NCBI GenBank assembly: GCA_963825865.1 | Contig: CAWGVG010000015.1 | Span: 32,001 to 96,000 of the forward strand | Length of the DNA: 64,000 bases | From: an uncultured Nitrososphaeraceae archaeon | GTDB lineage: Archaea; Thermoproteota; Nitrososphaeria; Nitrososphaerales; Nitrososphaeraceae | Direction: 5' to 3' | Part shown: one piece after another, positions 1 through 64,000 of the stretch | Position numbering within the stretch: the stretch's first letter is position 1 | Layout of the letters: every line of letters starts with the position of its first letter | Notes under the pieces: model-generated | Databases searched by the model: none | What the model was told of the DNA's origin: nothing | Seen by the model: only the letters and a program-made list of their open reading frames with translations | Made by a program: the position numbers and the translations under genes

Positions 1-293
1 AATTCTGGGAAGAAGAAACCTGATCCAATATAAATGATAAGACCGGCACCTACTCCTATATTGATCAGACGAGATGATTTTTTGACGCCCTTAGCCTGCA
101 GCCCACTTATAACCCTCTCTACTCCAAGTATTATTAGACCTATTCCAGTCAAGAAAAGCCAAATGTAAGCACCAGCTGCAGTTTTTGCACCGTAAAAAAG
201 AACTACAACGGAAAGCACTAAACAGATACTGCCTACAGCTATCTGGAAGATCCAGAACCAAGATAACCTTGAAGCAGATTTGTATCTCTCCAT
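1..293 (-). CDS. Membrane protein, HdeD/DUF308-like; runs off the window start
   Basis: Hand translation from the ATG at 293: MERYKSASRLSWFWIFQIAVGSICLVLSVVVLFYGAKTAAGAYIWLFLTGIGLIILGVERVISG..., several TM helices. Not in the ORF track because it has no stop in the window. Confidence 0.5.
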   Translation of the reverse strand, partial: MERYKSASRLSWFWIFQIAVGSICLVLSVVVLFYGAKTAAGAYIWLFLTGIGLIILGVERVISGLQAKGVKKSSRLINIGVGAGLIIYIGSGFFFPE

Positions 294-1067
294 TATGCCA
301 GGTAGACACTAAAGATACCTTAAATAGTTTCTTAGTCTAAAAAGATAAAGCTTACCAGATCCTTTCGTATAATTAGCGAGGATAGCGTAAATTTTGCTTC
401 TTAAGGAAAAAGCTATTACTATTAGATTAGGCTTCAAATAAATCCTACTGAAGTATCAGCAGCTACACTCATTCTATTTGCTTTTTTGGCTAGCTTTCTT
501 CTCCTTATCAGAGAATATCATTATCTTGTTCTTCATTCCAACTATATCTCCTCAAAATTAATTGACAGAAATAACACCGCTAATTTTTCAATTAATTCAT
601 AGTTGATCATAACTTATAGAGTCGATCTATAACTTAGTTCAACGATATCTCTTGTGGTGCAGTTTCAATAAGCAGTTGAGATTCTTTAGTCTCTAAATCC
701 CTAATCACATTAATAAGTTCATTACGCATTTTATTTTTCTGATCTAAAATAAGGGATCTTTTTAGTATTGTGCAATTTTAAGGCTGAACCTTCTTCAAGC
801 AAATAATACTTTATCTGCATACCTGTTAGTTAGGCATGTATAAAAACATGGGCTTTAATAATATTTTTGTGCGCAAGTAATTTAGCTATCTGTTATCTAA
901 AATAACTGTCATTTTGGTAATAAATAGTTGATATAAAAACAGAGACTGAACTTAAGAACAGAAAGTTGCAGTATCTGAATATCTGGACAAAAACACTCAG
1001 AAGATGGTATAAATACACTAGATATGACACTTGACTTATTGAGCTAAGATGCCAGTTATCTTATTAA

Positions 1068-1586
1068 CTATGGAGGAGGAATCTTCTGCCCCAACCTAAG
1101 ATCAATACTCAATGGATTCGAAAAATTTGCATTCTTTTCTGCATCAGTAAATATTACATTCGCTTTAACATTTTTTAACGTATTGTTTGTTATAGTAGTC
1201 GCAAGTTTAGATTGGCCTGAAGTAGAATTAATGATAAAACCTTTTGCAAATGAAGAGATCTTTATCAATCTTCCATTGGGTCAAGAAGGGTCTGTAACAG
1301 AATAATTAACAACTACCTTGATTTGATGTGTTTGGTTATTACTTGTAAGTGGCAAGAAATGCGCATAGTTTAGTTTTTGTGAAATCTCTTTACCATGGTA
1401 TGCAAATGCCATATGATAATAATAATTATCATGGCCATAGTTATCACTACTATTTTCTATCATTAATTGTATTTGCTGCTGCATAGGACTAAAGAGAAAA
1501 AGACCAGTACTGACAGTAATTATAGCAGCAGAAAATATTGTTATTATTGTTATTACTGATAATATTACTTTTGTTGTTGTATACAT
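1068..1586 (-). CDS. Secreted or membrane-anchored hypothetical protein, split by a probable indel
   Basis: ORF 1281-1586 has an N-terminal TM segment and ORF 1068-1268 follows on the same strand. Confidence 0.4.
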
Positions 1587-1668
1587 CAGAGCATCAATAC
1601 CATAAAAAAAGGAGAGAGATTGAAGGATTGTTATTATTATTATTGCATAATAATTGCTTCTTATTGTA

Positions 1669-2037
1669 TCACTGACCCGTAGTTTGATTGCCGCCTGCTG
1701 TTTGATTCATTATTAGTCCCTTGGCATGCAATCTTAATAGATCACTTAGAATCTCTACACCCAGCAAGTTCTTTAGAGTTTCCTTTGCATCCATAGTTTG
1801 TATCTTGTCAGCTATAGCAGCAAGCACTGGATGATTTGACCTTATTTGAGTTATCTTCAATGCTATCAGTGCCTTTGCGATTTTTGTTTGATTTTCTGAC
1901 ATTCCTTGCATTGTTTGATCTTCTGGAGATGTCTGTGCCATTGCAACTTTTAAAGGAATGGTCAAAACAACTGCGCTTAATGATGCCATTAACATCATTG
2001 CAATTCCAAACTTCATTTTATTGGTCGTCATATTCAA
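1669..2037 (-). CDS. Secreted hypothetical protein
   Basis: 122 aa with a signal peptide ending in AMA-Q. Confidence 0.55.
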   Translation of the reverse strand: MNMTTNKMKFGIAMMLMASLSAVVLTIPLKVAMAQTSPEDQTMQGMSENQTKIAKALIALKITQIRSNHPVLAAIADKIQTMDAKETLKNLLGVEILSDLLRLHAKGLIMNQTAGGNQTTGQ

Positions 2038-3339
2038 AAGGCATTAGGATGTTTAGTATATTTCTATTATGACAATAAAATATAGGTTTAATATACATAA
2101 TGTTTATATATAATTTTTAAAGTAAAATATAGCATACAGTGGTTCGAGATATCAACTAATAATAATAATAATAAAATGACTAATTTGAACGATTTATATA
2201 GTAATTATGATTTAAAAAATAATAATTATAATACTGATAGGTACAATGAAAAGAAGTTACTGAAAAACCTCCCGACATAGATGCTGCCTTTGATAGAAAA
2301 AAGTCAAGAACATGAAGATAATACGGGCCAAGAGCGGGAACAACAAGAGATTCAATATGAAAAGAGTTTAGAAGAGCGTCGACGTAAGAAGAAGATGATG
2401 ATGATATCAGGTTAAGCAAAGAATAAGAAATACCAAAAGAAATGGCTCCTAACTATTCTCTATTAAGAATTCTATGAATTTAATTTTATCAGTTATCATA
2501 TGCAAATATATAATCATCAAAAAATATTTCTCACTTTGCTACATGTTTTAATTCTTATGCGTATATTTGACATGTGCTGTTCTAGTAATACCTCAATTCT
2601 ATCGCTGTTAGGATAACCGAGGAATTTTAGATACCTGCCAAGACAGTAAACATACCTTTCCTTTGTCGTCTCGCTCTTTATAGAGAGAAGAAAATTGTCA
2701 TAAGCGAGAGTACTGATATTATCAATGGTTTTAGCTTCTACTGATGCAGCTTAGCGGCATCAGTAGGTGTAGGTGTAGGAGGAGAAGAAGATGATGATGA
2801 TGATGAATCCATACCGCAGCATATAGACTATATGGCGTTTTATTTAAGCAACTATAAAGTCCAATCAAAGTATATTTATGGGAGCGAAATCCAAGATTTG
2901 TGTTAGGATGCCAATGAGGTATAGGAAGAGCCGGCTGATGAGGCTTTAGAATTTTTATCAGAAATATGATGAGGATTATGAGTTGCCGAGGCATCCTATG
3001 TCTTGCTTATAGATACACTCATCTATTATTTCGTTAAACCTAGCGAAGTTTAACTCATTAGATCTATATGCATGCTTTCTCCTGTATTGTTTTCTTGATC
3101 TCCAATTAGCACCACTCAATCTAAATATTCTGATTTAAACTAACACATTACTTTTGACTAATTTTTCACAAAAAAACTACTATAAAAAATATAATCATCT
3201 GTTCAAAACAATCCAACTCTGTGAGATGGTTAGTTTACGGATATCGCTGTAAGGAAGAGAGCGAATATTAAATAAAGTAAATCTTGCGCATAATTGATAT
3301 TAGCGCTAACTTTGTGTAAGTTGGTGGAAGTCGAGGCAA

Positions 3340-3543
3340 TTGTCAAAGAAAATTCAGATGCCAGGATCTGCACGCACAGGATTGGCATTGTTGTTTGTAG
3401 GAGCAATATTTGTAGGAATAGGAACTTATCTAAATAGAGGAGCACTTTCACTTTACGGACTGATTATGGTTATTGGAGGCTTTTCGTTATATATGATTTC
3501 TTCGTTTGTTGTTACAAGAAAGAGAAATAGGAGAAAAAAATAA
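3340..3543 (+). CDS. Small 2-TM membrane protein
   Basis: Two hydrophobic helices and a basic C-terminal tail. Confidence 0.5.
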   Translation: MSKKIQMPGSARTGLALLFVGAIFVGIGTYLNRGALSLYGLIMVIGGFSLYMISSFVVTRKRNRRKK

Positions 3544-4136
3544 TTATCAATAGGTTAACTATCAAGTCTCCATAATGCCCAATGTTGAGAAATATACTCT
3601 GTTATCAAGTTAAGTTAATTTAAAACTACTGCACTCTTCTTAGCTGAAAATCAGTAATTAATAGGCTTATTTCAACAATATCAATTTCGATTGTCTATAT
3701 CTTTGTATGTTTCTTATGTGCCTACAGGTTCTGGATTACTAAATGCTATCCAGTTAAAATCCACCACTTCGCCAAAACATGCTGTATCATTCATCCACAA
3801 TCTGAAACCAAAAGATGGTTGTGTGTGATGTTGATAATTGTGTATATTGGCACTGTTAATTGCATCTCCCCTGCTTTCTCCTAAATCCCGTGGAGAGATT
3901 CTAGGGTCTTTACGTTGCTAAAGAATCTAACAAGCTTGGAGTTTTGGTTTTCCTTTTTCTTTTATGTAAAACGATACAACCGCAAAATCTTTGGTAACTA
4001 TTAATTACATGTAATTGACTTACTATCTTCGCAAATCAAAGGAGCATTCACTTACTTTTGAATTGAATCGTGCTAGTAAATTTATTTTCGTTAGAAAGTT
4101 TATATTTTCATCAAATTATATGAGCCTAAGCTAAGA

Positions 4137-5340
4137 ATGAAACACAAACGGGTAAAATTAAGTATTTCAATAGCAGTTGTTATATTTTTAACAGGGTTAT
4201 CAAGTGTATTTATTGGAGCAGCAAAAGCACAACAACCACAACAGCCGTCCCAAAGACAATTGTCAATCTCAGAAAACTTGCCTTCATCATCCTCTTCTTC
4301 TCTTACAAAAATATTCAATCAAGTAGAAAATTCTGTAGTTCAGGTTATAAGTACTATTGAATCAGGCAATAATTCAAATCTGCGTATCATCATAAATGGT
4401 AATCCTATAACGCGAAACCAAACTGCATTAGGTTCTGGATTTGTATATGATAAGCAAGGGCATATTGTGACTAACAACCATGTAGTATCTAATGCCAGTA
4501 AGGTAGATGTAACATTTGTGGATGGAAACACATATTCAGCCAAGGTGGTAGGAAAAAATCCTTATAGTGACCTTGCAGTATTACAACTAACCGATAACTT
4601 CTCAGATGAAAGAGTCATTCCTCTTATAATTGCAAACTCATCTCAGTTGCAGGTAGGACAACAGGCAATAGCTATTGGTAACCCATTTGGTCTTAGCGCT
4701 TCTATGACAACAGGTATTGTAAGCCAAATAGGTCGCTTGTTGCCAACTGTGGATACACCTTACTCTATTCCAAATGGTATTCAAACCGATGCTGCAATGA
4801 ATCCTGGTAATTCAGGGGGCCCATTGATTAATATGCAAGGAGAGGTTATTGGGATGAATATTGCAATTATTTCTTCTAGCGGAGTTAATTCAGGAGTAGG
4901 CCTTGCTATTCCTTCTAATACTATTACAAGAGAAGTACCATCGCTAATACAAAATGGAACTTTTATTCATACCTGGATTGGATTTATAGGCGGTAAAATA
5001 ACTCCAGATTTAGCAAAACGATCAGGTTTGCCGCCAAATTATAGAGGTGTGATGGTAGTCTGCAATTCAAGCTGACAGCCCTGCGGCTAAGGCTGGTTTG
5101 AAAGGATTGAGCAATGAAACTACTAATGCTAATGGTGTTGCACGTTTAGGTGATATCATAATAGCAGTTGATAGTCATCCTGTCAGACAAATAGATAATA
5201 TCATAAATTACATTGATTCTCTTTCTCCAGGGGATAATGTAAAGCTGACAGTAAATAGAGGTGGCAAGATAATGGATTTGACTGCAATTCTACAGCCACG
5301 TCCAGCATCGGAGGCAGCATCCTTACCACCGCCACAATAA
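4137..5340 (+). CDS. htrA: HtrA/DegP-like serine protease with PDZ domain; indel near 5070
   Basis: Signal peptide, GSGFVYD, TNNHVV, DLAVL, QTDAAMNPGNSGGPL; the PDZ part (GDIIIAVD) is in ORF 5098-5340. Confidence 0.9.
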
Positions 5341-5447
5341 TCACCCCAACACCAACAAGATGGATAATAGAAATCAGTCTCTTGGCTACTGGCTTATTAT
5401 TATTAAAGCAGGCATTCATTTGCTTTAATTCTGCTTTTTCCAGCCAA

Positions 5448-5496
5448 TTGGTCAATCAATCATAACAGTTGGTCAACTTTGAATGTTAGTTGGTCA
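5448..5496. repeat. Three TTGGTCA motifs at exact 21-bp spacing upstream of the integrase
   Basis: TTGGTCA at 5448, 5469 and 5490. Confidence 0.75.
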
Positions 5497-5616
5497 GGAG
5501 CTAGATAGCCGTAAGTAATTAATTATAACCTTTTACGTATCATTATCAATAGTTATGTATACTTTCAGGAAACATTATTAACCTATCCTTTATATGCAAA
5601 GGAAGGATCACAACAT

Positions 5617-7148
5617 ATGCAAAAAATAAAAAATACAGCTATAACAGCAGCAGCATCAACATCAAAGGTTAAAGATCTTGAAATAGAAAAAGAAATAGAA
5701 AACAGGAAGATTGCTTTAGCAACTGAAGGTTTTACTTCTAACATACACAGCTATGGTGCAGCCCTGTTAAAAGATAGATCCCGGTTATCCAGAGAGAATG
5801 CATTGACGATATGTGATTATATAATTGCAATGAAAAGGGAAATTAATCCCCGACTTAACACTATAAGGACTACAATTCAATTTCTGTCAGAACTGTCTAA
5901 GACTGTTGGAATAGATAAGAAGTTTAATGATATGATGGCAACAAATGAAGACATTTTACTATATTTAGACAGTTGCAGAAAACCAGAGAATGATGATCCT
6001 CTTCACAAATGGATTGGGACTTTTAACACAAAACGTATTATTTTATTTAGGTTCTTCAGATGGCTGCAGTATCCTGATGTTGCAAATCCTGATAAAAGAA
6101 ATGAGTTATCTGCAGCAGAAAGGAAACCTGAATGCATAATGGATATTCCAAAGCTAAAAAGAAAAGAAGTTAGTTGTTACAAACCTTCAGATATTTGGAC
6201 ACAGGAAGACGATTTACTATTTTTGAAATGGGTTACAAGCAAACGTGATAGATGCTATCATACAATGTCTAGAGACCTGTCAGCACGTCCTCACGAGATT
6301 TTAAACCTGAAAATAAAAGATGTTGTATTCAAAACTGTAGACACAAAGCAATATGCAGAAGTCCTAGTTAATGGTAAGACTGGGAGCAGGCATATCCCAT
6401 TAATACAATCCATTCCATACATCAAGGATTGGTTATCAAATCACCCAAGCAGGAATAACCCAAAGTCTCCTCTTTTTGTAAGTGTGGGTAAGAGAAGTAT
6501 GGGTAGAAAACAACTTACACGTATGGGATTATACAAGATATATAATGACTATAAACATGTATTTTTTCCCAAGTTATTAGAGATCCAACTATATCAAATG
6601 AAGATAAGGAGAATATCAAAGCCTTACTTGCAAAGCCATTTAACCCATACATAAGAAGACATTCAGCATTAACAGAGAAATCAACTAAACTAAAATCCAG
6701 TATATTGAACCAGCATGCAGGTTGGACCATGAATAGCAGTATGGCACAAAAATATCTGCATTATTATGGTAACGAATCAAGTGAATCATTATTAGAAGCA
6801 TACGGCATTGTTACAAAAGACAATATCCCAATTGACAGATTAAACCCCAAGATATGCCATAACTGTAACGAAGGTAATACTGCAGATAGTAAATTCTGTT
6901 CAAAATGTAAAATGATAATGAGCTATGAAGGATATCAGGAAGTACTAGAATCACAGAAGCAGAAGGAAGACGAATTAAAGACAATCAAAGACCAGCAAGC
7001 AGTAATGAATGACATGCTTACAAAGTTAGTTACAGGTCTATCTAATACTACCGATCAAAACCACCTTAACACACTAGCTCAATCATTAGCTGCATCAGGA
7101 ATATTGAAACCTAAGACGATTAATAATGATAAGGATAAAGAAAGGTAA
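5617..7148 (+). CDS. Tyrosine recombinase/integrase with C-terminal Zn ribbon; indel near 6580
   Basis: Catalytic motifs SARPHE, GKTG, PYIRRHSALT, QHAGW, QKYLHY; CHNC...CSKC ribbon followed by a coiled coil. Confidence 0.9.
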
Positions 7149-7160
7149 TCAAAATACAGA

Positions 7161-7191
7161 ATAAACGTGTGGGAATTCCAACACGATTTAT
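7161..7191. promoter_or_regulatory. Near-perfect 31-bp palindrome just after the integrase stop (operator or terminator)
   Basis: ATAAACGTGTGGGAATTCCAACACGATTTAT. Confidence 0.45.
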
Positions 7192-7393
7192 CTATACTCT
7201 TATTCTATTATTTATACTAAGTGCATATATGCATCTTTTCTGAAAATAATGTTACCAAATATAAGTAACATATGTATATGTTACATTTTTCCCTATTTTT
7301 TCACTATCTTGAATGTATTAAATAATATCACCACTATCTATTACTTCGAATGTGCCAAAGTGCTTAAGTTAACTATAGTCGAATGTAGGATGA

Positions 7394-7564
7394 ATGTCTT
7401 CAAATACATTACAAGTATTGAAAGCACCAAAACAAAAGACGAAAAGAATTGTAGTAAGTGAAATCAACTACAACAAACTGGCCGAGCAAGGAAAAGTTAA
7501 CGAGACGTTTAACGATGTGATCACACGGATTCTAACATCTCAAAAAGACCAAAGAGGAGACTGA
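7394..7564 (+). CDS. Small ribbon-helix-helix (CopG/antitoxin-like) DNA-binding protein, 56 aa, not in the ORF track
   Basis: MSSNTLQVLKAPKQKTKRIVVSEINYNKLAEQGKVNETFNDVITRILTSQKDQRGD; strand-helix-turn-helix pattern typical of archaeal RHH proteins. Confidence 0.7.
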   Translation: MSSNTLQVLKAPKQKTKRIVVSEINYNKLAEQGKVNETFNDVITRILTSQKDQRGD

Positions 7565-7610
7565 GTGAGTAACGTGACAAAATTATTTCTAGGAGCTGAA
7601 AGAAAAAGAA

Positions 7611-7785
7611 ATGGTCTTAACAGAAACAGTACAGCATCAGCAACAAGCTAGAAAACATATCAAAGTTACCGAACATCCGACCTATTCCATGCTCTAGGAT
7701 CTACAATGATGTTTTTGACACCATTATTGTAGAATGTCAGCATCCAGAACATAATCAATCATTATTAAATAAAAAAAGTAGTTAA
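7611..7785 (+). CDS. Small Cys/His protein; probable indel
   Basis: Second frame reads PIPCSRIYNDVFDTIIVECQHPEH. Confidence 0.35.
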
Positions 7786-7853
7786 TGGAGAATTTTGAAA
7801 TCAAAATGTTACAATTAATATCAAATAATAAATAATAATAAAAATAGTAAAAA

Positions 7854-7876
7854 TGGTCGGGTAACCAGCCCGACCA
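7854..7876. promoter_or_regulatory. GC-rich hairpin upstream of the replication operon
   Basis: TGGTCGGG-taaccag-CCCGACCA, followed by an AACCACAGG direct repeat. Confidence 0.5.
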
Positions 7877-7929
7877 AGCATACACAAGAACCACAGGCAG
7901 CAAACCACAGGGAGCAGGTTTGTTAAACC

Positions 7930-8226
7930 ATGATTAATAATTATTCAGAGGAAGGCAAAAATAAACTTTCTGTTGATTCTACTAATTTTGGACCTGTTAG
8001 ATTAGCCCGACAGGGAGGAGGAGCAGGAGATCCAAGTAATGACAGGATAACAACTTGTAATATTTGCAGAAACAATGGATTTCCACATGAAGCAATAGAG
8101 TTTGAAAAGGTGAACGGTCGAGTTTTGTCAGATGGAACACACGAAGTCGCATCATGGAAACTGAGGGACTATTTCACAGGTCGAAAGCACGAGCATAGAC
8201 AAAAAGAAATGGAGTTTGATGAATAA
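7930..8226 (+). CDS. Small Zn-binding hypothetical protein coupled to the MCM gene
   Basis: CNIC...HEH; ends 3 bp before the MCM start. Confidence 0.65.
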   Translation: MINNYSEEGKNKLSVDSTNFGPVRLARQGGGAGDPSNDRITTCNICRNNGFPHEAIEFEKVNGRVLSDGTHEVASWKLRDYFTGRKHEHRQKEMEFDE

Positions 8227-8229
8227 AAA

Positions 8230-10727
8230 ATGGTAGCAGAAGCAGATTTCCATGATTTTGAAGTTCCTCAAAAACTAAAGGAGCAGAATGTAAAAAGAAT
8301 AGCAAAAGAAGGATCTACAATTCTGGTTCAAATGGATGGTAAAACAGTAAGGTTCGATATTGAACGTGATAAATGTCAAAAGACAATGACAAACTTTGAG
8401 AAGCAGTTAAAATTACTGGGAATAATCAATAAGGATTTCTTAAAAGAGCAAGTCATACTAATCTTAAGTGAACATTGGCCAAATATTATGAATGGTAAAT
8501 CTTCTGGTGGTAATGGTCATCAAGGACAGCAACAGCAGGATCAGGAGAAGCAACAACAACAAGAAGAAGAAGAAAATGGAATACCTGCTAAAGAGGTGTC
8601 CATATCTGAAGCATTACGAATGCATTCGGGTTATGTCAAAGTTAAGGACGGTATGATTTCAGGTTCTAGAAAATTGGAGAAGATGTCAGTTAATACGTTT
8701 TTTGTATGTGATTCATGTAAAATGATAAACAAAATAAGCACTTATTCACGTCCAAAATTTGCATTTGAAATAAATAAGTTAGAACATTCTAATAATACTA
8801 GAAAATGTGCCAACTGTTCTGTAAACACTATACCTACTGAGTATGATAACGATGTAAGAAATGCCATAAAAATAGAATTACAGGATGTAAAGACTTTTAG
8901 TGATTTAGAAAGACTACCAGCAGTACTTTTTGACGACTGTACTATTAACGTTGGTGTTGGTGAACAGGTTGCAGTTACAGGTCGAATTTATAAAATAAGA
9001 ATGAATAACAGTATGGTCCCATTCTTATTTGTAGATACGATTGAATATGAAAATAGAGAAGAGCTGTCTGAAGAACCTACTGATGAAGACATTTTAAAAA
9101 TCAAATCTATAATAAGTAAGGCCAGAGAGGAAAAAATTAGCCCAATTGATATACTGGTTAAAATGTTTGCTTCAACTATTATTGGATATGAATTTGTAAA
9201 GAAAGGATTACTTATCTGTGCTGCAAATACAGGTAAGGATTCTGTAGATAAAAGGCTTAGAATTAATGCATTACTAATTGGAGAAACAGGACTTGACAAA
9301 TCACCATTACTCAGGGCAGTAACCAAATTAGCAGCAAAAAGTAGGTATTGTTCAGCATTAAATTCTTCGATTAGAAGTCTTATTGGTATTGTAGAAAAGG
9401 AAGATGATAATCTTATGTTACGTTTAGGTCCAGTTACCTCTTCTAGTGGTGCTATCTGTGCCATTGACGAAATAGGCCGAATGCAATATGAGGATCAAGG
9501 ACAATTACTGAATGCATTACAAGAAGGTAAAATACCATTTGCCAAACATGGGTTTAACACAGTATTGGATGGTTCTGCTACTTATATCATGTCTGCAAAT
9601 CCAACCCACGACGGCACTTGGAGATATGAGAATAAGATAGAACGTGATGAAATACCTTTGCTGGGACCGTTCCTTGATAGAAATGATTTAGTATTTATAT
9701 TTAGGACTAACCGAATTAAATCAGAAATAATAAAATATGCATTTGATAAGGCCGATATATCAGAAGCAACTTATGCAGAGGAAGAAAAGAATCTTAAATT
9801 ACTAAGAACGTTAACATTCTATATTGTAAAAGGTTCAAACCTTCTTTATCTCATGAAGCTAAAAATATACTTATCCAGTTTTATGCTAGTGTAGCAACAC
9901 ATACAGGTTCTCCTAGATTATTTGATACAATCAGAAATATAGCATATGCTATTGCTAGGTTGAAACAAAAAGATATTATCGAAGTAGAAGATGCTAGTGA
10001 TGCTGTACAATTCTATAATGTTATACTACAACAGTTAGAGGAGATAGTTGTAGTAACAAAAGATCCTAGAGAGTTGGTAATAGAAGAAATCATAAAGATT
10101 CTGAATGGTTCAAAATACCAATTTGAATTTATCGAATTAATGAGAGACGTCTGTAATAGAAATGAGTTTGTTTCTAGATATTTTGGTAATGATTTCCATG
10201 TAGATACTAATAAAAAACTAAGAATGCTTCGAGATAGATTTGTCAAAGGAGGAGTAGATAATAGAATATTGATAGTTAGTTTATCACCATTGGTGTTAGC
10301 TTGGAAGTCTTCTTATGATAGTGATGATAAGGCTAAGGCTAAGGCTAAGGATGATAGTAAGACTGATATCCTAACTGACCAAACTGACCAAACTGACCAA
10401 ACTGACCTACCACTTTTTGACAGATCCCACGAAAATAATGTTATATCCGATGATAATAGTTCTAGTAAAATTGATAGTAATATCCACGATACTGATAAAA
10501 ATGACGATAATAATGATGACCCCTTGAAAAAAGCTCAGGTCAGTCAGGTCAGTCAGGTCAGTCAGACAGGCACTTCAGAAAATACGACTAGTAGAAAGTT
10601 CAAGTGTTTTTACTGTGACTTTTATCTAAGCAATGACGATGAACGTGTAAATCACATAAAGTCAGATCATAACGGCAAACTATCATGGCCGACTCAAGAG
10701 GACTTTAAGAATCGGATGGAGAGATGA
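8230..10727 (+). CDS. MCM-family replicative helicase of mobile-element type with a C-terminal C2H2 finger; indel near 9810
   Basis: Zn finger CDSC..CANC, Walker A GETGLDKS, Walker B CAIDEIGRM, sensor SANP, Arg finger LDRND, sensor-2 SPRLFD in the shifted frame, tail KFKCFYCD..H...H. Confidence 0.9.
10373..10569. repeat. Inverted arrays of 9-bp repeats inside the MCM 3' region (putative origin)
   Basis: (AACTGACCA)x4 at 10373-10407 and (TCAGGTCAG)x3 plus a partial copy at 10535-10569. The cores ACTGACC and GGTCAGT are reverse complements, with an AT-rich spacer between. Confidence 0.8.
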
Positions 10728-11778
10728 TGAATCTAGACGATGGATTAGATTTTATCCTCTCCCATTTTCCAAAAGATACACTATGGCCTAGGAAGATATC
10801 CACAAAGGCAACCGATAACCACCAAAGGTTAGTTTATAGTAAAGAGGAAGCACTTGCATGGTTTAAACTGCGTAACTATCTGGATTGCAGGATTAGTGCT
10901 TATCCACCCGTTGATGCTAGTCCTACTCACCATCGATCTTATTATAATAATGATAGACTTGGACCAGTCTAGGTTCAAGTCACGTCTAGCATTAGACAGA
11001 GCATTAGCTAGGACTTTAGATAAGATCAAAGATACATTTGATCTAGTAGTAGAAGAAAAAGAACAACCAGTGTACTGTATTATGGAACCGGAAACGGTTA
11101 TCATATCTATATCCCAATTGAGTCAAGATATGACTAGAAAGAAGGTCAGAGTTTACCAGATATACACAGGAACCATCTAAACACTTCCTACGGTTTGCAG
11201 AGCAATACCTATCAAATGGAAAAGCCGATCCTGAGCATTACAAAACTGTGTCATTTAAGAACTGCATGCTAAGGGTTCCGGGATTTATTAATTCGAAATG
11301 TGGTCAGCAGGTTAGAATTGTAAACAGATGGAATAATAACAATAACAGCAGAGCACCAATATTTTTACTTCTTGGCAGTTTTCTAGCCTACCTAGTAGAT
11401 CAAAATTCATCTAGTAGACGAATGTCATCAACATCAACATCATATACTAATAATAATAATAATAATAATAAAATCACTTGGATAGAATCACTTTTACAAT
11501 CACCGATATTATTATCAGATGGTAGAAAATACTGTTTATGGAGAATATTAGCACCCTATCTTATCAACATAAGAAGGTTGTCATATGAGCAATCATTTAA
11601 CATTATAATAGAATGGTTAGACAAGTGCAACCAGATAGAGAGAAGATTAGACTTTAACCCAAAGACAAAGCTAAAGGAAACACTTGCAAATGTAGGAAGT
11701 TATTACCCGATTAGCCTAGAGAAGTTAAAGCAAGACAATAATGAATTGTATCAAAAAATGATAGTGGAGCAAAGATAA
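10724..11778 (+). CDS. Archaeo-eukaryotic primase fused to a PriX-like C-terminal domain; several indels
   Basis: DCRISAYP, IMIDLD, TGNGYHIY (shifted frame), SFKNCMLRVPG, DGRKYCLWRILAPYLINIR; overlaps the MCM stop. Confidence 0.75.
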
Positions 11779-11788
11779 AAATAAAAAA

Positions 11789-11980
11789 ATGTCAGAATAT
11801 CTATGGACCGGTGAAAGTGCTTTCTGTCATTGTGGTCATCATATCAAGGATCATACGACTTGGAATTTTATACTAGATCCTGTGTTTGTCTGCAATGGTG
11901 AGGATCACGAAGGTTTACGTAGATGCAACTGCAAGGGATTCGTACCGTATAAAGTAATAGAGGAAGAAAAAGAAGGATAA
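11789..11980 (+). CDS. Small Cys/His-rich protein
   Basis: CHCGH..H...C...CNC. Confidence 0.55.
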   Translation: MSEYLWTGESAFCHCGHHIKDHTTWNFILDPVFVCNGEDHEGLRRCNCKGFVPYKVIEEEKEG

Positions 11981-11989
11981 GTAAGTTAC

Positions 11990-12217
11990 TCACTTATGGC
12001 CTATAGGTATATGATAGTAATACTCATCCAAATACTCAGAAATCTGGGTCATCATCCAATGAGCTAACTCACTATCGTCAGAACGTGGTAAACGATCAGC
12101 ATCGTCATCAAGTGGTTTTCTACCCTCTATACAGCCCAATGCTCCAAATATCATGTAAAGTTCTGATTTTGATATACCTGTAATATCAAATTTATTTTCA
12201 TGTTTGCTAATTTTCAT
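11990..12217 (-). CDS. Hypothetical protein
   Basis: 75-aa ORF with an ATG start. Confidence 0.5.
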   Translation of the reverse strand: MKISKHENKFDITGISKSELYMIFGALGCIEGRKPLDDDADRLPRSDDSELAHWMMTQISEYLDEYYYHIPIGHK

Positions 12218-12223
12218 AGCTGT

Positions 12224-12259
12224 TCACTCACTCACTCACTCACTCACTCATTCACTCAT
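12224..12259. repeat. (TCAC)n microsatellite
   Basis: About 9 TCAC/TCAT units between two minus-strand genes. Confidence 0.8.
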
Positions 12260-12292
12260 TTTCTTCTTTCTTTCTTTCATACCATTCAATCA

Positions 12293-12613
12293 TTATATAG
12301 GATGTCCGGGATAATGATCAGAATCTGCTCTTATCTTAAATCCAATATTATGCTCATCACAGACCTGTATGACATGTCTCATATCTTCTATATCGAGGCT
12401 GTCATATGGCTGTGATATATATTCAGTTTTTCCTTGCTTTGTTTTTCTTGTTTCAAAATGATTTAAATAATTATGATACTCTAACAATGTAACTTTGACT
12501 TTTCCATAGCCAGCATCTACTTCTCTACACAACCATCTTGGAACCTTTCTGCCTACTACTGCTGTCATTTCTTTGATTTCCCTATAAATTCCTTCAATGC
12601 TTGAACTACGCAA
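12293..12613 (-). CDS. Hypothetical protein
   Basis: 106-aa ORF. Confidence 0.5.
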   Translation of the reverse strand: MRSSSIEGIYREIKEMTAVVGRKVPRWLCREVDAGYGKVKVTLLEYHNYLNHFETRKTKQGKTEYISQPYDSLDIEDMRHVIQVCDEHNIGFKIRADSDHYPGHPI

Positions 12614-12993
12614 GCCATGAAATGAAAACAGAAAGAATACCTTAGTTTTTTTCCTTATATATCTATATTTTTATATAAATATATAATACTTCTAATTAGA
12701 GTATTTTATCAATATATAATATGACTAGTAATACTACTACTACTATTACAACAGCATCAAGTAATAATAATAAAGATAAAGATAAAGAAGAGGAAAAGAT
12801 CATTGTGTTTTGTAAACAGAGTAGAGATTGATATGGCAATCTATCAAAAAAGCATGAAGATGTGTACTATAAAGAAACATATGATAGAGAGACAGGGAAA
12901 CCATGCTTTGAAAGAGTATATCTAAAGAATAATAATAATAAAACAAACTAATAAGTTAGTCCGTGCTACCATAGTAATACTAGTTAGTTAATT

Positions 12994-13608
12994 ATGTCGT
13001 CAACAACAATACCAGCATCAGTATTATCCACACTAACAGAGGAAGAACAAAAGAAATATCAAGAGAGATTAGCTGATAAAAGTAAGCCGTATTATTATGG
13101 ATATGATATCGAAAAAGATGCAAATGTAATTGTATATCCAGTCTCGAATGTCGATGAAGGTAAATCAATTACTCTTGATATAGCAAGAGGCAGAGGATTA
13201 CAGCTATATCCAAAAAGGAATATTCAGATAATGAACAAAATAAGAGGCATGGTAGTTGGAATGGGAGGATGTGGTCCTATAGATTCGATCCCCGGTGGTA
13301 TAAAGCAGCTTACAGAAGCTAATAGTGATGAGTTTACTATTAACTACATACTTGAAGACTTAGAAAAAGAAAAGAAGGTAGTCAAGGTATATGATTACAA
13401 GTTAGTTGGACCAGCATGGAATACACCAGACTGGGAGAAACCTCATAGAGAGTATGATCCTATTAAATTCAAATGGTATACGATAGAAAAAGCTGAAGTT
13501 GATGGTGTCCTTGAGATAAAGTGCAGGTATTGTAGTAAAAAGTTTCCTTCAGAACATGACATGAAAAAGCATTTCAACAATAGCCATACCCCACGACGTA
13601 GGGTATAG
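12994..13608 (+). CDS. Module gene A, copy 1: hypothetical protein with a C-terminal C2H2 finger
   Basis: CRYCSKKF...HFNNSH; paralogous to 21735-22205. Confidence 0.8.
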   Translation: MSSTTIPASVLSTLTEEEQKKYQERLADKSKPYYYGYDIEKDANVIVYPVSNVDEGKSITLDIARGRGLQLYPKRNIQIMNKIRGMVVGMGGCGPIDSIPGGIKQLTEANSDEFTINYILEDLEKEKKVVKVYDYKLVGPAWNTPDWEKPHREYDPIKFKWYTIEKAEVDGVLEIKCRYCSKKFPSEHDMKKHFNNSHTPRRRV

Positions 13609-13700
13609 TAGTAGTAGTATTATTAGTAGTGCTACTACTATCAGAGCATAAAGAATAAAGCTTTCCTTCATCATTATATAATTTGAGATAATAATCAAAA

Positions 13701-14173
13701 ATGATTGATAGTAATAATATGGCTGAAATGATGAAGGACATCTCAATTTATAATTTGGACCCATATAGGAAGATGGTGAAAAATACTAAAACCGGAGCAT
13801 ACATTATTTGCAATAATTCAACTAATGAAGTGGAAAGTAAAGGAGTGATAAATCCTAATCCTAATCCTCCTCCTGCTCCTGCCTTGAGTACCAGCATCAA
13901 AAAGGTTCTGAGCAAAATAATATTGTTGATAACAGCTTTGCTCTAGAGATGTATGGACTAGTGAATCTATGTTCGGGTAAAACAAGTACTTATGAAGATA
14001 TTCAAACTAACTATATGTCTGCTTATCCTTCTTCTCATCAACAACGTCAATATTTGAAGGGTTCACATCAGCAACAGAGAAATAATAACGTCAATAATAA
14101 TATACTGGCAATAGAGCTGTACGAACAGCTTGTTAACCAGTTTATCGGAGGAGGTAATCATAATGGCTGGTAA
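13701..14173 (+). CDS. Module gene B, copy 1; indels
   Basis: ORFs 13701-13946 and 13949-14173 together align with the 141-aa ORF at 22308-22733. Confidence 0.75.
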
Positions 14174-14309
14174 GAAATATAGTAAAAATATCAAACCAAA
14201 AACAGCACCGGGCTTGGAATCGAGTCATGGTCCTTTATCTGCTGACTCTTCGGTAAGTGGTAATCCAACTGTATTAGCTCCTAATAGAAAATCTAAGAAA
14301 GCAAAGTAA
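14163..14309 (+). CDS. Module gene C, copy 1: 48-aa basic peptide, not in the ORF track
   Basis: MAGKKYSKNIKPKTAPGLESSHGPLSADSSVSGNPTVLAPNRKSKKAK; conserved paralog at 22723. Confidence 0.7.
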   Translation: MAGKKYSKNIKPKTAPGLESSHGPLSADSSVSGNPTVLAPNRKSKKAK

Positions 14310-14463
14310 GTAAGGTAGTTAGTTAGCTCGTTAGCTAATAATATGCAAAAAAACGGCATAACTGAGCACAACCAGTTTACATGTACATTGTATATTGTCT
14401 ATAAGATAATATAAGATAATGTATAATATATAATATATTTATGATTGATTATTTATAATATAT

Positions 14464-14599
14464 AATAGTAATAGCTGGATGATAGTATGAGCAAAGCTAC
14501 AACTAAAACACACTTTATTATTATTGTATTATTTCATTAAAAATAGTAATAGCTGGTTAATTGTGTGAGTAAATCTACTAATAAAACACACTTTATTAT
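14464..14599. repeat. Imperfect ~58-bp direct repeat with a 78-bp period
   Basis: AATAGTAATAGCTGG...TAAAACACACTTTATTAT at 14464 and 14542. Confidence 0.75.
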
Positions 14600-14690
14600 C
14601 CAACTATCGTAGATTAGCATTTTCTGACATGTTCTGATAGGGTTGGACCATATTTTAAGCCAAAATATAACATATAATAATAATAATATA

Positions 14691-14786
14691 ATGACTACTG
14701 AACTAAAGTTCTGGATTGCAATGCTGTTATTATTAACTACTATGCAATTTGGTATTGCTGGTTTCAGATTTTTGTTATCAAAATAA
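14691..14786 (+). CDS. Possible 31-aa single-TM peptide
   Basis: MTTELKFWIAMLLLLTTMQFGIAGFRFLLSK. Confidence 0.35.
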   Translation: MTTELKFWIAMLLLLTTMQFGIAGFRFLLSK

Positions 14787-14829
14787 TTAATGATGATAAC
14801 AAGAGAGTATAATTATAACTTGCCTCTAA

Positions 14830-15065
14830 TATACAGCTAGAAGGAATGGATGAAGAGGGAAAAATAAAATAGTAGATAACAAGAAGTTAACTTGCTCCCT
14901 AACATTTGACTTGATTGTTTCTCACTCAGGATAATAGTAATAATATGATATGATATAATAGTAGAAGAATAATAATACTCACTCATTATTATATTATATT
15001 ATTTTATTATCATTATCCTGTCTCTCATTCTTTCCTTCCTTCCATTTCTATTATTATTATTTACC
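14830..15065 (+). repeat. Structured ~200-nt dispersed repeat, copy 1
   Basis: TATACAGCT-AGAAGGAATG...CAAGAAGTT(A/G)ACTTGCT...CAGGATAA...TTATCCTG...TTCCTTCC; homologous to the copies at 17199 and 26902. Confidence 0.85.
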
Positions 15066-15195
15066 ACTACTACTATTATCTACTACTTCCGTACATAGAA
15101 GGATATGATTTTTCTACAAAGAGATTGATTGTTTCCATTTGAAAGTAAATAAATAAAAAAGAATAATAAAAATAACTGTTTATTAACAAATCTAG

Positions 15196-15933
15196 TTGTC
15201 GTCAGAAGCCGATATTTCTCTTAATTTTCCAGAGAAGAGTATATCAAAGACACCGATAAAGACATCAATAGATGGGTTAAAAAAAGATATTAAATCCAAA
15301 GAAAAAGATAGTTCTACAAAGCTACAAGAATTTCTAAAAAAATACGAAAAAGAGTTCAAGGAAGACCTTGTTTATAAAGGAATAGTCTATGATATTACAG
15401 AAACTGAAGTATTGTATATGATGAAAGGTGCTTTGACATTATATGCATTAAACCTGAATGGTCAGGTGTTAATTGAATTAGCAGGCCTTCTTGAAAGATA
15501 TGCTATTGTATACATAGAGGAATTAAAGTCACTACGTTCAGTTCAACTGTTTTCTGATGGACAACATGCAATTGAGGAAATCTTGGAAAAGAAGTTCCTA
15601 GATGAACTTGCTAAACATCTGATTACGTTAGGATTATGGGATAAAGAGGATTTTAAAGAGGTAGAAAAACTACTTAAAAAACGTAACTACGTTGCACACA
15701 AGAATGTAAAGAAAATCAAAGGAATGTTAAGTTCTAGCAAAAGCATTTCAATTCCTGAAATAGATATTGCCATGTCAGGCTTTGACGTTCTGCAGTTTAT
15801 GTTTATCACAATTCGACTCTTGTTCAAATTAGTTGATAGGTTTTTTATTAAGACTGAGAGGTATAGAATAGCAAAAGATCTTTTAGATTCAAAGATAATG
15901 GATGAATTAGAATATTTTAAAACAACGAATTAA
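15196..15933 (+). CDS. Putative HEPN-domain protein
   Basis: All-helical, with an Rx4H motif (KRNYVAH). Confidence 0.55.
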   Translation: MSSEADISLNFPEKSISKTPIKTSIDGLKKDIKSKEKDSSTKLQEFLKKYEKEFKEDLVYKGIVYDITETEVLYMMKGALTLYALNLNGQVLIELAGLLERYAIVYIEELKSLRSVQLFSDGQHAIEEILEKKFLDELAKHLITLGLWDKEDFKEVEKLLKKRNYVAHKNVKKIKGMLSSSKSISIPEIDIAMSGFDVLQFMFITIRLLFKLVDRFFIKTERYRIAKDLLDSKIMDELEYFKTTN

Positions 15934-15985
15934 AGTAAACAAAGAAATAATTATTTCCCATTATTATATACACACATACACACAA

Positions 15986-17114
15986 TTATTGGGGATTAGA
16001 CCTTTTACTTGAAAATTTCTTTGTTGCTACCTTCATATGTATATAGTAGGACATCAATATAATGAATATAGTGGTAACAGGTATTACAGCTATAATATAT
16101 GTATATAGTGGGAATTGTATATTGTAAAGTATCAATATAAATGTGTTAGAAAGGGTAGTGTAAACAAGTATTACAGCTATACTATATTTCAATAATGCTC
16201 TGAACCTTTTTTTAAGATATTCCTCCCAATTTGTATTCTTCAGAATTTGTTCTGATAGATATACATACTCTTCATTATAGATTTTTAAGGCATTCTCATT
16301 AAGAGAATGGTATGAGATAATTCTCCCGTCTCCTATTTTCTACGAATAATTCTTCAAATCGTCTATACTCATCAAAGCATAATATCTTTCTCATTCTAAG
16401 TTTCTTAGATTTACTCCAGTCTTGCAATTTGCCCTTATATAGAGAATTTTGATTAAGCATTTTTATAACTTTCATAATCTTCTTTTTTTCTTGTTCCAAT
16501 ATTGAATAATTTCTCACGGTAATAATTGGATTCATTATTAACGTCTTGCCAAAAATGAGCACAAATTCAATTATAACGGAAAGACCTAAAAGAAATATAG
16601 GATTTGATAACGGATTAGGTGGTGAAGATGTAAATGTTTTACGTTCCTCACCAATTTTGGCTGTTGCTTGATTACTTCCATCATCATGATTTGCAAGTAT
16701 AATAAAAGACCCAGTCTGGTCAAATTTTGTAAATTTTATATCAAATGCAATAGAATTATCTCCAATTATTGATCTATTAAAGGTAGCAATTCTCCCTTGA
16801 GTATATGGTGGTAACTTGGTTAAGTCAGTGATAGTTATCTGTTCAGCAGTAACTCCTTCTGGATTAACATTATCTATTTTACCAGGGGGGTCCGTATACA
16901 TTGCTAACCTAACATTTTTTGCCGTTTTTAATCCTGTATTGGTAATTGTTGCATTACCAGATGAATTATCTGAAGATATTTTAATTGTAATATTTATCAA
17001 AGGTTTACCGATAAAGTCATTATACAAGATATTGGCTAAAAATACAACTAGTCCACTACCTATGATAATTGATATAATATTTAAAAGTGAAACTTTAGCA
17101 GTATTCTCTGCCAT
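15986..17114 (-). CDS. Membrane protein with an extracellular Ig/CARDB-like domain; indel
   Basis: N-terminal TM, ITNTGLKTAKNV, further TMs; ORFs 16299-17114 and 15986-16192. Confidence 0.55.
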
Positions 17115-17198
17115 CCTTATACTGTTGTTATATTGAACAATTATTTATAGACGACACCAATCCAACTATTGAGGATCAGTCTTTTGCTTCAAGACGAC

Positions 17199-17375
17199 GA
17201 AGGAATGAATGAAGAGGGAGAAATAATAACAAGAAGTTGACTTGCTAATAACATCTTCATTTTACTATCAGGATAATAGTAATAATATGATATGATATTA
17301 TAGTAATGGTAAGCAGAACCAGCTCACTACTATTATATTATTATTATCAATATTGCTATTATCCTGCTGTCTCTT
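17199..17375 (+). repeat. Structured dispersed repeat, copy 2 (3'-truncated)
   Basis: GAAGGAATGAATGAAGAGGGA...CAAGAAGTTGACTTGCT...CAGGATAA...TTATCCTG. Confidence 0.85.
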
Positions 17376-17379
17376 CGAA

Positions 17380-20300
17380 AAGAGACAGGACACAAGTAAG
17401 AAAGCAATTTTTACATGGAGTAAATACGAGAAAGAAATTCCCAGCATAGATGAAATAAACAACTGGTTTAACTCTCAAATGGTAACGATGATCTGTAAAA
17501 ATAACATTGCCATAGTAACGGGCATCATATCCAGACTTTTAGTAATTGACATAGATGGTGAAGAATGCATAAAGCTATTTTATGAGATGGTTCAAAACAG
17601 GTTATCGGATAACTTACAACGTGAGATTGTCAATACACTAGCTGTTAGAACTGGTAGTGGGGAGGGTTTACAGATATATCTCAGATTCAACATTGAGGAA
17701 AAAGAAAACCCTCCAAACTTTTTCTTTACCCCCACCACTTGAACATAAAGAAATTAGAATAAAATGTAATGGTAGTTATGTAATAGGCTTGAACTCAAAA
17801 ACTAAAAATGAATATAAACTCAATTCTGAGGAGAAGAAACTAATTGTATTATTTTCCAAAAAAGAGATTAATGAATTACTTAGGGCTTTAGAACATATTA
17901 AGACTACTACTACTAGTAATGATGGTAATACTGGTAATAGGTACTACTAATAATAGTAAAAATGAACAAACCATCAAATTAGATGTAATCGAAATAGACA
18001 GGAACACAATCGTTAAAGGATTGTTATTCTAAAGGAAGGAGAGATGACATTGTATTTGCATTATCTGGATATTTACATAGAAGATACATAGATTAGCAAT
18101 CTACCATTGAAATTGTAAATTCTCTAATAACTCTATCAGAAGAGGGAAATGATGAAGAGTATAATTCTAGATTAAATGTAGTTCGTAGGACATACAAAAA
18201 GGATAGAAATAGTGATGAAAGTTACTGGACATAAATACTTACTATCAACGTTATCATCTATTTTAGATAAGGATGAAGTTAGAGCAAAACAAATTCTGCA
18301 TTCTGAGATAAATTCAGTAATAAATAAGGCATTAAAAGATGCTGGTTTTTCTTTTAGAATTGTTGATAATAATAATAACAACAATGATGACGATCCACAA
18401 GAAGAGGAAGAAAAAAAGTCAGCAGAAGAAAACAAACTCACTAAAGAACAGATTGATTTTGTCATAAATACAATGAAAAAGGAAGAGCATATGATGAACT
18501 ATCAATAAAACAGTTATTTTATGGAATGGATACTGCTTTTACTAAACGTCCTGCTTCTCATAATGTCAATTCAAAGATTCTGGGTTCAGGTAAAAATTAT
18601 TTGATGGAGTTAGTTTCTAACTATTTTCCCGAAAAGTATGTTATAAACATAAACCACATGTCAGACAAGGCAATTTTTCACAGAGAAGGAATTATGGTTA
18701 GAGAAAATCATGAAACTGGCAAACTTGAACCAATAAGACCTATAATAAAAAACCTTGAATCTAAGATTGAAGACTTACAAGAGCAAATTGAAACTGAAAG
18801 GCAAAAAAATAACAACCCTCCTACAGAAGAAAGTAGAAAACTGATTAAGGATAACAAAAAAAGAATTCAGGAAATCAATGAAGAGATTAAGGATATAGAA
18901 CAACATGCATTAAAGCAAATTGACCTTAACAATCAGATAATTCTCTGCCTCGATACACCACAAGAATCAATATATAATTCATTAATGAGCTTAGTCAGTC
19001 AGGATACTAAAAGAGGACAGAAGTATGAATTTGTAGAAAAATCAGGAATCTGGTAAACTAGGTACAGAAAATAATGTATTAATTGGTACTCCATTTATAT
19101 GCACCAGTCAGGTAATAGATGATACAAAAGGGGAACGTTTCCAAGAAAAGAATAGAAGGTTTACCAATGTAAACCCTGATACAAGTGATAAAAAAATTGG
19201 TACTGCAAATGATATAATTGTATTGCAAGGTGGCTACCTACCAGAAGAGTATGACGAACTGGTAGTAAGTAGATCAGATAAGGAAAAAGCCAGAAATATA
19301 GTCAAAATCATCGTAGCCAAGTTAAAGTAGCATACAAAGCACTTAGGCCCAAAAGAACACGGCATAAAGATTCCATTTGCTCTATCAATATCAGCATGTA
19401 TACCAACGACTCATGTTTGGAGTATGACGGTCACAGATAGAATAATGAAAATATCTTGCTATAATCACAAAAGTAAATATGGATTCAAGGCCAAAACTGC
19501 TAGACGTAAACACAGGTAAATTTTATCCTATATCTACGTACGTGGACTTTAAGGAAACTTTGAATTTAATGCAAGTTGCTGCTAGTGGTGTTAGGCCTTA
19601 CCTTGTAGACTGGTTCAATAATAGATTTCTTTCTGTATACAATGATTTAGGAGGAAAGCCAGATAAGATATACAATGATGATATAGGTAAATACGTAACT
19701 GTATCAAAGGAAAAACGTGCTGGACTTACAACCAAACAGATAGCAGATAGAATTGGAGAAAAGTTTGGAGGGTTAAAACTAAGCACTAAGGAATGTTATG
19801 AAAAAGAACCTAATACCTCTAATTAATCTGGGAATAATAGACCATATCGAAAGTGAGATAAGGAGAAATCAGCATATCTATTTTCCGGTCCAAGAAGATA
19901 CCCATCTATTCCATATTTTTGATTAAAAAGCTGGCCTAAAACTAAAAATACCAAGTCTTGAAAGATTTCCTAGTAAGAATTTTCTGAAATCACAATTTGG
20001 AATCTTGTCAAAGTCATCGTTTTTGGGGGGTGATATTTTTGAAAAAAATATTTCTTCATATAAGTTGGTAGATGTTGATGGGTCAGAGATTACAATAGAC
20101 CAATTGATAGAAAAATACTTTACAAATCCCGAAGAATGCTTTGTTAAAACATACAAAGAAGATTGAAGATAACACTAGCAATAAACAAGATAATAATGGT
20201 AATGGTAATGGTAGCACCTTAGAGACTTTGTTAAAATTAAAAGCAAGGCTACCAGCAATATACTATATCAAAGTCAGATTTTGATGAAACAAAAAAATAA

Positions 20301-20555
20301 TTTTTTTTCTCACCCTTCTGTAACGATGACTTTTACGAGATTCTCTAACAATAATATAGAAGAATGTAAACAGAGGAAAAGCAAGAACAACAAGATCCTG
20401 TAAATACTGCTAGTAAAAAGTTCAAGTGCTTTTATTGTGATGAATATTTCTATAGTAATGATGTATTGAAGAAATCACAGAGAGCAGTGTACCATCCTGA
20501 TAAACGTCTAGACTATCCTACTCCAGAGGACTTTGATAATCGAATGGAGTTATAG
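17380..20555 (+). pseudogene. Prim-pol (bifunctional primase-polymerase) plus P-loop helicase replication gene with a C-terminal Zn finger; heavily interrupted
   Basis: NIAIVTG, LLVIDIDG, RTGSGEGLQIY, EIRIKCNGSYVIG; Walker A GSGKNYL; tail KFKCFYCDE...YPTPEDFDNRMEL. Many frameshifts, at least one in-frame stop and no clean start. Real decay cannot be separated from sequencing error. Confidence 0.7.
20000..20343. repeat. Long inverted repeat inside the 3' part of the second helicase gene (putative origin)
   Basis: GAATCTTGTCAAAGTCATCGTT (20000-20021) versus AACGATGACTTTTACGAGATTC (20322-20343), 20/22 complementary; continues inward with GGGTGA/TCACCC and A/T tracts. Confidence 0.75.
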
Positions 20556-20717
20556 GGGAGCAGCTTTTCGTGAAGCTACTTACTAGAACCAAAATAGGAC
20601 AACACAAAAACCATATACCATTTTATGCTGTCCTAGTCATGATTTAGAATGACAAAAGAGATTGTTATTTCAAACAATAAAAGCATTTTTGATTCTAGTG
20701 AGGTGTGTAAACTAAAA

Positions 20718-21624
20718 ATGACACCAACAGAAGTTATGAATGCTCAAACATTTGGATTTTCTGTCATAACTATAGCAATAGCAGTAGCATCTGCTATTGT
20801 AGGTATCTTGTCATTCCACTATAATAGTAAGATGAATAAACTAAACTCATTAGTAAAAGCCTTCGAGATTATTAAACGATAATGCTCATAGAAATGCTAG
20901 AATTAGGCTATATAGAGTAGCAAGAGCTTCCACACCATCACAGACAGGAAGCACACTTAAGATTGTTGGGTGTAGAAGACAAAGATCTAAGAACTATAGT
21001 CGGAGAATCTGAAAATATGGTATTGGCAGATTTTGATCAGATGGGAACTTTAGTTAAAAACAAACTTCTTCCTGTAAACGAATTTCTGAACGTTTATTGG
21101 AATACTATTATATCAACCTATGAAATAATATACACGAACGATAAAAGAGATTCTCTATAAGGATTTTGAATTTCTTATATGCTAAGGCTAAGAGCTCAGA
21201 GACGAAAAAGATCCAAATAAACAAATTCCATTGGAAAAAGAAATTTATCGTGTAAAGCTTTTCGGTACAGGTGCAATGTAACCAACAAATATCTATTGGA
21301 AAAACCCAAACTATTAGTGTAACAGTCAGTGACTCTTTTGAGGCAGTATATGGTTTTCCGTATGGCAGTGTTGGAAATGTGTATAATGCTGAAGTGTGTG
21401 TCAAAGTATCTGATAAGGAATCAGAAAGTTTGGTTATTTCATTAGATACACAAAAAACTGATGTACATGGTAATACTGAATTTCAAGTATCAATAACAGA
21501 TAGCTACTTCAAAGTTGGAAAGACGTATAATGTTAAAGCCTTTATATCAGCAAAAGGTTATCGAAATTCTGAATCAGGATATAAAGTATTTTTTACTGTT
21601 AACAACTCTCAGGACTATATCTAA
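20718..21624 (+). CDS. Membrane-anchored DUF4760-like protein, possibly fused to an Ig-like domain; indels
   Basis: N-terminal TM; VLADFDQMGTLVKNKLLP..FLNVYWNTII pattern; beta-rich ORF 21271-21624 follows. Confidence 0.45.
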
Positions 21625-21734
21625 TATATCTATATTTATATATACAGATAATACCACTATCATATGAAAAATAATATGACGACTGTCATTAGTAGTATAC
21701 GTACTAGTATTGATAAGGATGATAAGATTGCATC

Positions 21735-22205
21735 GTGTTTGCTAAAATTTGCAGAGACAGATACGGTCTTAATGAGGCAAGAGGAAGAGGACTACAGCTA
21801 TATCCAAAGAGAAACGTCCACATAATGAACAAGATTAGAAGCATGGTAGTTGGAATGGGTGGGAGTGGTCCTATAGATTCTATCCCCGGTGGTATAAAGC
21901 AATTTACAGAAGCTAATAGTGACGAATTCACCTGTAATTATATTCTTGAAGATCTGGAGAAGGAAGGAAGTGTAGTAAAAGTATATCCTGTTATTAAGAC
22001 TGGTCCCGGTGATCCAAGAGATAATAGCTATTTTGGTCATCCTGTAAAGGAATATTCAAAGACTGGTTACAAGTGGTATACTCTACAACGAGCTGAAGCC
22101 GATGGTGTTCTTGAGTTACGTTGTCGGTATTGTTCTAAAGTATTCAAGACTGATAAGGAAAGGACTAAGCATTTCAACAATAGCCATACCCCACGTAGGG
22201 TATAG
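21735..22205 (+). CDS. Module gene A, copy 2
   Basis: ARGRGLQLYPKRN...CRYCSK...HFNNSHTPRRV, near-identical to 12994-13608. Confidence 0.8.
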   Translation: MFAKICRDRYGLNEARGRGLQLYPKRNVHIMNKIRSMVVGMGGSGPIDSIPGGIKQFTEANSDEFTCNYILEDLEKEGSVVKVYPVIKTGPGDPRDNSYFGHPVKEYSKTGYKWYTLQRAEADGVLELRCRYCSKVFKTDKERTKHFNNSHTPRRV

Positions 22206-22300
22206 TAGTATTATTAGTAGTAGTAGTACTGCTGCTGATATCATAGCATAAAAGATAAAACAAACTATCTTCATTATATAATTTGAGATAATAATCAAAA

Positions 22301-22733
22301 ATGATCGTTGGCAGATATCTTGAAAAATATAAGTGTGCAAGATCTAGGGGAAGGAAGGAAGATGGTGAAGCACACGAACGGCAGTTATATAATATGCAAT
22401 GGGAACCAGATCGAGCAAAGAGGTTTTGTAAATCCTGATCCTCCTGCTGCTACTCAGTACCAACAACAGCAACATCAATTGCAAAAAGCTACAATTCAAC
22501 GTAATAATAGCAATGCCCTAGAGATGTATGGATTAGTAAATAAGATAACTGGTAGATCGGACATTTACGATAATATTGAAACTATGACTACTGCTGCTTA
22601 CCCTCATCAAGGTCAATATCTAAAAGCATCAGAACAGCAACAAAGAAGTAATAATAATAATAGAAATGCAATCGAGATGTATGAAATGATTCAAAGCTTG
22701 TTCGGAGGAGGTAATAACATCAATGGCTGGTAG
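22301..22733 (+). CDS. Module gene B, copy 2
   Basis: 141-aa ORF from 22308. The ATG at 22301 lies in the conserved promoter context, implying an indel. Confidence 0.75.
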
Positions 22734-22866
22734 TAATAAGAAGAAGTATAATATCAAACCCAAAACAGCACCGGGCTTGAATGCAAGTCACTCCCCTTTA
22801 AGTGCCGATTCTATAGGTGGTAATCCTACAACTATAAATCCACGAAAAGCCAAGAAACCAAAGTAA
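22723..22866 (+). CDS. Module gene C, copy 2: 47-aa basic peptide, not in the ORF track
   Basis: MAGSNKKKYNIKPKTAPGLNASHSPLSADSIGGNPTTINPRKAKKPK. Confidence 0.7.
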   Translation: MAGSNKKKYNIKPKTAPGLNASHSPLSADSIGGNPTTINPRKAKKPK

Positions 22867-23356
22867 AAAGTTAGTTAGTTAGCTCGTGTATTATATAATT
22901 ATATAATAATAATAATAATTATAATATGATATCAACAAGAACGAAAAAACAGGATAAAGATAAACAAAATAATAAAGAAGCTATTGTTATAGCAGCAATG
23001 CGAGCAAAAGAAATTATGGGAAAAATACTTTTCTACCGACAATCCTATGATTAAATTTGAATGCTTGAGTAAGCTCCACGATCTCACATTAGACTTAGTA
23101 AACCTACAATATAGTGCTTACATGCAGAATTATAATTTTGATCATATCAAGAAATCTTCATCACCATTGAAGAGAGGTTATAAGCTTTCTAATTCACCTA
23201 ATACTAGGATGATACTAAGCAGGTTTATCAATAATAATGATGAGGATCTTCGATAACTATTAACACTATTCGTGTTAATAATAGCACGATTTATCAACAC
23301 TTTTAGCTACTAATATCATAATAGTAATAATAATAACGACAGAAGGAAGAAAGAAA

Positions 23357-23905
23357 ATGTCAAAGCTAACAAAAGAGCAACGTGAGGAACTAAAACATCT
23401 GGTACTAAATGGTATTGTCCATCATTTTACAATGTCTGAAATCCAGCAGTATATACTACAGAGCAAGCTAAAGACACAAATCAGTATTGACTATATCAAG
23501 CATCTGAAACTAGAATTAAAAAAGGATTCAAAGAAAGAATTAGATTATCTAGCTAAAGACAGATTTGCTTATACCCATTCTATATTCTTTGAACGACTTG
23601 AAGAGCTAAAATCATATCAAAGGACTCTGCATAATATAGTTTTGAACAATCAAGATAAACCAGAAGCACAGGTTAAGGCAATATCTGAGTTGAAGGATAT
23701 CACATTAGAGATTGTAAACTTGTATCAAATGTTACCTGTTATAGTAAGCAATCCTGGAGTACATGTAACTACTGTAGTAGATGATAATAATATTAATATT
23801 AATAATAATAATAATTACTCTACAAGAACAACAACAGCAACAATAAAACAACATCCAGACGGCTGCAACTGTACTGAGTGCTATGATCCAGAAGCAAAAT
23901 TCTAA
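23357..23905 (+). CDS. HTH plus helical-hairpin protein with terminase-small-subunit-like architecture and a Cys-rich tail
   Basis: N-terminal HTH-like FTMSEIQQYI..ISIDYI, long amphipathic helices, HPDGCNCTEC tail. The TerS assignment is inference. Confidence 0.5.
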   Translation: MSKLTKEQREELKHLVLNGIVHHFTMSEIQQYILQSKLKTQISIDYIKHLKLELKKDSKKELDYLAKDRFAYTHSIFFERLEELKSYQRTLHNIVLNNQDKPEAQVKAISELKDITLEIVNLYQMLPVIVSNPGVHVTTVVDDNNININNNNNYSTRTTTATIKQHPDGCNCTECYDPEAKF

Positions 23906-23923
23906 CAGCAAGAATAAAAGGAG

Positions 23924-23952
23924 ATACAGTATAAAAGGGGATTATACTGTAT
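23924..23952. terminator. Perfect 11-7-11 palindrome at the CRISPR trailer end (terminator and/or recombinase core site)
   Basis: ATACAGTATAA-AAGGGGA-TTATACTGTAT, between a converging gene and the array. Confidence 0.7.
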
Positions 23953-23956
23953 TTTT

Positions 23957-24316
23957 ATGTCAATCCTACCATAGTTCGATTCAAACAAGGCTCAAACGTG
24001 CCTGGTACTGCTGACTTATATCCCTTTCAATCCTACCATAGTTCGATTCAAACGTTCCTATCTGTACTAGTCCCTGGTGTTCCTGCTTCCTTTCAATCCT
24101 ACCATAGTTCGATTCAAACTCTTTTTTGTAAATAATCTGGGAAACCTGTTATTTCCTTTCAATCCTACCATAGTTCGATTCAAACATAACAGCAGATATT
24201 CTAAACGTTCATTATGCTTTCTTTCAATCCTACCATAGTTCGATTCAAACTTTCTGCTGTTGTAATGCCTGCTCCTGTTCTATGATCTTTCAATCCTACC
24301 ATAGTTCGATTCAAAC
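23957..24316 (-). CRISPR. CRISPR mini-array: 6 repeats of 30 bp, 5 spacers of 35-37 bp, no cas genes in the window
   Basis: Repeats at 23957 (degenerate terminal copy, ATGT for CTTT), 24024, 24090, 24156, 24221 and 24287. On the minus strand the repeat reads GTTTGAATCGAACTATGGTAGGATTGAAAG, with an ATTGAAAG handle. Confidence 0.97.
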
Positions 24317-24460
24317 TCCCTACTAATACATCCTAAATACACCCTTTATCTATAAACTTTCAGGGTCAACCTCCGATAATGCATTCTCTTTATAAATGCT
24401 AACCATTTTCAGAGGCATAATAAAAATTATATAATGAAGGAGGATTTAAAAAGTCTACAC
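24317..24460 (-). promoter_or_regulatory. CRISPR leader with an archaeal BRE-TATA promoter
   Basis: Minus-strand GAAAGTTTATAGA at 24361-24349, ending 32 bp before the first repeat, on the side opposite the degenerate repeat. Confidence 0.7.
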
Positions 24461-24485
24461 CTCTTAATGCTGGATTGAGGTTAAG

Positions 24486-24779
24486 ATGTCATCTCCAACC
24501 CCTAATCTAATCGAATGGCCAGCCCTTTACCTTATTGCCCAAGTTATAGGGTTTATAGTAGCAATAATAGTGATATTAAAAGTTACACATGATATTACCA
24601 AGAAGCTTACCAGTATAGAAAAAGATGTTGAATATCTCAAAAATACCGTAGAAAAACATACAGAAAAACTAGAAGAATTCACGTATACATATAAGGCAGA
24701 CATATTAGTCAGGCAAGCTCTAGATAAAGCTGAAGAAAAGAAAAAGAAAGAAAGAGAAGGAGAAAAGAAGAAAGAATGA
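24486..24779 (+). CDS. TM plus coiled-coil hypothetical protein
   Basis: One TM then a heptad pattern; ATGA overlap with the next gene. Confidence 0.7.
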   Translation: MSSPTPNLIEWPALYLIAQVIGFIVAIIVILKVTHDITKKLTSIEKDVEYLKNTVEKHTEKLEEFTYTYKADILVRQALDKAEEKKKKEREGEKKKE

Positions 24780-25039
24780 GCAGTATTCCAATAGACTACA
24801 GTAATGAGAAGATGGATTATTTAATGAAGAAGATGTATCTTCATATGCTGACAAAAGAGGAAGCAAGGGAACTTATGCTATTGGTAGAAAAGGAAAAACA
24901 AAAAGCAGTAAAGTATGATGACAAGGAATACCAAGAAATTTTGTCTGGTTTACTGGACTCATTGAAGATGTATATGGCAGGAAAAATTAATCTTTATGAG
25001 AGCAGTATTGTTGATAGGTTGAAAGTTTCAAACGTCTAG
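24776..25039 (+). CDS. Helical hypothetical protein
   Basis: 87-aa ORF, translationally coupled to the previous gene. Confidence 0.7.
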   Translation: MSSIPIDYSNEKMDYLMKKMYLHMLTKEEARELMLLVEKEKQKAVKYDDKEYQEILSGLLDSLKMYMAGKINLYESSIVDRLKVSNV

Positions 25040-25152
25040 TAATCGGTTATCATTAATGTATATCATGTTTATCATCAAGCAATCCATTATCACCGAGAAA
25101 CAAAGAAAAAGAAATAATTAATTATTACTTGTCTCTATTATTGTGATTCGAA

Positions 25153-25458
25153 ATGACAAATAATAATAATAATAATAATAATATAATAATCGTCGATGTT
25201 ACAGTTGCAGACAACCAGATTCGAGCATTGAAACCAAAAGATGAATATCAAACTATGTTAATGCCAAATACTGATACTGAAAAATTATTATGGTGGAATT
25301 CTGTAGATCCAGGTAGGCTTAACAATCGTCTCTATGGCACCTTGAAAGGCCAAGCATTGAAGAAAGCACAGAAATTAGTTGATTCTCAAGGATCAATTTC
25401 TACGAGTGGAGAATATGGCAGTATAGAAATTTCAGAAGAAGATTTTATTCCACTTTAA
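25153..25458 (+). CDS. Hypothetical protein
   Basis: 101-aa ORF. Confidence 0.55.
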   Translation: MTNNNNNNNNIIIVDVTVADNQIRALKPKDEYQTMLMPNTDTEKLLWWNSVDPGRLNNRLYGTLKGQALKKAQKLVDSQGSISTSGEYGSIEISEEDFIPL

Positions 25459-25639
25459 AGTAAAAAATAAAGAATAAGAAAAATATAATATAATATAATA
25501 TAATGTCTAAATAAAATATCAATCAAAGTATAATTATAACTTGCCTCTCAAAGTATAATTATAATTTACACCATATAGGATAAACGTAAATCAATCAGTC
25601 TTTTGCTTCAAAATATAGAGGGGGTTATACTGTATTTTT

Positions 25640-25780
25640 ATGTCAATCCTACCATAGTTCGATTCAAACTAATTAGTGCACTTACCTCTACATTCAAGAC
25701 ATCTGACTTTCAATCCTACAATAGTTCCATTCAAACGTTTGAGTCAGCCCTAATGCTATTTCTATATGTAATTCCTTTCA
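25640..25780 (-). CRISPR. Second, leaderless CRISPR remnant: 2 repeats, a 6-nt repeat stub and 2 spacers
   Basis: Repeat 25640-25669 (same degenerate terminal repeat), 37-bp spacer, repeat 25707-25736 (2 mismatches), 38-bp spacer, CTTTCA stub at 25775. Confidence 0.9.
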
Positions 25781-25828
25781 CTTGATAAACAAAGAAATAA
25801 TTCCTTATTACTATTATAGCCTAGAGGA

Positions 25829-26752
25829 ATGAGCCATATTACTGAAGAACCGTTTTCAAACGAACTTTTCTCTGCAAGGGTACTTCCAACTCTTTTACTG
25901 ATTGTTATGCCATTTGCTTGGGGAATAATATTGCCATATCTTTTTCCAATTTTTCATTTTCACCAGAGCATAGTTATACCAACAATAGGCAAGCACCCAG
26001 TAGTTCCATTCGATTATCTTACTATTGTCATTGTCTTTCCTCCGGGACTTCTTTTTTTCATGTTTTATTATCATTATCGTTTAGCCTTTGCTGACAACTA
26101 TTTTGAAAAAAGAGGTTACCAAATTGCAATTAACGAATATGATTACATAAATAAAGTTCTATATATTGAAGTTGTGCTAATAATTATCTTAACACTTCTT
26201 TTTTATACTCTTCCTCCATCCATGAAAGAAGGCTATTTATCTCCATTACTAGGAGATGGATTTTATTTCCTACAGGCAACATTAATTATTACTGTATACA
26301 ACACGTTCTTTACTTTGAGCTTTTCATATGGTCAAAGAGATTTTAGATTTGAATTTGCAAAAGCCTGTATGAATGTCATTGAAAATAAGAAAGATGAAGT
26401 TAATAAAATCTATTACTTAATGCTAGGATTAGACTCATACAACAAATTCCTCAAAAGAAATATAAAACTTCAGTTTGATGATACAATGGTTTGTTCAAAA
26501 ATAATCTCATCATCTGAGAAAAATCAATCACTTAATTTGATAACTGCATCCTTTAAAGATAATGATAAATTAAAACCAGTTAGTTGCCTATCTAATATTA
26601 TAAAACTTCCTGATAAGGGACAATTTTTGGTAAAAAAACCATTAAAGGGTAAGATAAAAGATGCTGTAACAATTCTAACGGCTATAATTCCTATAGTAAT
26701 TTCGATACTTCAGTTGATGTTTCCAAAATATTTTCAAATGCTACTCAAGTAA
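25829..26752 (+). CDS. Multi-pass membrane protein
   Basis: About 5 hydrophobic helices, 307 aa, intact. Confidence 0.75.
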   Translation: MSHITEEPFSNELFSARVLPTLLLIVMPFAWGIILPYLFPIFHFHQSIVIPTIGKHPVVPFDYLTIVIVFPPGLLFFMFYYHYRLAFADNYFEKRGYQIAINEYDYINKVLYIEVVLIIILTLLFYTLPPSMKEGYLSPLLGDGFYFLQATLIITVYNTFFTLSFSYGQRDFRFEFAKACMNVIENKKDEVNKIYYLMLGLDSYNKFLKRNIKLQFDDTMVCSKIISSSEKNQSLNLITASFKDNDKLKPVSCLSNIIKLPDKGQFLVKKPLKGKIKDAVTILTAIIPIVISILQLMFPKYFQMLLK

Positions 26753-26901
26753 GCAAAAATAATTATGCTTGGAATATTTTTAACTACCCTCTTATGCAGG
26801 TATAGCCAAATTATACAAGGACCGATTAATTATATAATAAGAAAGGTATACTAAAAAATAAAAACAAGTAAACAAAGAAATAATTATTTCCTTGTTGCTA
26901 T

Positions 26902-27094
26902 TATACAGCTAAGAAGGAATGAATGAGGGAAAACAAATAACAACAAGAAGTTGACTTGCTGAACATCTTCATTTTACTCTATCAGGATAATAATAGTAAT
27001 ATGATAGTAGAGTAATGGTAATCAGCTCATTATTATATTATTATTGTTATCCTGTTCCTTCATTCCTTCCTTCCTTTCTATTTCTATTATTTAC
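26902..27094 (+). repeat. Structured dispersed repeat, copy 3
   Basis: Outer stem GAAGGAATGAA (26913) / TTCATTCCTTC (27059); inner 26-bp stem spanning 26983-27054. Confidence 0.85.
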
Positions 27095-27207
27095 TATCAT
27101 ACATTGAAGATGCTTAGGTTATGCACAATATATTCAAAAATTTCCAATCATCAATAGCTTCTACTTGATCACTTTTAACTGACAAATTCATTGTTTCACT
27201 GAGTAAT

Positions 27208-28927
27208 TTGGCAACCTCAGCAGCATGCCAGTATAAAAATGAATTTTATGTTGACTTTACATGTGACCAACCCACCAGAGACACAGAAAGCAAATTCTGT
27301 ATATTTCATGATACAAATTATCTTAAAGACGATAACTATGATAAACACAAGGAAGAAGTAACAAAGAGATTTGAAGATAAACTATCAGAATATTCTTCCA
27401 AAAACATGCCTTTGAAATTTATAGGCTATTGTTTGCCAGAGATTTCATTTAAAGATGAGAAATTTAGTGAAGAGATTCACTTTAATGAAGCCACGTTTTC
27501 TGGAGTAGCAAACTTTGATGGAGCTACATTCTCCAAAAAAGCTCACTTTGATGGAGCTAAATTCTCCGAAGAAGCATACTTTAGTTATGCTACATTCTCC
27601 AAACCAGCTCACTTTTCTGGAGCTAAATTCTCCGAAGAAGCAAACTTTTCTGTAACCAAATTCTACGAAGAAGCAAACTTTTCTGTAACCAAATTCTACG
27701 AAGAAGCAAACTTTTCTGGAGCTACATTCTCCAAACATGCATACTTTTATAGAGCTACATTCTCCAAACGAGCAGACTTTTATGGAGCTACATTCTCCAA
27801 ACCAGCAGACTTTTCTGGAGCTACATTCTCCATAGCCGAGTTTGAAAAGGTCAGGTTCGTAGAGATAGCCAACTTTGATGAAGCTGAATTCAAGGTAGCA
27901 GAATTCACTGAAGTTACATTTTCTAAAGAAGCTAATTTCATTTATGCTAAATTTTCAAACTTAGATTTTTCTCACACTAAATTCTTAAATGAAGTTCGTT
28001 TTTCAGAAGAAAAAAAAATAAAAATTTTTGATGGTGAAACTTTATTCAGATACACAATTTTTGAGCAGCCCAACAAGGCTATATTTGATACAAATGATTT
28101 ATCCAGGGTATCATTTGCTGGTAGTGACATATCTAAGGTAACTTTTACAGATAAAGTAAGGTGGGGTGGAGATGACGGTCTGAAGGTGATTGAAGAAGAA
28201 TGGTTAGAAAAATTAGGAAAGGAAAAGAAGCTAGAAAGTGAACACGAACAAGAAAATGAAATCAAACGAATAAGCTTGGACCTTGTATTATATGTATATC
28301 GTAGGTTAAGAGAGAACTATGAGTTCAAACTCAAATTTGACGAAGCAGGTAAATTCTTTATAAAAGAAATGGAATTAAAAAGAAAGTACAGAGAAGCTCC
28401 TTCACTATCTGCTGTTTTCAAACGTAAATTAATTAAATTCCTTAAGAAATTAAAACTTGTAAATGCTAATGTACAAGAGCCAAAGATTGAATATGTTCTT
28501 AAACAAAATGGAAGACTCAGAAGACATTTCTCGTTAACTGGTTTGTATTATCATCTTTCTACTTATGGTGAAAGCATAGTTAAACCAACTATAATTGGTG
28601 CAATAACGGTTGGACTTTCAACATTGTTTTGGCTACTTCAAAATAATCCAACAGTCGAACCTTCTATTTCTTTTATTGCTAATAATAAATTACATATGGC
28701 TAAAACAGACTTCTGATTTCATTAATGCTACTCAGATTTGGAACAATACACATACATTGAAGGCTTTTGAAAGAAGTCTTGCAGATTTTCTCCCTTTGCT
28801 TTCATTACCAGGTGATATCAAAGTAGGAGTAATAGATTATGTTATCAAAATAGTAGGTGGTGCTCTTACTTTCGGTCTTCTTCTAATAGCTTTGAGAAGG
28901 AAATTTGAAAGAAAATATACACGTTAA
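27208..28927 (+). CDS. Pentapeptide-repeat protein with C-terminal membrane segments; indel near 28700
   Basis: A(N/D)FSGATFS repeats including an exact 30-bp duplication; N-terminal FCIFH; YGES..P and ALRRKFERK in the TM region. Confidence 0.85.
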
Positions 28928-29018
28928 TTACAGCCTATGCAACAATATTTAGTTTAATCAATTTCTCTATTTTAATAATTATTCAAAAGACTTGGTTCGT
29001 TGAGATCAATCATGAAGC

Positions 29019-29258
29019 TTATTCATCCTTATCAGCTAAATCAGTAGTAGTACTGGTAGTATTAGATTTATTACTATTACCGGATTTAGATTTCTTCTTC
29101 TTCTTATCCTTCTGTATATATGGAATGTCAGTCAGAGTATTTGAGATATTATCCCGGCATGTAATAGCCTTGTGGCTTGTGTCAATGCTATACATAAGAT
29201 CCATCAATGGTTCAGTATCTTTATTTCTGTCTAGGTCTTCAATTGACTTTCTTGCCAT
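29019..29258 (-). CDS. Hypothetical protein
   Basis: 79-aa ORF with an ATG start. Confidence 0.4.
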   Translation of the reverse strand: MARKSIEDLDRNKDTEPLMDLMYSIDTSHKAITCRDNISNTLTDIPYIQKDKKKKKSKSGNSNKSNTTSTTTDLADKDE

Positions 29259-29314
29259 GTTGTTATTATTATAATATTATAATAGGACACTTTTATTATT
29301 ATAGATATATAATC

Positions 29315-29533
29315 ATGACAGCAGCAGAAGTAGAGCCACAGGAAGAAGAAGAAGGACCGTTATTTACTAATTCATATGATCTACTAAATACAATATTGGA
29401 TGACGTAAATACTCTAGAGCATAAATGTAATAACACCAAGACAATCGGTGATGTTGTAATGTTTTGGAACAAGTCAAAATTAGATTTATTTAAAATATCA
29501 ACCGAATTGGAATTGCTGAAAGTGTATTTATAA
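29315..29533 (+). CDS. Hypothetical protein
   Basis: MTAAEVEPQEEEEGPLF..., 72 aa, divergent from the previous ORF. Confidence 0.45.
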   Translation: MTAAEVEPQEEEEGPLFTNSYDLLNTILDDVNTLEHKCNNTKTIGDVVMFWNKSKLDLFKISTELELLKVYL

Positions 29534-29725
29534 GAAGGAAGATAAGTCAGGTCTTTGAAGAAAATATAATTTTATAATATTTATAATAATTATATAAAAA
29601 TCATATAATTAAATTATATAAAAATTATATTCTTGGAATATTAGTGATTTTAGTACTAAAGATAACTTCTTTAGTAGCAGTAATAACATAATGTTTCCTA
29701 TAGGCTTACATATTCAATAGATATG

Positions 29726-32700
29726 TTATTTGATATAAATTGCAGGTTTGAATGGTCTAGCAGACTTTGCTTTTAATCCAAGATCACGGTTTTCTGGTAA
29801 ATCATCTTCTTCATTCCCTTCCTCTCCTCTTGCTTCCTCCTGATAGACAGTTATGTGAGCCTGAGAATTTCCACTTTCCAAAGACAATAACATTCTAGCA
29901 TCATTTATAGGAAATATTTCATCAAAGTTTGCTGCCTAGTTTCAGTCTTCTGTTTCTTGCTTCAATTGGAGATGATAGAATGTCTTCTATTATTTTTCTT
30001 ATCAAGTTTGGATTAGTCTTTGCCTTTGTAGCTGTTTCTCGATCCTTGACTAGTTGTTTCATAATGTCTCCAAAGTTAGTTTTGCTTTCCAATAACATAG
30101 TTGCAAGAATCTTTTGATAGATTTGCAGTTTCCAACGCGCTGAAGTATAAATGACTATTTTTGTAGGAGTTATGCTAGTAACTTTGACAATCTTTTGTAG
30201 ATCGGATATCAAATTCATAATTAGCTCTTCTGATTCTTCTGCTACTGGATCGTTTTTATCTTCATCTACTATTGGCCAGCCGGCGAAAATAATAGAAGTT
30301 GTTGCTGATGATGAGGATGATGATGATAAGGATAAATTATCCGTACTGCCACCAATTTTTTCCCATACTTCTTCACTTATAAATGGCGCAAATGGAGCGA
30401 GCATCCTTATGCGAGCATCAAGAAACAAAGACAAGGTAGCGGCAATAATATATTCTCGTCTTTTGGCTTTGACTCTCTTCTTGTACCACTGCAAGTCTTG
30501 ATCAAGTGAATATAGTATAAGGTGTAATGCTTCTCTCGCTCTTAATTTCTCCATAGATATTGTAGTATTTGCAATAGTGTGCTGCAATTTGCTGATAAGC
30601 CATCTGTCTTCTAATTCCATTATTGTTTTTGGGACTTGTGTTGGTGTCTCTGCTTTTGGCTTAGTCTGATCCTGCTCTTTCTTCTTAATCGAGTACTCTA
30701 TTGCCATATCATAAATATCACATAGCTTGGACTGAATTCCCTTAACTGCATCAAATGAAAAATCAGCATCCTGTAAAAGCTCTGCTGAGGTCAGTATGGC
30801 CACACGAATTGCGTCAGCACTATGCTCTTTGATAGCAGCACGCAATGGAATAATATTTCCAAGCGATTTTGACATTTTTTTTCCTTCCATTAACACAGAT
30901 CCATTGACGACAATTTGCTTAGGCCAATTTTCCTCCTCAAAAATTGTTGAATGGTTAAAAATAAAAAATGACAAATGATTTGGAATTAAGTCTCTCCCAG
31001 AATGTCTAGCATCTACAGGATAAAAGTAGGAAAATTCGTTTCTTATCTGCTTAATTGATTCTGTAGAGATTTTGCAATCTGCAGCAACCTGCATGTTATC
31101 GCCCTTCCCCAATAGAATAAAATCAAAAAAAGAGTCCTTTAGATCATCAGTATTAATGATCGCATTATTAACATTACCATTAAGATACTTTGCAAGAATA
31201 TAGTACGCCATATAAATAACAGAGTCAGAGAGACTTTCGATAATCCACTCGTGATCCCAAGGTAATTTAGTACCAAGTCCTGATTTTCTTGCACATGCCC
31301 TCTCTCTTAACCAATCAATTACGTAGTTGAATTCCTGTCTAATTTCTTCTGGGACTATGATCATTGAGTTAATACATTTATGTGCTAAATCTTTCCATTT
31401 CTTATCACCATAATTTAGAAACCATTGATCATTCAACAGTTTAACCACACACTCAGTGCCACATCTGCATCTAACAGGTTTGTTTATCAGTTCAAACATT
31501 ATGTCAGCAGAACCAGTTGCAATAATTTCCTTCTTTATCTTTTCTTTTGCCTCATATACTGTCATACCTGCATACTTACCAGTATTTTGCGACATTTTTC
31601 CACTGTAAAATTCATAAGAGTATATCTCACTAGTGGCCTTTTCTAGTTGCGGATCCTGTTGATTCTTTATATTGAATTTCTTTATGATTTGCGCTGCAGG
31701 TATCATATTTTTATTATTATTAATGTCGCCAGAGTAGCTTTCTGATTCAATAATTGTTATAGGTTTTAGTTCTGCTACTTTTAACCGGAATTCATTATTG
31801 TTATTAATAGAAAGATCGTGTTTTAGATCTTCCAGAGCCTGATAATCATACGGGGCGTGTGCCGGAACAGACATTACAACTCCTGTGCCACTATCAGTAT
31901 CAACAAACAGTGCAGGATACAATGGAATTGAAACCTCTTTAATTGGGTCCTTAGCATATTTGCCGATTATTTCTTTTCCCTTTAAGGTAGACTCTATTGC
32001 AACTTGATGATTTAGAAATTCTAATTTTTTGGCAGCCTCATTGCTAACAATCCATCTTTCATTATCAATCTGTATTTTGACATATTCAATTTTTGGATTC
32101 ACCCAAAGGTTAGTGACACCATAAACAGTTTCCGGCCTCAGGGTTGCTGCTGGAATTATGGACCCATCTTCTAACTCATATTTAATCAGCGTATACTCAT
32201 TAAAGTCTGGTTCAACATCGCCAATAGTATCATGCTGGCTAACTGGGTTTTGGTCATTTGGACACCAACCAACTGGATGTGAGCCCTGTACAATCAACCC
32301 TTTTTTCAGCAGGGTTCTAAATTGCCATGAAATAAACTTTGAATATACTTTGTCGATGGTAGTAAATTCGCGTCTCCAGTCTATCGAATATCCCATCTCC
32401 TTCATGCCAAGTTTGATCTCATTATGAAAATAATTCGCAATTTTAACAGGCTCAACAAAGACTTGCTATGGTATTGTCCGAAACATGATAAATCTTCCGA
32501 AAGGTCTCAAATAGTTCTTCATCTCCAGATGCAACTCTACGTGACATCCCAAGAATAGGTGTTCCTGTGTAATGAAAACCCATTGGAAACAATACATTAT
32601 AGCCTTTCATTCTCATGTAACGAGCATGAGCATCAGCTAGAGTGTAAGTCCTTCCATGTCCGATATGTTGAGGGGAGTTTGGATAAGGGAAAGCTACTGT

Positions 32701-32838
32701 TATAAAATATTTTTTTTTGGTAAGATCGGGATCGCTATGGAAAATCTTTTTCTCTTCCCATATTTGACGCCATTTTTCTTCAATTGAATTCCAGCCTATT
32801 ATTTTTTTATTGTTAGTGGGATCGGTAGCGCTTGCCAT
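29726..32838 (-). CDS. leuS: Leucyl-tRNA synthetase; indels near 32450 and 29930
   Basis: [18 protein letters not shown]-terminal [11 protein letters not shown]. Confidence 0.97.
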
Positions 32839-32845
32839 GTTTCTA

Positions 32846-35580
32846 TTATCCTCTAATAGTTTTCATAACTAATTCTTCTGCCGAAAGCAAGGCTTCATTT
32901 ATTTTGTTCCCAAGCTTGATGCTGCCACCGCCCTGTCCAAATCTATCATCACCTCCTCCTGAACCCCCTAGTTGAACTGAAAGTTGTTTTGCTATATTAC
33001 CAGCCTTAATTTTCTTTCTGGCTTTTTCACCTACAAATACAACCACACGTATTCCATGGCTTTTTGACATCAATGCAACATAGATCAGGGATGGATCAAT
33101 TTCTATACATTTTTCACCTATGGCAATATAATATTCATCATCGAGTTCCTCATCATAAACACTGTAATATTTGATGCCATCGAGTGATAGTTGTTTTGCC
33201 TCATCAGATATTGAGTTTGCTATTGGAAGAGCTATTTTTCGGAGCATCGTTTTAATTTTTTTCTTTACCGCTTCTGTTTCTTCTATACTCTTTTGAAATG
33301 ATTCAACAATCTTTTCCTTGCTTGAACCCAGAGACTGTGCAATAGCAGTAAGCTGATTTTCCTGCTTTTGTATATAGTTTATCGCTGGTTCGCCAGCAAC
33401 AAATTCTAATCTGACTACACCATCTTGGATTCTTTCAGCTTTAGTAATTTTAATGATCCCTATTTCACCAGTCTTGTCGACATGGGTTCCACCGCAGGCT
33501 TCAATATCCCATCCCTCAACATTTACAATTCTGACGTTGTTAGTTGGAACTACACCGCCTTGATATATTCTAAAGGTGTACTTTTGTTCAGCATCACCAC
33601 GATCATATATCTTGATGGTGACCGGCAAATCTTGTCTGATTATATTGTTAGCAGTCTTTTCAATTCTCTCAACCTCTTCTCTATTCAGAGCAGAATGGTG
33701 CGTAACGTCAAGCCTGGCATAGTTTTCTTCTTTAAATGCCGAGTTCTGCCAGACCCACGATCCAAGGTTAAATCTGGCAGATGTATTGAGTACATGGGTA
33801 GCGGTATGATGTTGGGTAATCAAGTTCCGTCGTCGGTCATTTACAATTCCATGTACAGCTTTGCCTTCGGTAAAATTTCTAGTATCATGTAATTTATGAA
33901 CTACAATATGTGCTTGCTTTATAACTTCGAGCACCTTTGTACCATCAAGCTCGCCCGAATCAGGTTCTTGACCACCTCCACGTGGATAAAACGCAGTTTG
34001 ATCTAATATGACATATTTCGCGTCCACTACTTTGAGAACCTTGCTAGTAAATTCACGAATTGAATCATCTTCGTAATATAAAAGCCTTGTAGGTGCAAGA
34101 CCATCTATACCATAAATTGGTTTTTGAGTCTGTGCCGAATTTGGCTTGTATGAAGTTCAGCAAGTTTAGTATAGAATGTAGGTGGGATATTCTCTATAGC
34201 TCCGACTTCCATTAAAAAATCTGGAGTAATGCCATCGGATTCATACATCTTTACAAGATCATCGACCATTATTTTCTTTTTATTACTTTTGATAGAATTA
34301 GCAATTGCATTCATTCTTTCTCTAGACCCTACGTATCTGCTGGATTCAATCTGCAATATCGTCCTGACGTCTTCTCTATGCTCTTCAAGTTCCGGATACA
34401 TCTGCTTCAGATAATCAATATGCATGTCAGCGATATCTTCAAGTTTTACACTCCAACCTAATCTTTCCAAAATTGAAAGTGCCCTTCTTAGAATAACTCT
34501 AAGATTATACCCTCCGCCTATATTTGATGGCAAAGCGCCATCTGAGATCGAAAATAATAAAGTACGAGTATGATCTGCAATAGTGTAAATTGCTTCGTAA
34601 GGAGCGGTAATTTTTTCAAGTCTCTCATCGGATATTTTTAATTCTTTAGCAACCAATGATTTTAATGCTTTGATGTCACCGCGCATATCATCAAGTTTAC
34701 CAGAAGCTTGCTCCAAAGTATTTGGATAGAATATCTGAATTTTCAAGGGTTCCACCAATGTCAACCAATTTACTCACTACTGGACCAAAAGAGCAATCAT
34801 AACTTGTCGGTGTTCCCATTGTAATCCACGAAAATCGCTCAAGTCCTGCTCCCATATCGATAATCTTGTTAGCCATTACATGATAGTTGTTTTGGTTTCC
34901 TTCAAATTCGGTAAAGACAGCATTGCCCAGTTCGAGCCCGCACACAAAATATTCTAGAGAATAACCAAATGCACCTGCTCCCATCCAAACATCTTCTACA
35001 AAAGTAATTTCATCTGATTTTATTCCGAGTCCATTTGTAAGCAACCTATAATCCAACTCAATGCACCTGTCTTTCCAATATCCACCTGGTGCATCTGCGT
35101 TACAGATTTGCCCAATCATACAGAAACCTGTGTAGTGTCTGCCACTCAAGCCTACATTTTCAATGTCATTGAAGCGCAAGCACATTTGTGGAACAAGAAG
35201 GGGATTTGTAGGCAATTCAAAAACTACCTTGTTTTCCATTACTCTTTGAAAGTCGACAATTGATGCAATCGTAAAATACAGATCCTCACGCCATCTGCAT
35301 ACAACAGGATATCGTCTGATTACAGAGTGACCATTTGACTGAAAATACTCTTCTATTTTCTTCCAAGCATTAACGTAATCCAGTCGTTTGTTTGTCGGAG
35401 GTTTACCTATAAAGCTATAATCCTCATGATCTGGACAGAAAATCCTTTCAAACTGCGCCCAAAAGAATTTGCCGCAAGCGCTCATTTCTGTCGCCTAAAA
35501 CCCAGTCTATCAAATAATGATACTTTGTAATATCTATCAGGGTCAGATGAAAAAAGAGCAGCAAGTTCCTTTTTCTCCAA
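32846..35580 (-). CDS. alaS: Alanyl-tRNA synthetase; indels
   Basis: [24 protein letters not shown], editing motifs HTATH and CGGTH, GGSGGG tail. Confidence 0.97.
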
Positions 35581-36077
35581 TGCTTGCTATCCATAACTAG
35601 ATACAATATTAATGCTTTTATCAAGGTTAAAAAATAGAAAAATAAGACTTTGACAAATACTGATCTATAAATTTCTGGTATACTTCTTTTTGAGTAGAAT
35701 TATTGGCATCATCAATAAGTTGTGTGCTATCTCTCTATACTTTCTTTGAGTGTGAATCTTCAGATTTTAATACCTTTAGGAAGTCAATACAATGATGACG
35801 ATGACATAATCTTTTTCTTGTTAATCTTCAATTTCTAAAATCATTTTCCTCTGTTGGTGGAGGAAGGTATGTTTACTATCGAATAGACTGTAATCACTAT
35901 GCATTTGGAACAAGATATAATATTACAATAGATTTAGTTTTGTATACATAGACCAATACCAAAACCTAGTGGTTTATACGTTATTTATTTATAAAAATTG
36001 TTGTTCGAGAGTTCTATATTGAAAGGTTAAATTAACCTCTTCGGTATAAAACTCAAGAATAATTCGGGTCTTTAAAA

Positions 36078-37421
36078 TTGAGCGATATACTACAAGAGGA
36101 AGAGATGGGACAATGGAGAAGGACACATTATTCCTATGAAGTTAACTCAAAACTTAATGATAGGGAAGTAGTAATTATGGGATGGGTTTCAGCTATCCGT
36201 GACCATGGTAATATGCAATTTATCACCATAAGAGACAGATATGGAGATATACAAGTTATTGCAAAGAAAAGTGAATGTTCAGAGCGATTATTTGACCAAA
36301 TACAACAGATAAAAGAACACGCCTCAGTCGCGATTCGGGGAAAGGTTAGATCACAAGAAAAAGCACCTAGCGGTGCAGAGGTCATCCCATTAGAATTGAA
36401 GAGTATTTTCTATAGCCAAAAAAGCAGCTCCATTTATGATTCAAAGTAAAAATCATCTGTTGGTATTGATACGAGATTGGATTTGAGGGCGATAGACCTC
36501 CGCAGAAATTTTCTTAAGAAGTATTTTCCATATTCGTCACACTGCTTTAAATGCAATCAGGGAATTTTTGTACAGAACAAGGATTTATCGAAGTAAATAC
36601 CCCAAAAATGATTGCTACTGCTACAGAAGGAGGTGCCGCATTATTTCCAATATTTTACTACGACAGAGAAGCATTTTTGGCGCAAAGTCCTCAGTTGTAT
36701 AAAGAACAATTGACTATGGCTTTTGAAATGTGTTTGAAATAGGACCAATATTTAGAGCGGAGCCATCACGCACTAATAGACATCTTTCAGAAGCAATATC
36801 TATTGACGTTGAGAAGGCATTTGTAGACTACAACGATATAATGCAACTACTTGAAAAGATGATCGCATATATTATTGATTCGATTAAAGAAAAGAACAAA
36901 AATGAGTTGATTATCTTAATCTTGCAATTCCCAAATATCGAATTGCCGTTCCCAAAATATTCCTATTCTGACTAATAATTAGCAAGTTACAGGAGTACAG
37001 GAGAACGTATTAGATGGGGAGATGATCTTCCACCACAAACAATGAAAAACTTGCAAGACGATAGAACTAATGGATTTTATTTTATTACTGATTGGCCTAC
37101 TTCTATAAAACCCTTTTATGTTAAGACCAAAGTTGAGGGTCGATGAGAGATGTGTGAGTCGTTTGATCTCATGTACGGATCTCTTGAGATATCATCAGGC
37201 AGTACAAGAATAAACAGGAAGGACGAGTTATTGGAAAGAATGAAAAAACAGGGATTAAATACACAGCATTTGACTATCATCTTCGAGTATTTGATTATGG
37301 GGTTCCACCTCATGCTGGATTTGGATTGGGTCTAGAGCGTTTACTTATGGCTATTACACAATGCGACAACATACGTGATGTAACACTATATCCAAGAGAC
37401 ATAGATAGGCTGACACCGTAA
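36078..37421 (+). CDS. aspS: Aspartyl-tRNA synthetase, probably non-discriminating; indels
   Basis: RTHYS, OB fold, [31 protein letters not shown]; upstream of gatCAB. Confidence 0.95.
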
Positions 37422-37453
37422 GAAAGATGAGTATTGATAGAAGTGAATATATC

Positions 37454-37733
37454 ATGGTTTCTAATGACGAAATAATAACATATCTGTGTAGACTTTCACA
37501 GATTAGAATTAACAGATGAAGAGATTATAAGATATGAATCCCAGATTGAAGAAATAATCAGATATTTGGATAAATTGGATAGTGTGATCGTTGGCTGAAA
37601 TGTGAGACCTACTTCATTCAAAGAAAGAATTTTCATGAATTAAGAGAAGACAATGCAGAATCTTTCGAAGGTGATGCCTTGGGAATATCAAGAATAGAAA
37701 GGGCGGTTTTGTTAAAGGACCAATGATGCTTAA
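37454..37733 (+). CDS. gatC: Asp/Glu-tRNA amidotransferase subunit C; indels
   Basis: MVSNDEIITYLCRLS..., LRED, GFVKGP; position between aspS and gatA. Confidence 0.75.
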
Positions 37734-39189
37734 TAATTTGTCTAAATTATACAATCTCTCTGCAGATGAGGTTAATGCAGGCATTAGGAATCGGGATTTT
37801 ACTGCAGAAGAGTATATTTGCCAGATTCTGGAACGAATAGACAAAATTAATGTGAAAGTTAACGCGTTATATCCACTAGATAGAGAAGGCGCATTAGGAA
37901 ACAGCCCGTTTAATAGATAAAAAAATACATGACAAAGAAAAAAACATTGGGCCACTTGCTGGTGTGGCAATAGGTATTAAAGATAATATATGCACAAAGG
38001 GCTTGAAAACTACTTGTGCTTCAAAAATGCTTGAGGAATATGTTCCACCATATGATGCAACAGTAGTTAGGCGATTGAAAGACAATGGTGCAATTATAAT
38101 TGGGAAATTAAATCTTGATGAGTTTGCAATGGGCTCTAGCACAGAGTTTAGCAGGTACGGACCAACTCGTAATCCATGGAATATAGATTATGTTGCTGGA
38201 GGGTCATCTGGTGGCAGTGCCGCAAGCGTTGCCGCATCAGAAGTGCCAGTGTCATTAGGTTCGGATACAGGCGGATCTAGTTAGATGTCCTGCCAGTTTT
38301 TGTTCGGTAGTAGGTCTAAAACCTACATATGGTAGGTTAGCGGTTTGGACTTATACCATATGCCAATAGTCTAGAGCAGATTGGACCACTGGGCAAAACA
38401 GTATCTGATGTTGTGACGATCATGAATACCATCGCAGGTAGCAGACGAATAACGATCAGACTGTCCAAGCTACGTATAGACGTACCAGATTATATTCTCT
38501 CATCCTAAAAAAAAATTCGTATTGGATTAGTAAAGAATTAGCTGAAGGAGCTGACCCACGAAATTTCAAAATGCATCTATTCGCTATGGATTTATTTTCA
38601 CAGTCAGATTGTAAATGTGAGGAAACATCAATGAATTACATTGAATATGCTCTTGCATCATACTACACAATAGCAATGGCTGAAGCCAGCAGTAATCTTG
38701 CTAGATATGATAATATTCGCTATGGTTTCGATTCTAGCTCCTGACGGTTATGAATGGAATGCATATTTTGCAAAGGTCGAAGCAACTTTGGTGGAGAGGT
38801 TAAAAGGAGAATAATTATTGGATCATATGTTCTTTCATCAGGCATATTATGGAAAATATTACATGAAAGCTCAAAAGATTAGAAATTGTTGAAACAAGAA
38901 ATAACCTCATTATACAAAAAATATGATGTTTTGATAGCACCTACAATGCCTATTTTACCTTTAAATTTGGTGAAAAGATAGATGATCCATTAAAGATGTA
39001 TAGGTTGATGTTGATACGGTAATTGCAAATCTTACTGGTATACCTGCGATATCTATGCCAGCTGGATTTAGCAATGGTCTTCCTATAGGTTTGCAAATAA
39101 TGGCGATGAGTCACAAGAGCAAAATTGTTCGATGCAGCATTCATTGTTTGAGAGTACAGACTAATGTTCAGAGGAGTCCTGAACTATAA
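37726..39189 (+). CDS. gatA: Asp/Glu-tRNA amidotransferase subunit A; many indels
   Basis: [38 protein letters not shown]. Confidence 0.93.
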
Positions 39190-39193
39190 TGTA

Positions 39194-40663
39194 ATGGACA
39201 AGATGAAAGTTCCAAATAAAAATTGGTCTTGAGATTCATTGTCAACTAACACGTCTTCAGAGTAAATTATTTTGTTCATGCCATTGTGATTATCGTGAGT
39301 AAGGAGCCTAACCAGAATATATGTCCAATATGTTGTGGACTTCCAGGAACGCTCCCACTTTTGAATCAAAAAGCAGTAGAATTTGCCAGCATGATATCAT
39401 TTGCTTTAGGTTGTAAAATTCCAAGTAAGATAATATTTTATCGAAAGAATTACTTTTATCTTGATCTTCCGAAAAACTTTCAATTGACCCAATATAATGC
39501 ATACGGAATTACTAGCATTGGAGTGGATGGAAGAGTTAGAGTATGGAGACAAAAAATATGCTAGAATTCGAAGAGTTCAGCTTGAAGAAGACCCAGGAAG
39601 ATTAGTTTATGAAGAAAGTAATATCGATACGAGTTTTTATACGCTAATAGATTACAACAGAGCAGGAGTTTCTCTAGTAGAAATTATTACTGAGCCAGAT
39701 TTTACTGATCCAAGAGATGTTCGCATATTCCTCAATAAAATTACTTCCGCTATCGAACACTTGGGAGTATGCAATATCAAGCTGGAAGGCGCGGTTAGAT
39801 GCGATGCAAACATTTCAGTTGTAGGAGGAAAAAGAGTTGAGATCAAAAATATTGGATCATTTAAGGAAACCGAAAAAGCTCTCAATTATGAGATTACAAG
39901 GCAAAAAGCAATGTCAATACATGAGATAGAAATTAAAGCAGAAACACGACACTGGGATGATTCAAGGAAAGTGACCAAACAGGCCAGGGCAAAAGAGGAA
40001 GAACAGGATTATCGATACTTTCCTGAACCGGATATCCCGACAATGATTTTGGGTAACGAATTTTTATCTTCGCTCAAGGCAAAAATACCAGAGCTTCCTG
40101 ATGAGAGAAAAAGCCGTTTTATTACGGATTATGGACTTTCTGAACATGTGTCTCAGGTTCTAATTGATAACAAAGAACTTGCTGACTTTTTTGAATCTGC
40201 AGTCAAAATTTATTCATCACCAAAGGAAATAGCAAATTGGATCGTTTCTGACCTTATGAGATTCATGGATGTGGATCATCATAAGCATTCAAAAGAAGAA
40301 GGTTCTTTGTTTTCTGAGTTGAAAATAGAAGCAAAACATATTGCGGAACTGGCGAAACTGGTTGATCAGAATACGATAAACAGGAACACTGCAAAAAAGA
40401 TCCTCAACCACATAATAAAAACTGGAGAAATGCCATCACAACTGGTCGAAGAGGCAGATGCTTCCAAGATAGATGACAGGAGAGTTATCTCAGAAACTAT
40501 AGAATCAATCTTTGAGTCTGAAAAATCTGCTGTAAAGGATGCAAGACGAAACCCAAATGCAGCCAATTTTTTGCTTGGTAAGATTATGCAATTAACAAAG
40601 GGAAGAGTAGACCCACAGATTGCACTTGATTTAATAAACAGAAAATTAATTGACACAGACTAA
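39194..40663 (+). CDS. gatB: Asp/Glu-tRNA amidotransferase subunit B; indels
   Basis: [36 protein letters not shown]. Confidence 0.95.
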
Positions 40664-41918
40664 TCTCCTTTCATTTTTTTGGGTGGTATCATCATCTGCT
40701 CCAAATGTTGTATGACCATAGGCAAGAAAGCACCTACATCTGTTACAATTCCAATGGCTTGGGAAGTTCCTCTATCGAGAAGCTTTGTTACAACTGACTG
40801 ACTTATGTCAACAGCAACGACCTTGACTGTTGCAGGCAACATATTCCCGACAGCAATAGAGTGCAACATTGTAGATAGCATCAAGACCATTTCTGCACCT
40901 TTTAGTAATTGTTTATATTTTCGTTGTGCTTCAACAATATCTGTGACAACATCGGGAATTGGCCCATCATCTCTAACCGAGCCAGCCAATACGAATGGAA
41001 CATTGTTAGTATACATTCATACATCACGCCACTTTTTAGAACTCCTTTTCGAACCATCGCTTTTAAAGATCCAGCCTTAAAAACTTCATTAATTGCCTGC
41101 ATATGATTTCTATGGCCTCTTACCGCGAGCGTACCATCAATTACATGCATTCCTAACGAAGTTCCCATCAACGCATTTTCTATATCATGAACTGCAATGG
41201 CATTGCCAGCCAATAGTCCATGTACATATCCCATTCGAATCAATTTTGCAAGAGATTCTGACGCGCCTGAGTGAACAAGGACTGGTCCCGAAACCACTAA
41301 TATTTTCCCGCCCGCCTCCTTAGTATTATAAATGTCAGTTGCCACCTTTTGAGCAATTTGTTGTGTTGGCCGCTCGCTGGAACTATTGCTGCTCATAAAT
41401 TGAAAAATGTCGACACCTTCTCGTGGACGTTCTTGTGGAATTATCCTCACCCCTTGCTCCCCTACAATTATCATGTCTCCTTTTTTTACATCACGTATCA
41501 TTTTACACTCTGCTTTTTTTTTCTCAATATCTAATACTATACACTTGTCCATCATGATATTTTCTACGTCAATCCATGAACCATCATAATATACCTGTGT
41601 AGCGTTGTTTGTCGTGCTGTAAAAGTTGTCAGGCATCACCATATCTTTCACAGCTGGTTCAATAATGACTTGTCGAATAAATATGGGCTGTGCTCCTTCT
41701 CTATAGACTGATTCTAATAACTGATCCAGCTCTTGCTGGTTTTTGCCTCGAATTAAAAGACGAGCATAACTGGATTCTTTCTTTCTCTTTCCGACATTAA
41801 ATTCGAGAACTTGAAAATCACCTTTTAGATCCATGACTTTGTCAAAGATTCTTGTTAGTATCATAGAATCAATAAGATGGCCCTTTACTTCAATCTCTTG
41901 TTCATATTTTTCTCTCAA
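40660..41918 (-). CDS. TIGR00300 family (LOR/SDH-like, ornithine cyclodeaminase-type) protein; indel near 41010
   Basis: [39 protein letters not shown]. Confidence 0.9.
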
Positions 41919-41966
41919 TTGCCTCTAAGAACAATTTATTGCCTATTGCTACTACTTAAGCATTAA

Positions 41967-42296
41967 TTATACTGGGAGCGACAGTTTACCAAAGTATTCG
42001 TTCAGACCCTGTTCTGCGATAATTTTAGCAATGATCTCGTTTTTGGTTTCCTCAGTGAACCATTGAGCAATTGATTTTGCTATACCATTTTTATCGCAAA
42101 AAGCTATCAAGTATCTATCAGCTTCCTTAACGAGGGCAAATAAATTCTCTTCTCCTACTGGTTCCCATTTATTGTCCTTATTGTCTTTTAACGCCAGAGC
42201 AGGCATGGCGTGTCCTGTATATCGAGTCAAAAGCTCCTGAGCGGCTTTTACGCGCTTTTCACCTATCTTCAGAGCAGCAAAGTACCTGCATGACAC
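41967..42296 (-). CDS. Hypothetical protein
   Basis: 109-aa intact ORF within an operon. Confidence 0.75.
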   Translation of the reverse strand: MSCRYFAALKIGEKRVKAAQELLTRYTGHAMPALALKDNKDNKWEPVGEENLFALVKEADRYLIAFCDKNGIAKSIAQWFTEETKNEIIAKIIAEQGLNEYFGKLSLPV

Positions 42297-42298
42297 TG

Positions 42299-42865
42299 CT
42301 ATATTATTGAAATGGGTTTTAAAGCATTTAGGAGCTCTGTTATAAAGTTAGGTTTATCAATTGATAGATGCTCTACAGCAGAATTGAAAAACCTAGCAAG
42401 TAATTTGTGAGAATAACCTTCCTTTGCATACTGTCTAGCCTGCAATGCCATCTCTAGTTTATCTACTCCATGGACAAAGCGAGCCACATCTGTTTTGTTC
42501 GACATGTATTCTTGCCATATTTTTTTATAATTTAATCGAATATCATAAGGCAAGGAACACAAAATAGAATTCATTGCATTTCTTTCTTCTAATAATTTCC
42601 TCTTTTTAGTAACTTCACCAGGCATGTAATCTCCTATTATAGATTCAGCTAAATCATGAAGAATTACCATTTTCAAAACCCGTTCCGTGTCTAACTCTAG
42701 TAAATCTGACAAAACCATGCTTATTGCACACATAGAATATGTGTGGTCTGCTACAGATTCAGGATTATGGACTTTTACCTTTGAAATCCATCCGGCTCTT
42801 TTTACACGTTTAAGCTGTAAAACGGACTGAAAAAATTGAGTTGGATCTATTTGTTTTTTCACCAT
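42299..42865 (-). CDS. HD-domain hydrolase (YfbR/HDDC2-like)
   Basis: RAGW, ESVADH, HDLAES, DKLEM. Confidence 0.9.
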   Translation of the reverse strand: MVKKQIDPTQFFQSVLQLKRVKRAGWISKVKVHNPESVADHTYSMCAISMVLSDLLELDTERVLKMVILHDLAESIIGDYMPGEVTKKRKLLEERNAMNSILCSLPYDIRLNYKKIWQEYMSNKTDVARFVHGVDKLEMALQARQYAKEGYSHKLLARFFNSAVEHLSIDKPNFITELLNALKPISII

Positions 42866-43232
42866 TTCAGAATGTCATCTTTAGCTAACTCAAATCATCT
42901 GTTTTATTTATCTATGTACCCTTTGAGTTCTTTTAAATAAATTGAATTGACGATAAGGAAATGAAACAGAATTATGAACATTTGACTTTTGGTAGGTATT
43001 GTGCTCAAAGTAAAAGTGTATGCCTTCAAGTTGACTTCAATTTTAGACTTACTGGAAGGCTTGCAACGGATCTTAAGGGACTTGAACCAGATGGTGAAAA
43101 AATATGCAAAAATACTTGTTAGGATGGACTTAATTACTCTAAAAACTACAAGTAACACAGCACAGAATCCATAATAATTAATACTGAACCTTACCACATG
43201 CTACTATTACATTTGAAATTATTTTCATATTT

Positions 43233-43811
43233 TTAGGAAGATTTCCATGCTACATCCTCAATCTTAAGACGTTTATTTACCAACCTTGCTCCGACAAAAA
43301 AGAGGTCTGAAAGTCGATTCAGATAAATTAGGATCAGTAAATTTATTCTTTGGCTTTTTGAGAGTGTTACAACAGCAGTTTCAGCTCTTCGAGTAATACT
43401 TCTACTTATATGAAGGAATGAAGATTCAACGCTTCCTCCCGGCAGTATGAAGAAGGAGATTGGGACAAGTTCAGTTTCAAATTCATCAATTGCTGATTCT
43501 AAATATAATACCATCTTTGCCTCGGCACGTGGAGTTTTGTATTGGTTTTTTATAGGGTATCTAGGATCAGCCAAATCAGAGCCAATAGTGAATAGGTCAT
43601 TTTGAATCTTTATGAGAATATCAATGAGATCTGAAAACAGGTTTCTATTCTTTAAATTTAGTAATGAAATAACTAACCCAACATTTGAATTTAATTCATC
43701 TATCAAACCATAAGCAATTATTCTTCGATCATTTTTGGAGATGCGTTTACCACCAATGAGGCCAGTTTCGCCTTTATCTCCAGCTTTAGTATAAATTTTC
43801 ATACAGTACAA
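43233..43811 (-). CDS. pduO: ATP:cob(I)alamin adenosyltransferase, PduO type
   Basis: IYTKAGDKGET, DELNS, FILPGG, RRAE, NRLSD. Confidence 0.93.
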   Translation of the reverse strand: MYCMKIYTKAGDKGETGLIGGKRISKNDRRIIAYGLIDELNSNVGLVISLLNLKNRNLFSDLIDILIKIQNDLFTIGSDLADPRYPIKNQYKTPRAEAKMVLYLESAIDEFETELVPISFFILPGGSVESSFLHISRSITRRAETAVVTLSKSQRINLLILIYLNRLSDLFFVGARLVNKRLKIEDVAWKSS

Positions 43812-44286
43812 CGGAAGCTATTGATATAATTAATTTCGTTTATTATGAAAATAGAAACTCATAGCTTGTTAGCTTTTAAAAACTGGATCCACACTACCAT
43901 GCACACCCTTACCTTTTAAAATTTCACTAGCTGATTTTCTATAACAGGAAGCTGAATCTCTATATATAGTATAGCACTTAGTGTAGCACAGCTATCATTA
44001 TAACTAAAAGGTGTAGATAGATTCAACTCAGAAGTTTTTATTATTATTGTATCATATTATTTCATATTAATTACCCAAATTATCATTATAAGTAATTATT
44101 TTATTGATCATCAAACTTCGACACAAAATTTAATAACTAAAGTCAAATGCCAAAATCAACCGCTCGCCTATATTGAGTGATTATACTAACGGATTATAAT
44201 GCTTCATACGTTTGCTAAAAAAAGTATGGAGAAAATTGCTTATTCTACTCCTTCTCTGTACGCGGAGACATCCTTATAAAATGAAT

Positions 44287-44458
44287 TTAGTAGGAATGGA
44301 CATCAGATTTATGCTCCCGTAGAGTATTTCTTCTTCTTGAACCGTTCGTTACATTTTTCGCATTTAAAGGGTCTTTCGAACTCCAAAAGAAAACGTTTTT
44401 TTCTCTCTGCTGGACTTTCAATAATAGAGTCTGATCCGGTTTCCGCCATTTTGTTCAT
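44287..44458 (-). CDS. Small C2H2 zinc-finger protein; one indel
   Basis: RPFKCEKCNERFKKK..LREHKSDVHSY. Confidence 0.6.
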
Positions 44459-44630
44459 AGTTAGTTATGATAAAAAATGTTTCTATGTTTATTTACCTTA
44501 AGTATGATAATTACATTAAACTTATTCTAATTAGTATACTTGTCAGATAATAGCTAAATTTTCAGTCTACAATTCATTTATCTTCATAAGACAAGATTAT
44601 ATAGGATTTATTCAGCTACGTTAGACACAT

Positions 44631-44726
44631 GCCGTCGTAGCTCAGCCTGGGAGAGCACTCGACCCGATATGTTCGGGAGTGAAGCTGAAGACCGAGCTGT
44701 CGTGAGCTCAAATCTCACCGACGGCA
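44631..44726 (+). tRNA. tRNA-Phe(GAA) with a 22-nt intron at position 30/31 (44662-44683)
   Basis: Acceptor stem GCCGTCG/CGACGGC; spliced anticodon arm CTCGG-CTGAAGA-CCGAG; bulge-helix-bulge at the junctions. Confidence 0.93.
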
Positions 44727-44810
44727 CTTTTGAATTGTATTACAAAACAAAAATTGTTTACAATCAATTCAAACAATTGAAGACAAATTTAAAATAGAGA
44801 AATTTCTATT

Positions 44811-44987
44811 ATGATGATTATTATCAATATGGTTATGCAGGCCTTACAGCGGATATTTTGTGATCACTCCGAGTCATATTCTTTTAGAAGATACAATGAA
44901 TTTAATTTTGAGGAGTTTGATACATGTTCTAGATGTGGAAAGACTTTGAGACAACTAAGAGGTTTTGATGAGGATATTAGAGGCTAA
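44811..44987 (+). CDS. Small Zn-ribbon protein
   Basis: IFCDH...CSRCGK. Confidence 0.45.
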   Translation: MMIIINMVMQALQRIFCDHSESYSFRRYNEFNFEEFDTCSRCGKTLRQLRGFDEDIRG

Positions 44988-45189
44988 AGATATAATATGA
45001 TCCGTTAAGTCTTCAGATCCTAATTATTATCTGGTGGGTAGGAGCGGTAATTGCTACTATTGCTCTATTGACTCATCTATATGGACATTATCTCATAATC
45101 GGAATAGTTGGGTGGTCTATAATTATCATGACTACTACACTCATTGTCTATGAGATAAAGAAGATAAAAGAAGAAGATAAAAAGAAATC

Positions 45190-45461
45190 ATCGGCAGAAG
45201 ATAAGATTAAAATAATTTCCTTTCCACCTTGTTCTTCTATAACTACCAACGTCACAGTAGATGTTATTCCTGTATTTTTCTTATTTTACTTGTTATAGCA
45301 TGATTCAAACTCTCTGTGTTATCTGATTTTACTTTAACAAAGATGTCATGAACACCGTATGTTCCTCGTACCTCTTTTACCTCAGTTAATTTTGCAATCT
45401 CGCTTATAATATTCTCTTCTGATCCTAAAGTGCAGTTAACTAAAATATATGCAGTAGGCAT
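45190..45461 (-). CDS. Lrp/AsnC ligand-binding domain protein; indel near the 3' end, end approximate
   Basis: AYILVN...GTYGVHDIFVKV...KIRKI. Confidence 0.85.
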
Positions 45462-45512
45462 TATATCAGATGTAATAGTAGGTCAGTATTTTAGTCTTTA
45501 CTGTTGGAAGGT

Positions 45513-46030
45513 TCAGTAGAAACGATCAATATTATGATGAGGTTGGTTAATCTGTGCATGTTGTTTTCCGTTTTTGATTACGGTTATCACTGATTTTGCA
45601 CATCGAACTGCTTTATCAGAAGCAAGCAATTTATTATAACCAGATGGAAGGAAAGCAATAATCGCGTCGCCAACATACTTTAATACATAGCCTTCATAGC
45701 TCTGTACTATGTAAGACATATCATATGAAAATGCTCTAAATATGGTAACGGTAACCATTTTATCAACTGGCAAGTACATGCTCATGTTAGTTGAGCCAAC
45801 CAAACGGCATATATGATTACAAGAGGAATATTTGAATTGATGTGATTAAGGAGGAAGTTTTGGCCAGGTTTTAAACTCGACTCATACTGATACTGTCTTT
45901 ATAATGCTTTCCATAGTCTGGCTTGTGTCTGAGCTACAAGTGTTTCCGCATCAACCGCTACCATCAGAGCATTTTTAGAATGATCATCATTACCAACAAT
46001 CATACTTATTATCGATTCAGCATTTTTTCA
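45513..46030 (-). pseudogene. Truncated class III adenylate/guanylate cyclase-domain gene
   Basis: LVGSTNMS and KYVGDAIIAF present; upstream in-frame stop; second half of the domain missing. Confidence 0.65.
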
Positions 46031-46595
46031 TCATCCAATCTATTTTTCCTGTTTTCATGAAGAGTGTTTTCGTCGGTAATCCCCTCTATAAAGTGCAACT
46101 CATTGTCTATTTTTTATAGTCATTCGTATGATTAAAACATCGTTAACTGACGTCAAGGAACCTAATGTTACAATGAATATAAAATAAAATAATAGATAAA
46201 GTTGAGCATCCAAAAATTGAGTAAAAATATAATGCATACTTAAGGATTCCCCTGAAAAATCTCGTGGAAGATGGCTCTTTAGTTGTAATTATCTTTTCAT
46301 TTATGGAAATTTAGTTTTTATTACTTTGTGTTTCATTCCTAATATCCTTAGTGTCGGTGATATGTTTTGATTCCATTAATTTGTCATTATACATTTATTC
46401 ATTCCTTTCCCCCTTCTTGGCCGACTTATGGCACCTGTGAGGATTGTTTCTTCCTCTGCTGTGCCGTCAGTTATAATAGTACTTTGCTTGTTTTTGTGTT
46501 CGTCAAAAACTTCCTTTCCTAGCTATTTGCTTATTTCTTGAATGCAATATAAGCAACCAATATTTATCTAAGGCATAAGAGTAGAGAAGAAAATA

Positions 46596-47465
46596 ATGCG
46601 ATTACCACTTAAAGGGGATGATTATTTTACCAATAATATAAATTCTACTTTTGACAATGTTAAGGATAGACACTTTGAAGCGATAAAACCACAACTTATG
46701 ATGAAGAAAGTTAACGTAATGTTAGGAGATGGTACTGTTAGTCAATCTGATACTTTTGAACCACAGAAAGCTACAGCATTTTATCAACGATTAATTAACT
46801 TTCTCAATGACCAGGGATGGACTACAACAGGTGTCTCAAGATCAAACACTAGTGACTTACACCGTATGTATTGTCAGTTTACACAAGACGTGGGCAAATA
46901 TCATTTACACGGCTATTTTGGAATTCAATTTCATGCTTTGCCATATTACAGAGTGAACAAACGTGTTATTGAGATTCAAAAGGAGTTAGTGGAGGTTGCA
47001 AACAAAGCAACAAAAGCTTTCACTAGTATAGGTACCAGAGGCAATGATATAGTCCAGAAAGAATTAGAAAAAGTTGGCTGCGCCGACATGGGATTTGAAG
47101 AATTATTTACGAAATTATTTGAAGATAAGGAACTATTGGATGATCTAGAAGTAAAAGCACTGACAATAGAAAAGGAATTTCCAGAATACGAAGAAATGCA
47201 CAATAAAAAGATTCAGTTGTTTGCAGAATTAAATGATTTGGTAATTGAAACATACCAGACATCCTTAGTATCAATAGATTACAATAAATTAATGCAAGGA
47301 GAAGAGGGCATAGTCACATATTTTGATATTGAAATTATAAAAAATCAGAAAACAAAGAAAAGGGATTCTTATATCAATGCGGGAATAATAACAAAAGAGT
47401 TGACCAAGCAGATCATTAGCAAGATCAATGAAGTTGCAAAAATATTACAATATGGAGCAATATGA
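46596..47465 (+). CDS. Hypothetical protein
   Basis: 289-aa intact ORF. Confidence 0.75.
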   Translation: MRLPLKGDDYFTNNINSTFDNVKDRHFEAIKPQLMMKKVNVMLGDGTVSQSDTFEPQKATAFYQRLINFLNDQGWTTTGVSRSNTSDLHRMYCQFTQDVGKYHLHGYFGIQFHALPYYRVNKRVIEIQKELVEVANKATKAFTSIGTRGNDIVQKELEKVGCADMGFEELFTKLFEDKELLDDLEVKALTIEKEFPEYEEMHNKKIQLFAELNDLVIETYQTSLVSIDYNKLMQGEEGIVTYFDIEIIKNQKTKKRDSYINAGIITKELTKQIISKINEVAKILQYGAI

Positions 47466-47631
47466 AATACAAAGAATATATATATTCTATATGAATAATA
47501 AATTATTATACGAATTATTATTATAATAAAATTGCATGAGTAGCTCAACAATATCTTCACCTTATTAGCGTTTGTTGTTCTTGCATCTAAAAAACTCCAT
47601 AATTTAACACAAAATTATAATTAAGGCATGA

Positions 47632-48915
47632 ATGGGAATGCATTGTTTGATTCTGATGAATGACGAGAGTATGTGGAACACAGATAAAGCACAGAAATTT
47701 CCAACTATCCAAGATATAGTTAGAGCTAGAGAAATATTATACAAATCTATTAGAAAAACGCCATTACTTAGATCTAATACATTTTCTAAAATTATAGGAA
47801 CCAATATTTACCTAAAACTTGAATCTTTTCAAACAACAGGTTCATTCAAGGTTCGAGGAGCATTTGTTAAAATAAATATGTTATCGGTAGAACAGAGAAA
47901 ACATGGTGTTATTGCTGCATCTGCAGGCAACCACGCACAAGGAGTTGCATATGGAGCATCAAATAAAAACATTCCATGTACAATTGTAATGCCGCAGAAT
48001 GCGTCACCCGCTAAAATAGCGGCTACAAAATCATATGGAGCAAAAGTGGTTCTAAGTGGATCTGATTATGATGAATGTTCGATCGCAGCCCAGGAAATGG
48101 CAAAGGAAGAAGGTCGCGCAATCATTCATGCTTTTGATGATCCCCAGGTAATATCAGGACAGGGAACAATTGGGCTAGAACTGTTGGAAGATCTGCCAGA
48201 CCTTGACCAGATCTATATACCAATAGGAGGTGGAGGGCTTGCAGCAGGTGTTGCAATTGCAATCAAGGCAAAAAAACCCAACGTAAAGATTATTGGTGTA
48301 GAATCTAAGGCTTTTCCATCTATGAAACAATCTCTTGAAAAAGGCTCTTTACAGAATATAAAATCAGGATATACTATTGCAGATGGTATTTCAGTAAAAT
48401 CTCCTGGCAAACTGACATATGAAATAGCTAGCAGATATTTAGATGATGTAACGGTAGTCGATGATTCTTCAATAGTTAAAACCATGTTTTTACTTATGGA
48501 AAGGGGAAAACTAGTCATAGAACCGGCCGGAGCTGCGAGTCTTGCATATTTACTTTCAAATGGCCATGCAAATAAAAACGAAAATGTAGTATCAATACTT
48601 TCAGGCGGAAATGTTGATATGTATCTACTTGGTCAGGTTGTGGCAAAAGGCCTTATGCATATGGGTAGAATGCTCAAAATTTTTATCCAGCTACCAGATA
48701 AGCCAGGAGCATTGAAAACAGTAGTAGATGGTATTGCAGAGCTTAGTGTTAATATTGTCGAAGTTGAACACGATAGATTAAGTTCCAATATCTCTGCTGG
48801 AACTGCAGGTGTCTATCTAAGTCTTGAAATGGAAAATGAAAAACATGCCGAACGATTGATCGAGTTTCTAAAGAGAAAAGGAATACAATTTAGAGTAGTC
48901 AGTAGACCTAGTTAA
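47632..48915 (+). CDS. ilvA: Threonine ammonia-lyase with ACT domain
   Basis: GSFKVRGA, SAGNHAQG, GGGGL, SGGN, LPDKPG. Confidence 0.95.
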   Translation: MGMHCLILMNDESMWNTDKAQKFPTIQDIVRAREILYKSIRKTPLLRSNTFSKIIGTNIYLKLESFQTTGSFKVRGAFVKINMLSVEQRKHGVIAASAGNHAQGVAYGASNKNIPCTIVMPQNASPAKIAATKSYGAKVVLSGSDYDECSIAAQEMAKEEGRAIIHAFDDPQVISGQGTIGLELLEDLPDLDQIYIPIGGGGLAAGVAIAIKAKKPNVKIIGVESKAFPSMKQSLEKGSLQNIKSGYTIADGISVKSPGKLTYEIASRYLDDVTVVDDSSIVKTMFLLMERGKLVIEPAGAASLAYLLSNGHANKNENVVSILSGGNVDMYLLGQVVAKGLMHMGRMLKIFIQLPDKPGALKTVVDGIAELSVNIVEVEHDRLSSNISAGTAGVYLSLEMENEKHAERLIEFLKRKGIQFRVVSRPS

Positions 48916-49624
48916 TATAACTATTCTAACGTGCTGATACTATATAGTAATATTTGAATATGACGCTTTAATCCAATAGAAGGTATGATACTGGACCTGT
49001 TCTTTGGTAATAGACAATTATCTTTTCTATACAATAGAAGGATGAGGCCCAAAGAAAGATACAAGTTCATGGCAAGGTTACCAAGCAATTCAGACGACAG
49101 ACAAATTGGTGAAAACTATATACCAGATTACAATACAATAGTTGCCAAGAATATGAAACCTAAGAATATCAAAACTACAAATCTTAAGGGCGACGATCAC
49201 TATCCGCTTTGAAGAACAAAGGTACTAACCCTCTCCCTTGATATGCAATTACGGCTGATTTTGAGAGATAATCCAAAGCCGGAAACAGTGCCTCTAATTT
49301 TATAGATTGTTATATCTGGCATACAGCTGATGACATCGAATTAAACCGTGAATAAAAAAGATGTGATACGATAATAGTGTCTATATTTAAATTAATGCAG
49401 TCCCTTGCTTTTATTTTAGCTTTGTCTAGTATCTCAGAGCTTAGTGTTTGCCTAGGCTACGGCAACATCTCAATAAGACACAGGACTTCAGCAGATATTT
49501 TATTCATAAAAGATGGAAAACCACAAATTATATTTTCTAATGTCCGAAATGCTCAGCACATTGTTAAACTGGTTAAATCTATACGGAGACTGCAATTACA
49601 AGGACAACAACGGCAGTAGTAGTA

Positions 49625-49876
49625 GTGATGATAGCAAAGAAGTTGTTTATCGTTAAAAAATTAAACAGGAATTCCAATTGGGATTCTTTTAGCCTTTATG
49701 ACGAAAATGGATCGTTTCGTGGAGAGGCTCGATTTGAGACAAAACAGCAAGCTGAGGAATACATAAAGTTGTACAAAGACAGATTTAACAAACGCTTAAC
49801 CGCTGAAGGAAAAACCACAACTAGGCTAAAGCTGCAGGTATTTGAGATAGATAGTAATCACTCTCAGATACAATAG
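49625..49876 (+). CDS. Hypothetical protein
   Basis: 83-aa ORF. Confidence 0.5.
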   Translation: MMIAKKLFIVKKLNRNSNWDSFSLYDENGSFRGEARFETKQQAEEYIKLYKDRFNKRLTAEGKTTTRLKLQVFEIDSNHSQIQ

Positions 49877-49917
49877 TAGTAATAATACTTTCCGCAGCGT
49901 ATTCTTACGATGTGATA

Positions 49918-51324
49918 TTAGTTAGTGTATGTATATTCTCTAAATCCTTTTTTGTCAGAAGTAGTACCACCGATCTTTACTAGGATAAATTCCTTATTAG
50001 CATGTAAATGGGAATCATCAAAATTTCTTTTACTTTCATGCAGTTTCTCGTATTCTTCCATAGAGAGTTTTGTTCGAGATCCGATTTCTTCTTCAAGATT
50101 CATCCGCTTTACAATCTCTTTATATTCAGGTTGTATTACACCGCTAAATACCATGGCGCTGCTACCACTGCCATAAGATCCAAAGCCTATTCTCTTATTC
50201 TCAAGGTAAGTTCCCTTCTTGTATTCAAATTCGAGCAAGCTTCTAAATCCCATGTACATTGAAGCAGTATATAGATTCCCAATCATTGGAGATGCTTCAA
50301 GTGAACTTGCCAGCTTATTTTCAAAAACTTCATTGTAGAAAGAGGTCTGAATAAATGCTCGTCTGAATTTCTCATCAGCTTTTGTAAATTCAGTATCGGC
50401 AAGAATAGATTCTATCGTACCCCTAGGATCTTTTGGTACTGGCTCCTCCATTCCCACTTCTTTTATAATGTCTTTCCAGCGTGGAAGATGTCGCCATTCA
50501 TGTCTTAGCAAGTATGCTAACGCCTTTTCACCCATTTTTCTATAAGGAAGATGAACGCTGAATAAATCTATGTGATCCGTAATGGATTCGTCATCCTTTA
50601 GATTAATCAAACCAGTTCTAATAGCCTTTTCTTTATAACTATCAAATGCCTTTTTCACTTGAATTAAATATAATAGATTAGAATAGTTTCCGTTGACAAG
50701 AGGAGTTTCTTTTCCAAATGGTCTATAAAAGTCATACTCGTTCTTAATAATTGTAGACGCAACTTTTTGATCGAAAGCCAACAGTCTAGGATTTTCTTTA
50801 ATCAGCATCGCAACTGCACCAGCGCCTTGTGTATATTCACCTGATGAACCAATATCATATTTGGCAATATCACTTACAATAACAATAGCGGCTTTACCAT
50901 TATTTTCTTCTGCTCTAATCCAATTTGCGTTATCATAGAGTGCATAAGATCCGCTTACACATGCAAATTTACACTCAATTCCGCCAGCATGTTCAAAAGA
51001 ACTCTCACCATAGACTTGTTCTAACATTCCTATGACAAAAGAATTCATTGCCTTAGATTCGTCAAGGCCAGATTCAGTGGCCACATACATTCTTCCGATA
51101 TCTTGTGGGTGCAAATGGTTTATTTGCATTAATTTCAAACATGCATTTGCAGCCATACATGCTGGATCCTGGTTAGTGTCAACTAAAGCCATCTTTTTAA
51201 TTCCTATGCCAGATTCTAACTTTTGCGGAGCAATTCCTCTTGCTTCAGCAAAATCCTTATAGTCGATATAAAGTTTAGGGACATATATGGCTAGATTGTC
51301 AATCCCTACACGCATTTTACACAA
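49918..51324 (-). CDS. Hydroxymethylglutaryl-CoA synthase
   Basis: ATES..DESK, KFAC, TQGAGAVA, GNLYTAS, SYGSG. Confidence 0.93.
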   Translation of the reverse strand: MCKMRVGIDNLAIYVPKLYIDYKDFAEARGIAPQKLESGIGIKKMALVDTNQDPACMAANACLKLMQINHLHPQDIGRMYVATESGLDESKAMNSFVIGMLEQVYGESSFEHAGGIECKFACVSGSYALYDNANWIRAEENNGKAAIVIVSDIAKYDIGSSGEYTQGAGAVAMLIKENPRLLAFDQKVASTIIKNEYDFYRPFGKETPLVNGNYSNLLYLIQVKKAFDSYKEKAIRTGLINLKDDESITDHIDLFSVHLPYRKMGEKALAYLLRHEWRHLPRWKDIIKEVGMEEPVPKDPRGTIESILADTEFTKADEKFRRAFIQTSFYNEVFENKLASSLEASPMIGNLYTASMYMGFRSLLEFEYKKGTYLENKRIGFGSYGSGSSAMVFSGVIQPEYKEIVKRMNLEEEIGSRTKLSMEEYEKLHESKRNFDDSHLHANKEFILVKIGGTTSDKKGFREYTYTN

Positions 51325-51461
51325 CTATACATACAGCCATTTAAAGGTATTTCTGAATAGAATAGTTGACCCATGGAAATGTACAAATGCCTATCAATAA
51401 ATTATAAAACGGGACTTGTTAAATGAACTAATTTCTCATCTATTTTATTATTTTAATTATT

Positions 51462-52589
51462 TTAATAATACTTTATGGTCTGATATAAGTTATTTCTTTC
51501 CGCAGCTTTAAAGCCAGTCTGTTTAATAGGAGCTATAATTTTATGTGCTGTTAGCTCTGTAGATCTGGCACCTGTAGCGCTTACTACTTCTTCACCGATC
51601 AAAGTACCGCCAAAGTCATCGGCGCCAAAATTTAGTGCCAGCTGAGCCATACCGATTCCATTTGTTAGCCATGAGGACTGTAGATGATCGATTAAACCAT
51701 AATATATTATTCTCGCAATTGCTATCATTTTCAATAGTTGCAATCCTCCAGATGGATATTTTATTAATCCTTCAGATTGCATCTGAGTTTTATTCGGTTC
51801 AAAACTCCATGGAATAAAAGACATAAATCCCCTCGTTTTTTCTTGCAATTGTGCAATTTTCATAATATGTCGTGCTCGTTGTTCTTCACTTTCAACCGTG
51901 CCATACATCATTGTTGCCGAAGACTTTAGGCCAATCTCATGAGCGTATTCCATTATCCGCAGCCACTCGTGACTTTTGATCTTGAGAGGGCTGATCTCTG
52001 CTTTTACATCATCATCAAGAATTTCAGCTCCTGCACCAGGAAGAGAATCCAGTCCTGCTGCTTTTAACCTAGCGAGGACCTCTTTAATACTACTTTTCTC
52101 AATTCTTGCAATCATATCAATTTCAGATGCTGACAGACCATGAATCCCTACTTCAGGGCATTTGGCCTTTATTGCCTTAAAAGCTTCTTCATAATATTCC
52201 ATCTTTAAATTTGGATTGTGTCCCCCCTGAATTAATGCTTGGGTAATACCAAATAGTTCTCTAGATACTAATACACGTTGAACAATTTCCTTCAGAGATA
52301 ATGTATAACCTTCTTTATGTCCAGGCGGGCGGTAGAATGCGCAGAACTTGCAATAAGTAATACAAACGTTAGTATAGTTTAAGATAATGTTATTGACGAA
52401 TGTGGCAGTGTTTCCGTAGAGTCTTTGTCTTAATATACTTCCAACAAGTCCTATGGAGTAGGAATCGTCAGACTTGATAAGCCTTGTGCATTCGTCTAGC
52501 CCAAGACGTCGGCTGTTTAATGCACTATCTAAAATGTCACCAACATCAGATTTACTGATTAAGTCTTTTACCAAGAGGCTATTTTGCAA
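51462..52589 (-). CDS. mqnC: Cyclic dehypoxanthine futalosine synthase (radical SAM)
   Basis: NYTNVCITYCKFCAF, QGGHNP, PGAGAEIL, FIPWSF, GADDFG. Confidence 0.85.
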   Translation of the reverse strand: MQNSLLVKDLISKSDVGDILDSALNSRRLGLDECTRLIKSDDSYSIGLVGSILRQRLYGNTATFVNNIILNYTNVCITYCKFCAFYRPPGHKEGYTLSLKEIVQRVLVSRELFGITQALIQGGHNPNLKMEYYEEAFKAIKAKCPEVGIHGLSASEIDMIARIEKSSIKEVLARLKAAGLDSLPGAGAEILDDDVKAEISPLKIKSHEWLRIMEYAHEIGLKSSATMMYGTVESEEQRARHIMKIAQLQEKTRGFMSFIPWSFEPNKTQMQSEGLIKYPSGGLQLLKMIAIARIIYYGLIDHLQSSWLTNGIGMAQLALNFGADDFGGTLIGEEVVSATGARSTELTAHKIIAPIKQTGFKAAERNNLYQTIKYY

Positions 52590-52689
52590 TATTATATAAT
52601 TTTGAACTATTAATGCTATTTATTCTTTGCAACTTTAGAGGATCTGTTAACACATATTTTATATTAACTTCAATCGTAGATCCAATAAT

Positions 52690-53794
52690 TTGCTAAAAAA
52701 TATCTCTGGAGGAACACCAGCATTAGAAAAATCACTCGCAGGCGAGGAATTAACATATCGAGACGGAGTGCAGCTAATAAAAGAAGAGAACCTGTTTTTG
52801 TTAGGCGCTGTTGCTGATAAGATTCGTACAGGATCTTAGAGGAAAAACTGTTACCTTTGTTGTTTCTTATTATTTAAATTATACCAATGTGTGTGTTGCC
52901 AGTTGCCCATTGTGTGCATTCTATAGAAAGGGAAATGAATCTGATGCTTATACTTTAACTACTGAACAGATCTTAACCAGAGCCAGGATCGCAATAAAAC
53001 AAATGGTGGCAACTGAAATTCATATTGTTGGGGGATTTCATCCAAAACTAGGCCTTGATTATTATGAGGATATGATGAAAGCAATAAAGGCTGAGTTTCC
53101 CGACGTCACAATTAAAGCGTTCACTCCTGCAGAAATTTTCTTTATTGCCCGCTTGACTAAAAACTCAGTAAAAGAGGTCTTACTTAGGTTAAAGGGCGCT
53201 GGATTAAATGCTCTTCCTGGTGGTGGAGCTGAGATTTTCGAACCCAAGGCCAGAGATATAATTGTCAGGGGGAAATGTTCTGGTGAAGAGTGGCTTGATA
53301 CTGCTCGTCAGGCACATGATTTAGGATTGAAGAGTAATTGCACAATGCTTTTCGGTCATATCGAAAAACCTGAACACATTATAGATCATATCTTAAAGAT
53401 CAGGGAACTTCAGAAAAAAACAAAGGGCTTTACTACATTTATCCCATTAAAGTTTAGTCTAGACAATACAGAGTTAGAAAAGAAGGGTATGATTACTGGG
53501 GAGAGTCCATCAACATATGATTTGAGAATTATAGCAGTATCGAGATTATTACTAGCAAATATACTAAATAATATCTCGGTATACTGGGTTTCATTAGGTA
53601 AGAAATTGGCTCAGGTCTCATTATCATACGGGGGTAATGATATGGTTGGGACCGCATATTCAGAAGAAATATTCAAGGCTGCCGGTAAAAATACAGCAAC
53701 CTCTGTCGAAGAGCTAGCGAATTTAATAAAAGAAATTAAAAGAGAGCCTGCTCAAAGAGATACGTTCTTCAATATAATTAGAAAGTTTAACTAG
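52690..53794 (+). CDS. mqnE: Aminofutalosine synthase-like radical SAM protein; indel near 52830
   Basis: NYTNVCVASCPLCAF, HIVGGFHP, PGGGAEIF, TMLFGHIE. Confidence 0.8.
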
Positions 53795-54386
53795 GATCTT
53801 AATCTTCTTTTTTTATTAATTTAATCCACTGATCAACAGTTTTTAACATCTACTTTGTGACGCTAGGTTTTGTGATAGAAAAGATGACAAGATGATGCAG
53901 ACAACGACATATACCTTTCTTTTCTTCATACTCAACTTTAAATTTTCAATAGCCACTTCCATATTCCTCTAATAATGCTCTTGCATGTGCTTTGATTTAT
54001 CTATAATTCTGATTCGAAAAACTTTACTAATCCACTGTATTAGCACATTAAATTGGTAGCCTCGTTAAATATTTATTTCCACATTTTTCAGCAGTAGTAT
54101 TTAGAAGACATATCTTAGTGTCTAATAAAGTCCTTCGATAGGGAAGAAAAAAGACATCTGAGATACATCCAATGTTCAGTAAGTGGGCTCATCAACGGCA
54201 AAATATAGCTCTAATGATAAAAGCCAAAGCATTATCAGTACCTTTACAGGTATTATTGACGGAATAAATAATGGGGTATGAATAGCGAAAATGGAAGATG
54301 GAAGCAATCCGAGATTACAAAACTTAAGCAACTAATCCGCCTGATCTCCATGTTATCGGGCTCCTAATAGGTCGAAGTTCGCACAG

Positions 54387-55214
54387 CTAAGCGAAATTCA
54401 CCTGGGGAATTGATAGTATTTGTTTCTCCTTTGCCATTGCAAACATTTTCTTGATTGATTTTTCTCCTTCGAGGCCCATATCGATGGTTATATCATTTAC
54501 ATACATTTTTATAAATTTCGTCATCACATCTTTTGGTTGGCCTCTGCTGTATCTCATCGCATAATCAACTGCAGCATCGATATTTCTAAGACCGTATAAA
54601 ATTGAATTCTTAAAAAGGTTGTCTACTCGTCTGATCTGTCCCTGTGTCAATGATTTCCTACTCGCCACATTAATTCCTAATGGCACTGGCAGTCCATCTG
54701 TTTCGGCAGTCCACCAATCTCCCAAATCCAGAACATTGTAAAATTTTGATTTTTGATAGGTAATCTGTGTTTCATGAATCACTAAGCCTGCATCTACTTT
54801 ACCCGTTAGAACCGCGTTTGGAATCTGCTGAAAAGATATCTCTTTCTCTTTAAATTTTCCCAAGGCAAACTTTAATAATAAATTAGCAGATGTCATCTGA
54901 CCTGGAATCGCAATTGTACTCTTTCTTAATTCTGAAAGCGATAATTCCCTCTTCGAAATCACTATTGGTCCGTACTTTAAACCAAAGCTTCCACCACTAC
55001 GCAAAATTATATAATCTTTCAAATAAGCATAGGCATGAGCTGAAATTGCAGTAACGTCAAGTTCATGTCTTAAAGCGAGTTTGTTAAGAGTTTCAATATC
55101 TTCTATGACATGTTTGATTCTAAGGCTCGGACATTTTACTTTTCCAGATGCAATACCATAGAACATAAAAGCATCATCCGCATCCGGAGTATGGCCTAAA
55201 GTTATTTCCATCAT
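54387..55214 (-). CDS. mqnD: 1,4-dihydroxy-6-naphthoate synthase
   Basis: GHTPDADDAFMF, VIHE, DLGDWW, PVPLG, MYVN. Confidence 0.9.
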   Translation of the reverse strand: MMEITLGHTPDADDAFMFYGIASGKVKCPSLRIKHVIEDIETLNKLALRHELDVTAISAHAYAYLKDYIILRSGGSFGLKYGPIVISKRELSLSELRKSTIAIPGQMTSANLLLKFALGKFKEKEISFQQIPNAVLTGKVDAGLVIHETQITYQKSKFYNVLDLGDWWTAETDGLPVPLGINVASRKSLTQGQIRRVDNLFKNSILYGLRNIDAAVDYAMRYSRGQPKDVMTKFIKMYVNDITIDMGLEGEKSIKKMFAMAKEKQILSIPQVNFA

Positions 55215-55687
55215 GTTTATAACAAAAATTATAATCATAAATAAAGTTAAAATCACTAAACTCTTACGTGGTTTTAAAGCATTATTTAGCTGTAATTAAC
55301 TTTATAGTTGAGCAGCTACTGAAAAATATAGCATATCCAATCATCGAATGTTCGGACCAAGCAAGGATATAAAACCTGGTTTGATATTGTATTAGAAAGC
55401 TTCTAAAGTGGAGATATAGTGCCGATGTTAACCAATATATATCGAAAGACAACAGAGTCAACAGAACCTAAATAAGTGCATAGTAAGCTATAATATAGTC
55501 TGCTATGGTTTAATGGTCAATGGCCATTCTTAGATCATTCCTCCAAATTTATGAGTATAATATCATCATACCATCTTAATGTACTGCTCTTCTAAAACTT
55601 CAAGCCGTACAATAATACAATCTTCATTTTAAATGAAAGGCAAGGAACATTTAATAGTCCTCCAGCGAATTTTTTTCGCTTGAACAT

Positions 55688-57890
55688 ATGCCCAAGTTCA
55701 AGTCGACCCAAGATATTTTAAGAATTATTGGTAATAAAGAGCAGATCCGTAATTTTGGCGTCATTGCTCATGTTGATCATGGCAAGACAACTATGAGTGA
55801 TAGTCTTTTAGCTGCATCAGGTATTATTTCGCCTTCAGTTGCAGGTCAGGCCCTTGCACTTGATTCTATGAAGCTTGAACAAAACAGACAAATGACTATT
55901 CGTGGAGCTAATGTTACACTATTTTATGAAAATGAAGGCAAGGAATATGTGATTAATATGATCGACACTCCTGGCCATATCGACTTTACAGGAAGAGTTA
56001 CTCGCGCTCTTAGAGCAATTGATGGTGTAGTCGTTGTTTCTGATTCTGTTGAGGGTATTATGACCCAGACAGAGACTGTAACAAGACAAGCACTCGAAGA
56101 ACGAGTTAGACCGGTTCTATACATTAACAAAATTGATAGGCTGGTAAAAGAACTAAGATTAGATCCACAAGCCATGCAAAAATGGCTTTCAAATATAATT
56201 GCTGAATTTAATCGACTTATTGATATTTATGCTGAACCAGAACTTAAAGAAAAATGGAAAGTTAGTATACAGGGAAATAGTGTTGCATTTGGTTCTGCTA
56301 AGGATAGATGGGGATTTAATTTCAAAGTCGCTCAGAAAAAGGGCGTTAGTTTTAAGGATGTTTATGACGCTTATACTTCAGAAGAGCCTGGTGCTATAAA
56401 ATCACTTGAAGAAAGAGCGCCATTGCACGAGGCCATCCTAGGAATGGTTGTACAACATCACCCTCCACCCCATATCGCTCAGAGATACAGGATCCCCAAA
56501 ATTTGGCCAGGAGACTTGGAATCTGATCTTGGAAAATCGCTTTTAGCCTGTAACGAAAAAGGGCCAGCGGTGATGATGGTTACTACAATTAACGTTGATC
56601 CACAGGCGGGCAGAGTTGCAACTGGCAGGCTTTTCTCTGGTACTATCAAAGATGGTGATGAAGTATACTTAATTGATGCAAAAAGACCAGGAAAGGTTCA
56701 GTCTGTAAATATTTACATGGGCAACACTAGAGAAGTAGTGAGCATGTTACCCACAGGTAATATTCCTGCATTGCTTGGTCTTGATTACGCTGTAGCAGGT
56801 GAAACAATTTCAACTGTAAAAAATATTCCAGCATTTGAATCGATCAAGTATGTTTCAGAGCCTGTAGTTACAATTGCTGTGGAGCCTAAGCATCCAAAAG
56901 ATCTACCTAAACTTGTTGAAGCATTACGCAGAATTACTGTTGAAGATCCAAACCTTATAGTAAAGATTAACGAGGAAACAGGTGAGACTTTAATGGCAGG
57001 AATGGGTGTATTGCACCTTGAGATTGCAACATCACTTTTGCAGGAAGCAGGTCTTGATATTACGACAAGTCAACCCTTAATCAACTATAGAGAAACTATT
57101 CGTACAAAAGCAGGCCCGATCATGAGTAAATCACCGAATAAACATAACAAAATATTTATGCGTGTAGATTTACTTGGCGAAGAAATAATTGGAATGATAA
57201 AAATGGGCCAAATCAAAGAGGATATGGATAAAAAGGAATTGGCAAAGATCCTTCGTGAAAAAGGCTGGAATGCAGATGAAGCAAGAAATGTTGCTGCCAA
57301 TAGATGTTGGCGGCAATATGTTAATTGATGAAACAAAAGGTGTGCAATTTATACAAGAATCAATGGATTCTATAAAGTCAGGCTTTGATGATGTAGTCCA
57401 TTCAGGTCCTCTTGCTCATGAACCTGTAAGAGGTGTTAAGTTTGTCTTACATCACTTTGTTCCACATGAGGATCCAGCTCATAGGGGGTTAGCACAATTA
57501 ATGCCTGCAACTCGAAGATCTATGTTAGGTTCAATGCTGATCGCAGATTCAGTTTTACTTGAACCTATACTTGGCATCGAGATTAAATGTCCACAGGAAC
57601 AAATTGGTACTGTCGCTGGTATACTATCAAGTAAAAGAGGTAAGTTACTCAACGTAGAACAAAAAGGTTTAATTTCGATCATCCAAGGTGAAGTACCGGC
57701 ATCTGAGACATTTGATCTTTCCGAGGTCATGCGTGGGGGAACTGCTGGTAAAGCTATGTGGAATACTTATTTCAAAACATGGCAACCTCTTCCACAATCA
57801 ATATTTAGGAATTTAGTTGGAGAAATAAGAAAGAGAAAAGGTCTAAATCCAGAGCCACCAACTCATGATGAGTTTATCGACAAAGAATAA
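55688..57890 (+). CDS. fusA: Translation elongation factor 2; indel near 57300
   Basis: AHVDHGKTT, DTPGH, NKID, SPNKHN, diphthamide loop HEDPAHRG. Confidence 0.97.
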
Positions 57891-58046
57891 ACAGATACAA
57901 CATCTTTATTTTTTAATTATTGACTAAAAGTTGAGCCTATTTCGGGCTTTAGATGAATTTCAACTGTTTGTTTTTCCTTTTGATATCCCCTTTTCTATGT
58001 TATCATAAAGTGAATAAATAAGTATTACAAACAATAACTTATCTGC

Positions 58047-59231
58047 ATGAAACTTGACTTGCCAAGGTACACAGAAAGGTTTGGAGCCATAAGTCTCCAC
58101 GGAGTACAGCGTGTTTACGAATTGGATTCAGGATTTAACGATGATAGGACAAAATCTGAAACTATTCGTAGCGTTGGAAACGATGAGATTTCTGAAATTG
58201 AAAGGAAAATGGCTATTGTTATACCCATTAAAGGAGAGCGTTTGAAATTGCTTGAAGGGGTATTGAGCGGCATTCCTCACGATTGCTTGACAATCATAGT
58301 ATCCAATAGTCCAAGACAGCCTGTCGACAGATACAAATTGGAAAAAGAGGCACTTGAGCAATTTAATCGATTTGTAGGAAAAAATGCATTAATATTGCAT
58401 CAAAAAGATCCGGGATTATCTGATACACTAAAAGAGGTTGGCTACACCAGTATCTTTGGTCCAGAGGATACAGTCAGGAATGGCAAGGCTGAAGGAATGA
58501 TGATTGGAATGCTACTTGCGAAAATGGCCGGCAAAGAATATGTTGGATTTATTGACGCGGACAACTATGTACCTGGAGCAGTCAACGAATATGTAAAAAT
58601 ATTTGCATCAGGAATCGCAATGTCTAATACTCCTTACACGATGGTTCGCATATCATGGATTTACAAACCAAAAGTGTCTGAGAGTGGTCTATATTTCTCA
58701 AAATGGGGGAGAGTATCGGAAGTAACAAATCAATATCTTAATTCATTGATATCCTATTATACTGGCTTTGAGACTGAAATTATGCGTACAGGAAACTCTG
58801 GAGAACACTGTATGTCGATGAAATTAGCAGAGCTTTTGACTTATTCACCAGGCTTTTCGGTAGAAACATATGAAATTGTAAACATACTAGAAGAATTTGG
58901 AGGAATTGTGCCAACGGAAAATCAGGAAGCAATGGACAAAGGAGTTGAAGTAATGCAGGTAGAAACACGTAATCCCCATTTCCATGAAGAAAAGGGCGAT
59001 ATTCACTTAAAGGAGATGTTTAATGGATCGCTTGGTTGTATCTACCATAGTAATATTTGCCCTCCAAGACTAAGAGAAAAAGTCATCGAGGAACTGCATG
59101 AAAGAGGGATACTAGACGGTGGACAAGAACCATGTGTATTACAAAAAATCAATCCCTTCAAGAATATAGATATGCACCAATTTGCAAATATTCTTCATAA
59201 TCGAGCAACAAGTTTTGCTCACTCTGGCTAG
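58047..59231 (+). CDS. mpgS: Mannosyl-3-phosphoglycerate synthase
   Basis: VLSGIPHDC, GKAEGM, GFIDADNY, WGRVSE, NPHFHEEKG. Confidence 0.93.
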   Translation: MKLDLPRYTERFGAISLHGVQRVYELDSGFNDDRTKSETIRSVGNDEISEIERKMAIVIPIKGERLKLLEGVLSGIPHDCLTIIVSNSPRQPVDRYKLEKEALEQFNRFVGKNALILHQKDPGLSDTLKEVGYTSIFGPEDTVRNGKAEGMMIGMLLAKMAGKEYVGFIDADNYVPGAVNEYVKIFASGIAMSNTPYTMVRISWIYKPKVSESGLYFSKWGRVSEVTNQYLNSLISYYTGFETEIMRTGNSGEHCMSMKLAELLTYSPGFSVETYEIVNILEEFGGIVPTENQEAMDKGVEVMQVETRNPHFHEEKGDIHLKEMFNGSLGCIYHSNICPPRLREKVIEELHERGILDGGQEPCVLQKINPFKNIDMHQFANILHNRATSFAHSG

Positions 59232-59511
59232 GTAAATGAAGAATATGGTAGCAATTTACTATATAGGCAAAATATTGCTTCTACTCGCTATAAAAACTAA
59301 CATTATGACAGAAATCAGATTAACAGATAGAAAAATCTGCAGTAATTGGCAAAACTAAATTAGCAATAGCAATAATTGTAAAACCTCACTTCATAATGCT
59401 TTTAAGTCATTATGAGCAACTCTATTGTGATCTATTGTGACTGAAGTCGAGCTAGCAGCCTATCATTTAGGATGGGAATTCTAGGCTCTTCAAAAAATTG
59501 GAGATAGTAAA

Positions 59512-61225
59512 ATGTGTGGGATAGCAGGTATTCTGAGTAAGAAAGGTGAAAACGTTGTGCCGCTAATTGAACCTATGCTTTCTTGTATGGTAAATCGCGG
59601 CCCTGACGGAGCGGGGGTAGCGAGCTGATGACTTGGTTATCCTGTCAGACTCCTTCGAAAATTTGAAGTATCATAAACTTTCTGGAAGTAGTGCTCTGGG
59701 GCATTTAAGACTTGCAATAGTAGGCGGTACTTGCGGACAGCAGCCTTTTCGTAGCTGCGATAATAGGCTAACTATAGAACATAATGGTGAGATTTATAAT
59801 TATAAAAAAATTCGAAGAAAATTAGAGAAATATCATAAATTTAAAACTCAAACAGACAGCGAAGTTATTGTCCACTTATTAGAAGAGCATTTTGCTAAAC
59901 GCCACGATTTGCTCTATGCTATCAAAAAGACTGTGGCTGAACTTGATGGTGTTTATGCTATTGTTATCAAGGACGAAGTAACAGGAACCATATCTTTAGT
60001 CAGAGACAAAATAGGCGTAAGGCAGATTTACTATGGCGAAAATAATAGTTTTATCGGCTTTGCATCTGAACGAAAAGCCCTATGGAAAGTGGGAATAAAA
60101 GAACCTACAAAACGCGTGTTGCCAGGACATGCAATAATTATTACATCAAATGGTTTATTGCAAGAATTCAAAGTAGCCAATCCTCCAATACATTCATCGA
60201 AAATAGCGTACAAAACAATGGCTTCTGCTGTTAGTGCATATGAAAAATCCTTACTTGCATCCATGAAGAAACGAACGCAAGATTTCGATAGAGTTGGGAT
60301 AATTTTCTCTGGTGGTATAGACAGTGTAATTATTGCGTGGCTTGCGAAGAAAATGGTACGTGAAGTTACGTGTTACACCGGAGGGGTTAAAGATTCTAGT
60401 GATGTTGCGTTCGCACGACATATAGCTAAGAAACTCAATCTTAAACTAAGGGTTAATGAACTTAGCCAAGATGAGGTCGAACAAATAATTCCCGAGGTTA
60501 TGGATGTGATCGAGGATACAAATGCGGGACAGGTAGAGGTTGCAGTTCCAGTATATGCTGCAATAAAGCTTGCACACGAAGATGGAATTAAAGTAATGTT
60601 CACTGGACAGGGAGCTGACGAGCTTTTTGGAGGATATTCGTGGTATACAAAAGTAGTTGAAAAGGAAGGTTACCAGAAATTGCGCGACCATATGACTGAA
60701 GATTTACTTTTACTATACAGAGAGACTCTTGAAAGAGAAGATAAAATTACAATGGCACATAGTATAGAAATGCGTGAGCCCTTTCTCGACATGAGCGTAA
60801 TCAGAGTTTCGATGCAGATTGCTATGAAGCTAAATGTAAAGTCGGGAGATGACGTCTTTGGTAAACATGTACACAGAAGACTTGCACAGAAACTAGGTAT
60901 TCCCAGAAATATTGCTTATCGTATAAAGGAAGCAGCACAACATGGCTCTGGAATGCATAGTGTGTTTGATGCAATAGCCAGAAAGCATGGATTTGATGAA
61001 ACTACTATTTCAACAAGATATCTCGATATACTTAGCTCCCGCGAAAAAATTGGCAGCTCACAAAGATATGGTTATCTATTTGAAAATGAAAAAATGTGGA
61101 TCGCAGAACCACATGTACAGATGTATCTGGATAGCATTTCAAAAACACTTCCAACGTTCGAACAAAATGTGATGGCAAATCAACCAAAAGAGAAGAAAGG
61201 TTATTCTAAATCACACCACAAGTAG
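59512..61225 (+). CDS. asnB: Asparagine synthetase B-family amidotransferase; indel near 59620
   Basis: MCGIAG, RGPD, HNGEIYN, SGGIDS, GQGADELFGGY. Confidence 0.9.
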
Positions 61226-61596
61226 AAGATCCTTTGAATTATGCGGTCAAAGAGAAATGACGTGATTATTGAATAAATTCTTAAATGTGAAGTATGGTAA
61301 TTGTTTCCCGTAACGAAAAGTTAACAATGCAAAATAAACAACATTATATATCTGCCAGTCTGCAAACACTCCACCTAGCGTTTGTATGCCACCTACTAAA
61401 GAAGATGCATTGAAAGCAAGAAGCAAGCTTATTGAATCTACTCTATAATAACACTAAAAATTAATCTCGTGTAAATAAAAAGGTAGTACATAATATTGTA
61501 ATGAGAACAAGTTGTTTATATGTCAATTAAATAAAAAATTATTTTGCATAAATTGATGACAAACCTTAATTCTTAGCAAGACCATATTCAGTTATC

Positions 61597-62028
61597 ATGC
61601 CTAACGCCTTTCCAGAAGAAGATGGAGAGTATGTACAAGTAAAAATAAGTTACGTAGGTTTAGTAGATCAGTTGGGGTTAGAAGGTATTGTTGTTCTAAA
61701 GACATTTGATGGAAAAGAATTTCCCATGCGTGCTTTTTCAGGTGAGGTTGCCAGGCACATATCACGGTTTGAGGAAGGTGATAAAAATACTATACCAACA
61801 ATCTACAACCTGGTTGAAGAGATAGCAGTTATGCAAGACTTACTTCTGATTGAAGTTAGAGTTTATCTAAGTGGTTCAGTCCTACGTGCGAATCTATATT
61901 TCAAAAATCGAATGGAATATTTGGTATTAAGAAATTATCGTGCGTCAGATTCGATTGCTTTAGCATCTTATTATGATGTACCGATAAAAGTAAGAAAGAA
62001 TTTATTTGAAGAAGCAATTGAACGATGA
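61597..62028 (+). CDS. Bifunctional nuclease (DUF151) family protein
   Basis: RASDSIALA..YDVPI. Confidence 0.8.
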   Translation: MPNAFPEEDGEYVQVKISYVGLVDQLGLEGIVVLKTFDGKEFPMRAFSGEVARHISRFEEGDKNTIPTIYNLVEEIAVMQDLLLIEVRVYLSGSVLRANLYFKNRMEYLVLRNYRASDSIALASYYDVPIKVRKNLFEEAIER

Positions 62029-62038
62029 AGTTGATTGG

Positions 62039-63140
62039 TCAAGTCAATATTTCTACAAGCTTTTTTTGTGCTATTGCATTTTTAACTTCCATTGCTATTC
62101 TTCTACCAATACCCATAGTATGGCCATAATAATACTTCGCGTAAGGGCTTGTTGTTGCCATAATGGGATTACCGGGAACCCTAAGTGATACATCGTATAC
62201 CACCAAATCTAGATCTGCTGTAACAATGCTTTGTAACGAAATCGGTCCGATTATCCCAGGAGGATATTCCTTCTTGACTATTGTAGTGAATTTATCGCCC
62301 ATTTCAAATACTTTTTCTAGCATTGATTCACGTATGCTTGCTGGAGTATGGCCCACCTCGATATTATGTATGTCGATATCAATTTCCATTTGCTGCCTAG
62401 CAGGCAATGACGTAGTGAAGTCGTGGAGGTTAGTTTGCAATCTTCTTTCGATTCCAAGGAACTCTGTCTCTCCTGATAGTGGTGAATGGAAAAAGTTTAA
62501 GTTGAAATAAGTTCCAACTACATATTCTTCGATGGTGGAAGAGTTGAGATCTTTTTCATTAATGAGTCCCTGTTGTATCTTTAACTTTGTTTTCCTCTCG
62601 TAATCTTCATACGACGCCACAATTAGAAATGCCCTTTCTAATTTTCGTTTTGCTTCCCGAACTTTAACCACTGCTAGACCGTCAATGTCAGAAGGTTTTT
62701 TGTAAATCCTCGGATGTCTAATGTTTGCCTTCTCAAGGAGATGATACTGATTTCTTGTTGAAGTTCGCTCTTCTGCTCGCAAGAGTTGCCGGTTTCCAAA
62801 GATAGGTATCTCTAGATTGTTTTCGATATTGTCATAGCCCAGATAAGCAGTAAAAGCACGGTGAGCAATCATTATGGTATTTAATTGTCGTAATTTTTTT
62901 TGATTTTCTCTTTTCATGATATCGGAGAACTTATCAAGCAAAATGATTTCATCAGTCAATCGTTTAAATCGCTGATAAGGAATCTCTCTGCCTCTCTGGC
63001 ATATGCAAAGAGTCTTCATATTTTCATCTTTGGCACCATCCATAATCTCTAACGCAGAATGGCTTCCTATCGTACCAATGGTAATACCATCCAGCTCGTA
63101 TTTATTGACAATGCTTGCTACCTGCTGCCTGATTAATCAT
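62039..63140 (-). CDS. purP: PurP-family ATP-grasp ligase (FAICAR synthetase-like); small 5' indel
   Basis: GTIGSHSAL, FGNR.LLRAEER, GHTPASIRES, DVSLRVPG. Confidence 0.9.
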
Positions 63141-63303
63141 TCTTTATACTACGGCCTCACGAATGATTGGAATAAAAAAACGTTTCTATGGAAGATTCTA
63201 TAAATTTTGTTATTGATTCTGGACTATAAAAAATCAGTTGATGAAATAATGGTTAAGTACAATTAGCTACCGTTGAGCGATATTCAAACTATGTAGCGTC
63301 ATA

Positions 63304-63639
63304 TTATTGAACTTTGTTATTGCTCTTGTTAATCTCTGATTCTATCGCCGTTCTAAGATCCTCGTCGTTCTTGTTTGAGTAATCAATTCCTAGTGTATCA
63401 GCTATTGATTCAAGCTTTTCTCTATCGATATTATTTGTTCTATTTTGATTTTTAATTTGTTGAATCTCTCTTTTTGATTCAATTTTAGCCTTTTCAAATT
63501 CTATAGATGCTTTGCCAAAGGATCTGGCAAGCTCTGGGATTTTCTTTACACCAAAAAATAGTGCTGCAATTATTACGACAATAATTATTATCTCAGCCCC
63601 ATTGAGAATACCCATTAGGAGGTTCGTTAACCCGAGCAT
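63304..63639 (-). CDS. tatA: Twin-arginine translocase TatA/E
   Basis: FFGVKKIPELARSFGKA. Confidence 0.9.
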   Translation of the reverse strand: MLGLTNLLMGILNGAEIIIIVVIIAALFFGVKKIPELARSFGKASIEFEKAKIESKREIQQIKNQNRTNNIDREKLESIADTLGIDYSNKNDEDLRTAIESEINKSNNKVQ

Positions 63640-63682
63640 TTACAGATGTATATGGGAATATTAACAATTTAAGTGTTGATTT

Positions 63683-64000
63683 TTAATAATAGTATGTGTT
63701 TGTCATTCTCTTTTCTCTTCTCTCAATTGATATCATCCCTATAAGGTATAATGCGATCATGGGTCCTGCAACCAACCACATAGTAACTCCACTACCATCT
63801 GGAGTTATTATAGCACCAAAAATTACCAAAATAAAAGCAGCATATCTAAAGTTTTTTCTCCAGAATCTGGCATTAATTATACCAGTCAATGATATTGCAT
63901 ACATGACGATAGGAAGCTCAAATGCAATTCCAAATCCAAGAAAGAATTGCAGAACGAATGAGATAAAGTCATTGATATTAAGGAAGGTCTCTACGCCAAT
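63683..64000 (-). CDS. tatC: TatC, 3' part; runs off the window end
   Basis: FGIAFELP, FRYA, GAIITPDGSGVTM, PMIALY. Confidence 0.9.
   Translation of the reverse strand: MGVETFLNINDFISFVLQFFLGFGIAFELPIVMYAISLTGIINARFWRKNFRYAAFILVIFGAIITPDGSGVTMWLVAGPMIALYLIGMISIERREKRMTNTYYY

Follow-up and report, generated by a model that had tools for sequence, protein, structure and literature searches.

The thaumarchaeal 'cryptic integrated elements' (CIE) are among the closest described relatives of the locus reported here and, in the sections of the survey on which we draw, carry an integrase together with either an MCM helicase or a primpol gene (Krupovic 2019, PMC6563490). The same sections describe CRISPR arrays on four thaumarchaeal integrated elements, two of them without cas genes, and for the arrays of two such elements, NCAV2-E1 and NitIsl-E1, an origin via cas gene loss is proposed (Krupovic 2019, PMC6563490).

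We analysed a 64-kb stretch of DNA (hereafter the window) from a soil ammonia-oxidizing archaeon. It is likely that positions 5546-29713 of this window constitute a site-specifically integrated element of the CIE kind, whose arrays derive from mobile type I-B loci and could act only in trans. Two other kinds of systems serve for comparison. In bacterial PICI/SaPI elements, the integrase gene occupies one end and is accompanied by genes for a small regulator, a primase/helicase module, and a small terminase, but not for a large terminase or capsid. Medvedeva and co-workers are said to have shown in 2019 that Sulfolobales viruses bear mini-arrays whose spacers correspond to sequences of related viruses and that Cas systems are active in the hosts.

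Borders and integration site

The island spans 24,168 bp (5546-29713), and its borders are based on a contig junction and a shared 13-nt core. The composite integrated element that a preliminary description had placed at 5400-29700 is confirmed, with these refined edges. An island-free junction is present in a soil-metagenome contig (run X3), which fuses position 5545 straight to 29714. This one assembled contig (284 nt, depth 4.1x) matches 29714-29854 with one differing letter in 141 and continues leftward with the 30 letters of 5516-5545, shown out of 143 overhanging letters; the 30-mer occurs once in the genome. The core TCAATAG(T/A)TATGT is found at both island ends and nowhere else in the 64 kb. 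The candidate attL core, TCAATAGTTATGT, lies at 5546-5558 (plus strand), as located by the junction and a motif search of the window, and the candidate attR core, TCAATAGATATGT, at 29714-29726 (plus strand), 200 nt beyond the leuS stop codon. In seven of the eight relatives examined, leuS adjoins a homolog of the ORF at 3310-3540 without an island. The empty site that the preliminary description proposed to look for is found in the X3 contig. With the borders observed, the tyrosine integrase presumably recombined this short core in the spacer between the convergent htrA and leuS genes.

Three internal repeats were delimited by three-way alignment, namely J1 (14840-15055), J2 (17199-17305; a truncated copy that immediately precedes the PrimPol gene), and J3 (26913-27091). 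The recurring junction repeats recognized earlier do exist in three copies, seen in this island only, but they are modules of nested palindromes. They were rejected as att sites because of these nested inverted repeats and because the att core is restricted to the outer ends, and the proposal that elements stack at one site is not supported.

It is highly improbable that the region is not one element but an ordinary variable stretch of chromosome, or an assembly chimera that has collected mobile-element debris, since the exact empty-site junction falls at the shared 13-nt core, beside the integrase gene, and GC drops inside the island (0.322, compared with 0.358 outside). Such an explanation could draw on the two replication modules, the duplicated gene block, and the three internal repeats, on the lack of a same-genus relative for comparison, and on the error-prone assembly, in which 17 of the 45 matches to conserved genes are distributed over more than one frame. 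However, indel errors account for the frameshifts, and chimerism is not implied.

Gene content and the terminase homolog

The single integrase noted in the preliminary description, a tyrosine integrase with a C-terminal zinc-ribbon tail, is encoded at 5617-7148 (plus strand; 5617-6654 and 6705-7148) and matches zinc-ribbon families and Pfam PF00589 Phage_integrase, the latter with an E value of 8e-4 that fails the Pfam cut-off. One frameshift near 6555-6705 splits its ORF into two frames. The genome holds at least 15 integrase paralogs (66-81% nucleotide identity), and the paralog on C6 is continuous in a single frame; the break in the island copy is probably an assembly indel. A 56-aa ORF at 7394-7564 (plus strand) is a weak candidate for the RHH regulator reported earlier: it matches PF02697 VAPB_antitox, but below threshold (E 0.002).

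Two replication modules, as recognized before, are encoded on the plus strand. One begins with a small ORF (7930-8226) that gave no match in family searches and whose homologs on C62 and C5 adjoin MCM-like genes. It precedes an MCM helicase gene (8230-10727; PF00493, 2.4e-29) in two frames (8230-9894 and 9960-10727), with a paralog of 83% nucleotide identity across 2.2 kb at C62:186167-188376. The adjoining primase-related protein (10724-11778), present in several frames, has a PriX-like helical domain at 11248-11778 (PF18689 PriX, 9.3e-8) and paralogs on C7, C42, C54, C24, and C62. The other module is a PrimPol-helicase replicase in at least five frames (17353-19826), with a Prim-Pol match at 17353-17742 (PF09250, 5e-8); in its better preserved yet frameshifted paralog (C46:8187-10610), the PrimPol part is followed by a part with a GAGKS P-loop. 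After excision, the element would replicate with its own MCM and primase-like protein, with the PrimPol-helicase, or with both. A block consisting of a gene for a protein with a C2H2-like zinc-finger tail and small ORFs also occurs twice on the plus strand, at 12994-14173 and, as a paralogous copy, at 21735-22733, with 68% nucleotide identity across approximately 1.2 kb (12994-14173 versus 21777-22887). The island seems to have arisen by recombination between two related elements and not by tandem integration of two.

The cargo of the proposed CIE would comprise a HEPN-like putative RNase, a pentapeptide-repeat protein, a small-terminase (TerS) homolog, and two CRISPR arrays. The HEPN-like protein (15196-15933, plus strand) is a candidate RNase with a role in defense or addiction. 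It has neither a Pfam nor a PADLOC match; its R163-x4-H168 pair, which conforms to the R-x4-6-H motif, is invariant across 18 homologs. In a VIA-align comparison with 48,161 chains, the first eight matches were HEPN-type (Z 8.9-7.4, 109-126 residues; best 2hsb_A, Z 8.9); at such Z values, chance matches between helical folds can occur. The pentapeptide-repeat protein with a membrane tail (PF13576, 7e-37) is encoded at 27208-28716 on the plus strand (feature 27208-28927), overlapped by a small membrane ORF (28610-28927, plus strand), and both come from multi-copy families in the genome. The other ORFs encode a membrane protein without a family match (16299-17114, minus strand), three small proteins between the arrays (24486-25458, plus strand), the first two of which have homologs in G026 with no repeats nearby, and a multi-pass membrane protein (25829-26752, plus strand), known as an ORF with paralogs on C42 and C19. 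Searches of the 39 island ORFs against Pfam and PHROGs, with folds predicted for two ORFs only, gave no match to cas, capsid, portal, or conjugation families, in agreement with the preliminary description. Most of the ORFs received no functional assignment.

The gene at 23357-23905 (plus strand), predicted to encode a helix-turn-helix and a long helical hairpin, has no Pfam or PHROG match. Its assignment as the TerS-like gene proposed earlier follows from the position of its homologs, the fold evidence being weak. Matches to the profile of its protein family occur in 48 of the 238 family genomes, and in four foreign loci the homolog immediately precedes the gene for a phrog_2 terminase large subunit (TerL; E 1e-17 to 1e-24), with overlapping ORFs. 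A TerL-like ORF is present within 1.5 kb in 7/29 foreign loci, and TerL is absent within the flank in the other 22; none was found in the island itself, including beside the TerS-like gene. The predicted model (pLDDT 74) gave G20c/P74-26 TerS as the ten top Foldseek matches at non-significant E values (0.19-0.57), and its VIA score (Z 8.2, rmsd 14.6, 129 aligned residues) ties with generic hairpins.

An integrase, a small regulator, replication genes, and TerS without TerL, capsid, or portal are also what would be expected of a PICI-like satellite that depends on a head-tailed archaeal virus. In such a satellite, the TerS homolog would redirect the TerL of a helper to package the 24-kb element, and the arrays would be aimed at the helper or at competing elements. 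The loci with TerS upstream of TerL agree with this, as do the many TerL-like genes of the host, near full-length on C4, C59, C48, C21, C61, C62, and C3. We nevertheless regard a satellite as unlikely. We found no helper. The two TerL surroundings examined (C4 and C59) contain a helicase and transposases and no recognizable capsid, portal, or complete provirus, and the ORFs upstream of these TerL genes do not belong to the island TerS family. Typical PICIs are smaller than this element. Moreover, among 14 foreign TerS-like loci with flanks of up to 10 kb, none had TerL or island-type replicases and one had a similar integrase; the TerS-like gene may thus serve more broadly in DNA binding. CRISPR repeats were found beside the gene in 0/29 foreign loci; with this result and only one similar integrase among the 14 loci, the family of elements of this layout that had been envisaged is not supported.

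CRISPR arrays and cas genes

Array 1 (23957-24316, minus strand) consists of six 30-nt repeats, five of them identical and the last, at the low-coordinate end, degenerate, and five spacers. Its intact leader (24317-24420, minus strand) contains a TATA-like box and the conserved motif ATCGGAGGTTGACC. Array 2 (25640-25736, minus strand) has two degenerate repeats, one spacer, and no intact leader; its terminal repeat and its trailer are those of array 1. The two mini-arrays of the preliminary description and the intact promoter of one, a canonical leader, were thus recovered, but the spacers number six, not seven. The crRNA strand is the minus strand, an orientation taken from cas-linked arrays of relatives. 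Repeat and leader both identify the array as type I-B: in relative G138 the repeat, with one mismatch to that of the island, comes after a cas6-cas8b-cas7-cas5-cas3-cas4-cas1-cas2 operon typed I-B by NCBIfam, and the leader motif is common to the cas-adjacent I-B leaders of G138, G078, and G003 and recurs in four more, those of G095, G107, G029, and, with a poorer match, G054.

The mobile CRISPR-Cas loci of type I-B present in this archaeal family are the probable source of the island arrays, which share with them the repeat and, in array 1, the leader and promoter-like box. Transcription is proposed to proceed on the minus strand, and Cas6 would cleave the transcript into crRNAs with a ATTGAAAG handle. 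Such processing would be possible only where I-B Cas proteins come in trans, so that the arrays would stay inactive until they are transferred to a Cas-bearing element or share a cell with one.

The host assembly (4.98 Mb, 81.8% complete by marker genes) gave no matches for Cas1, Cas6, Cas7, DevR, RAMP, or TIGR01877, and a tblastn search with eight Cas proteins of G138 recovered nothing beyond a cas6 fragment of 69 aa that is interrupted by a stop codon. Since the assembly is incomplete to this degree, a cas operon could sit in its unassembled part. Among 201 family genomes, the repeat is present in 49 and an I-B Cas7 in 12, and 40 of the 49 repeat-bearing genomes have no Cas7 match. A decay series is seen in the relatives G045 (MCM, PriX-like gene, C-terminal cas6 fragment, three repeats) and G014 (cas1-cas2 remnant, two repeats). 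Because no such Cas proteins are encoded in the assembly, the arrays are most likely silent passengers in the present host.

An unlikely alternative is that the arrays are expressed now and exclude competing mobile elements, with Cas supplied by a co-resident element or an unassembled host locus. The identical repeats and intact leader of array 1 fit recent use better than long decay. In addition, an X3 contig has the trailer, first two repeats, and oldest spacer of the island array, followed by a different spacer, which hints at continuing spacer uptake somewhere in the population, and in soil runs X1 and X2 the island repeat also occurs in further arrays, with different spacers. In Nitrosocaldus, cas-less arrays on ICEs likewise have the host I-B repeat and diverged spacers, according to the sections consulted (PMC6563490). 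The lack of cas genes other than the cas6 pseudogene in the assembly, the rarity of Cas7 relative to the repeat in the family, and the degenerate array 2 count against this alternative. No protospacers were found in the host's own genome, 237 family genomes, or 50,697 phage records, and IMG/VR gave no match to a 24-mer taken from the newest spacer.

Overall, the preliminary interpretation holds in that an integrated mobile element is present, that it carries integrase, replication, and TerS-like genes together with cas-less arrays of the lineage's I-B repeat, and that an empty site exists; stacking, the borrowing of host Cas, which a search for cas6 and Cascade had been meant to reveal, and a family of such elements do not find support.

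Comparison with described elements

Short, leader-bearing arrays on a mobile element without Cas recall the mini-CRISPR arrays of Sulfolobales viruses, as outlined in the parts of that study used here (Medvedeva 2019, PMC6858448). In mobile-element-borne mini-arrays of this type, spacers target related or competing elements and the host supplies Cas, whereas for the island neither a target nor host Cas was found and the carrier is not a recognizable virus. The likeness to PICI/SaPI lies in the terminal integrase, the small regulator candidate, the replication module, and TerS without TerL or capsid; the island differs in its archaeal host, its size of 24 kb, its two replicases, and the lack of a known helper.

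The Nitrosocaldus ICEs NCAV2-E1 and NitIsl-E1, as far as the source sections describe them, also bear stand-alone arrays with the type I-B repeat of their lineage, but these have 69-96 spacers and lie on conjugative elements in a host with a cognate I-B system and adaptation module (PMC6563490). The island, in contrast, has arrays of five and one spacers, no conjugation genes, and a host assembly without cas.

Discrete borders with an empty site and an integrase gene are features that the island has in common with the CIE. It further shares with them, in the account given in the sections cited, the host class, an intergenic target of a tyrosine integrase, MCM or primpol-helicase genes, an RHH protein (in the island a weak candidate), and a size (24 kb) near the reported median of 17 kb (PMC6563490). 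The CIE lack viral and conjugative hallmark genes (PMC6563490), and none was recognized among the 39 island ORFs with Pfam and PHROGs. Both array-bearing CIE described there have complete type I-B cas suites, whereas the island arrays lack cas; the island also has two replication modules and a TerS homolog without TerL, whereas NitKor-E1 has both TerS and TerL (PMC6563490). If it is a CIE, as we consider likely, the island adds an array-bearing, cas-less variant, in a soil ammonia-oxidizing archaeon, to the elements already described in these archaea.

Borders and gene content of the integrated element

The island spans 24,168 bp (positions 5546-29713) and lies where htrA and leuS converge; its G+C content is 0.322 versus 0.358 in the remaining window, and its ORFs are located mainly on the plus strand. 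In seven of the eight relatives fetched for comparison, which belong to other genera and have LeuRS proteins of 61-76% identity, leuS adjoins at its 3' end a homolog of the small ORF 3310-3540, and in the window these two genes are separated by 26 kb. Synteny via htrA was discarded because this gene belongs to a multi-copy family and is not adjacent to leuS in relatives. Contigs from four soil or rhizosphere metagenome runs were compared with positions 11000-30900, the shares of words all being ≤0.09. One 284-nt contig of the soil run X3 (depth 4.1) aligns to 29714-29854 with 1 differing letter in 141, and the last 30 letters visible of its 143-nt overhang before 29714 are those of 5516-5545, a string occurring once in the host genome. 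This contig, joining 5545 to 29714, represents the empty site of the island, documented by one low-depth assembled contig; together with the leuS-ORF adjacency, it supplies the empty site for which the preliminary description proposed to look. Several short-sided joints within the island, seen in run contigs, were judged unreliable.

Both ends of the island start with TCAATAG(T/A)TATGT, which has no other copy in the 64 kb at ≤1 mismatch. The motif is not significant by itself (two matches were reached in 15 of 100 shuffles); what gives it weight as the att core is that it lies at the very junction and precedes the integrase start codon by 58 nt. No long direct repeat emerged when both flanks and the internal J repeats were compared by exact words and short BLAST, MAFFT comparison of the island ends gave no common register, and the core was recognized solely via the contig junction. 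Between htrA and the left att core, TTGGTCA occurs three times in 60 nt (5440-5500) and may be recognized by the integrase or a regulator. Outside the island, a tRNA-Ile (GAT) call at 44631-44727 probably contains an intron, since it is 97 nt long.

The tyrosine integrase is encoded at 5617-6654 and, in another frame and with a zinc ribbon, at 6705-7148 (Pfam PF00589, E 8e-4, below the cut-off). It is followed by a 56-aa ORF (7394-7564) whose match to the RHH-type VapB antitoxin family falls short of the threshold (Pfam, E 0.002), an MCM gene at 8230-9894 and then 9960-10727 (PF00493, 2.4e-29), a PriX-like domain at 11248-11778 (Pfam, 9.3e-8), a Prim-Pol domain at 17353-17742 (Pfam, 5e-8), and a pentapeptide-repeat protein at 27208-28716 (Pfam, 7e-37). 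No match to cas, capsid, portal, or conjugation families was found among 39 island ORFs with Pfam or PHROGs; PHROGs gave two spurious coiled-coil matches and nothing else for 20 island proteins, and PADLOC gave none for 10. The pentapeptide-repeat gene includes ten tandem copies (82% matches) of a 33-nt unit at 27507-27832, and related repeat genes are present on host contigs C62, C12, and C53. Integrase paralogs, 66-81% identical to that of the island at the nucleotide level, are located on at least 15 host contigs (for example C14:136418-137707, C6:62790-64062, C46:4431-5698, C27:76847-77844, and C21:6065-7228), and the 5-Mb host genome appears packed with related integrated elements. The host is an ammonia oxidizer, since its genome encodes archaeal AmoA (E 5e-115).

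Replication modules, palindromic repeats, and probable composite origin

The genes htrA, leuS, and those encoding the integrase, MCM, and PrimPol are split across frames, the breaks in the two flanking genes lying at 5075-5098 (htrA) and 32405-32452 (leuS). When ORFs of ≥250 aa from six relatives' loci were matched to the host genome, 17 of 45 conserved gene-to-contig matches were split in the same manner, which indicates frequent indel errors in the assembly; frameshifts in the island as a sign of decay were therefore ruled out, conserved genes being split at a similar rate. The PrimPol region is broken into at least five fragments over 2.5 kb and may exceed the assembly average in this respect, and the completeness estimate of the host genome is probably lowered by indel errors too.

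The island carries two replication modules. A paralog of the PrimPol region on host contig C46 is better preserved (one frameshift) and runs on into a part with a GAGKS P-loop, which assigns the second replicase to the primpol-helicase type. A 1.2-kb block at 13183-14331 is repeated at 21777-22887 with 68% identity, and a module of roughly 200 nt, termed J, is present at 14840-15055, 17199-17305, and 26913-27091. All three J copies are nested palindromes situated 100-150 nt upstream of a plus-strand gene; in the third, the outer arms GAAGGAATGAATGAGGGAA and TTCCTTCATTCCTTCCTTC are 89% complementary, and the inner arms of 24-34 nt are 85-88% complementary. Examined as possible MITEs, the copies proved confined to the island, being absent from the rest of the host genome and from 237 other family genomes. 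The recurrence of these repeats, noted in the preliminary description, is real, but a role as att sites was ruled out because the island interior holds no att core; they may instead serve as a shared regulatory cassette, an origin, or a recombination site. For the same reason, the stacking of several elements at one site is not supported, and the island resembles a single integration unit produced when two related elements recombined.

CRISPR arrays and type I-B Cas genes

In array 1, six repeats enclose five spacers of 35-37 nt; in array 2, two repeats (1 and 2 mismatches) enclose one, so that the total is six spacers and not the seven counted earlier. In the relative G138, the array repeat (1 mismatch) follows an operon of cas6, a large-subunit gene with no family match, cas7, cas5, cas3, cas4, cas1, and cas2, typed as I-B by NCBIfam. 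The repeat direction there (GTTTGAAT...ATTGAAAG) implies that the window arrays are read on the minus strand, with leaders at higher coordinates. The 100-nt stretch adjoining array 1 on the right contains GCATTTATAAA, a 6-8 nt gap, and GCATTATCGGAGGTTGACCC, a motif common to the cas-adjacent leaders of G138, G078, and G003 and also present in leaders of G095, G107, G029 and, less well, G054. The intact promoter ascribed to one array corresponds to the array 1 leader, which is of the cas-adjacent I-B kind; the leader of array 2 is a degenerate remnant. The two arrays share their terminal degenerate repeat and a 22-nt trailer, which identifies them as copies of one ancestor.

In the host assembly (4.98 Mb, 62 contigs, 81.8% complete, 2.8% contamination), Cas1, Cas6_C, DevR, RAMPs, and TIGR01877 gave no matches. 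A tblastn search with eight Cas proteins of G138 yielded a sole match, to residues 7-75 of Cas6 (64% identical, with an internal stop codon), and the assembly shows no trace of cas beyond this pseudogene fragment (C18:51028-51234, minus strand). The intact cas6 or Cascade that the island was supposed to borrow was thus not detected in this incomplete assembly. The same repeat does recur elsewhere in the host, as single or paired copies (C42:5026 and 5094; C44:35323; C46:55933, directly after an MCM-like gene; and C4:18873, degenerate), and a simple k-mer screen found no further array of at least three repeats. Protospacers were found neither in the host genome, nor in phage records, nor in 237 family genomes (BLAST of 23987-25706, in which near-perfect 36-mers would have been listed), nor in IMG/VR for one 24-mer of the newest spacer. 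That the arrays are in active use seems doubtful.

With ≤3 mismatches, the repeat occurs in 49 of 201 family genomes, spanning 13 of 18 genera, and an I-B Cas7 match occurs in 12 of the 201. Since only nine genomes have both, 40 repeat-bearing genomes, the host included, contain no Cas7 match, many of them being incomplete assemblies. Among nine small-array contexts fetched from relatives (loci L051-L059), that of G014 contains a cas1-cas2 remnant, and that of G045 (L054, G045:C33:43000-62900) contains an MCM gene, a PriX-like gene, a C-terminal cas6 fragment, and three repeats within 10 kb, resembling an MCM-type element caught partway through the loss of its cas genes. An MCM gene lies 6.5 kb from the array in G114, an integrase gene lies 1 kb away in G022 and 14 kb away in G012, and the probes used gave no match in the remaining four contexts, of which G077 contributes two and G116 and G104 one apiece. 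Such contexts would be expected under repeated cas loss from mobile I-B loci, an origin also proposed for cas-less arrays on Nitrosocaldus conjugative elements by Krupovic 2019 (PMC6563490). That array 1 has perfect repeats and an intact leader argues against its simple decay, and so does, weakly, a single X3 contig that matches it through the second repeat from the trailer and continues with 30 different letters, a pattern suggestive of two lineages that have their oldest spacer in common and diverged after it.

Cargo, the TerS-like gene, and comparison with known elements

The product of ORF 15196-15933 has 33 relatives, with R163-x4-H168 invariant in 18 aligned sequences. In a structure search of 48,161 chains, independent of Foldseek, its eight best matches were all of the HEPN type (best 2hsb_A, Z 8.9, rmsd 4.2, 123 aligned), which makes it a HEPN-like putative RNase. 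RNases of this kind occur in abortive-infection and toxin-antitoxin systems; PADLOC holds no model for such a protein.

ORF 23357-23905 has no Pfam or PHROG match and four database relatives. Its model (pLDDT 74) comprises an HTH followed by a long helical hairpin, and the top ten Foldseek rows in PDB are small terminases of the Thermus phages G20c and P74-26, but with E values of 0.19-0.57; VIA-align gave Z 8.2, rmsd 14.6, and 129 aligned residues, tied with generic hairpins, and a protein atlas returned viral hypothetical clusters and DUF2280 at 0.91. Genomic context is decisive: the homolog overlaps, in four foreign loci, the start of an ORF of approximately 500 aa identified as the terminase large subunit, TerL, by PHROGs (phrog_2, E 7e-17 to 2e-24; no Pfam match), and in 7 of 29 foreign loci a TerL-like match is found no more than 1.5 kb away, which places the ORF in a small-terminase family. 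Searches with its profile gave matches in 48 of 238 family genomes, the host alone accounting for 10; no relatives were confirmed in JGI metagenome contigs, and IMG/VR yielded none for this protein or the MCM. TerL-like genes are unusually numerous in the host (C4:29420-30946, C59:13063-14472, C48:52535-53989, C21:232191-233614, C61, C62:200964-202104, and C3:225238-226437, with fragments on more than 15 contigs); around two of them a helicase and transposases were recognized, and no capsid or portal, so that these genes may belong to decayed proviruses or to elements of another sort. In the relative G002 (L107, G002:C111:2600-16923), a TerS-like homolog and a divergent cas6-cas5-cas3 cluster are separated by approximately 2 kb.

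No TerL accompanies the window copy, and this TerS-only feature is reminiscent of bacterial satellites. In the 14 TerL-less loci for which up to 10 kb of flank was examined, a window-type integrase was found once, and island replicases and TerL not at all; CRISPR repeats accompany the gene in 1 of 30 loci, that of the window, so the linkage is not conserved. A true satellite is unlikely. The readings of the island as a satellite, as a carrier of arrays in use, and as an integrated element with orphan arrays overlap. A more far-reaching reading, the first recognized satellite of head-tailed viruses in ammonia-oxidizing archaea comparable to a phage-inducible chromosomal island and with a mini-array used in trans, is distinctly improbable. 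Under it, the capsid-less island would keep only the small terminase to hijack a helper's packaging motor, its leader-equipped mini-array would take up spacers in trans, and the array would act against the helper or rival elements in any cell containing type I-B Cas; satellites of this sort would then spread the orphan arrays of the family (40 of 49 repeat-bearing genomes without an I-B Cas7 match). The TerS family, accompanied by TerL in some loci and alone in most, offers a handle on whether archaeal head-tailed viruses have satellites.

We consider the island to be, probably, a thaumarchaeal cryptic integrated element (CIE) with orphan arrays able to work only in trans. Integrated elements of ammonia-oxidizing archaea, a few with CRISPR loci, are already known; what would be new is that a non-conjugative element carries a small cas-less array equipped with a leader, in a host that apparently lacks Cas altogether, and that the repeat is scattered as orphan mini-arrays through most genera of a family in which the matching effector genes are rare. 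If the arrays work, immune memory would be spread by mobile elements independently of the machinery that uses it; otherwise the arrays are a record of mobile type I-B systems decaying again and again. Our literature search for mini-arrays or orphan arrays in Nitrososphaeria elements returned nothing beyond Krupovic 2019, whose supplementary tables may list further cases. As described in that paper (PMC6563490), CIE encode an integrase with MCM or a primpol-helicase and have a median size of 17 kb, and four elements bear arrays: two of them are CIE carrying complete I-B cas suites, and the other two are conjugative elements that have long arrays, no cas genes, and a cognate system in the host. 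The island shares with CIE the integrase plus MCM or primpol-helicase, but differs from the array-bearing elements described there in its small cas-less arrays, its non-conjugative carrier, and its host without detectable Cas.

Follow-up and report, generated by a model that had tools for sequence, protein, structure and literature searches.

A dispersed repeat with plus-strand-biased folding in a mobile element integrated in the genome of a soil ammonia-oxidising archaeon: a putative structured leader or small RNA

Phages and plasmids carry 5' stabiliser hairpins and put- or nut-type cis-acting leader RNAs, the latter in two or three copies per phage. According to PMC11541004, Frpo/ssi sites occur several per leading region, upstream of open reading frames (ORFs), and PMC6563490 presents MCM or primpol genes as the replication modules of cryptic integrated Thaumarchaeota elements. 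Here we describe a repeat of 170-260 bases in a soil ammonia-oxidising archaeon, all three copies of which lie in a single integrated mobile element within the 64,000-nt stretch analysed (hereafter the window). Our best reading, to which we give close to an even chance, is that the repeat is a transcribed structured leader or small RNA ahead of variable cargo slots.

Repeat copies and the element that carries them

The element is of an integrase/MCM/prim-pol type with mini-CRISPR arrays, encodes MCM, PriX and prim-pol, and is a mosaic in which short words are shared and modules duplicated. Its integrase gave no match to an integron-integrase model, a Pfam scan of 40 ORFs found no reverse transcriptase, and conjugation genes were likewise not seen.

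5617-6654, plus strand: tyrosine-recombinase-like integrase
8230-9894, plus strand: MCM-type helicase
about 14806-15065, plus strand: repeat copy 1, a promoter-like stretch and then a hairpin
15196-15933, plus strand: gene after copy 1, 245 aa, R-x4-H motif (RNYVAH)
about 17199-17367, plus strand: repeat copy 2
17353-17950, plus strand: gene after copy 2, prim-pol (PF09250, E 5e-8), split into two frames
23958-24316, plus strand: mini-CRISPR array 1, 6 repeats
25641-25736, plus strand: mini-CRISPR array 2, 2 repeats
about 26866-27095, plus strand: repeat copy 3, a promoter-like stretch and then a hairpin
27208-28716, plus strand: gene after copy 3, pentapeptide-repeat protein (PF13576, E 7e-37)

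Self-BLAST of the window confirmed three diverged plus-strand copies, with identities of 71.8% between copies 1 and 3 (259 columns, 14809-15064 against 26880-27094), 78.3% between copies 2 and 3 (17199-17348 against 26913-27051) and 75.4% between copies 1 and 2 (14840-15020 against 17199-17366). Copies 1 and 2 are 2.36 kb apart with two opposed ORFs between them, and copies 2 and 3 are 9.7 kb apart, separated by at least 15 ORFs and two CRISPR arrays. No further copy was found elsewhere in the 4.98 Mb genome; the three are confined to one element, not scattered genome-wide as a MITE. The repeat gave no match in Rfam or in the 150 family genomes and the phage, plasmid, viral, metagenome and genome collections searched, and no described RNA family fits, in agreement with the preliminary description, which had recognised no known family.

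Repeat units and downstream genes all lie on the plus strand, and a different gene follows each copy, as had been proposed. The prim-pol and pentapeptide assignments stand, but the 'HEPN-like' label given to the 245-aa ORF was not confirmed beyond the R-x4-H motif; this ORF returned no significant match in Pfam, NCBIfam or PADLOC.

Stems, hairpins and strand bias

Folding of the three copies gave the following arrangement.

14840-14860, plus strand: copy 1 outer stem 5' arm, 19 pairs with 15021-15042
14927-15020, plus strand: copy 1 long hairpin, 94 nt
15021-15065, plus strand: copy 1 outer stem 3' arm and pyrimidine/T-rich tail
17199-17268, plus strand: copy 2 5'-arm sequence, box and linker, without a 3' partner arm
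17269-17366, plus strand: copy 2 long hairpin, 98 nt, overlapping the start of the prim-pol frame
17367-17388: separate 9-bp hairpin after the copy 2 long hairpin
26913-26931, plus strand: copy 3 outer stem 5' arm, 18 pairs with 27055-27073
26983-27054, plus strand: copy 3 long hairpin, 72 nt
27055-27095, plus strand: copy 3 outer stem 3' arm and T-rich tail

The inner stems were recovered as first described. That of copy 3 joins 26983-27008 with 27029-27054 through 26 consecutive pairs, all four non-Watson-Crick pairs being G-U or U-G; in copy 1, 14927-14962 faces 14985-15020 with 34 of 36 positions paired, four as G-U, and two mismatches (A-C and U-U); and copy 2 has its own arm sequences that still pair, with 16 pairs at the hairpin base including one U-G. 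The outer stem is present in copies 1 and 3 and missing from copy 2, and the supposed three-way junction proved instead to be a weakly structured bulge of 51-66 nt, whose only helix, of 4 bp, is invariant. Copy 2, without an outer stem and adjoining a degraded prim-pol frame, was counted against the leader or small-RNA reading. No run of five or more T lies 3' of the units, so a discrete 3' end of any RNA would be uncertain.

Each copy folds far better than shuffled controls. Plus-strand z values for copies 1, 2 and 3 were -8.3, -6.0 and -7.05 against dinucleotide shuffles (minus strand, -5.0, -3.8 and -5.8), and -4.8, -6.6 and -7.3 against shuffles permuted within each arm, which keep the low-complexity arm composition; 0 of 300 of the latter were as stable. 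A genome-wide gapless scan found only 67 hairpins scoring at least 17 in the 4.98 Mb, among which copy 1 ranks second and copy 3 ninth. In RNA folding the plus strand beats the minus strand by 5.8, 8.5 and 16 kcal/mol. Structure is retained despite 22-28% divergence and unequal hairpin lengths (94, 98 and 72 nt), with 89.5% of pair cells paired in the three-copy alignment, compared to 37-62% when the 3' partners were slid. The claim of co-variation did not survive, because three sequences give too little power: in a structural alignment of the copies, changes on both sides are seen for only 2 of 51 pairs, a count attained by 159 of 500 shuffles. The wobble bias is present but modest, with 13 G-U against 4 A-C mismatches over three hairpins that belong to non-independent copies. 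The plus strand has a slight G excess over 14-28 kb (2287 G, 2122 C), and within the hairpins (9 G and 8 C in copy 1, 13 and 12 in copy 2, 12 and 6 in copy 3) the excess is marked only in copy 3. A sample of three copies with non-significant covariation and modest wobble bias was likewise counted against a leader or small RNA.

An improbable alternative is that the repeat has no function of its own, a duplicated promoter region having picked up a quasi-palindrome, through low-complexity expansion or an old MITE-like insertion, that arm-to-arm templated repair then preserved. Such an origin would suit the mosaic of shared short words and duplicated modules in the element, the low-complexity ATA/TAT-type arms, the truncation of copy 2 next to a broken gene, and a paralogous module on contig C42 (below) that does without the long hairpin; moreover, copies 1 and 2 share 30 identical nt in their 5' arms yet differ in their 3' arms, suggesting recent conversion. 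It is harder to reconcile with hairpins that remain near-perfect at this divergence and with different arm lengths, with the arm-wise shuffles, none of which matched any plus-strand RNA, with the restriction to three copies in the genome, or with the absence of a visible target-site duplication at the outer-arm borders of copies 1 and 3.

Folded with DNA parameters, the hairpins have little stability (-11.9 to -14.6 kcal/mol), and in copies 1 and 2 the two strands are about equal in energy, which argues against a site active as ssDNA, such as an sso/ssi-like priming site, a Frpo-like promoter or an attC- or CTX-attP-like tyrosine-recombinase site. This reading, which we regard as quite unlikely, draws on strand-biased hairpins of 70-100 nt ahead of different genes in one element and one orientation, a placement likewise described for Frpo/ssi sites in PMC11541004, and on the tyrosine recombinase and prim-pol of the element. 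It also draws on contigs of soil metagenome run X8 that join modules differently (15922 to 25790 and 14855 to 17258). Each of these joints, however, falls at a promoter module or within a paralogous repeat, and homologous recombination or diverged copies can account for them. A Frpo-like promoter would need a folded template, here the less stable minus strand; the copy spacings are not those of single promoterless cassettes; and the integrase without a match to the integron-integrase model lies 8 kb away. The hairpin base, CAGGATAA/TTATCCTG, has no attC-type R boxes, judged by their consensus.

Promoter-like module, conserved box and relatives

Chief among the new results, the left part of the repeat appears, from its sequence, to be a promoter module.

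14806-14828, plus strand: promoter-like module before copy 1, GTATAATTATAACTTGCCTCT
14878-14896, plus strand: copy 1 box, including the perfect 10-bp palindrome AAGTTAACTT
15933-15958, plus strand: single 26-mer of the promoter module, same sequence as 26866-26891, immediately 3' of the stop of ORF 15196-15933
17228-17246, plus strand: copy 2 box
25786-25831, plus strand: hairpin-less promoter-module copy, ending in the ATG of ORF 25829-26752
26866-26912, plus strand: promoter-like module before copy 3, containing the 17-mer TAAACAAAGAAATAATT
26942-26960, plus strand: copy 3 box

The 22-mer before copy 1 recurs at 25527-25548, ahead of the CRISPR-2 leader, and TAAACAAAGAAATAATT occurs exactly at 15936, 25786 and 26869, with 9 matches at up to three mismatches against 2.15 expected. 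Ordinary genes and a CRISPR leader in the element are also preceded by the module: TAAACAAAGAAATAATT at 25786 ends 26 nt ahead of the ATG of ORF 25829, and a similar motif ends 33 nt ahead of that of ORF 25153. According to PMC4247193, archaeal start sites lie ~23 bp downstream of the TATA box, and by this rule transcription is likely to start at the base of the outer stem, near 14840 and near 26909. Anchored at the start codons of 800 long ORFs, a composition profile showed no more than a faint TA signal at -27/-26, so the promoter call rests on motif sharing. An A-rich, promoter-like motif 20-40 nt upstream seems to belong to ORF 15196 itself, which argues against a simple 5'-UTR role of copy 1.

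The preliminary description had offered a new ncRNA or an ssDNA recombination site. The former is tenable because the plus-strand-biased fold is real and no known RNA family matches, and it gains support from the promoter module directly upstream of copies 1 and 3; the latter is unsupported. We infer the transcription, RNA ends and function of the repeat as follows. Each copy would form a small transcription unit on the plus strand, or the 5' leader of such a unit, comprising the element's promoter module of archaeal BRE/TATA type, a predicted start 0-4 nt ahead of the purine-rich 5' arm, a weakly structured 51-66 nt with the box AACAAGAAGTT(G/A)ACTTGCT, and an A+U-rich hairpin of 72-98 nt. 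In copies 1 and 3 the pyrimidine-rich 3' arm would pair with the 5' arm and stack on the hairpin, giving a rod of 45-55 bp with a large one-sided bulge, followed by a T-rich tail. The rod would act in cis, on or next to the variable cargo of the integrated element: it may shield the transcript 5' end, modulate read-through into the cargo gene, or be set free as a stable RNA of some 165-205 nt.

The box CAAGAAGTT(G/A)ACTTGCT was found in all three copies, as reported, with AAGTTGACTT in copies 2 and 3 in place of the perfect palindrome of copy 1. Near-palindromic in form, it is probably a shared operator or protein-binding site coupling the three units, and may be a palindromic operator. A palindrome of DNA type, perfect in copy 1, was counted against the leader or small-RNA reading.

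On contig C42, a slot with flanks 89-90% identical to 26534-26832 and 29114-29266 of the window holds a paralogous module, CTTGCCTCTATTCTATACAGCTAGAAGGAATGAAT, ahead of a different gene remnant, from which it follows that the cargo behind the module varies. The paralogous module lacks the long hairpin, the 5' arm occurs on this contig without the rest of the repeat, and a different perfect palindrome, AGCTATAGCT, stands at the place equivalent to the box. In the paralogue a 44-nt palindrome has its more stable fold on the opposite strand (-25.9 vs -12.8 kcal/mol), a point also counted against a leader or small RNA.

These palindromes bear on a further reading, a dsDNA site, which we consider as improbable as the functionless origin: the box would be an operator for a dimeric element-encoded regulator, and the long imperfect palindrome, rich in A+T, would serve for protein binding, cruciform formation or unwinding, for example as an origin-like site for the MCM/prim-pol replication module. 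The 10-bp palindromic box in its AAGTTAACTT and AAGTTGACTT forms, its C42 equivalent, the prim-pol gene adjoining copy 2, and the MCM, PriX and prim-pol genes are consistent with it, as is the account of such genes as replication modules in PMC6563490. However, 17 G-T or A-C appositions in arms of 26-40 bp are poor for cruciform extrusion, DNA-parameter stability is low, three origin-like sites in 12 kb of one element would be unusual, and a plus-strand energy advantage is meaningless for duplex DNA.

Finally, a short ORF begins at an ATG in the 5' arm, and its translation could control formation of the outer stem or hairpin, although such a leader-peptide attenuator seems very improbable. The frame from the ATG in GGAATG runs for 8 codons to TAG in copy 1 and in copies 2 and 3 takes 11 codons to reach a TGA within the box; the G/A variation of the box changes TGA to TAA in frame, and the frame is kept through indels between copies 2 and 3. 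Set against this are the early stop of copy 1 (TAG TAG), the 4-codon frame of the C42 paralogue, a diverged run X8 variant that would read on into the hairpin, and 5'-arm conservation that pairing alone explains.

Comparison with known systems

The readings as an integron attC site, a MITE, a Frpo site and a retron each fall short in a feature that defines the class. The repeat shares with Frpo/ssi sites, as portrayed in PMC11541004, imperfect hairpins of a few hundred nucleotides, several per island, each before a different accessory gene in one orientation. It differs from what is portrayed there in that its better-folding strand is the coding and not the template strand, its DNA-parameter stability is low, bacterial -35/-10 logic is lacking and conjugation genes were not seen, and an ordinary duplex promoter motif lies upstream.

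Like integron attC sites, the repeat keeps structure better than sequence, has hairpins within the length range (72-98 nt) and shares its element with a tyrosine recombinase, but there is no cassette array or adjacent integron-type integrase; attC was rejected since the hairpin base lacks R''/R' core sites and the units carry promoters. Retron msr-msd ncRNAs similarly have an outer inverted repeat around a short structured region and a long hairpin, upstream of effector-like genes; this candidate was rejected for want of a reverse transcriptase in the Pfam scan of 40 ORFs, for the three copies instead of one, and for copy 2 without the outer repeat. MITEs resemble the repeat in size (170-210 nt), in an A+T-rich foldable interior and, for copies 1 and 3, in terminal inverted arms, but here homology runs past the arms into the promoter module and the 5' arm stands alone on C42; a MITE was rejected given only three copies, within 12 kb, in one orientation and without target-site duplication.

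Compared to the 5' stem-loop leaders of phages and plasmids, the repeat has an archaeal host, putative transcription, a much longer rod with a one-sided bulge of 51-66 nt, and no sequence or Rfam similarity. It shares with these leaders a promoter-proximal, strand-specific position, an RNA 5' end sequestered in a stem (predicted here), and several copies per mobile element before different operons.

Pairing and folding of the three copies

The repeat of the preliminary description was found in three copies on the plus strand at the places indicated there, the units comprising a putative promoter module, a 5' outer arm, a conserved box, a long hairpin and, in copies 1 and 3, a 3' outer arm and a T-rich tail.

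Repeat units
14806-15065, plus strand: copy 1, with both outer arms
17199-17367, plus strand: copy 2, with the 5' outer arm
26866-27095, plus strand: copy 3, with both outer arms

Self-BLAST of the window aligned copy 1 with copy 3 (14809-15064 and 26880-27094) at 71.8% over 259 columns, copy 2 with copy 3 (17199-17348 and 26913-27051) at 78.3% and copy 1 with copy 2 (14840-15020 and 17199-17366) at 75.4%. An independent soil-metagenome run yielded a 208-nt contig that spans 14786-14994 with one differing letter, so the repeat sequence is not an assembly artefact. The pairing counts proposed for the inner stems were correct: the hairpin of copy 3 has 26 consecutive pairs (26983-27008 with 27029-27054), of which four G-U/U-G pairs are the sole non-Watson-Crick ones, that of copy 1 has 34 pairs over 36 positions with four G-U pairs and two mismatches, and the hairpin base of copy 2 has 16 pairs, one of them U-G. 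The hairpin bases are CAGGATAA ... TTATCCTG in all copies. Copies 1 (19 pairs) and 3 (18 pairs) have an outer stem that stacks without a gap on the hairpin's 3' side; copy 2 lacks the 3' arm, and after its hairpin come an unrelated 9-bp hairpin and then the prim-pol frame. The enclosed segment, described earlier as part of a three-way junction, is actually a mostly unpaired bulge of 51-66 nt, whose only helix common to the copies is an invariant 4-bp CAAG/CUUG.

Folding of the units exceeds both chance and low complexity. Against dinucleotide shuffles, the three plus strands gave z = -8.3, -6.0 and -7.05 and the minus strands z = -5.0, -3.8 and -5.8. As the arms are A-rich or T-rich and of low complexity, each arm was also shuffled on its own, which left z = -4.8, -6.6 and -7.3 for the plus strands as RNA (0 of 300 shuffles as stable, for each hairpin) and z = -3.5, -4.3 and -4.6 for the minus strands as RNA. 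A gapless hairpin scan of the whole 4.98-Mb genome returned 67 hairpins scoring at least 17, with copy 1 in second place and copy 3 in ninth, and a sliding-window fold scan found very low G+C combined with high stability in the three copies. Folded as RNA, the plus strand exceeds the minus strand in stability by 5.8, 8.5 and 16 kcal/mol in copies 1-3, respectively; with DNA parameters the hairpins reach only -11.9 to -14.6 kcal/mol, and copies 1 and 2 are strand-symmetric. The plus-strand advantage together with these weak, partly strand-symmetric DNA folds favours RNA over DNA as the folded molecule.

The co-variation claimed for the arms is not significant: double-sided changes occur in only 2 of 51 pairs, a number reached by 159 of 500 shuffles, and three sequences give such a comparison no power. 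In the model-fitted alignment of the three sequences, 89.5% of the pair cells are paired, against 37-62% with the partners slid. The wobble bias survived in part: 13 G-U pairs were counted against four A-C single mismatches over the three hairpins, a modest bias among copies that share ancestry. It may be partly compositional given the excess of G over C, which is slight on the plus strand between 14 and 28 kb (2287 versus 2122) and marked only in the hairpin of copy 3 (12 versus 6; copy 1, 9 versus 8; copy 2, 13 versus 12).

A putative promoter module and its variable surroundings

A putative promoter module, judged from its sequence, makes up the left part of the repeat. The 17-mer TAAACAAAGAAATAATT occurs exactly at 15936, 25786 and 26869, and with up to three mismatches it has 9 matches where 2.15 are expected. 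The match at 25786 ends 26 nt ahead of the ATG of ORF 25829-26752; for ORF 25153-25458 the corresponding distance is 33 nt, from a close variant at 25103. The match at 26869 lies upstream of copy 3. A shared A/T-rich motif at such distances before the start codons of bona fide genes is expected of an archaeal BRE/TATA promoter with a transcribed leader; a start-codon-anchored profile of 800 long ORFs gave only a faint TA signal at -27/-26. Upstream of copy 1 lies the 22-mer GTATAATTATAACTTGCCTCT, found again at 25527 ahead of the second CRISPR array's leader, and upstream of copy 2 the 18-mer ATCAGTCTTTTGCTTCAA, which recurs inside that leader. Archaeal transcription starts ~23 bp past the TATA box, according to an excerpt of PMC4247193, and this rule applied to the shared motif predicts starts near 14840 and 26909, at the base where pairing of the outer stem begins or up to 4 nt ahead of it.

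A paralogous slot on another contig of the genome (C42:36023-36952, minus strand) is flanked by counterparts of window 26534-26832 (89% identity) and 29114-29266 (90%), with an insert of 476 nt in place of the 2281 nt that hold copy 3 and the pentapeptide-repeat gene in the window. The insert opens with the same module, CTTGCCTCTATTCTATACAGCTAGAAGGAATGAAT, the only additional genuine module match in the genome, and is without the long hairpin; a 44-nt palindrome centred on AGCTATAGCT and an HNH-like gene fragment follow. This structure argues that the module precedes variable cargo, that the long hairpin and the 3' arm were added to it and that the 5' arm predates the hairpin. The palindrome occupies the position of the box in copies 1-3, and the box too has a palindromic core, the 10-bp AAGTTAACTT, which is perfect in copy 1; this suggests that the box may be a duplex operator for a dimeric protein. 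The opposite strand of the C42 palindrome folds better (-25.9 versus -12.8 kcal/mol). That the whole repeat is purely a DNA-level operator or origin-like palindrome would fit these palindromes; set against the plus-strand RNA advantage of the copies and the weakness of their DNA folds, we consider it unlikely.

Contigs of one soil-metagenome run (X8) with a likeness of at least 80% cover 30 of 30 bins of 12500-29500, and three joints in them show that gene order around the modules varies among relatives. One leads from 14855 to 17258 with 24 other letters between and is a further diverged copy, in which the 5' arm and hairpin base are kept and the linker/box is shorter and different; the second leads from 15922 to 25790, bringing the region before ORF 25829 right behind ORF 15196, the gene after copy 1, with words of the promoter module at the junction; the third leads from 17194 back to 15004. 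Gaps in the contig cover of the stretch in runs X1, X2 and X6 were not counted as evidence.

The integrated element, its host and the distribution of the repeat

All copies are confined to one integrated, integrase-bearing element of ~5.4-29.5 kb, flanked by a trypsin-like protease gene on one side and a leucyl-tRNA synthetase gene on the other.

Features of the element
5617-6654: tyrosine-recombinase-like integrase (weak PF00589 and PHROG integrase matches, no NCBIfam model)
8230-9894: MCM-type helicase
11248-11778: PriX
17353-17950: split prim-pol
23958-24316: mini-CRISPR array, 6 repeats
25641-25736: mini-CRISPR array, 2 repeats
27208-28716: pentapeptide-repeat gene

MCM or primpol replication genes are known in elements of this phylum, as stated in an excerpt of PMC6563490, in the text of which the words hairpin, MITE and non-coding are absent. 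At least 8 paralogous integrase loci, belonging to integrase-bearing elements that carry mini-CRISPR arrays, were found in the genome. Between the ends of the element, the search for attachment sites found only low-complexity words. ORF 15196-15933, formerly labelled HEPN-like, does carry an R-x4-H motif (RNYVAH) and gave a weak protein-atlas lead, but matched nothing significantly in Pfam, NCBIfam or PADLOC; PADLOC gave 0 matches on 18 ORFs. The genome encodes an archaeal AmoA and has a G+C content of ~33%. The stretch is partly present in soil and rhizosphere metagenome runs, which together with AmoA makes the host a soil ammonia-oxidising archaeon.

Several other features of the element were recorded. 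ORF 15196 is flanked by two non-coding direct-repeat pairs, of 58 nt at 86% and 42 nt at 81% (window 14464-14599 and 16069-16197), the second containing TATTACAGCTATA, similar to TATACAGCTA of the promoter module. No cas genes lie near the mini-CRISPR arrays, the leaders of which share 98% identity over 51 nt; elsewhere in the genome the repeat of these arrays occurs only in a 2-repeat array (C42:5029-5097) and as solo repeats (C44:35326 and C46:55936), and the 6 spacers have 0 matches elsewhere in the genome at up to 5 mismatches. There is also an internal duplication of ~1.15 kb (13183-14331 and 21777-22887), aligned over 1193 columns at 68% identity. It takes in a weak C2H2 zinc-finger ORF (12994-13608) with a paralogue at 21735-22205, and its two versions are joined in several ways in metagenome contigs. 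The pentapeptide-repeat gene holds 9 copies of a 33-nt periodic repeat at 62-76% identity (27427-27864), where metagenome relatives have indels of ~70-130 nt. ORF 9960-10727 contains inverted short tandem motifs, AACTGACCA and TCAGGTCAG, at 10328-10393 and 10535-10551, and a similar arrangement is seen at a paralogous locus (C62:188006-188185).

Beyond the element, the alanyl-tRNA synthetase is split over three ORFs and the LeuRS and GatB frames are without N-terminal parts (32846-35485 minus, 29922-32405 minus and 39497-40663), which suggests assembly frameshift errors or pseudogenes and bears on the split prim-pol too. A tRNA-Ile(GAT) at 44631-44727, unreported by Rfam at gathering score, is 97 nt long and thus probably intron-bearing. 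An unrelated palindromic repeat family of ~95 nt with arms ATACCA.TTAACA...TGTTAACTGGTATA has three copies on different contigs (C9:40059-40158, C42:6568-6663 and C28:98554-98645) and may be MITE-like. At C20:13400-13574, a perfect 28-nt inverted repeat, in which the 5' part of a tRNA-like gene reappears ~120 nt downstream as its reverse complement, may be an integration or inversion scar.

The repeat belongs to no known RNA family, as had been supposed, with 0 Rfam matches at gathering score over the whole window and 0 at E <= 1 in 9553 bases around the copies. In its own genome, BLAST gave 41 matches, the 3 copies and 38 short low-complexity ones (E >= 0.0055), and a covariance model of the repeat (R1) gave 4, one of them on the reverse strand of copy 3 (38.8 bits) and the others the 3 copies themselves. 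In the family, no related copy was found by BLAST in 100 genomes, 13 of which gave only low-complexity matches of 21-65 nt, and R1 had 0 matches in 150; one of the genomes searched (G076) is flagged as unpublished and enters these negative counts only. The loci around homologues of ORF 15196 gave no match to the repeat. Pattern scans yielded chance loci throughout: 12 in viral contigs with the 17-mer, 1 in viral contigs with a three-anchor pattern and, with a two-anchor pattern, 1 in metagenome contigs and 4, all Streptococcus, in genome contigs. No related loci were found in viral contigs with MCM, ORF 15196, the integrase or ORF 25829 as query, and there was no RNA run among those listed as holding window 14300-17500.

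A repeat of only 3 copies in 4.98 Mb, by BLAST and covariance model alike, is not the genome-wide MITE for which many dispersed copies would be expected. That the units are non-functional, either duplicated promoters with quasi-palindromic expansion or an old MITE-like insertion, we regard as improbable. Inverted outer arms are found in copies 1 and 3 only, and target-site duplication was not seen at their borders.

A possible transcribed unit and its relation to known systems

The repeat is real, strongly folding, element-specific and of no described family, on the basis of three copies in one genome. We tentatively propose that each copy is a promoter-linked unit, predicted to be transcribed, that provides a structured leader or small RNA before variable cargo slots. 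The duplex promoter would drive a plus-strand RNA, the 5' end of which would be locked in the outer stem, coaxial with the A-U/G-U hairpin of 26-40 bp; the one-sided bulge of 51-66 nt would present the box, and the T-rich tail would follow. Plausible actions include 5'-end protection, read-through control or a trans-acting RNA. A promoter-like motif of its own, 20-40 nt upstream of ORF 15196, favours a separate unit over a cargo leader; against that, there is no run of at least five T after the units. As for leader forms, we give a leader-peptide attenuator very little credence.

It is conceivable, though rather doubtful, that in archaeal mobile elements such units encode a new class of discrete RNAs, ~165-205 nt long, acting in trans in element-element or element-host conflicts. 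Each RNA would combine a terminal stem, the conserved single-stranded box and the hairpin, and might serve, for example, as a decoy, as a regulator of the adjacent R-x4-H or pentapeptide cargo genes, or as a small-guide precursor; no antisense target, sought as a complement of at least 12 nt to the box, was found across the whole genome.

To our knowledge, few structured RNAs have been described for ammonia-oxidising archaea, and little is known about how their integrated elements control cargo genes. If transcribed, the proposed unit would combine promoter and leader in a compact, portable cassette that marks variable cargo slots, and would help both to locate such slots and to study RNA-level control in mobile elements of archaea; at present, the repeat is a well-founded but single-locus candidate.

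Among known RNAs, C/D or H/ACA guides are not matched, given the lack of boxes or pocket, nor are type III toxin-antitoxin RNAs, given the lack of tandem repeats, and a CRISPR leader or anti-repeat was rejected since there is no similarity to the CRISPR repeat. A retron reading fails for want of a reverse transcriptase family among the 40 window ORFs scanned with Pfam; retrons also have an a1/a2 inverted repeat around msr-msd, and an outer stem is seen in two of the three copies.

That the repeat is a single-strand-DNA site, be it of the sso/ssi, Frpo, attC or CTX type, appears quite improbable. Core sites R''/R' of integron attC follow the consensus RYYYAAC ... GTTRRRY, which the hairpin bases lack in all copies. 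The spacings of 2359 and 9714 nt, enclosing two opposed ORFs and at least 15 ORFs with two CRISPR arrays, are not those of a single-cassette array, and the only tyrosine recombinase, 8 kb upstream, is not an integron-type neighbour. In attC arrays each site goes with a single, mostly promoterless cassette ORF, whereas the units here carry a promoter motif. For Frpo, the folded strand must be the template of the downstream genes, as stated in an excerpt of PMC11541004; here the genes are on the plus strand, which folds better as RNA and equally or better as DNA, so that the template strand is the less stable one. Blastn of the repeat against phage and plasmid collections, which served also to look for Frpo/ssi likeness, gave no match, and the archaeal equivalent of the promoter boxes is undefined. 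Frpo provides the closest published pattern to the arrangement seen here, in that an island contains several hairpins and each of them precedes a different accessory gene (excerpt of PMC11541004).

Follow-up and report, generated by a model that had tools for sequence, protein, structure and literature searches.

The window analyzed here, a 64,000-nt stretch of a contig from an uncultured Nitrososphaeraceae archaeon, contains two groups of CRISPR repeats (table 1). A search of the window with the 30-nt repeat GTTTGAATCGAACTATGGTAGGATTGAAAG (minus-strand reading), allowing up to three mismatches, identified eight matches, all of them on the minus strand, and no match was found in 100 shuffled sequences. 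Six of the matches form array 1 (positions 23957-24316), in which successive repeats start 65-67 nt apart, and the remaining two form micro-array 2 at a distance of 1.3 kb. A block of 51 nt that consists of the trailer and the terminal repeat is common to array 1 and micro-array 2 and is 98% identical between them.

Array 1 is a genuine CRISPR array. Arrays were defined by at least three near-identical direct repeats of 23-47 nt that are separated by unique spacers of similar length, and array 1 contains five perfect repeats and one degenerate repeat with five spacers of 35-37 nt, no two of which are alike. A second criterion was the polarity of the array, and a promoter-bearing leader is located at one end of array 1 and the degenerate repeat at the opposite end. 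The original prediction, which was made from the sequence of the window alone, had described five identical repeats, a degenerate terminal repeat, and five unique spacers, and the repeat search with its shuffled controls agrees with that description. The minus strand was assigned as the transcribed strand because of the 3' end of the repeat (ATTGAAAG), the degenerate repeat at the far end, the match of the leader to a leader family, and the upstream TATA box; the degenerate repeat thus lies at the trailer end. Neither the minus-strand orientation nor micro-array 2 had been described in the original prediction. A single repeat of array 1 folds weakly (-4.3 kcal/mol, z = -1.5).

Array 1 was not reported by Tandem Repeats Finder and the window produced no Rfam match at the gathering threshold. 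Neither result was counted against array 1 because such outcomes are expected for repeats that are interrupted by spacers. A k-mer scan of the whole assembly identified 20 periodic regions, 19 of which are coding tandem repeats by inspection, and the array 1 locus is the only one that represents a CRISPR array.

The GC content of the six spacers in the window spans 0.28-0.50 and the two oldest spacers are the GC-richest. Several spacers had been predicted to read as open coding sequence. The frames are indeed open, but no more so than expected by chance: random 36-mers of the same genome have 3.1 out of 6 frames open, and the probability that at least five out of six spacers are open in frame 1 is 0.11. 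The open frames are therefore uninformative.

Table 1. Repeat-bearing features and annotated genes of the integrated element (positions within the window)
Feature	Position	Strand	Description
Integrated element carrying both arrays	3544-29921 (~26 kb)		Synteny and composition; ends approximate
Tyrosine integrase	5617-7148	plus	Two ORFs, 5617-6654 and 6705-7148
MCM-family replicative helicase of the element	8230-9894	plus	Pfam MCM, 102.5 bits
PriX-like primase subunit	11248-11778	plus	Pfam PriX, 32.7 bits
Prim-Pol domain ORF	17353-17742	plus	Pfam Prim-Pol, 34 bits
Trailer hairpin	23924-23952	minus	11-bp stem and 7-nt loop, followed by a T-rich tract
Degenerate terminal (trailer-end) repeat, array 1	23957-23986	minus	Two mismatches at the 3' end, ending GACAT
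Spacer S5	23987-24023	minus	37 nt
Spacer S4	24054-24089	minus	36 nt
Spacer S3	24120-24155	minus	36 nt
Spacer S2	24186-24220	minus	35 nt
Spacer S1	24251-24286	minus	36 nt
Perfect repeats, array 1	24024-24053, 24090-24119, 24156-24185, 24221-24250, 24287-24316	minus	Repeat search
Leader-proximal repeat, array 1	24287-24316	minus	One of the five perfect repeats
Leader, array 1	24317-~24404	minus	Local alignment to leaders of large or cas-adjacent arrays
Conserved box ATCGGAGGTTGACCC	24363-24377	minus	In the leader of array 1
TATA box TTTATAAA	24389-24396	minus	In the leader, 72 nt upstream of the first repeat
Micro-array 2	25640-25736	minus	Repeat search with up to three mismatches
Terminal repeat, micro-array 2	25640-25669	minus	Same degenerate form as the terminal repeat of array 1
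Spacer, micro-array 2	25670-25706	minus	37 nt, single spacer
Second repeat, micro-array 2	25707-25736	minus	Two mismatches

Leader, trailer, and repeat family of array 1

A total of 66 leaders were collected from arrays in the fetched loci and each was locally aligned to the 110-nt leader of array 1. The best alignment scores were 58 (L035, an array with 26 repeats), 52 (L073, 13 repeats), and 49 (L074 and L034), and a score of 44 was obtained for the array located beside the type I-B operon of the related genome G003 (L027/L100). An alignment of a 104-nt version of the array 1 leader to the leader of the metagenome contig L101 scored 36 (29/38 identical), and the shuffled baseline for this pairing was 15.3 ± 2.5 with a maximum of 28. 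Overall, at least 12 leaders of large arrays are homologous to the leader of array 1, with their TATA boxes aligned, and the alignments place the array 1 leader within a leader family that is conserved in large, cas-adjacent type I-B arrays of the Nitrososphaeria. The leader–repeat junction of array 1 is G-rich, a feature that is common to this leader family. Micro-array 2 and the solitary repeats found elsewhere in the genome reach leader scores of 12-19 and have no recognisable leader.

At the opposite end of the array, a 101-nt trailer sequence folds with -21.7 kcal/mol (z = -3.67) and none of 200 shuffled sequences folded as well. The stem of the trailer hairpin consists entirely of A-T pairs and a scan for bacterial-type terminators identified none at the trailer. 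On the plus strand the hairpin stands after the stop codon of an ORF (23357-23905), and it may terminate both the transcripts of array 1 and those of this ORF. Both the TATA-bearing leader and the trailer hairpin were part of the original prediction and are borne out by the leader family and the shuffled folds. Array 1 is predicted to be expression-competent on the basis of the conserved leader with its TATA box and the hairpin.

A repeat end of the form ATTGAAAG is the usual Cas6 tag in repeats of the types I-A, I-B, and III. The same three types had been suggested for array 1 from its repeat end, which fits type I-B in that near-identical repeats flank type I-B operons in related genomes. 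In the genome G003 (contig C29), an array whose repeat differs by one mismatch adjoins genes for Cas6, Cas7/Cst2, Cas5b, Cas3, Cas4, and Cas1b and a large subunit without a family match, a gene set that identifies the system as type I-B. Type I-B operons lie beside repeats with one mismatch to the window repeat in three genomes (G003, G035, and G032). The exact 30-nt repeat was found on the 1146-nt contig L101, which contains in this order the C-terminus of Cas1b (300.9 bits, truncated), Cas2 (41.5 bits), a homologous leader, and two copies of the repeat. This contig is a cas locus with a matching repeat, for which a search had been proposed, and the repeat comparison assigns the window repeat to a type I-B family.

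Members of the repeat family (up to three mismatches) are present in 14 out of 41 related genomes, the genome of the window included. A BLAST search with the array identified the family in 58 out of 151 genomes of the Nitrososphaeraceae, a tally in which an unpublished genome (G092) is counted, and no conclusion depends on this genome. When species genomes (one genome per species) were scanned with the two central bases left free, 54 stretches were returned; except for two that are titled only as archaea, their titles name Nitrososphaeraceae, Nitrososphaera, Nitrosopumilus, Nitrosocaldus, Nitrosotalea, or Thaumarchaeota/Nitrososphaeria. This distribution, combined with a look-up of LeuRS (Archaea, most commonly Thermoproteota), assigns the organism to the Nitrososphaeria. 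A scan of 185,579 species genomes did not detect the exact 30-nt variant, and no member of the repeat family was found in IMG/VR.

The integrated element and the cas gene content of the host assembly

Array 1 is located in the middle of a ~26 kb insertion, among the genes of a mobile element. In three genomes that belong to three genera of the same family (G009, G007, and G002), the homologue of the ORF at 3340-3543 and the 3' end of the LeuRS gene are separated by only 200-320 nt, and there is neither an array nor a cas gene between the two. The LeuRS gene of the window extends from position 29922 onward, and the ~26 kb that separate it from the ORF therefore represent an insertion. The GC content within the insertion is 29-36%, compared with mostly 36-39% in the housekeeping flank to the right. 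No convincing pair of att direct repeats was found at the ends of the insertion, and the ends are for this reason approximate.

The insertion encodes an integrase and a replication module (table 1). The integrase matches Pfam Phage_integrase with 19.6 bits, under the cut-off of 27.1, and two PHROG integrase families with E-values of 8.5e-8 and 1.5e-6. The ORFs that follow the Prim-Pol ORF, up to position ~19826, look like fragments of one larger gene, and the insertion further encodes a pentapeptide-repeat protein and many ORFs without a family. No virion or packaging families (capsid, terminase) were detected among the 10 ORFs that were scanned against PHROGs. Numerous integrase paralogues are found in the genome and another contig contains a copy of the MCM region with 83% identity, which indicates that the genome is rich in such elements. 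With its integrase, its replication module, and an empty site in three genera, the insertion fits the class of cryptic integrated elements of the Thaumarchaeota, and it lacks one trait of that class, the flanking att direct repeats. The location of array 1 on a mobile element, as originally proposed, is supported by this insertion between genes that are adjacent in three related genera. A conserved pairing of the array with the neighboring ORF (23357-23905) was rejected because none of 19 loci with homologues of this ORF carries a repeat within ~1.5 kb.

The host assembly (4.98 Mb in 62 contigs) is 81.8% complete with 2.8% contamination. Profiles for Cas1, Cas2, Cas6_C, RAMPs, and DevR had no match in this 81.8%-complete assembly, and the cas3_core profile had only sub-threshold matches (best 72.9 bits, cut-off 102.45). 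A total of 47 ORFs of three type I-B loci were further used as tblastn queries against the assembly. No cas fragment was found anywhere in the 64-kb window. Elsewhere in the assembly the search identified a 69-aa N-terminal stub of cas6 on contig C18 (59% identical to the Cas6 of G003), a Cas3-helicase-like fragment of 204 codons on C23, and two copies of an ORF that resembles the middle of the protein at the Cas8b position. The reading frame of the cas6 stub is interrupted by a stop codon after residue 48, and a degenerate repeat is located 22 nt upstream of the stub. Degenerate repeats, solitary or paired, are also present on the contigs C42, C44, C46, C4, and C60. A complete type I-B locus, with a set of cas6, cas8b, cas7, cas5, cas3, and cas1/2/4 together with an array, is absent from the assembly at its completeness of 81.8%.

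The original prediction had remarked that the 64 kb hold no cas gene, and the same applies to the whole 4.98 Mb, in which no intact cas gene was found. Array 1 is an orphan in the assembly. The decayed genes suggest that a type I-B system was lost in the host lineage, and the regular array 1 on the element is separate from these remnants. Comparable loci are found in relatives: a cas1 pseudogene lies beside a 2-repeat array in G014, an array is followed by cas6 and a partial cas3 without Cas1 in the complete genome G047, and diverged orphan arrays are present in G012 and G093. Judged by these loci, the four relatives are at the same stages of CRISPR-Cas decay as the host. Array 1 cannot act in a host that lacks Cas6 and an effector complex, unless these are encoded by a co-resident element or within the ~18% of the genome that the assembly lacks.

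Spacer targets and variation in soil metagenomes

The six spacers were compared with their own genome by blastn-short and by an ungapped scan. No protospacer was found and the best ungapped match was 27/37, in line with the lack of a full match that had been observed within the window. A search for targets in phage and plasmid collections, which had been proposed for finding the mobile elements that are the predicted targets of the spacers, did not deliver them: the best match of the array had an E-value of 0.3 and no protospacer was identified. None of the six spacer patterns, written with wobble degeneracy, was found in IMG/VR, and the S3 pattern was not found in the JGI metagenomes. No protospacer for the six spacers was present in the 689 kb of the 111 fetched loci, and S1 had no match with up to three mismatches in 237 other genomes of the family. 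A BLAST search of 151 family genomes with 300 nt of the array gave only repeat-anchored matches among the 150 matches listed, to which 107 further matches have to be added. In the reverse test, 626 unique spacers from the arrays of relatives had no match longer than 22 nt in this genome, with the exception of its own spacer on C42. The collections searched may simply be devoid of the spacer targets.

Leads from the spacers were discarded. Spacer peptides gave nothing above noise when compared with the genome, and the spacer of micro-array 2, which matched repeatedly over 6 aa, was found to hit an unrelated multi-copy insertion sequence (18/37 nt identical). Spacer S3 has 12 nt and a motif similar to 'P.YLQK' in common with homologues of the array-adjacent gene in three genomes (G022, G061, and G082); the match covers 15-17/36 nt and the peptide is present in none of four database homologues.

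Parts of the region were found at 85-100% identity in Logan contigs from four soil runs of four studies (X1, X2, X3, and X5), all of them DNA. In X1 and X5, position 23896 is joined to position 25594, which skips array 1 and three small ORFs (24486-25458). In X2, position 25669 is joined back to position 24318, such that the terminal repeat abuts the leader of array 1 in a zero-spacer form. Furthermore, contigs of X1 and X3 have loose ends at 24055 and 24218, respectively, where the repeat is the same and the adjoining sequence differs. The contigs are short and of low depth, and some may stem from other arrays with an identical repeat and not from this element; as they stand, they suggest that related forms exist with other spacers, with no spacer, or with no array 1. 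Forms without array 1 indicate that the array is dispensable.

Explanations for the array and related systems

Array 1 is probably a cas-less, leader-equipped mini-array of the type I-B family that is carried as cargo by a ~26 kb cryptic MCM/primase element and acts as a portable guide cassette using type I-B Cas proteins in trans. The architecture of the array, its membership in the leader and repeat families, its location on a mobile element, and the absence of cas genes from the assembly are all read from the sequence. The portable guide cassette is favored because this anatomy matches that of the mini-arrays of Sulfolobales viruses (PMC6858448) and of arrays on thaumarchaeal ICEs (PMC6563490). 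The five repeats of array 1 are identical, in contrast to the degenerate solitary repeats elsewhere in the genome and the degenerate orphan arrays of relatives. The soil contigs, which hint at turnover, also count in favor of the cassette. Counted against the guide cassette are the lack of a cas operon in the assembly, the lack of a protospacer, the absence of the exact repeat from the species genomes, and the dispensability of array 1.

Transcription, Cas6 processing, interference, and spacer uptake would take the following course if array 1 is a guide cassette. From the promoter in the leader, a pre-crRNA would be transcribed on the minus strand as far as the trailer hairpin and its T-tract, and Cas6 acting in trans would cut each repeat 8 nt from its 3' end to leave a AUUGAAAG 5' tag. 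Type I-B Cascade and Cas3, which could come from the host or from an element with cas genes in the same cell, would then use the five guides against competing mobile elements. Since the leader of array 1 is canonical, Cas1b-Cas2 could add spacers to the array in trans. The assembled host genome encodes no such Cas proteins. The cassette is therefore probably idle in this host, and it would be of benefit only in Cas-proficient cells or in the presence of a Cas-bearing element.

Two groups of known cas-less arrays bear on this reading. Sulfolobales viruses carry leader-preceded mini-arrays without cas genes, with spacers that match related viruses and with the Cas proteins of the host in use (PMC6858448). 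Like the arrays of the portogloboviruses SPV1 and SPV2 (Medvedeva et al. 2019, PMC6858448), array 1 is a cas-less array on a mobile element, its promoter-bearing leader resembles those of cellular arrays, its repeat matches a cellular system, leaderless stand-alone repeats are present on the same element, and spacer content appears to differ between related elements. It differs from the defining trait of these mini-arrays, which is a length of only one to two spacers: array 1 has five spacers and micro-array 2 has one. Furthermore, SPV1 and SPV2 are hyperthermophile viruses with spacers that match relatives, whereas array 1 is carried by an MCM/primase element integrated in a mesophilic archaeon of the Nitrososphaeria, its repeat family is type I-B, its host assembly is without cas genes, and no target was found for its spacers in the collections searched. 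A compatible Cas system of the host, which is also part of the mini-array definition, was not found in the assembly, from which ~18% of the genome is missing.

The second group consists of the arrays on the thaumarchaeal ICEs NCAV2-E1 and NitIsl-E1 (Krupovic et al. 2019, PMC6563490), which are cas-less, with 96 and 69 spacers, respectively, and with repeats equal to those of the type I-B array of the host. They have in common with array 1 the host phylum, the lack of cas genes, the integrated element, the type I-B-family repeat, and the presumed use of Cas proteins in trans. Unlike these large arrays, which reside on ICEs in hosts with a matching type I-B system, array 1 has five spacers and is carried by a cryptic integrase/MCM element in a cas-less host assembly. 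Compared with the type I-B loci of the Nitrososphaeraceae (e.g., that of G003 on C29), array 1 differs by 1 nt in the repeat and displays the same leader family, the same spacer length, and the same 8-nt repeat end, but it has no adaptation or effector gene beside it or elsewhere in the assembly.

A possible, clearly weaker explanation is that array 1 is an inert relic that was captured from a type I-B locus, hitch-hikes in a lineage that lost its CRISPR-Cas system, and is without function everywhere. An assembly without cas genes would be expected for such a relic, and the genome shows further signs of decay in the cas6 stub next to a degenerate repeat on C18, the Cas3-like fragment on C23, and the solitary degenerate repeats, with equal decay in G014, G012, and G093. 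The degenerate and leaderless micro-array 2, the existence of forms without array 1, and the lack of protospacers in the collections searched point in the same direction. However, the five repeats are 30/30 identical and the leader has retained the TATA box and the ATCGGAGGTTGACCC box of its family, which argues against a relic because in an AT-rich element neutral decay should wear down both, and such erosion is seen in micro-array 2 and the solitary repeats. Recent activity would further be suggested by the spacer differences that may exist among related forms, and the assembly is just 81.8% complete.

It is rather doubtful that the element lives as an array-only parasite on mobile CRISPR-Cas systems. 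In such a scenario, the Cas6, Cascade, and Cas1-Cas2 of an incoming element or of a newly encountered Cas-positive host would be loaded and updated with the guides of the resident, such that the weapon of the incomer would be turned on the competitors of the resident or would be titrated, in a host that has no system of its own. If this were true, the 51-nt blocks that bracket the 1.7 kb segment with array 1, together with its variable presence in soils, would mark an exchangeable cassette.

Transcripts of array 1 and/or micro-array 2 might instead serve mainly as decoys or hijackers that sequester or re-programme the Cas6 or Cascade of an incoming or host type I-B system, in the manner of RNA anti-CRISPRs or crRNA-like regulators and not as guides in the defence of the host, which is unlikely. 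The element carries two loci with repeats, of which one is degenerate and leaderless, and this would suit such a role; any Cas protein that is encountered by the transcripts in a host without Cas would be foreign. Type I-B systems of Nitrososphaera themselves ride on integrated elements (PMC6563490), and phage RNA anti-CRISPRs that derive from solitary repeat units have been described (PMC10651486). The latter resemble the present case in that a mobile element bears CRISPR repeats but no cas genes. Array 1 differs from these RNA anti-CRISPRs (PMC10651486) in having real spacers and a leader, and only micro-array 2, which is compatible with an RNA anti-CRISPR in its architecture only, resembles a degenerate solitary unit. 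The unique spacers of normal length and the canonical adaptation-type leader of array 1 speak against a decoy and are like those of guide arrays.

A chromosomal remnant, left behind when an adjacent cas operon was deleted and not cargo of a mobile element, is highly improbable and was the outcome that would have overturned the original prediction; decayed cas remnants do occur elsewhere in the genome and in relatives such as G014, but this reading is largely refuted by the closely spaced flanking genes of G009, G007, and G002, which have neither an array nor a cas gene between them, by the central position of the array within the insertion, where genes of the element surround it, and by the lack of any cas fragment in the tblastn search of the window.

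Cas-less arrays on mobile elements are a known arrangement, and array 1 leaves the knowledge of how CRISPR works unchanged; it differs in its five spacers, its cryptic MCM/primase carrier, and a host with a decayed CRISPR-Cas system. Such arrays are the clearest sign that elements borrow the CRISPR machinery for their own conflicts. For the Nitrososphaeria, the portable guide cassette would supplement the two large ICE arrays described in PMC6563490 with a small one that has a canonical leader and resides on a cryptic element, and it is accompanied by hints of spacer turnover between soils. Array 1 represents a compact test case for transcription and processing, for spacer acquisition in trans, and for targets in communities of soil ammonia oxidisers. 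The host is itself an archaeon of the ammonia-oxidiser type.

Probable remnants of cas genes and a solitary repeat elsewhere in the genome

A stub of a cas6 pseudogene is located on another contig of the same assembly (C18; C-numbers denote such contigs) and shows 59% identity to the Cas6 of a relative, with a stop after residue 48. A degenerate copy of the repeat found in array 1, the five-spacer cas-less CRISPR array of the window, lies 22 nt upstream of the stub, which adjoins an HtrA-like protease gene and a copy of the window ORF 28610-28927. The stub appears to be what remains of a type I-B locus that has been lost. The assembly also holds an isolated fragment resembling the C-terminal half of the Cas3 helicase and two copies of a Cas8b-like ORF that correspond to the middle of the protein in the Cas8b position of a relative; no other cas genes adjoin the Cas3-like fragment or either Cas8b-like ORF. 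The solitary repeat on C46 is 8 nt from the start codon of the response-regulator gene, on the opposite strand to that gene.

Pseudogene calls in this genome should be treated with caution because split genes within the window suggest that the assembly contains indel errors. At window 29922-35485, the genes for LeuRS and AlaRS, which are single open frames in relatives, are each broken into two or three neighboring ORFs, and the integrase and the primase region of the integrated element that carries array 1 are broken in the same way.

Location of the features in the window and in other contigs of the assembly
Feature	Location	Description
cas6 pseudogene stub	C18:51028-51285 (locus L040, outside the window)	69 aa
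Cas3-helicase-like fragment	C23:58905-59519	204 codons, 33% identity
Cas8b-like ORF, copy 1	C22:7327-8559	~40% identity
Cas8b-like ORF, copy 2	C20:221-1318	~40% identity
Solitary repeat	C46:55932-55961	1 mismatch; between the chromosomal MCM gene and a response-regulator gene, which are 100 nt apart
Micro-array	window 25640-25736	one spacer; 1.3 kb from array 1
Pentapeptide-repeat protein	window 27208-28716	502 aa; Pfam 125.8 bits
HtrA/DegP-like serine protease	window 4137-5340	inside the insertion, on the left side of the integrase
tRNA-Ile (GAT)	window 44631-44727	97 nt

Micro-array, genes, and repeats of the element

The micro-array lacks a canonical leader and shares with array 1 a 51-nt block, composed of the trailer and the terminal repeat, that is 98% identical between the two. 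The 1.7 kb separating the two blocks consist of array 1 and the ORFs 24486-25458, and are absent in related soil metagenome contigs.

The coding region of the pentapeptide-repeat protein is a run of 33-nt DNA repeats, and paralogues of the protein are encoded on other contigs. The HtrA/DegP-like protease, another copy of which adjoins the cas6 stub, may be cargo or a recurrent neighbor of such elements. Within the element, ~1.1 kb are duplicated (window 13173-14331 and 21767-22887, 68-82% identical), with two ORFs per copy and the copies 8.6 kb apart, and an intergenic repeat is present in three copies (14840-15064, 17199-17366, and 26880-27094) upstream of ORFs 15196, 17353, and 27208. The insertion may be composite or carry repeated regulatory regions.

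Other genome features

The length of the tRNA-Ile (GAT) gene suggests that it carries an intron, consistent with an archaeon. A further element of identical sequence, probably an insertion sequence, occurs at ~17 sites in the genome (e.g., C6:38221 and C21:61321); the resemblance of the micro-array spacer to it extends over 6 codons and was attributed to chance.
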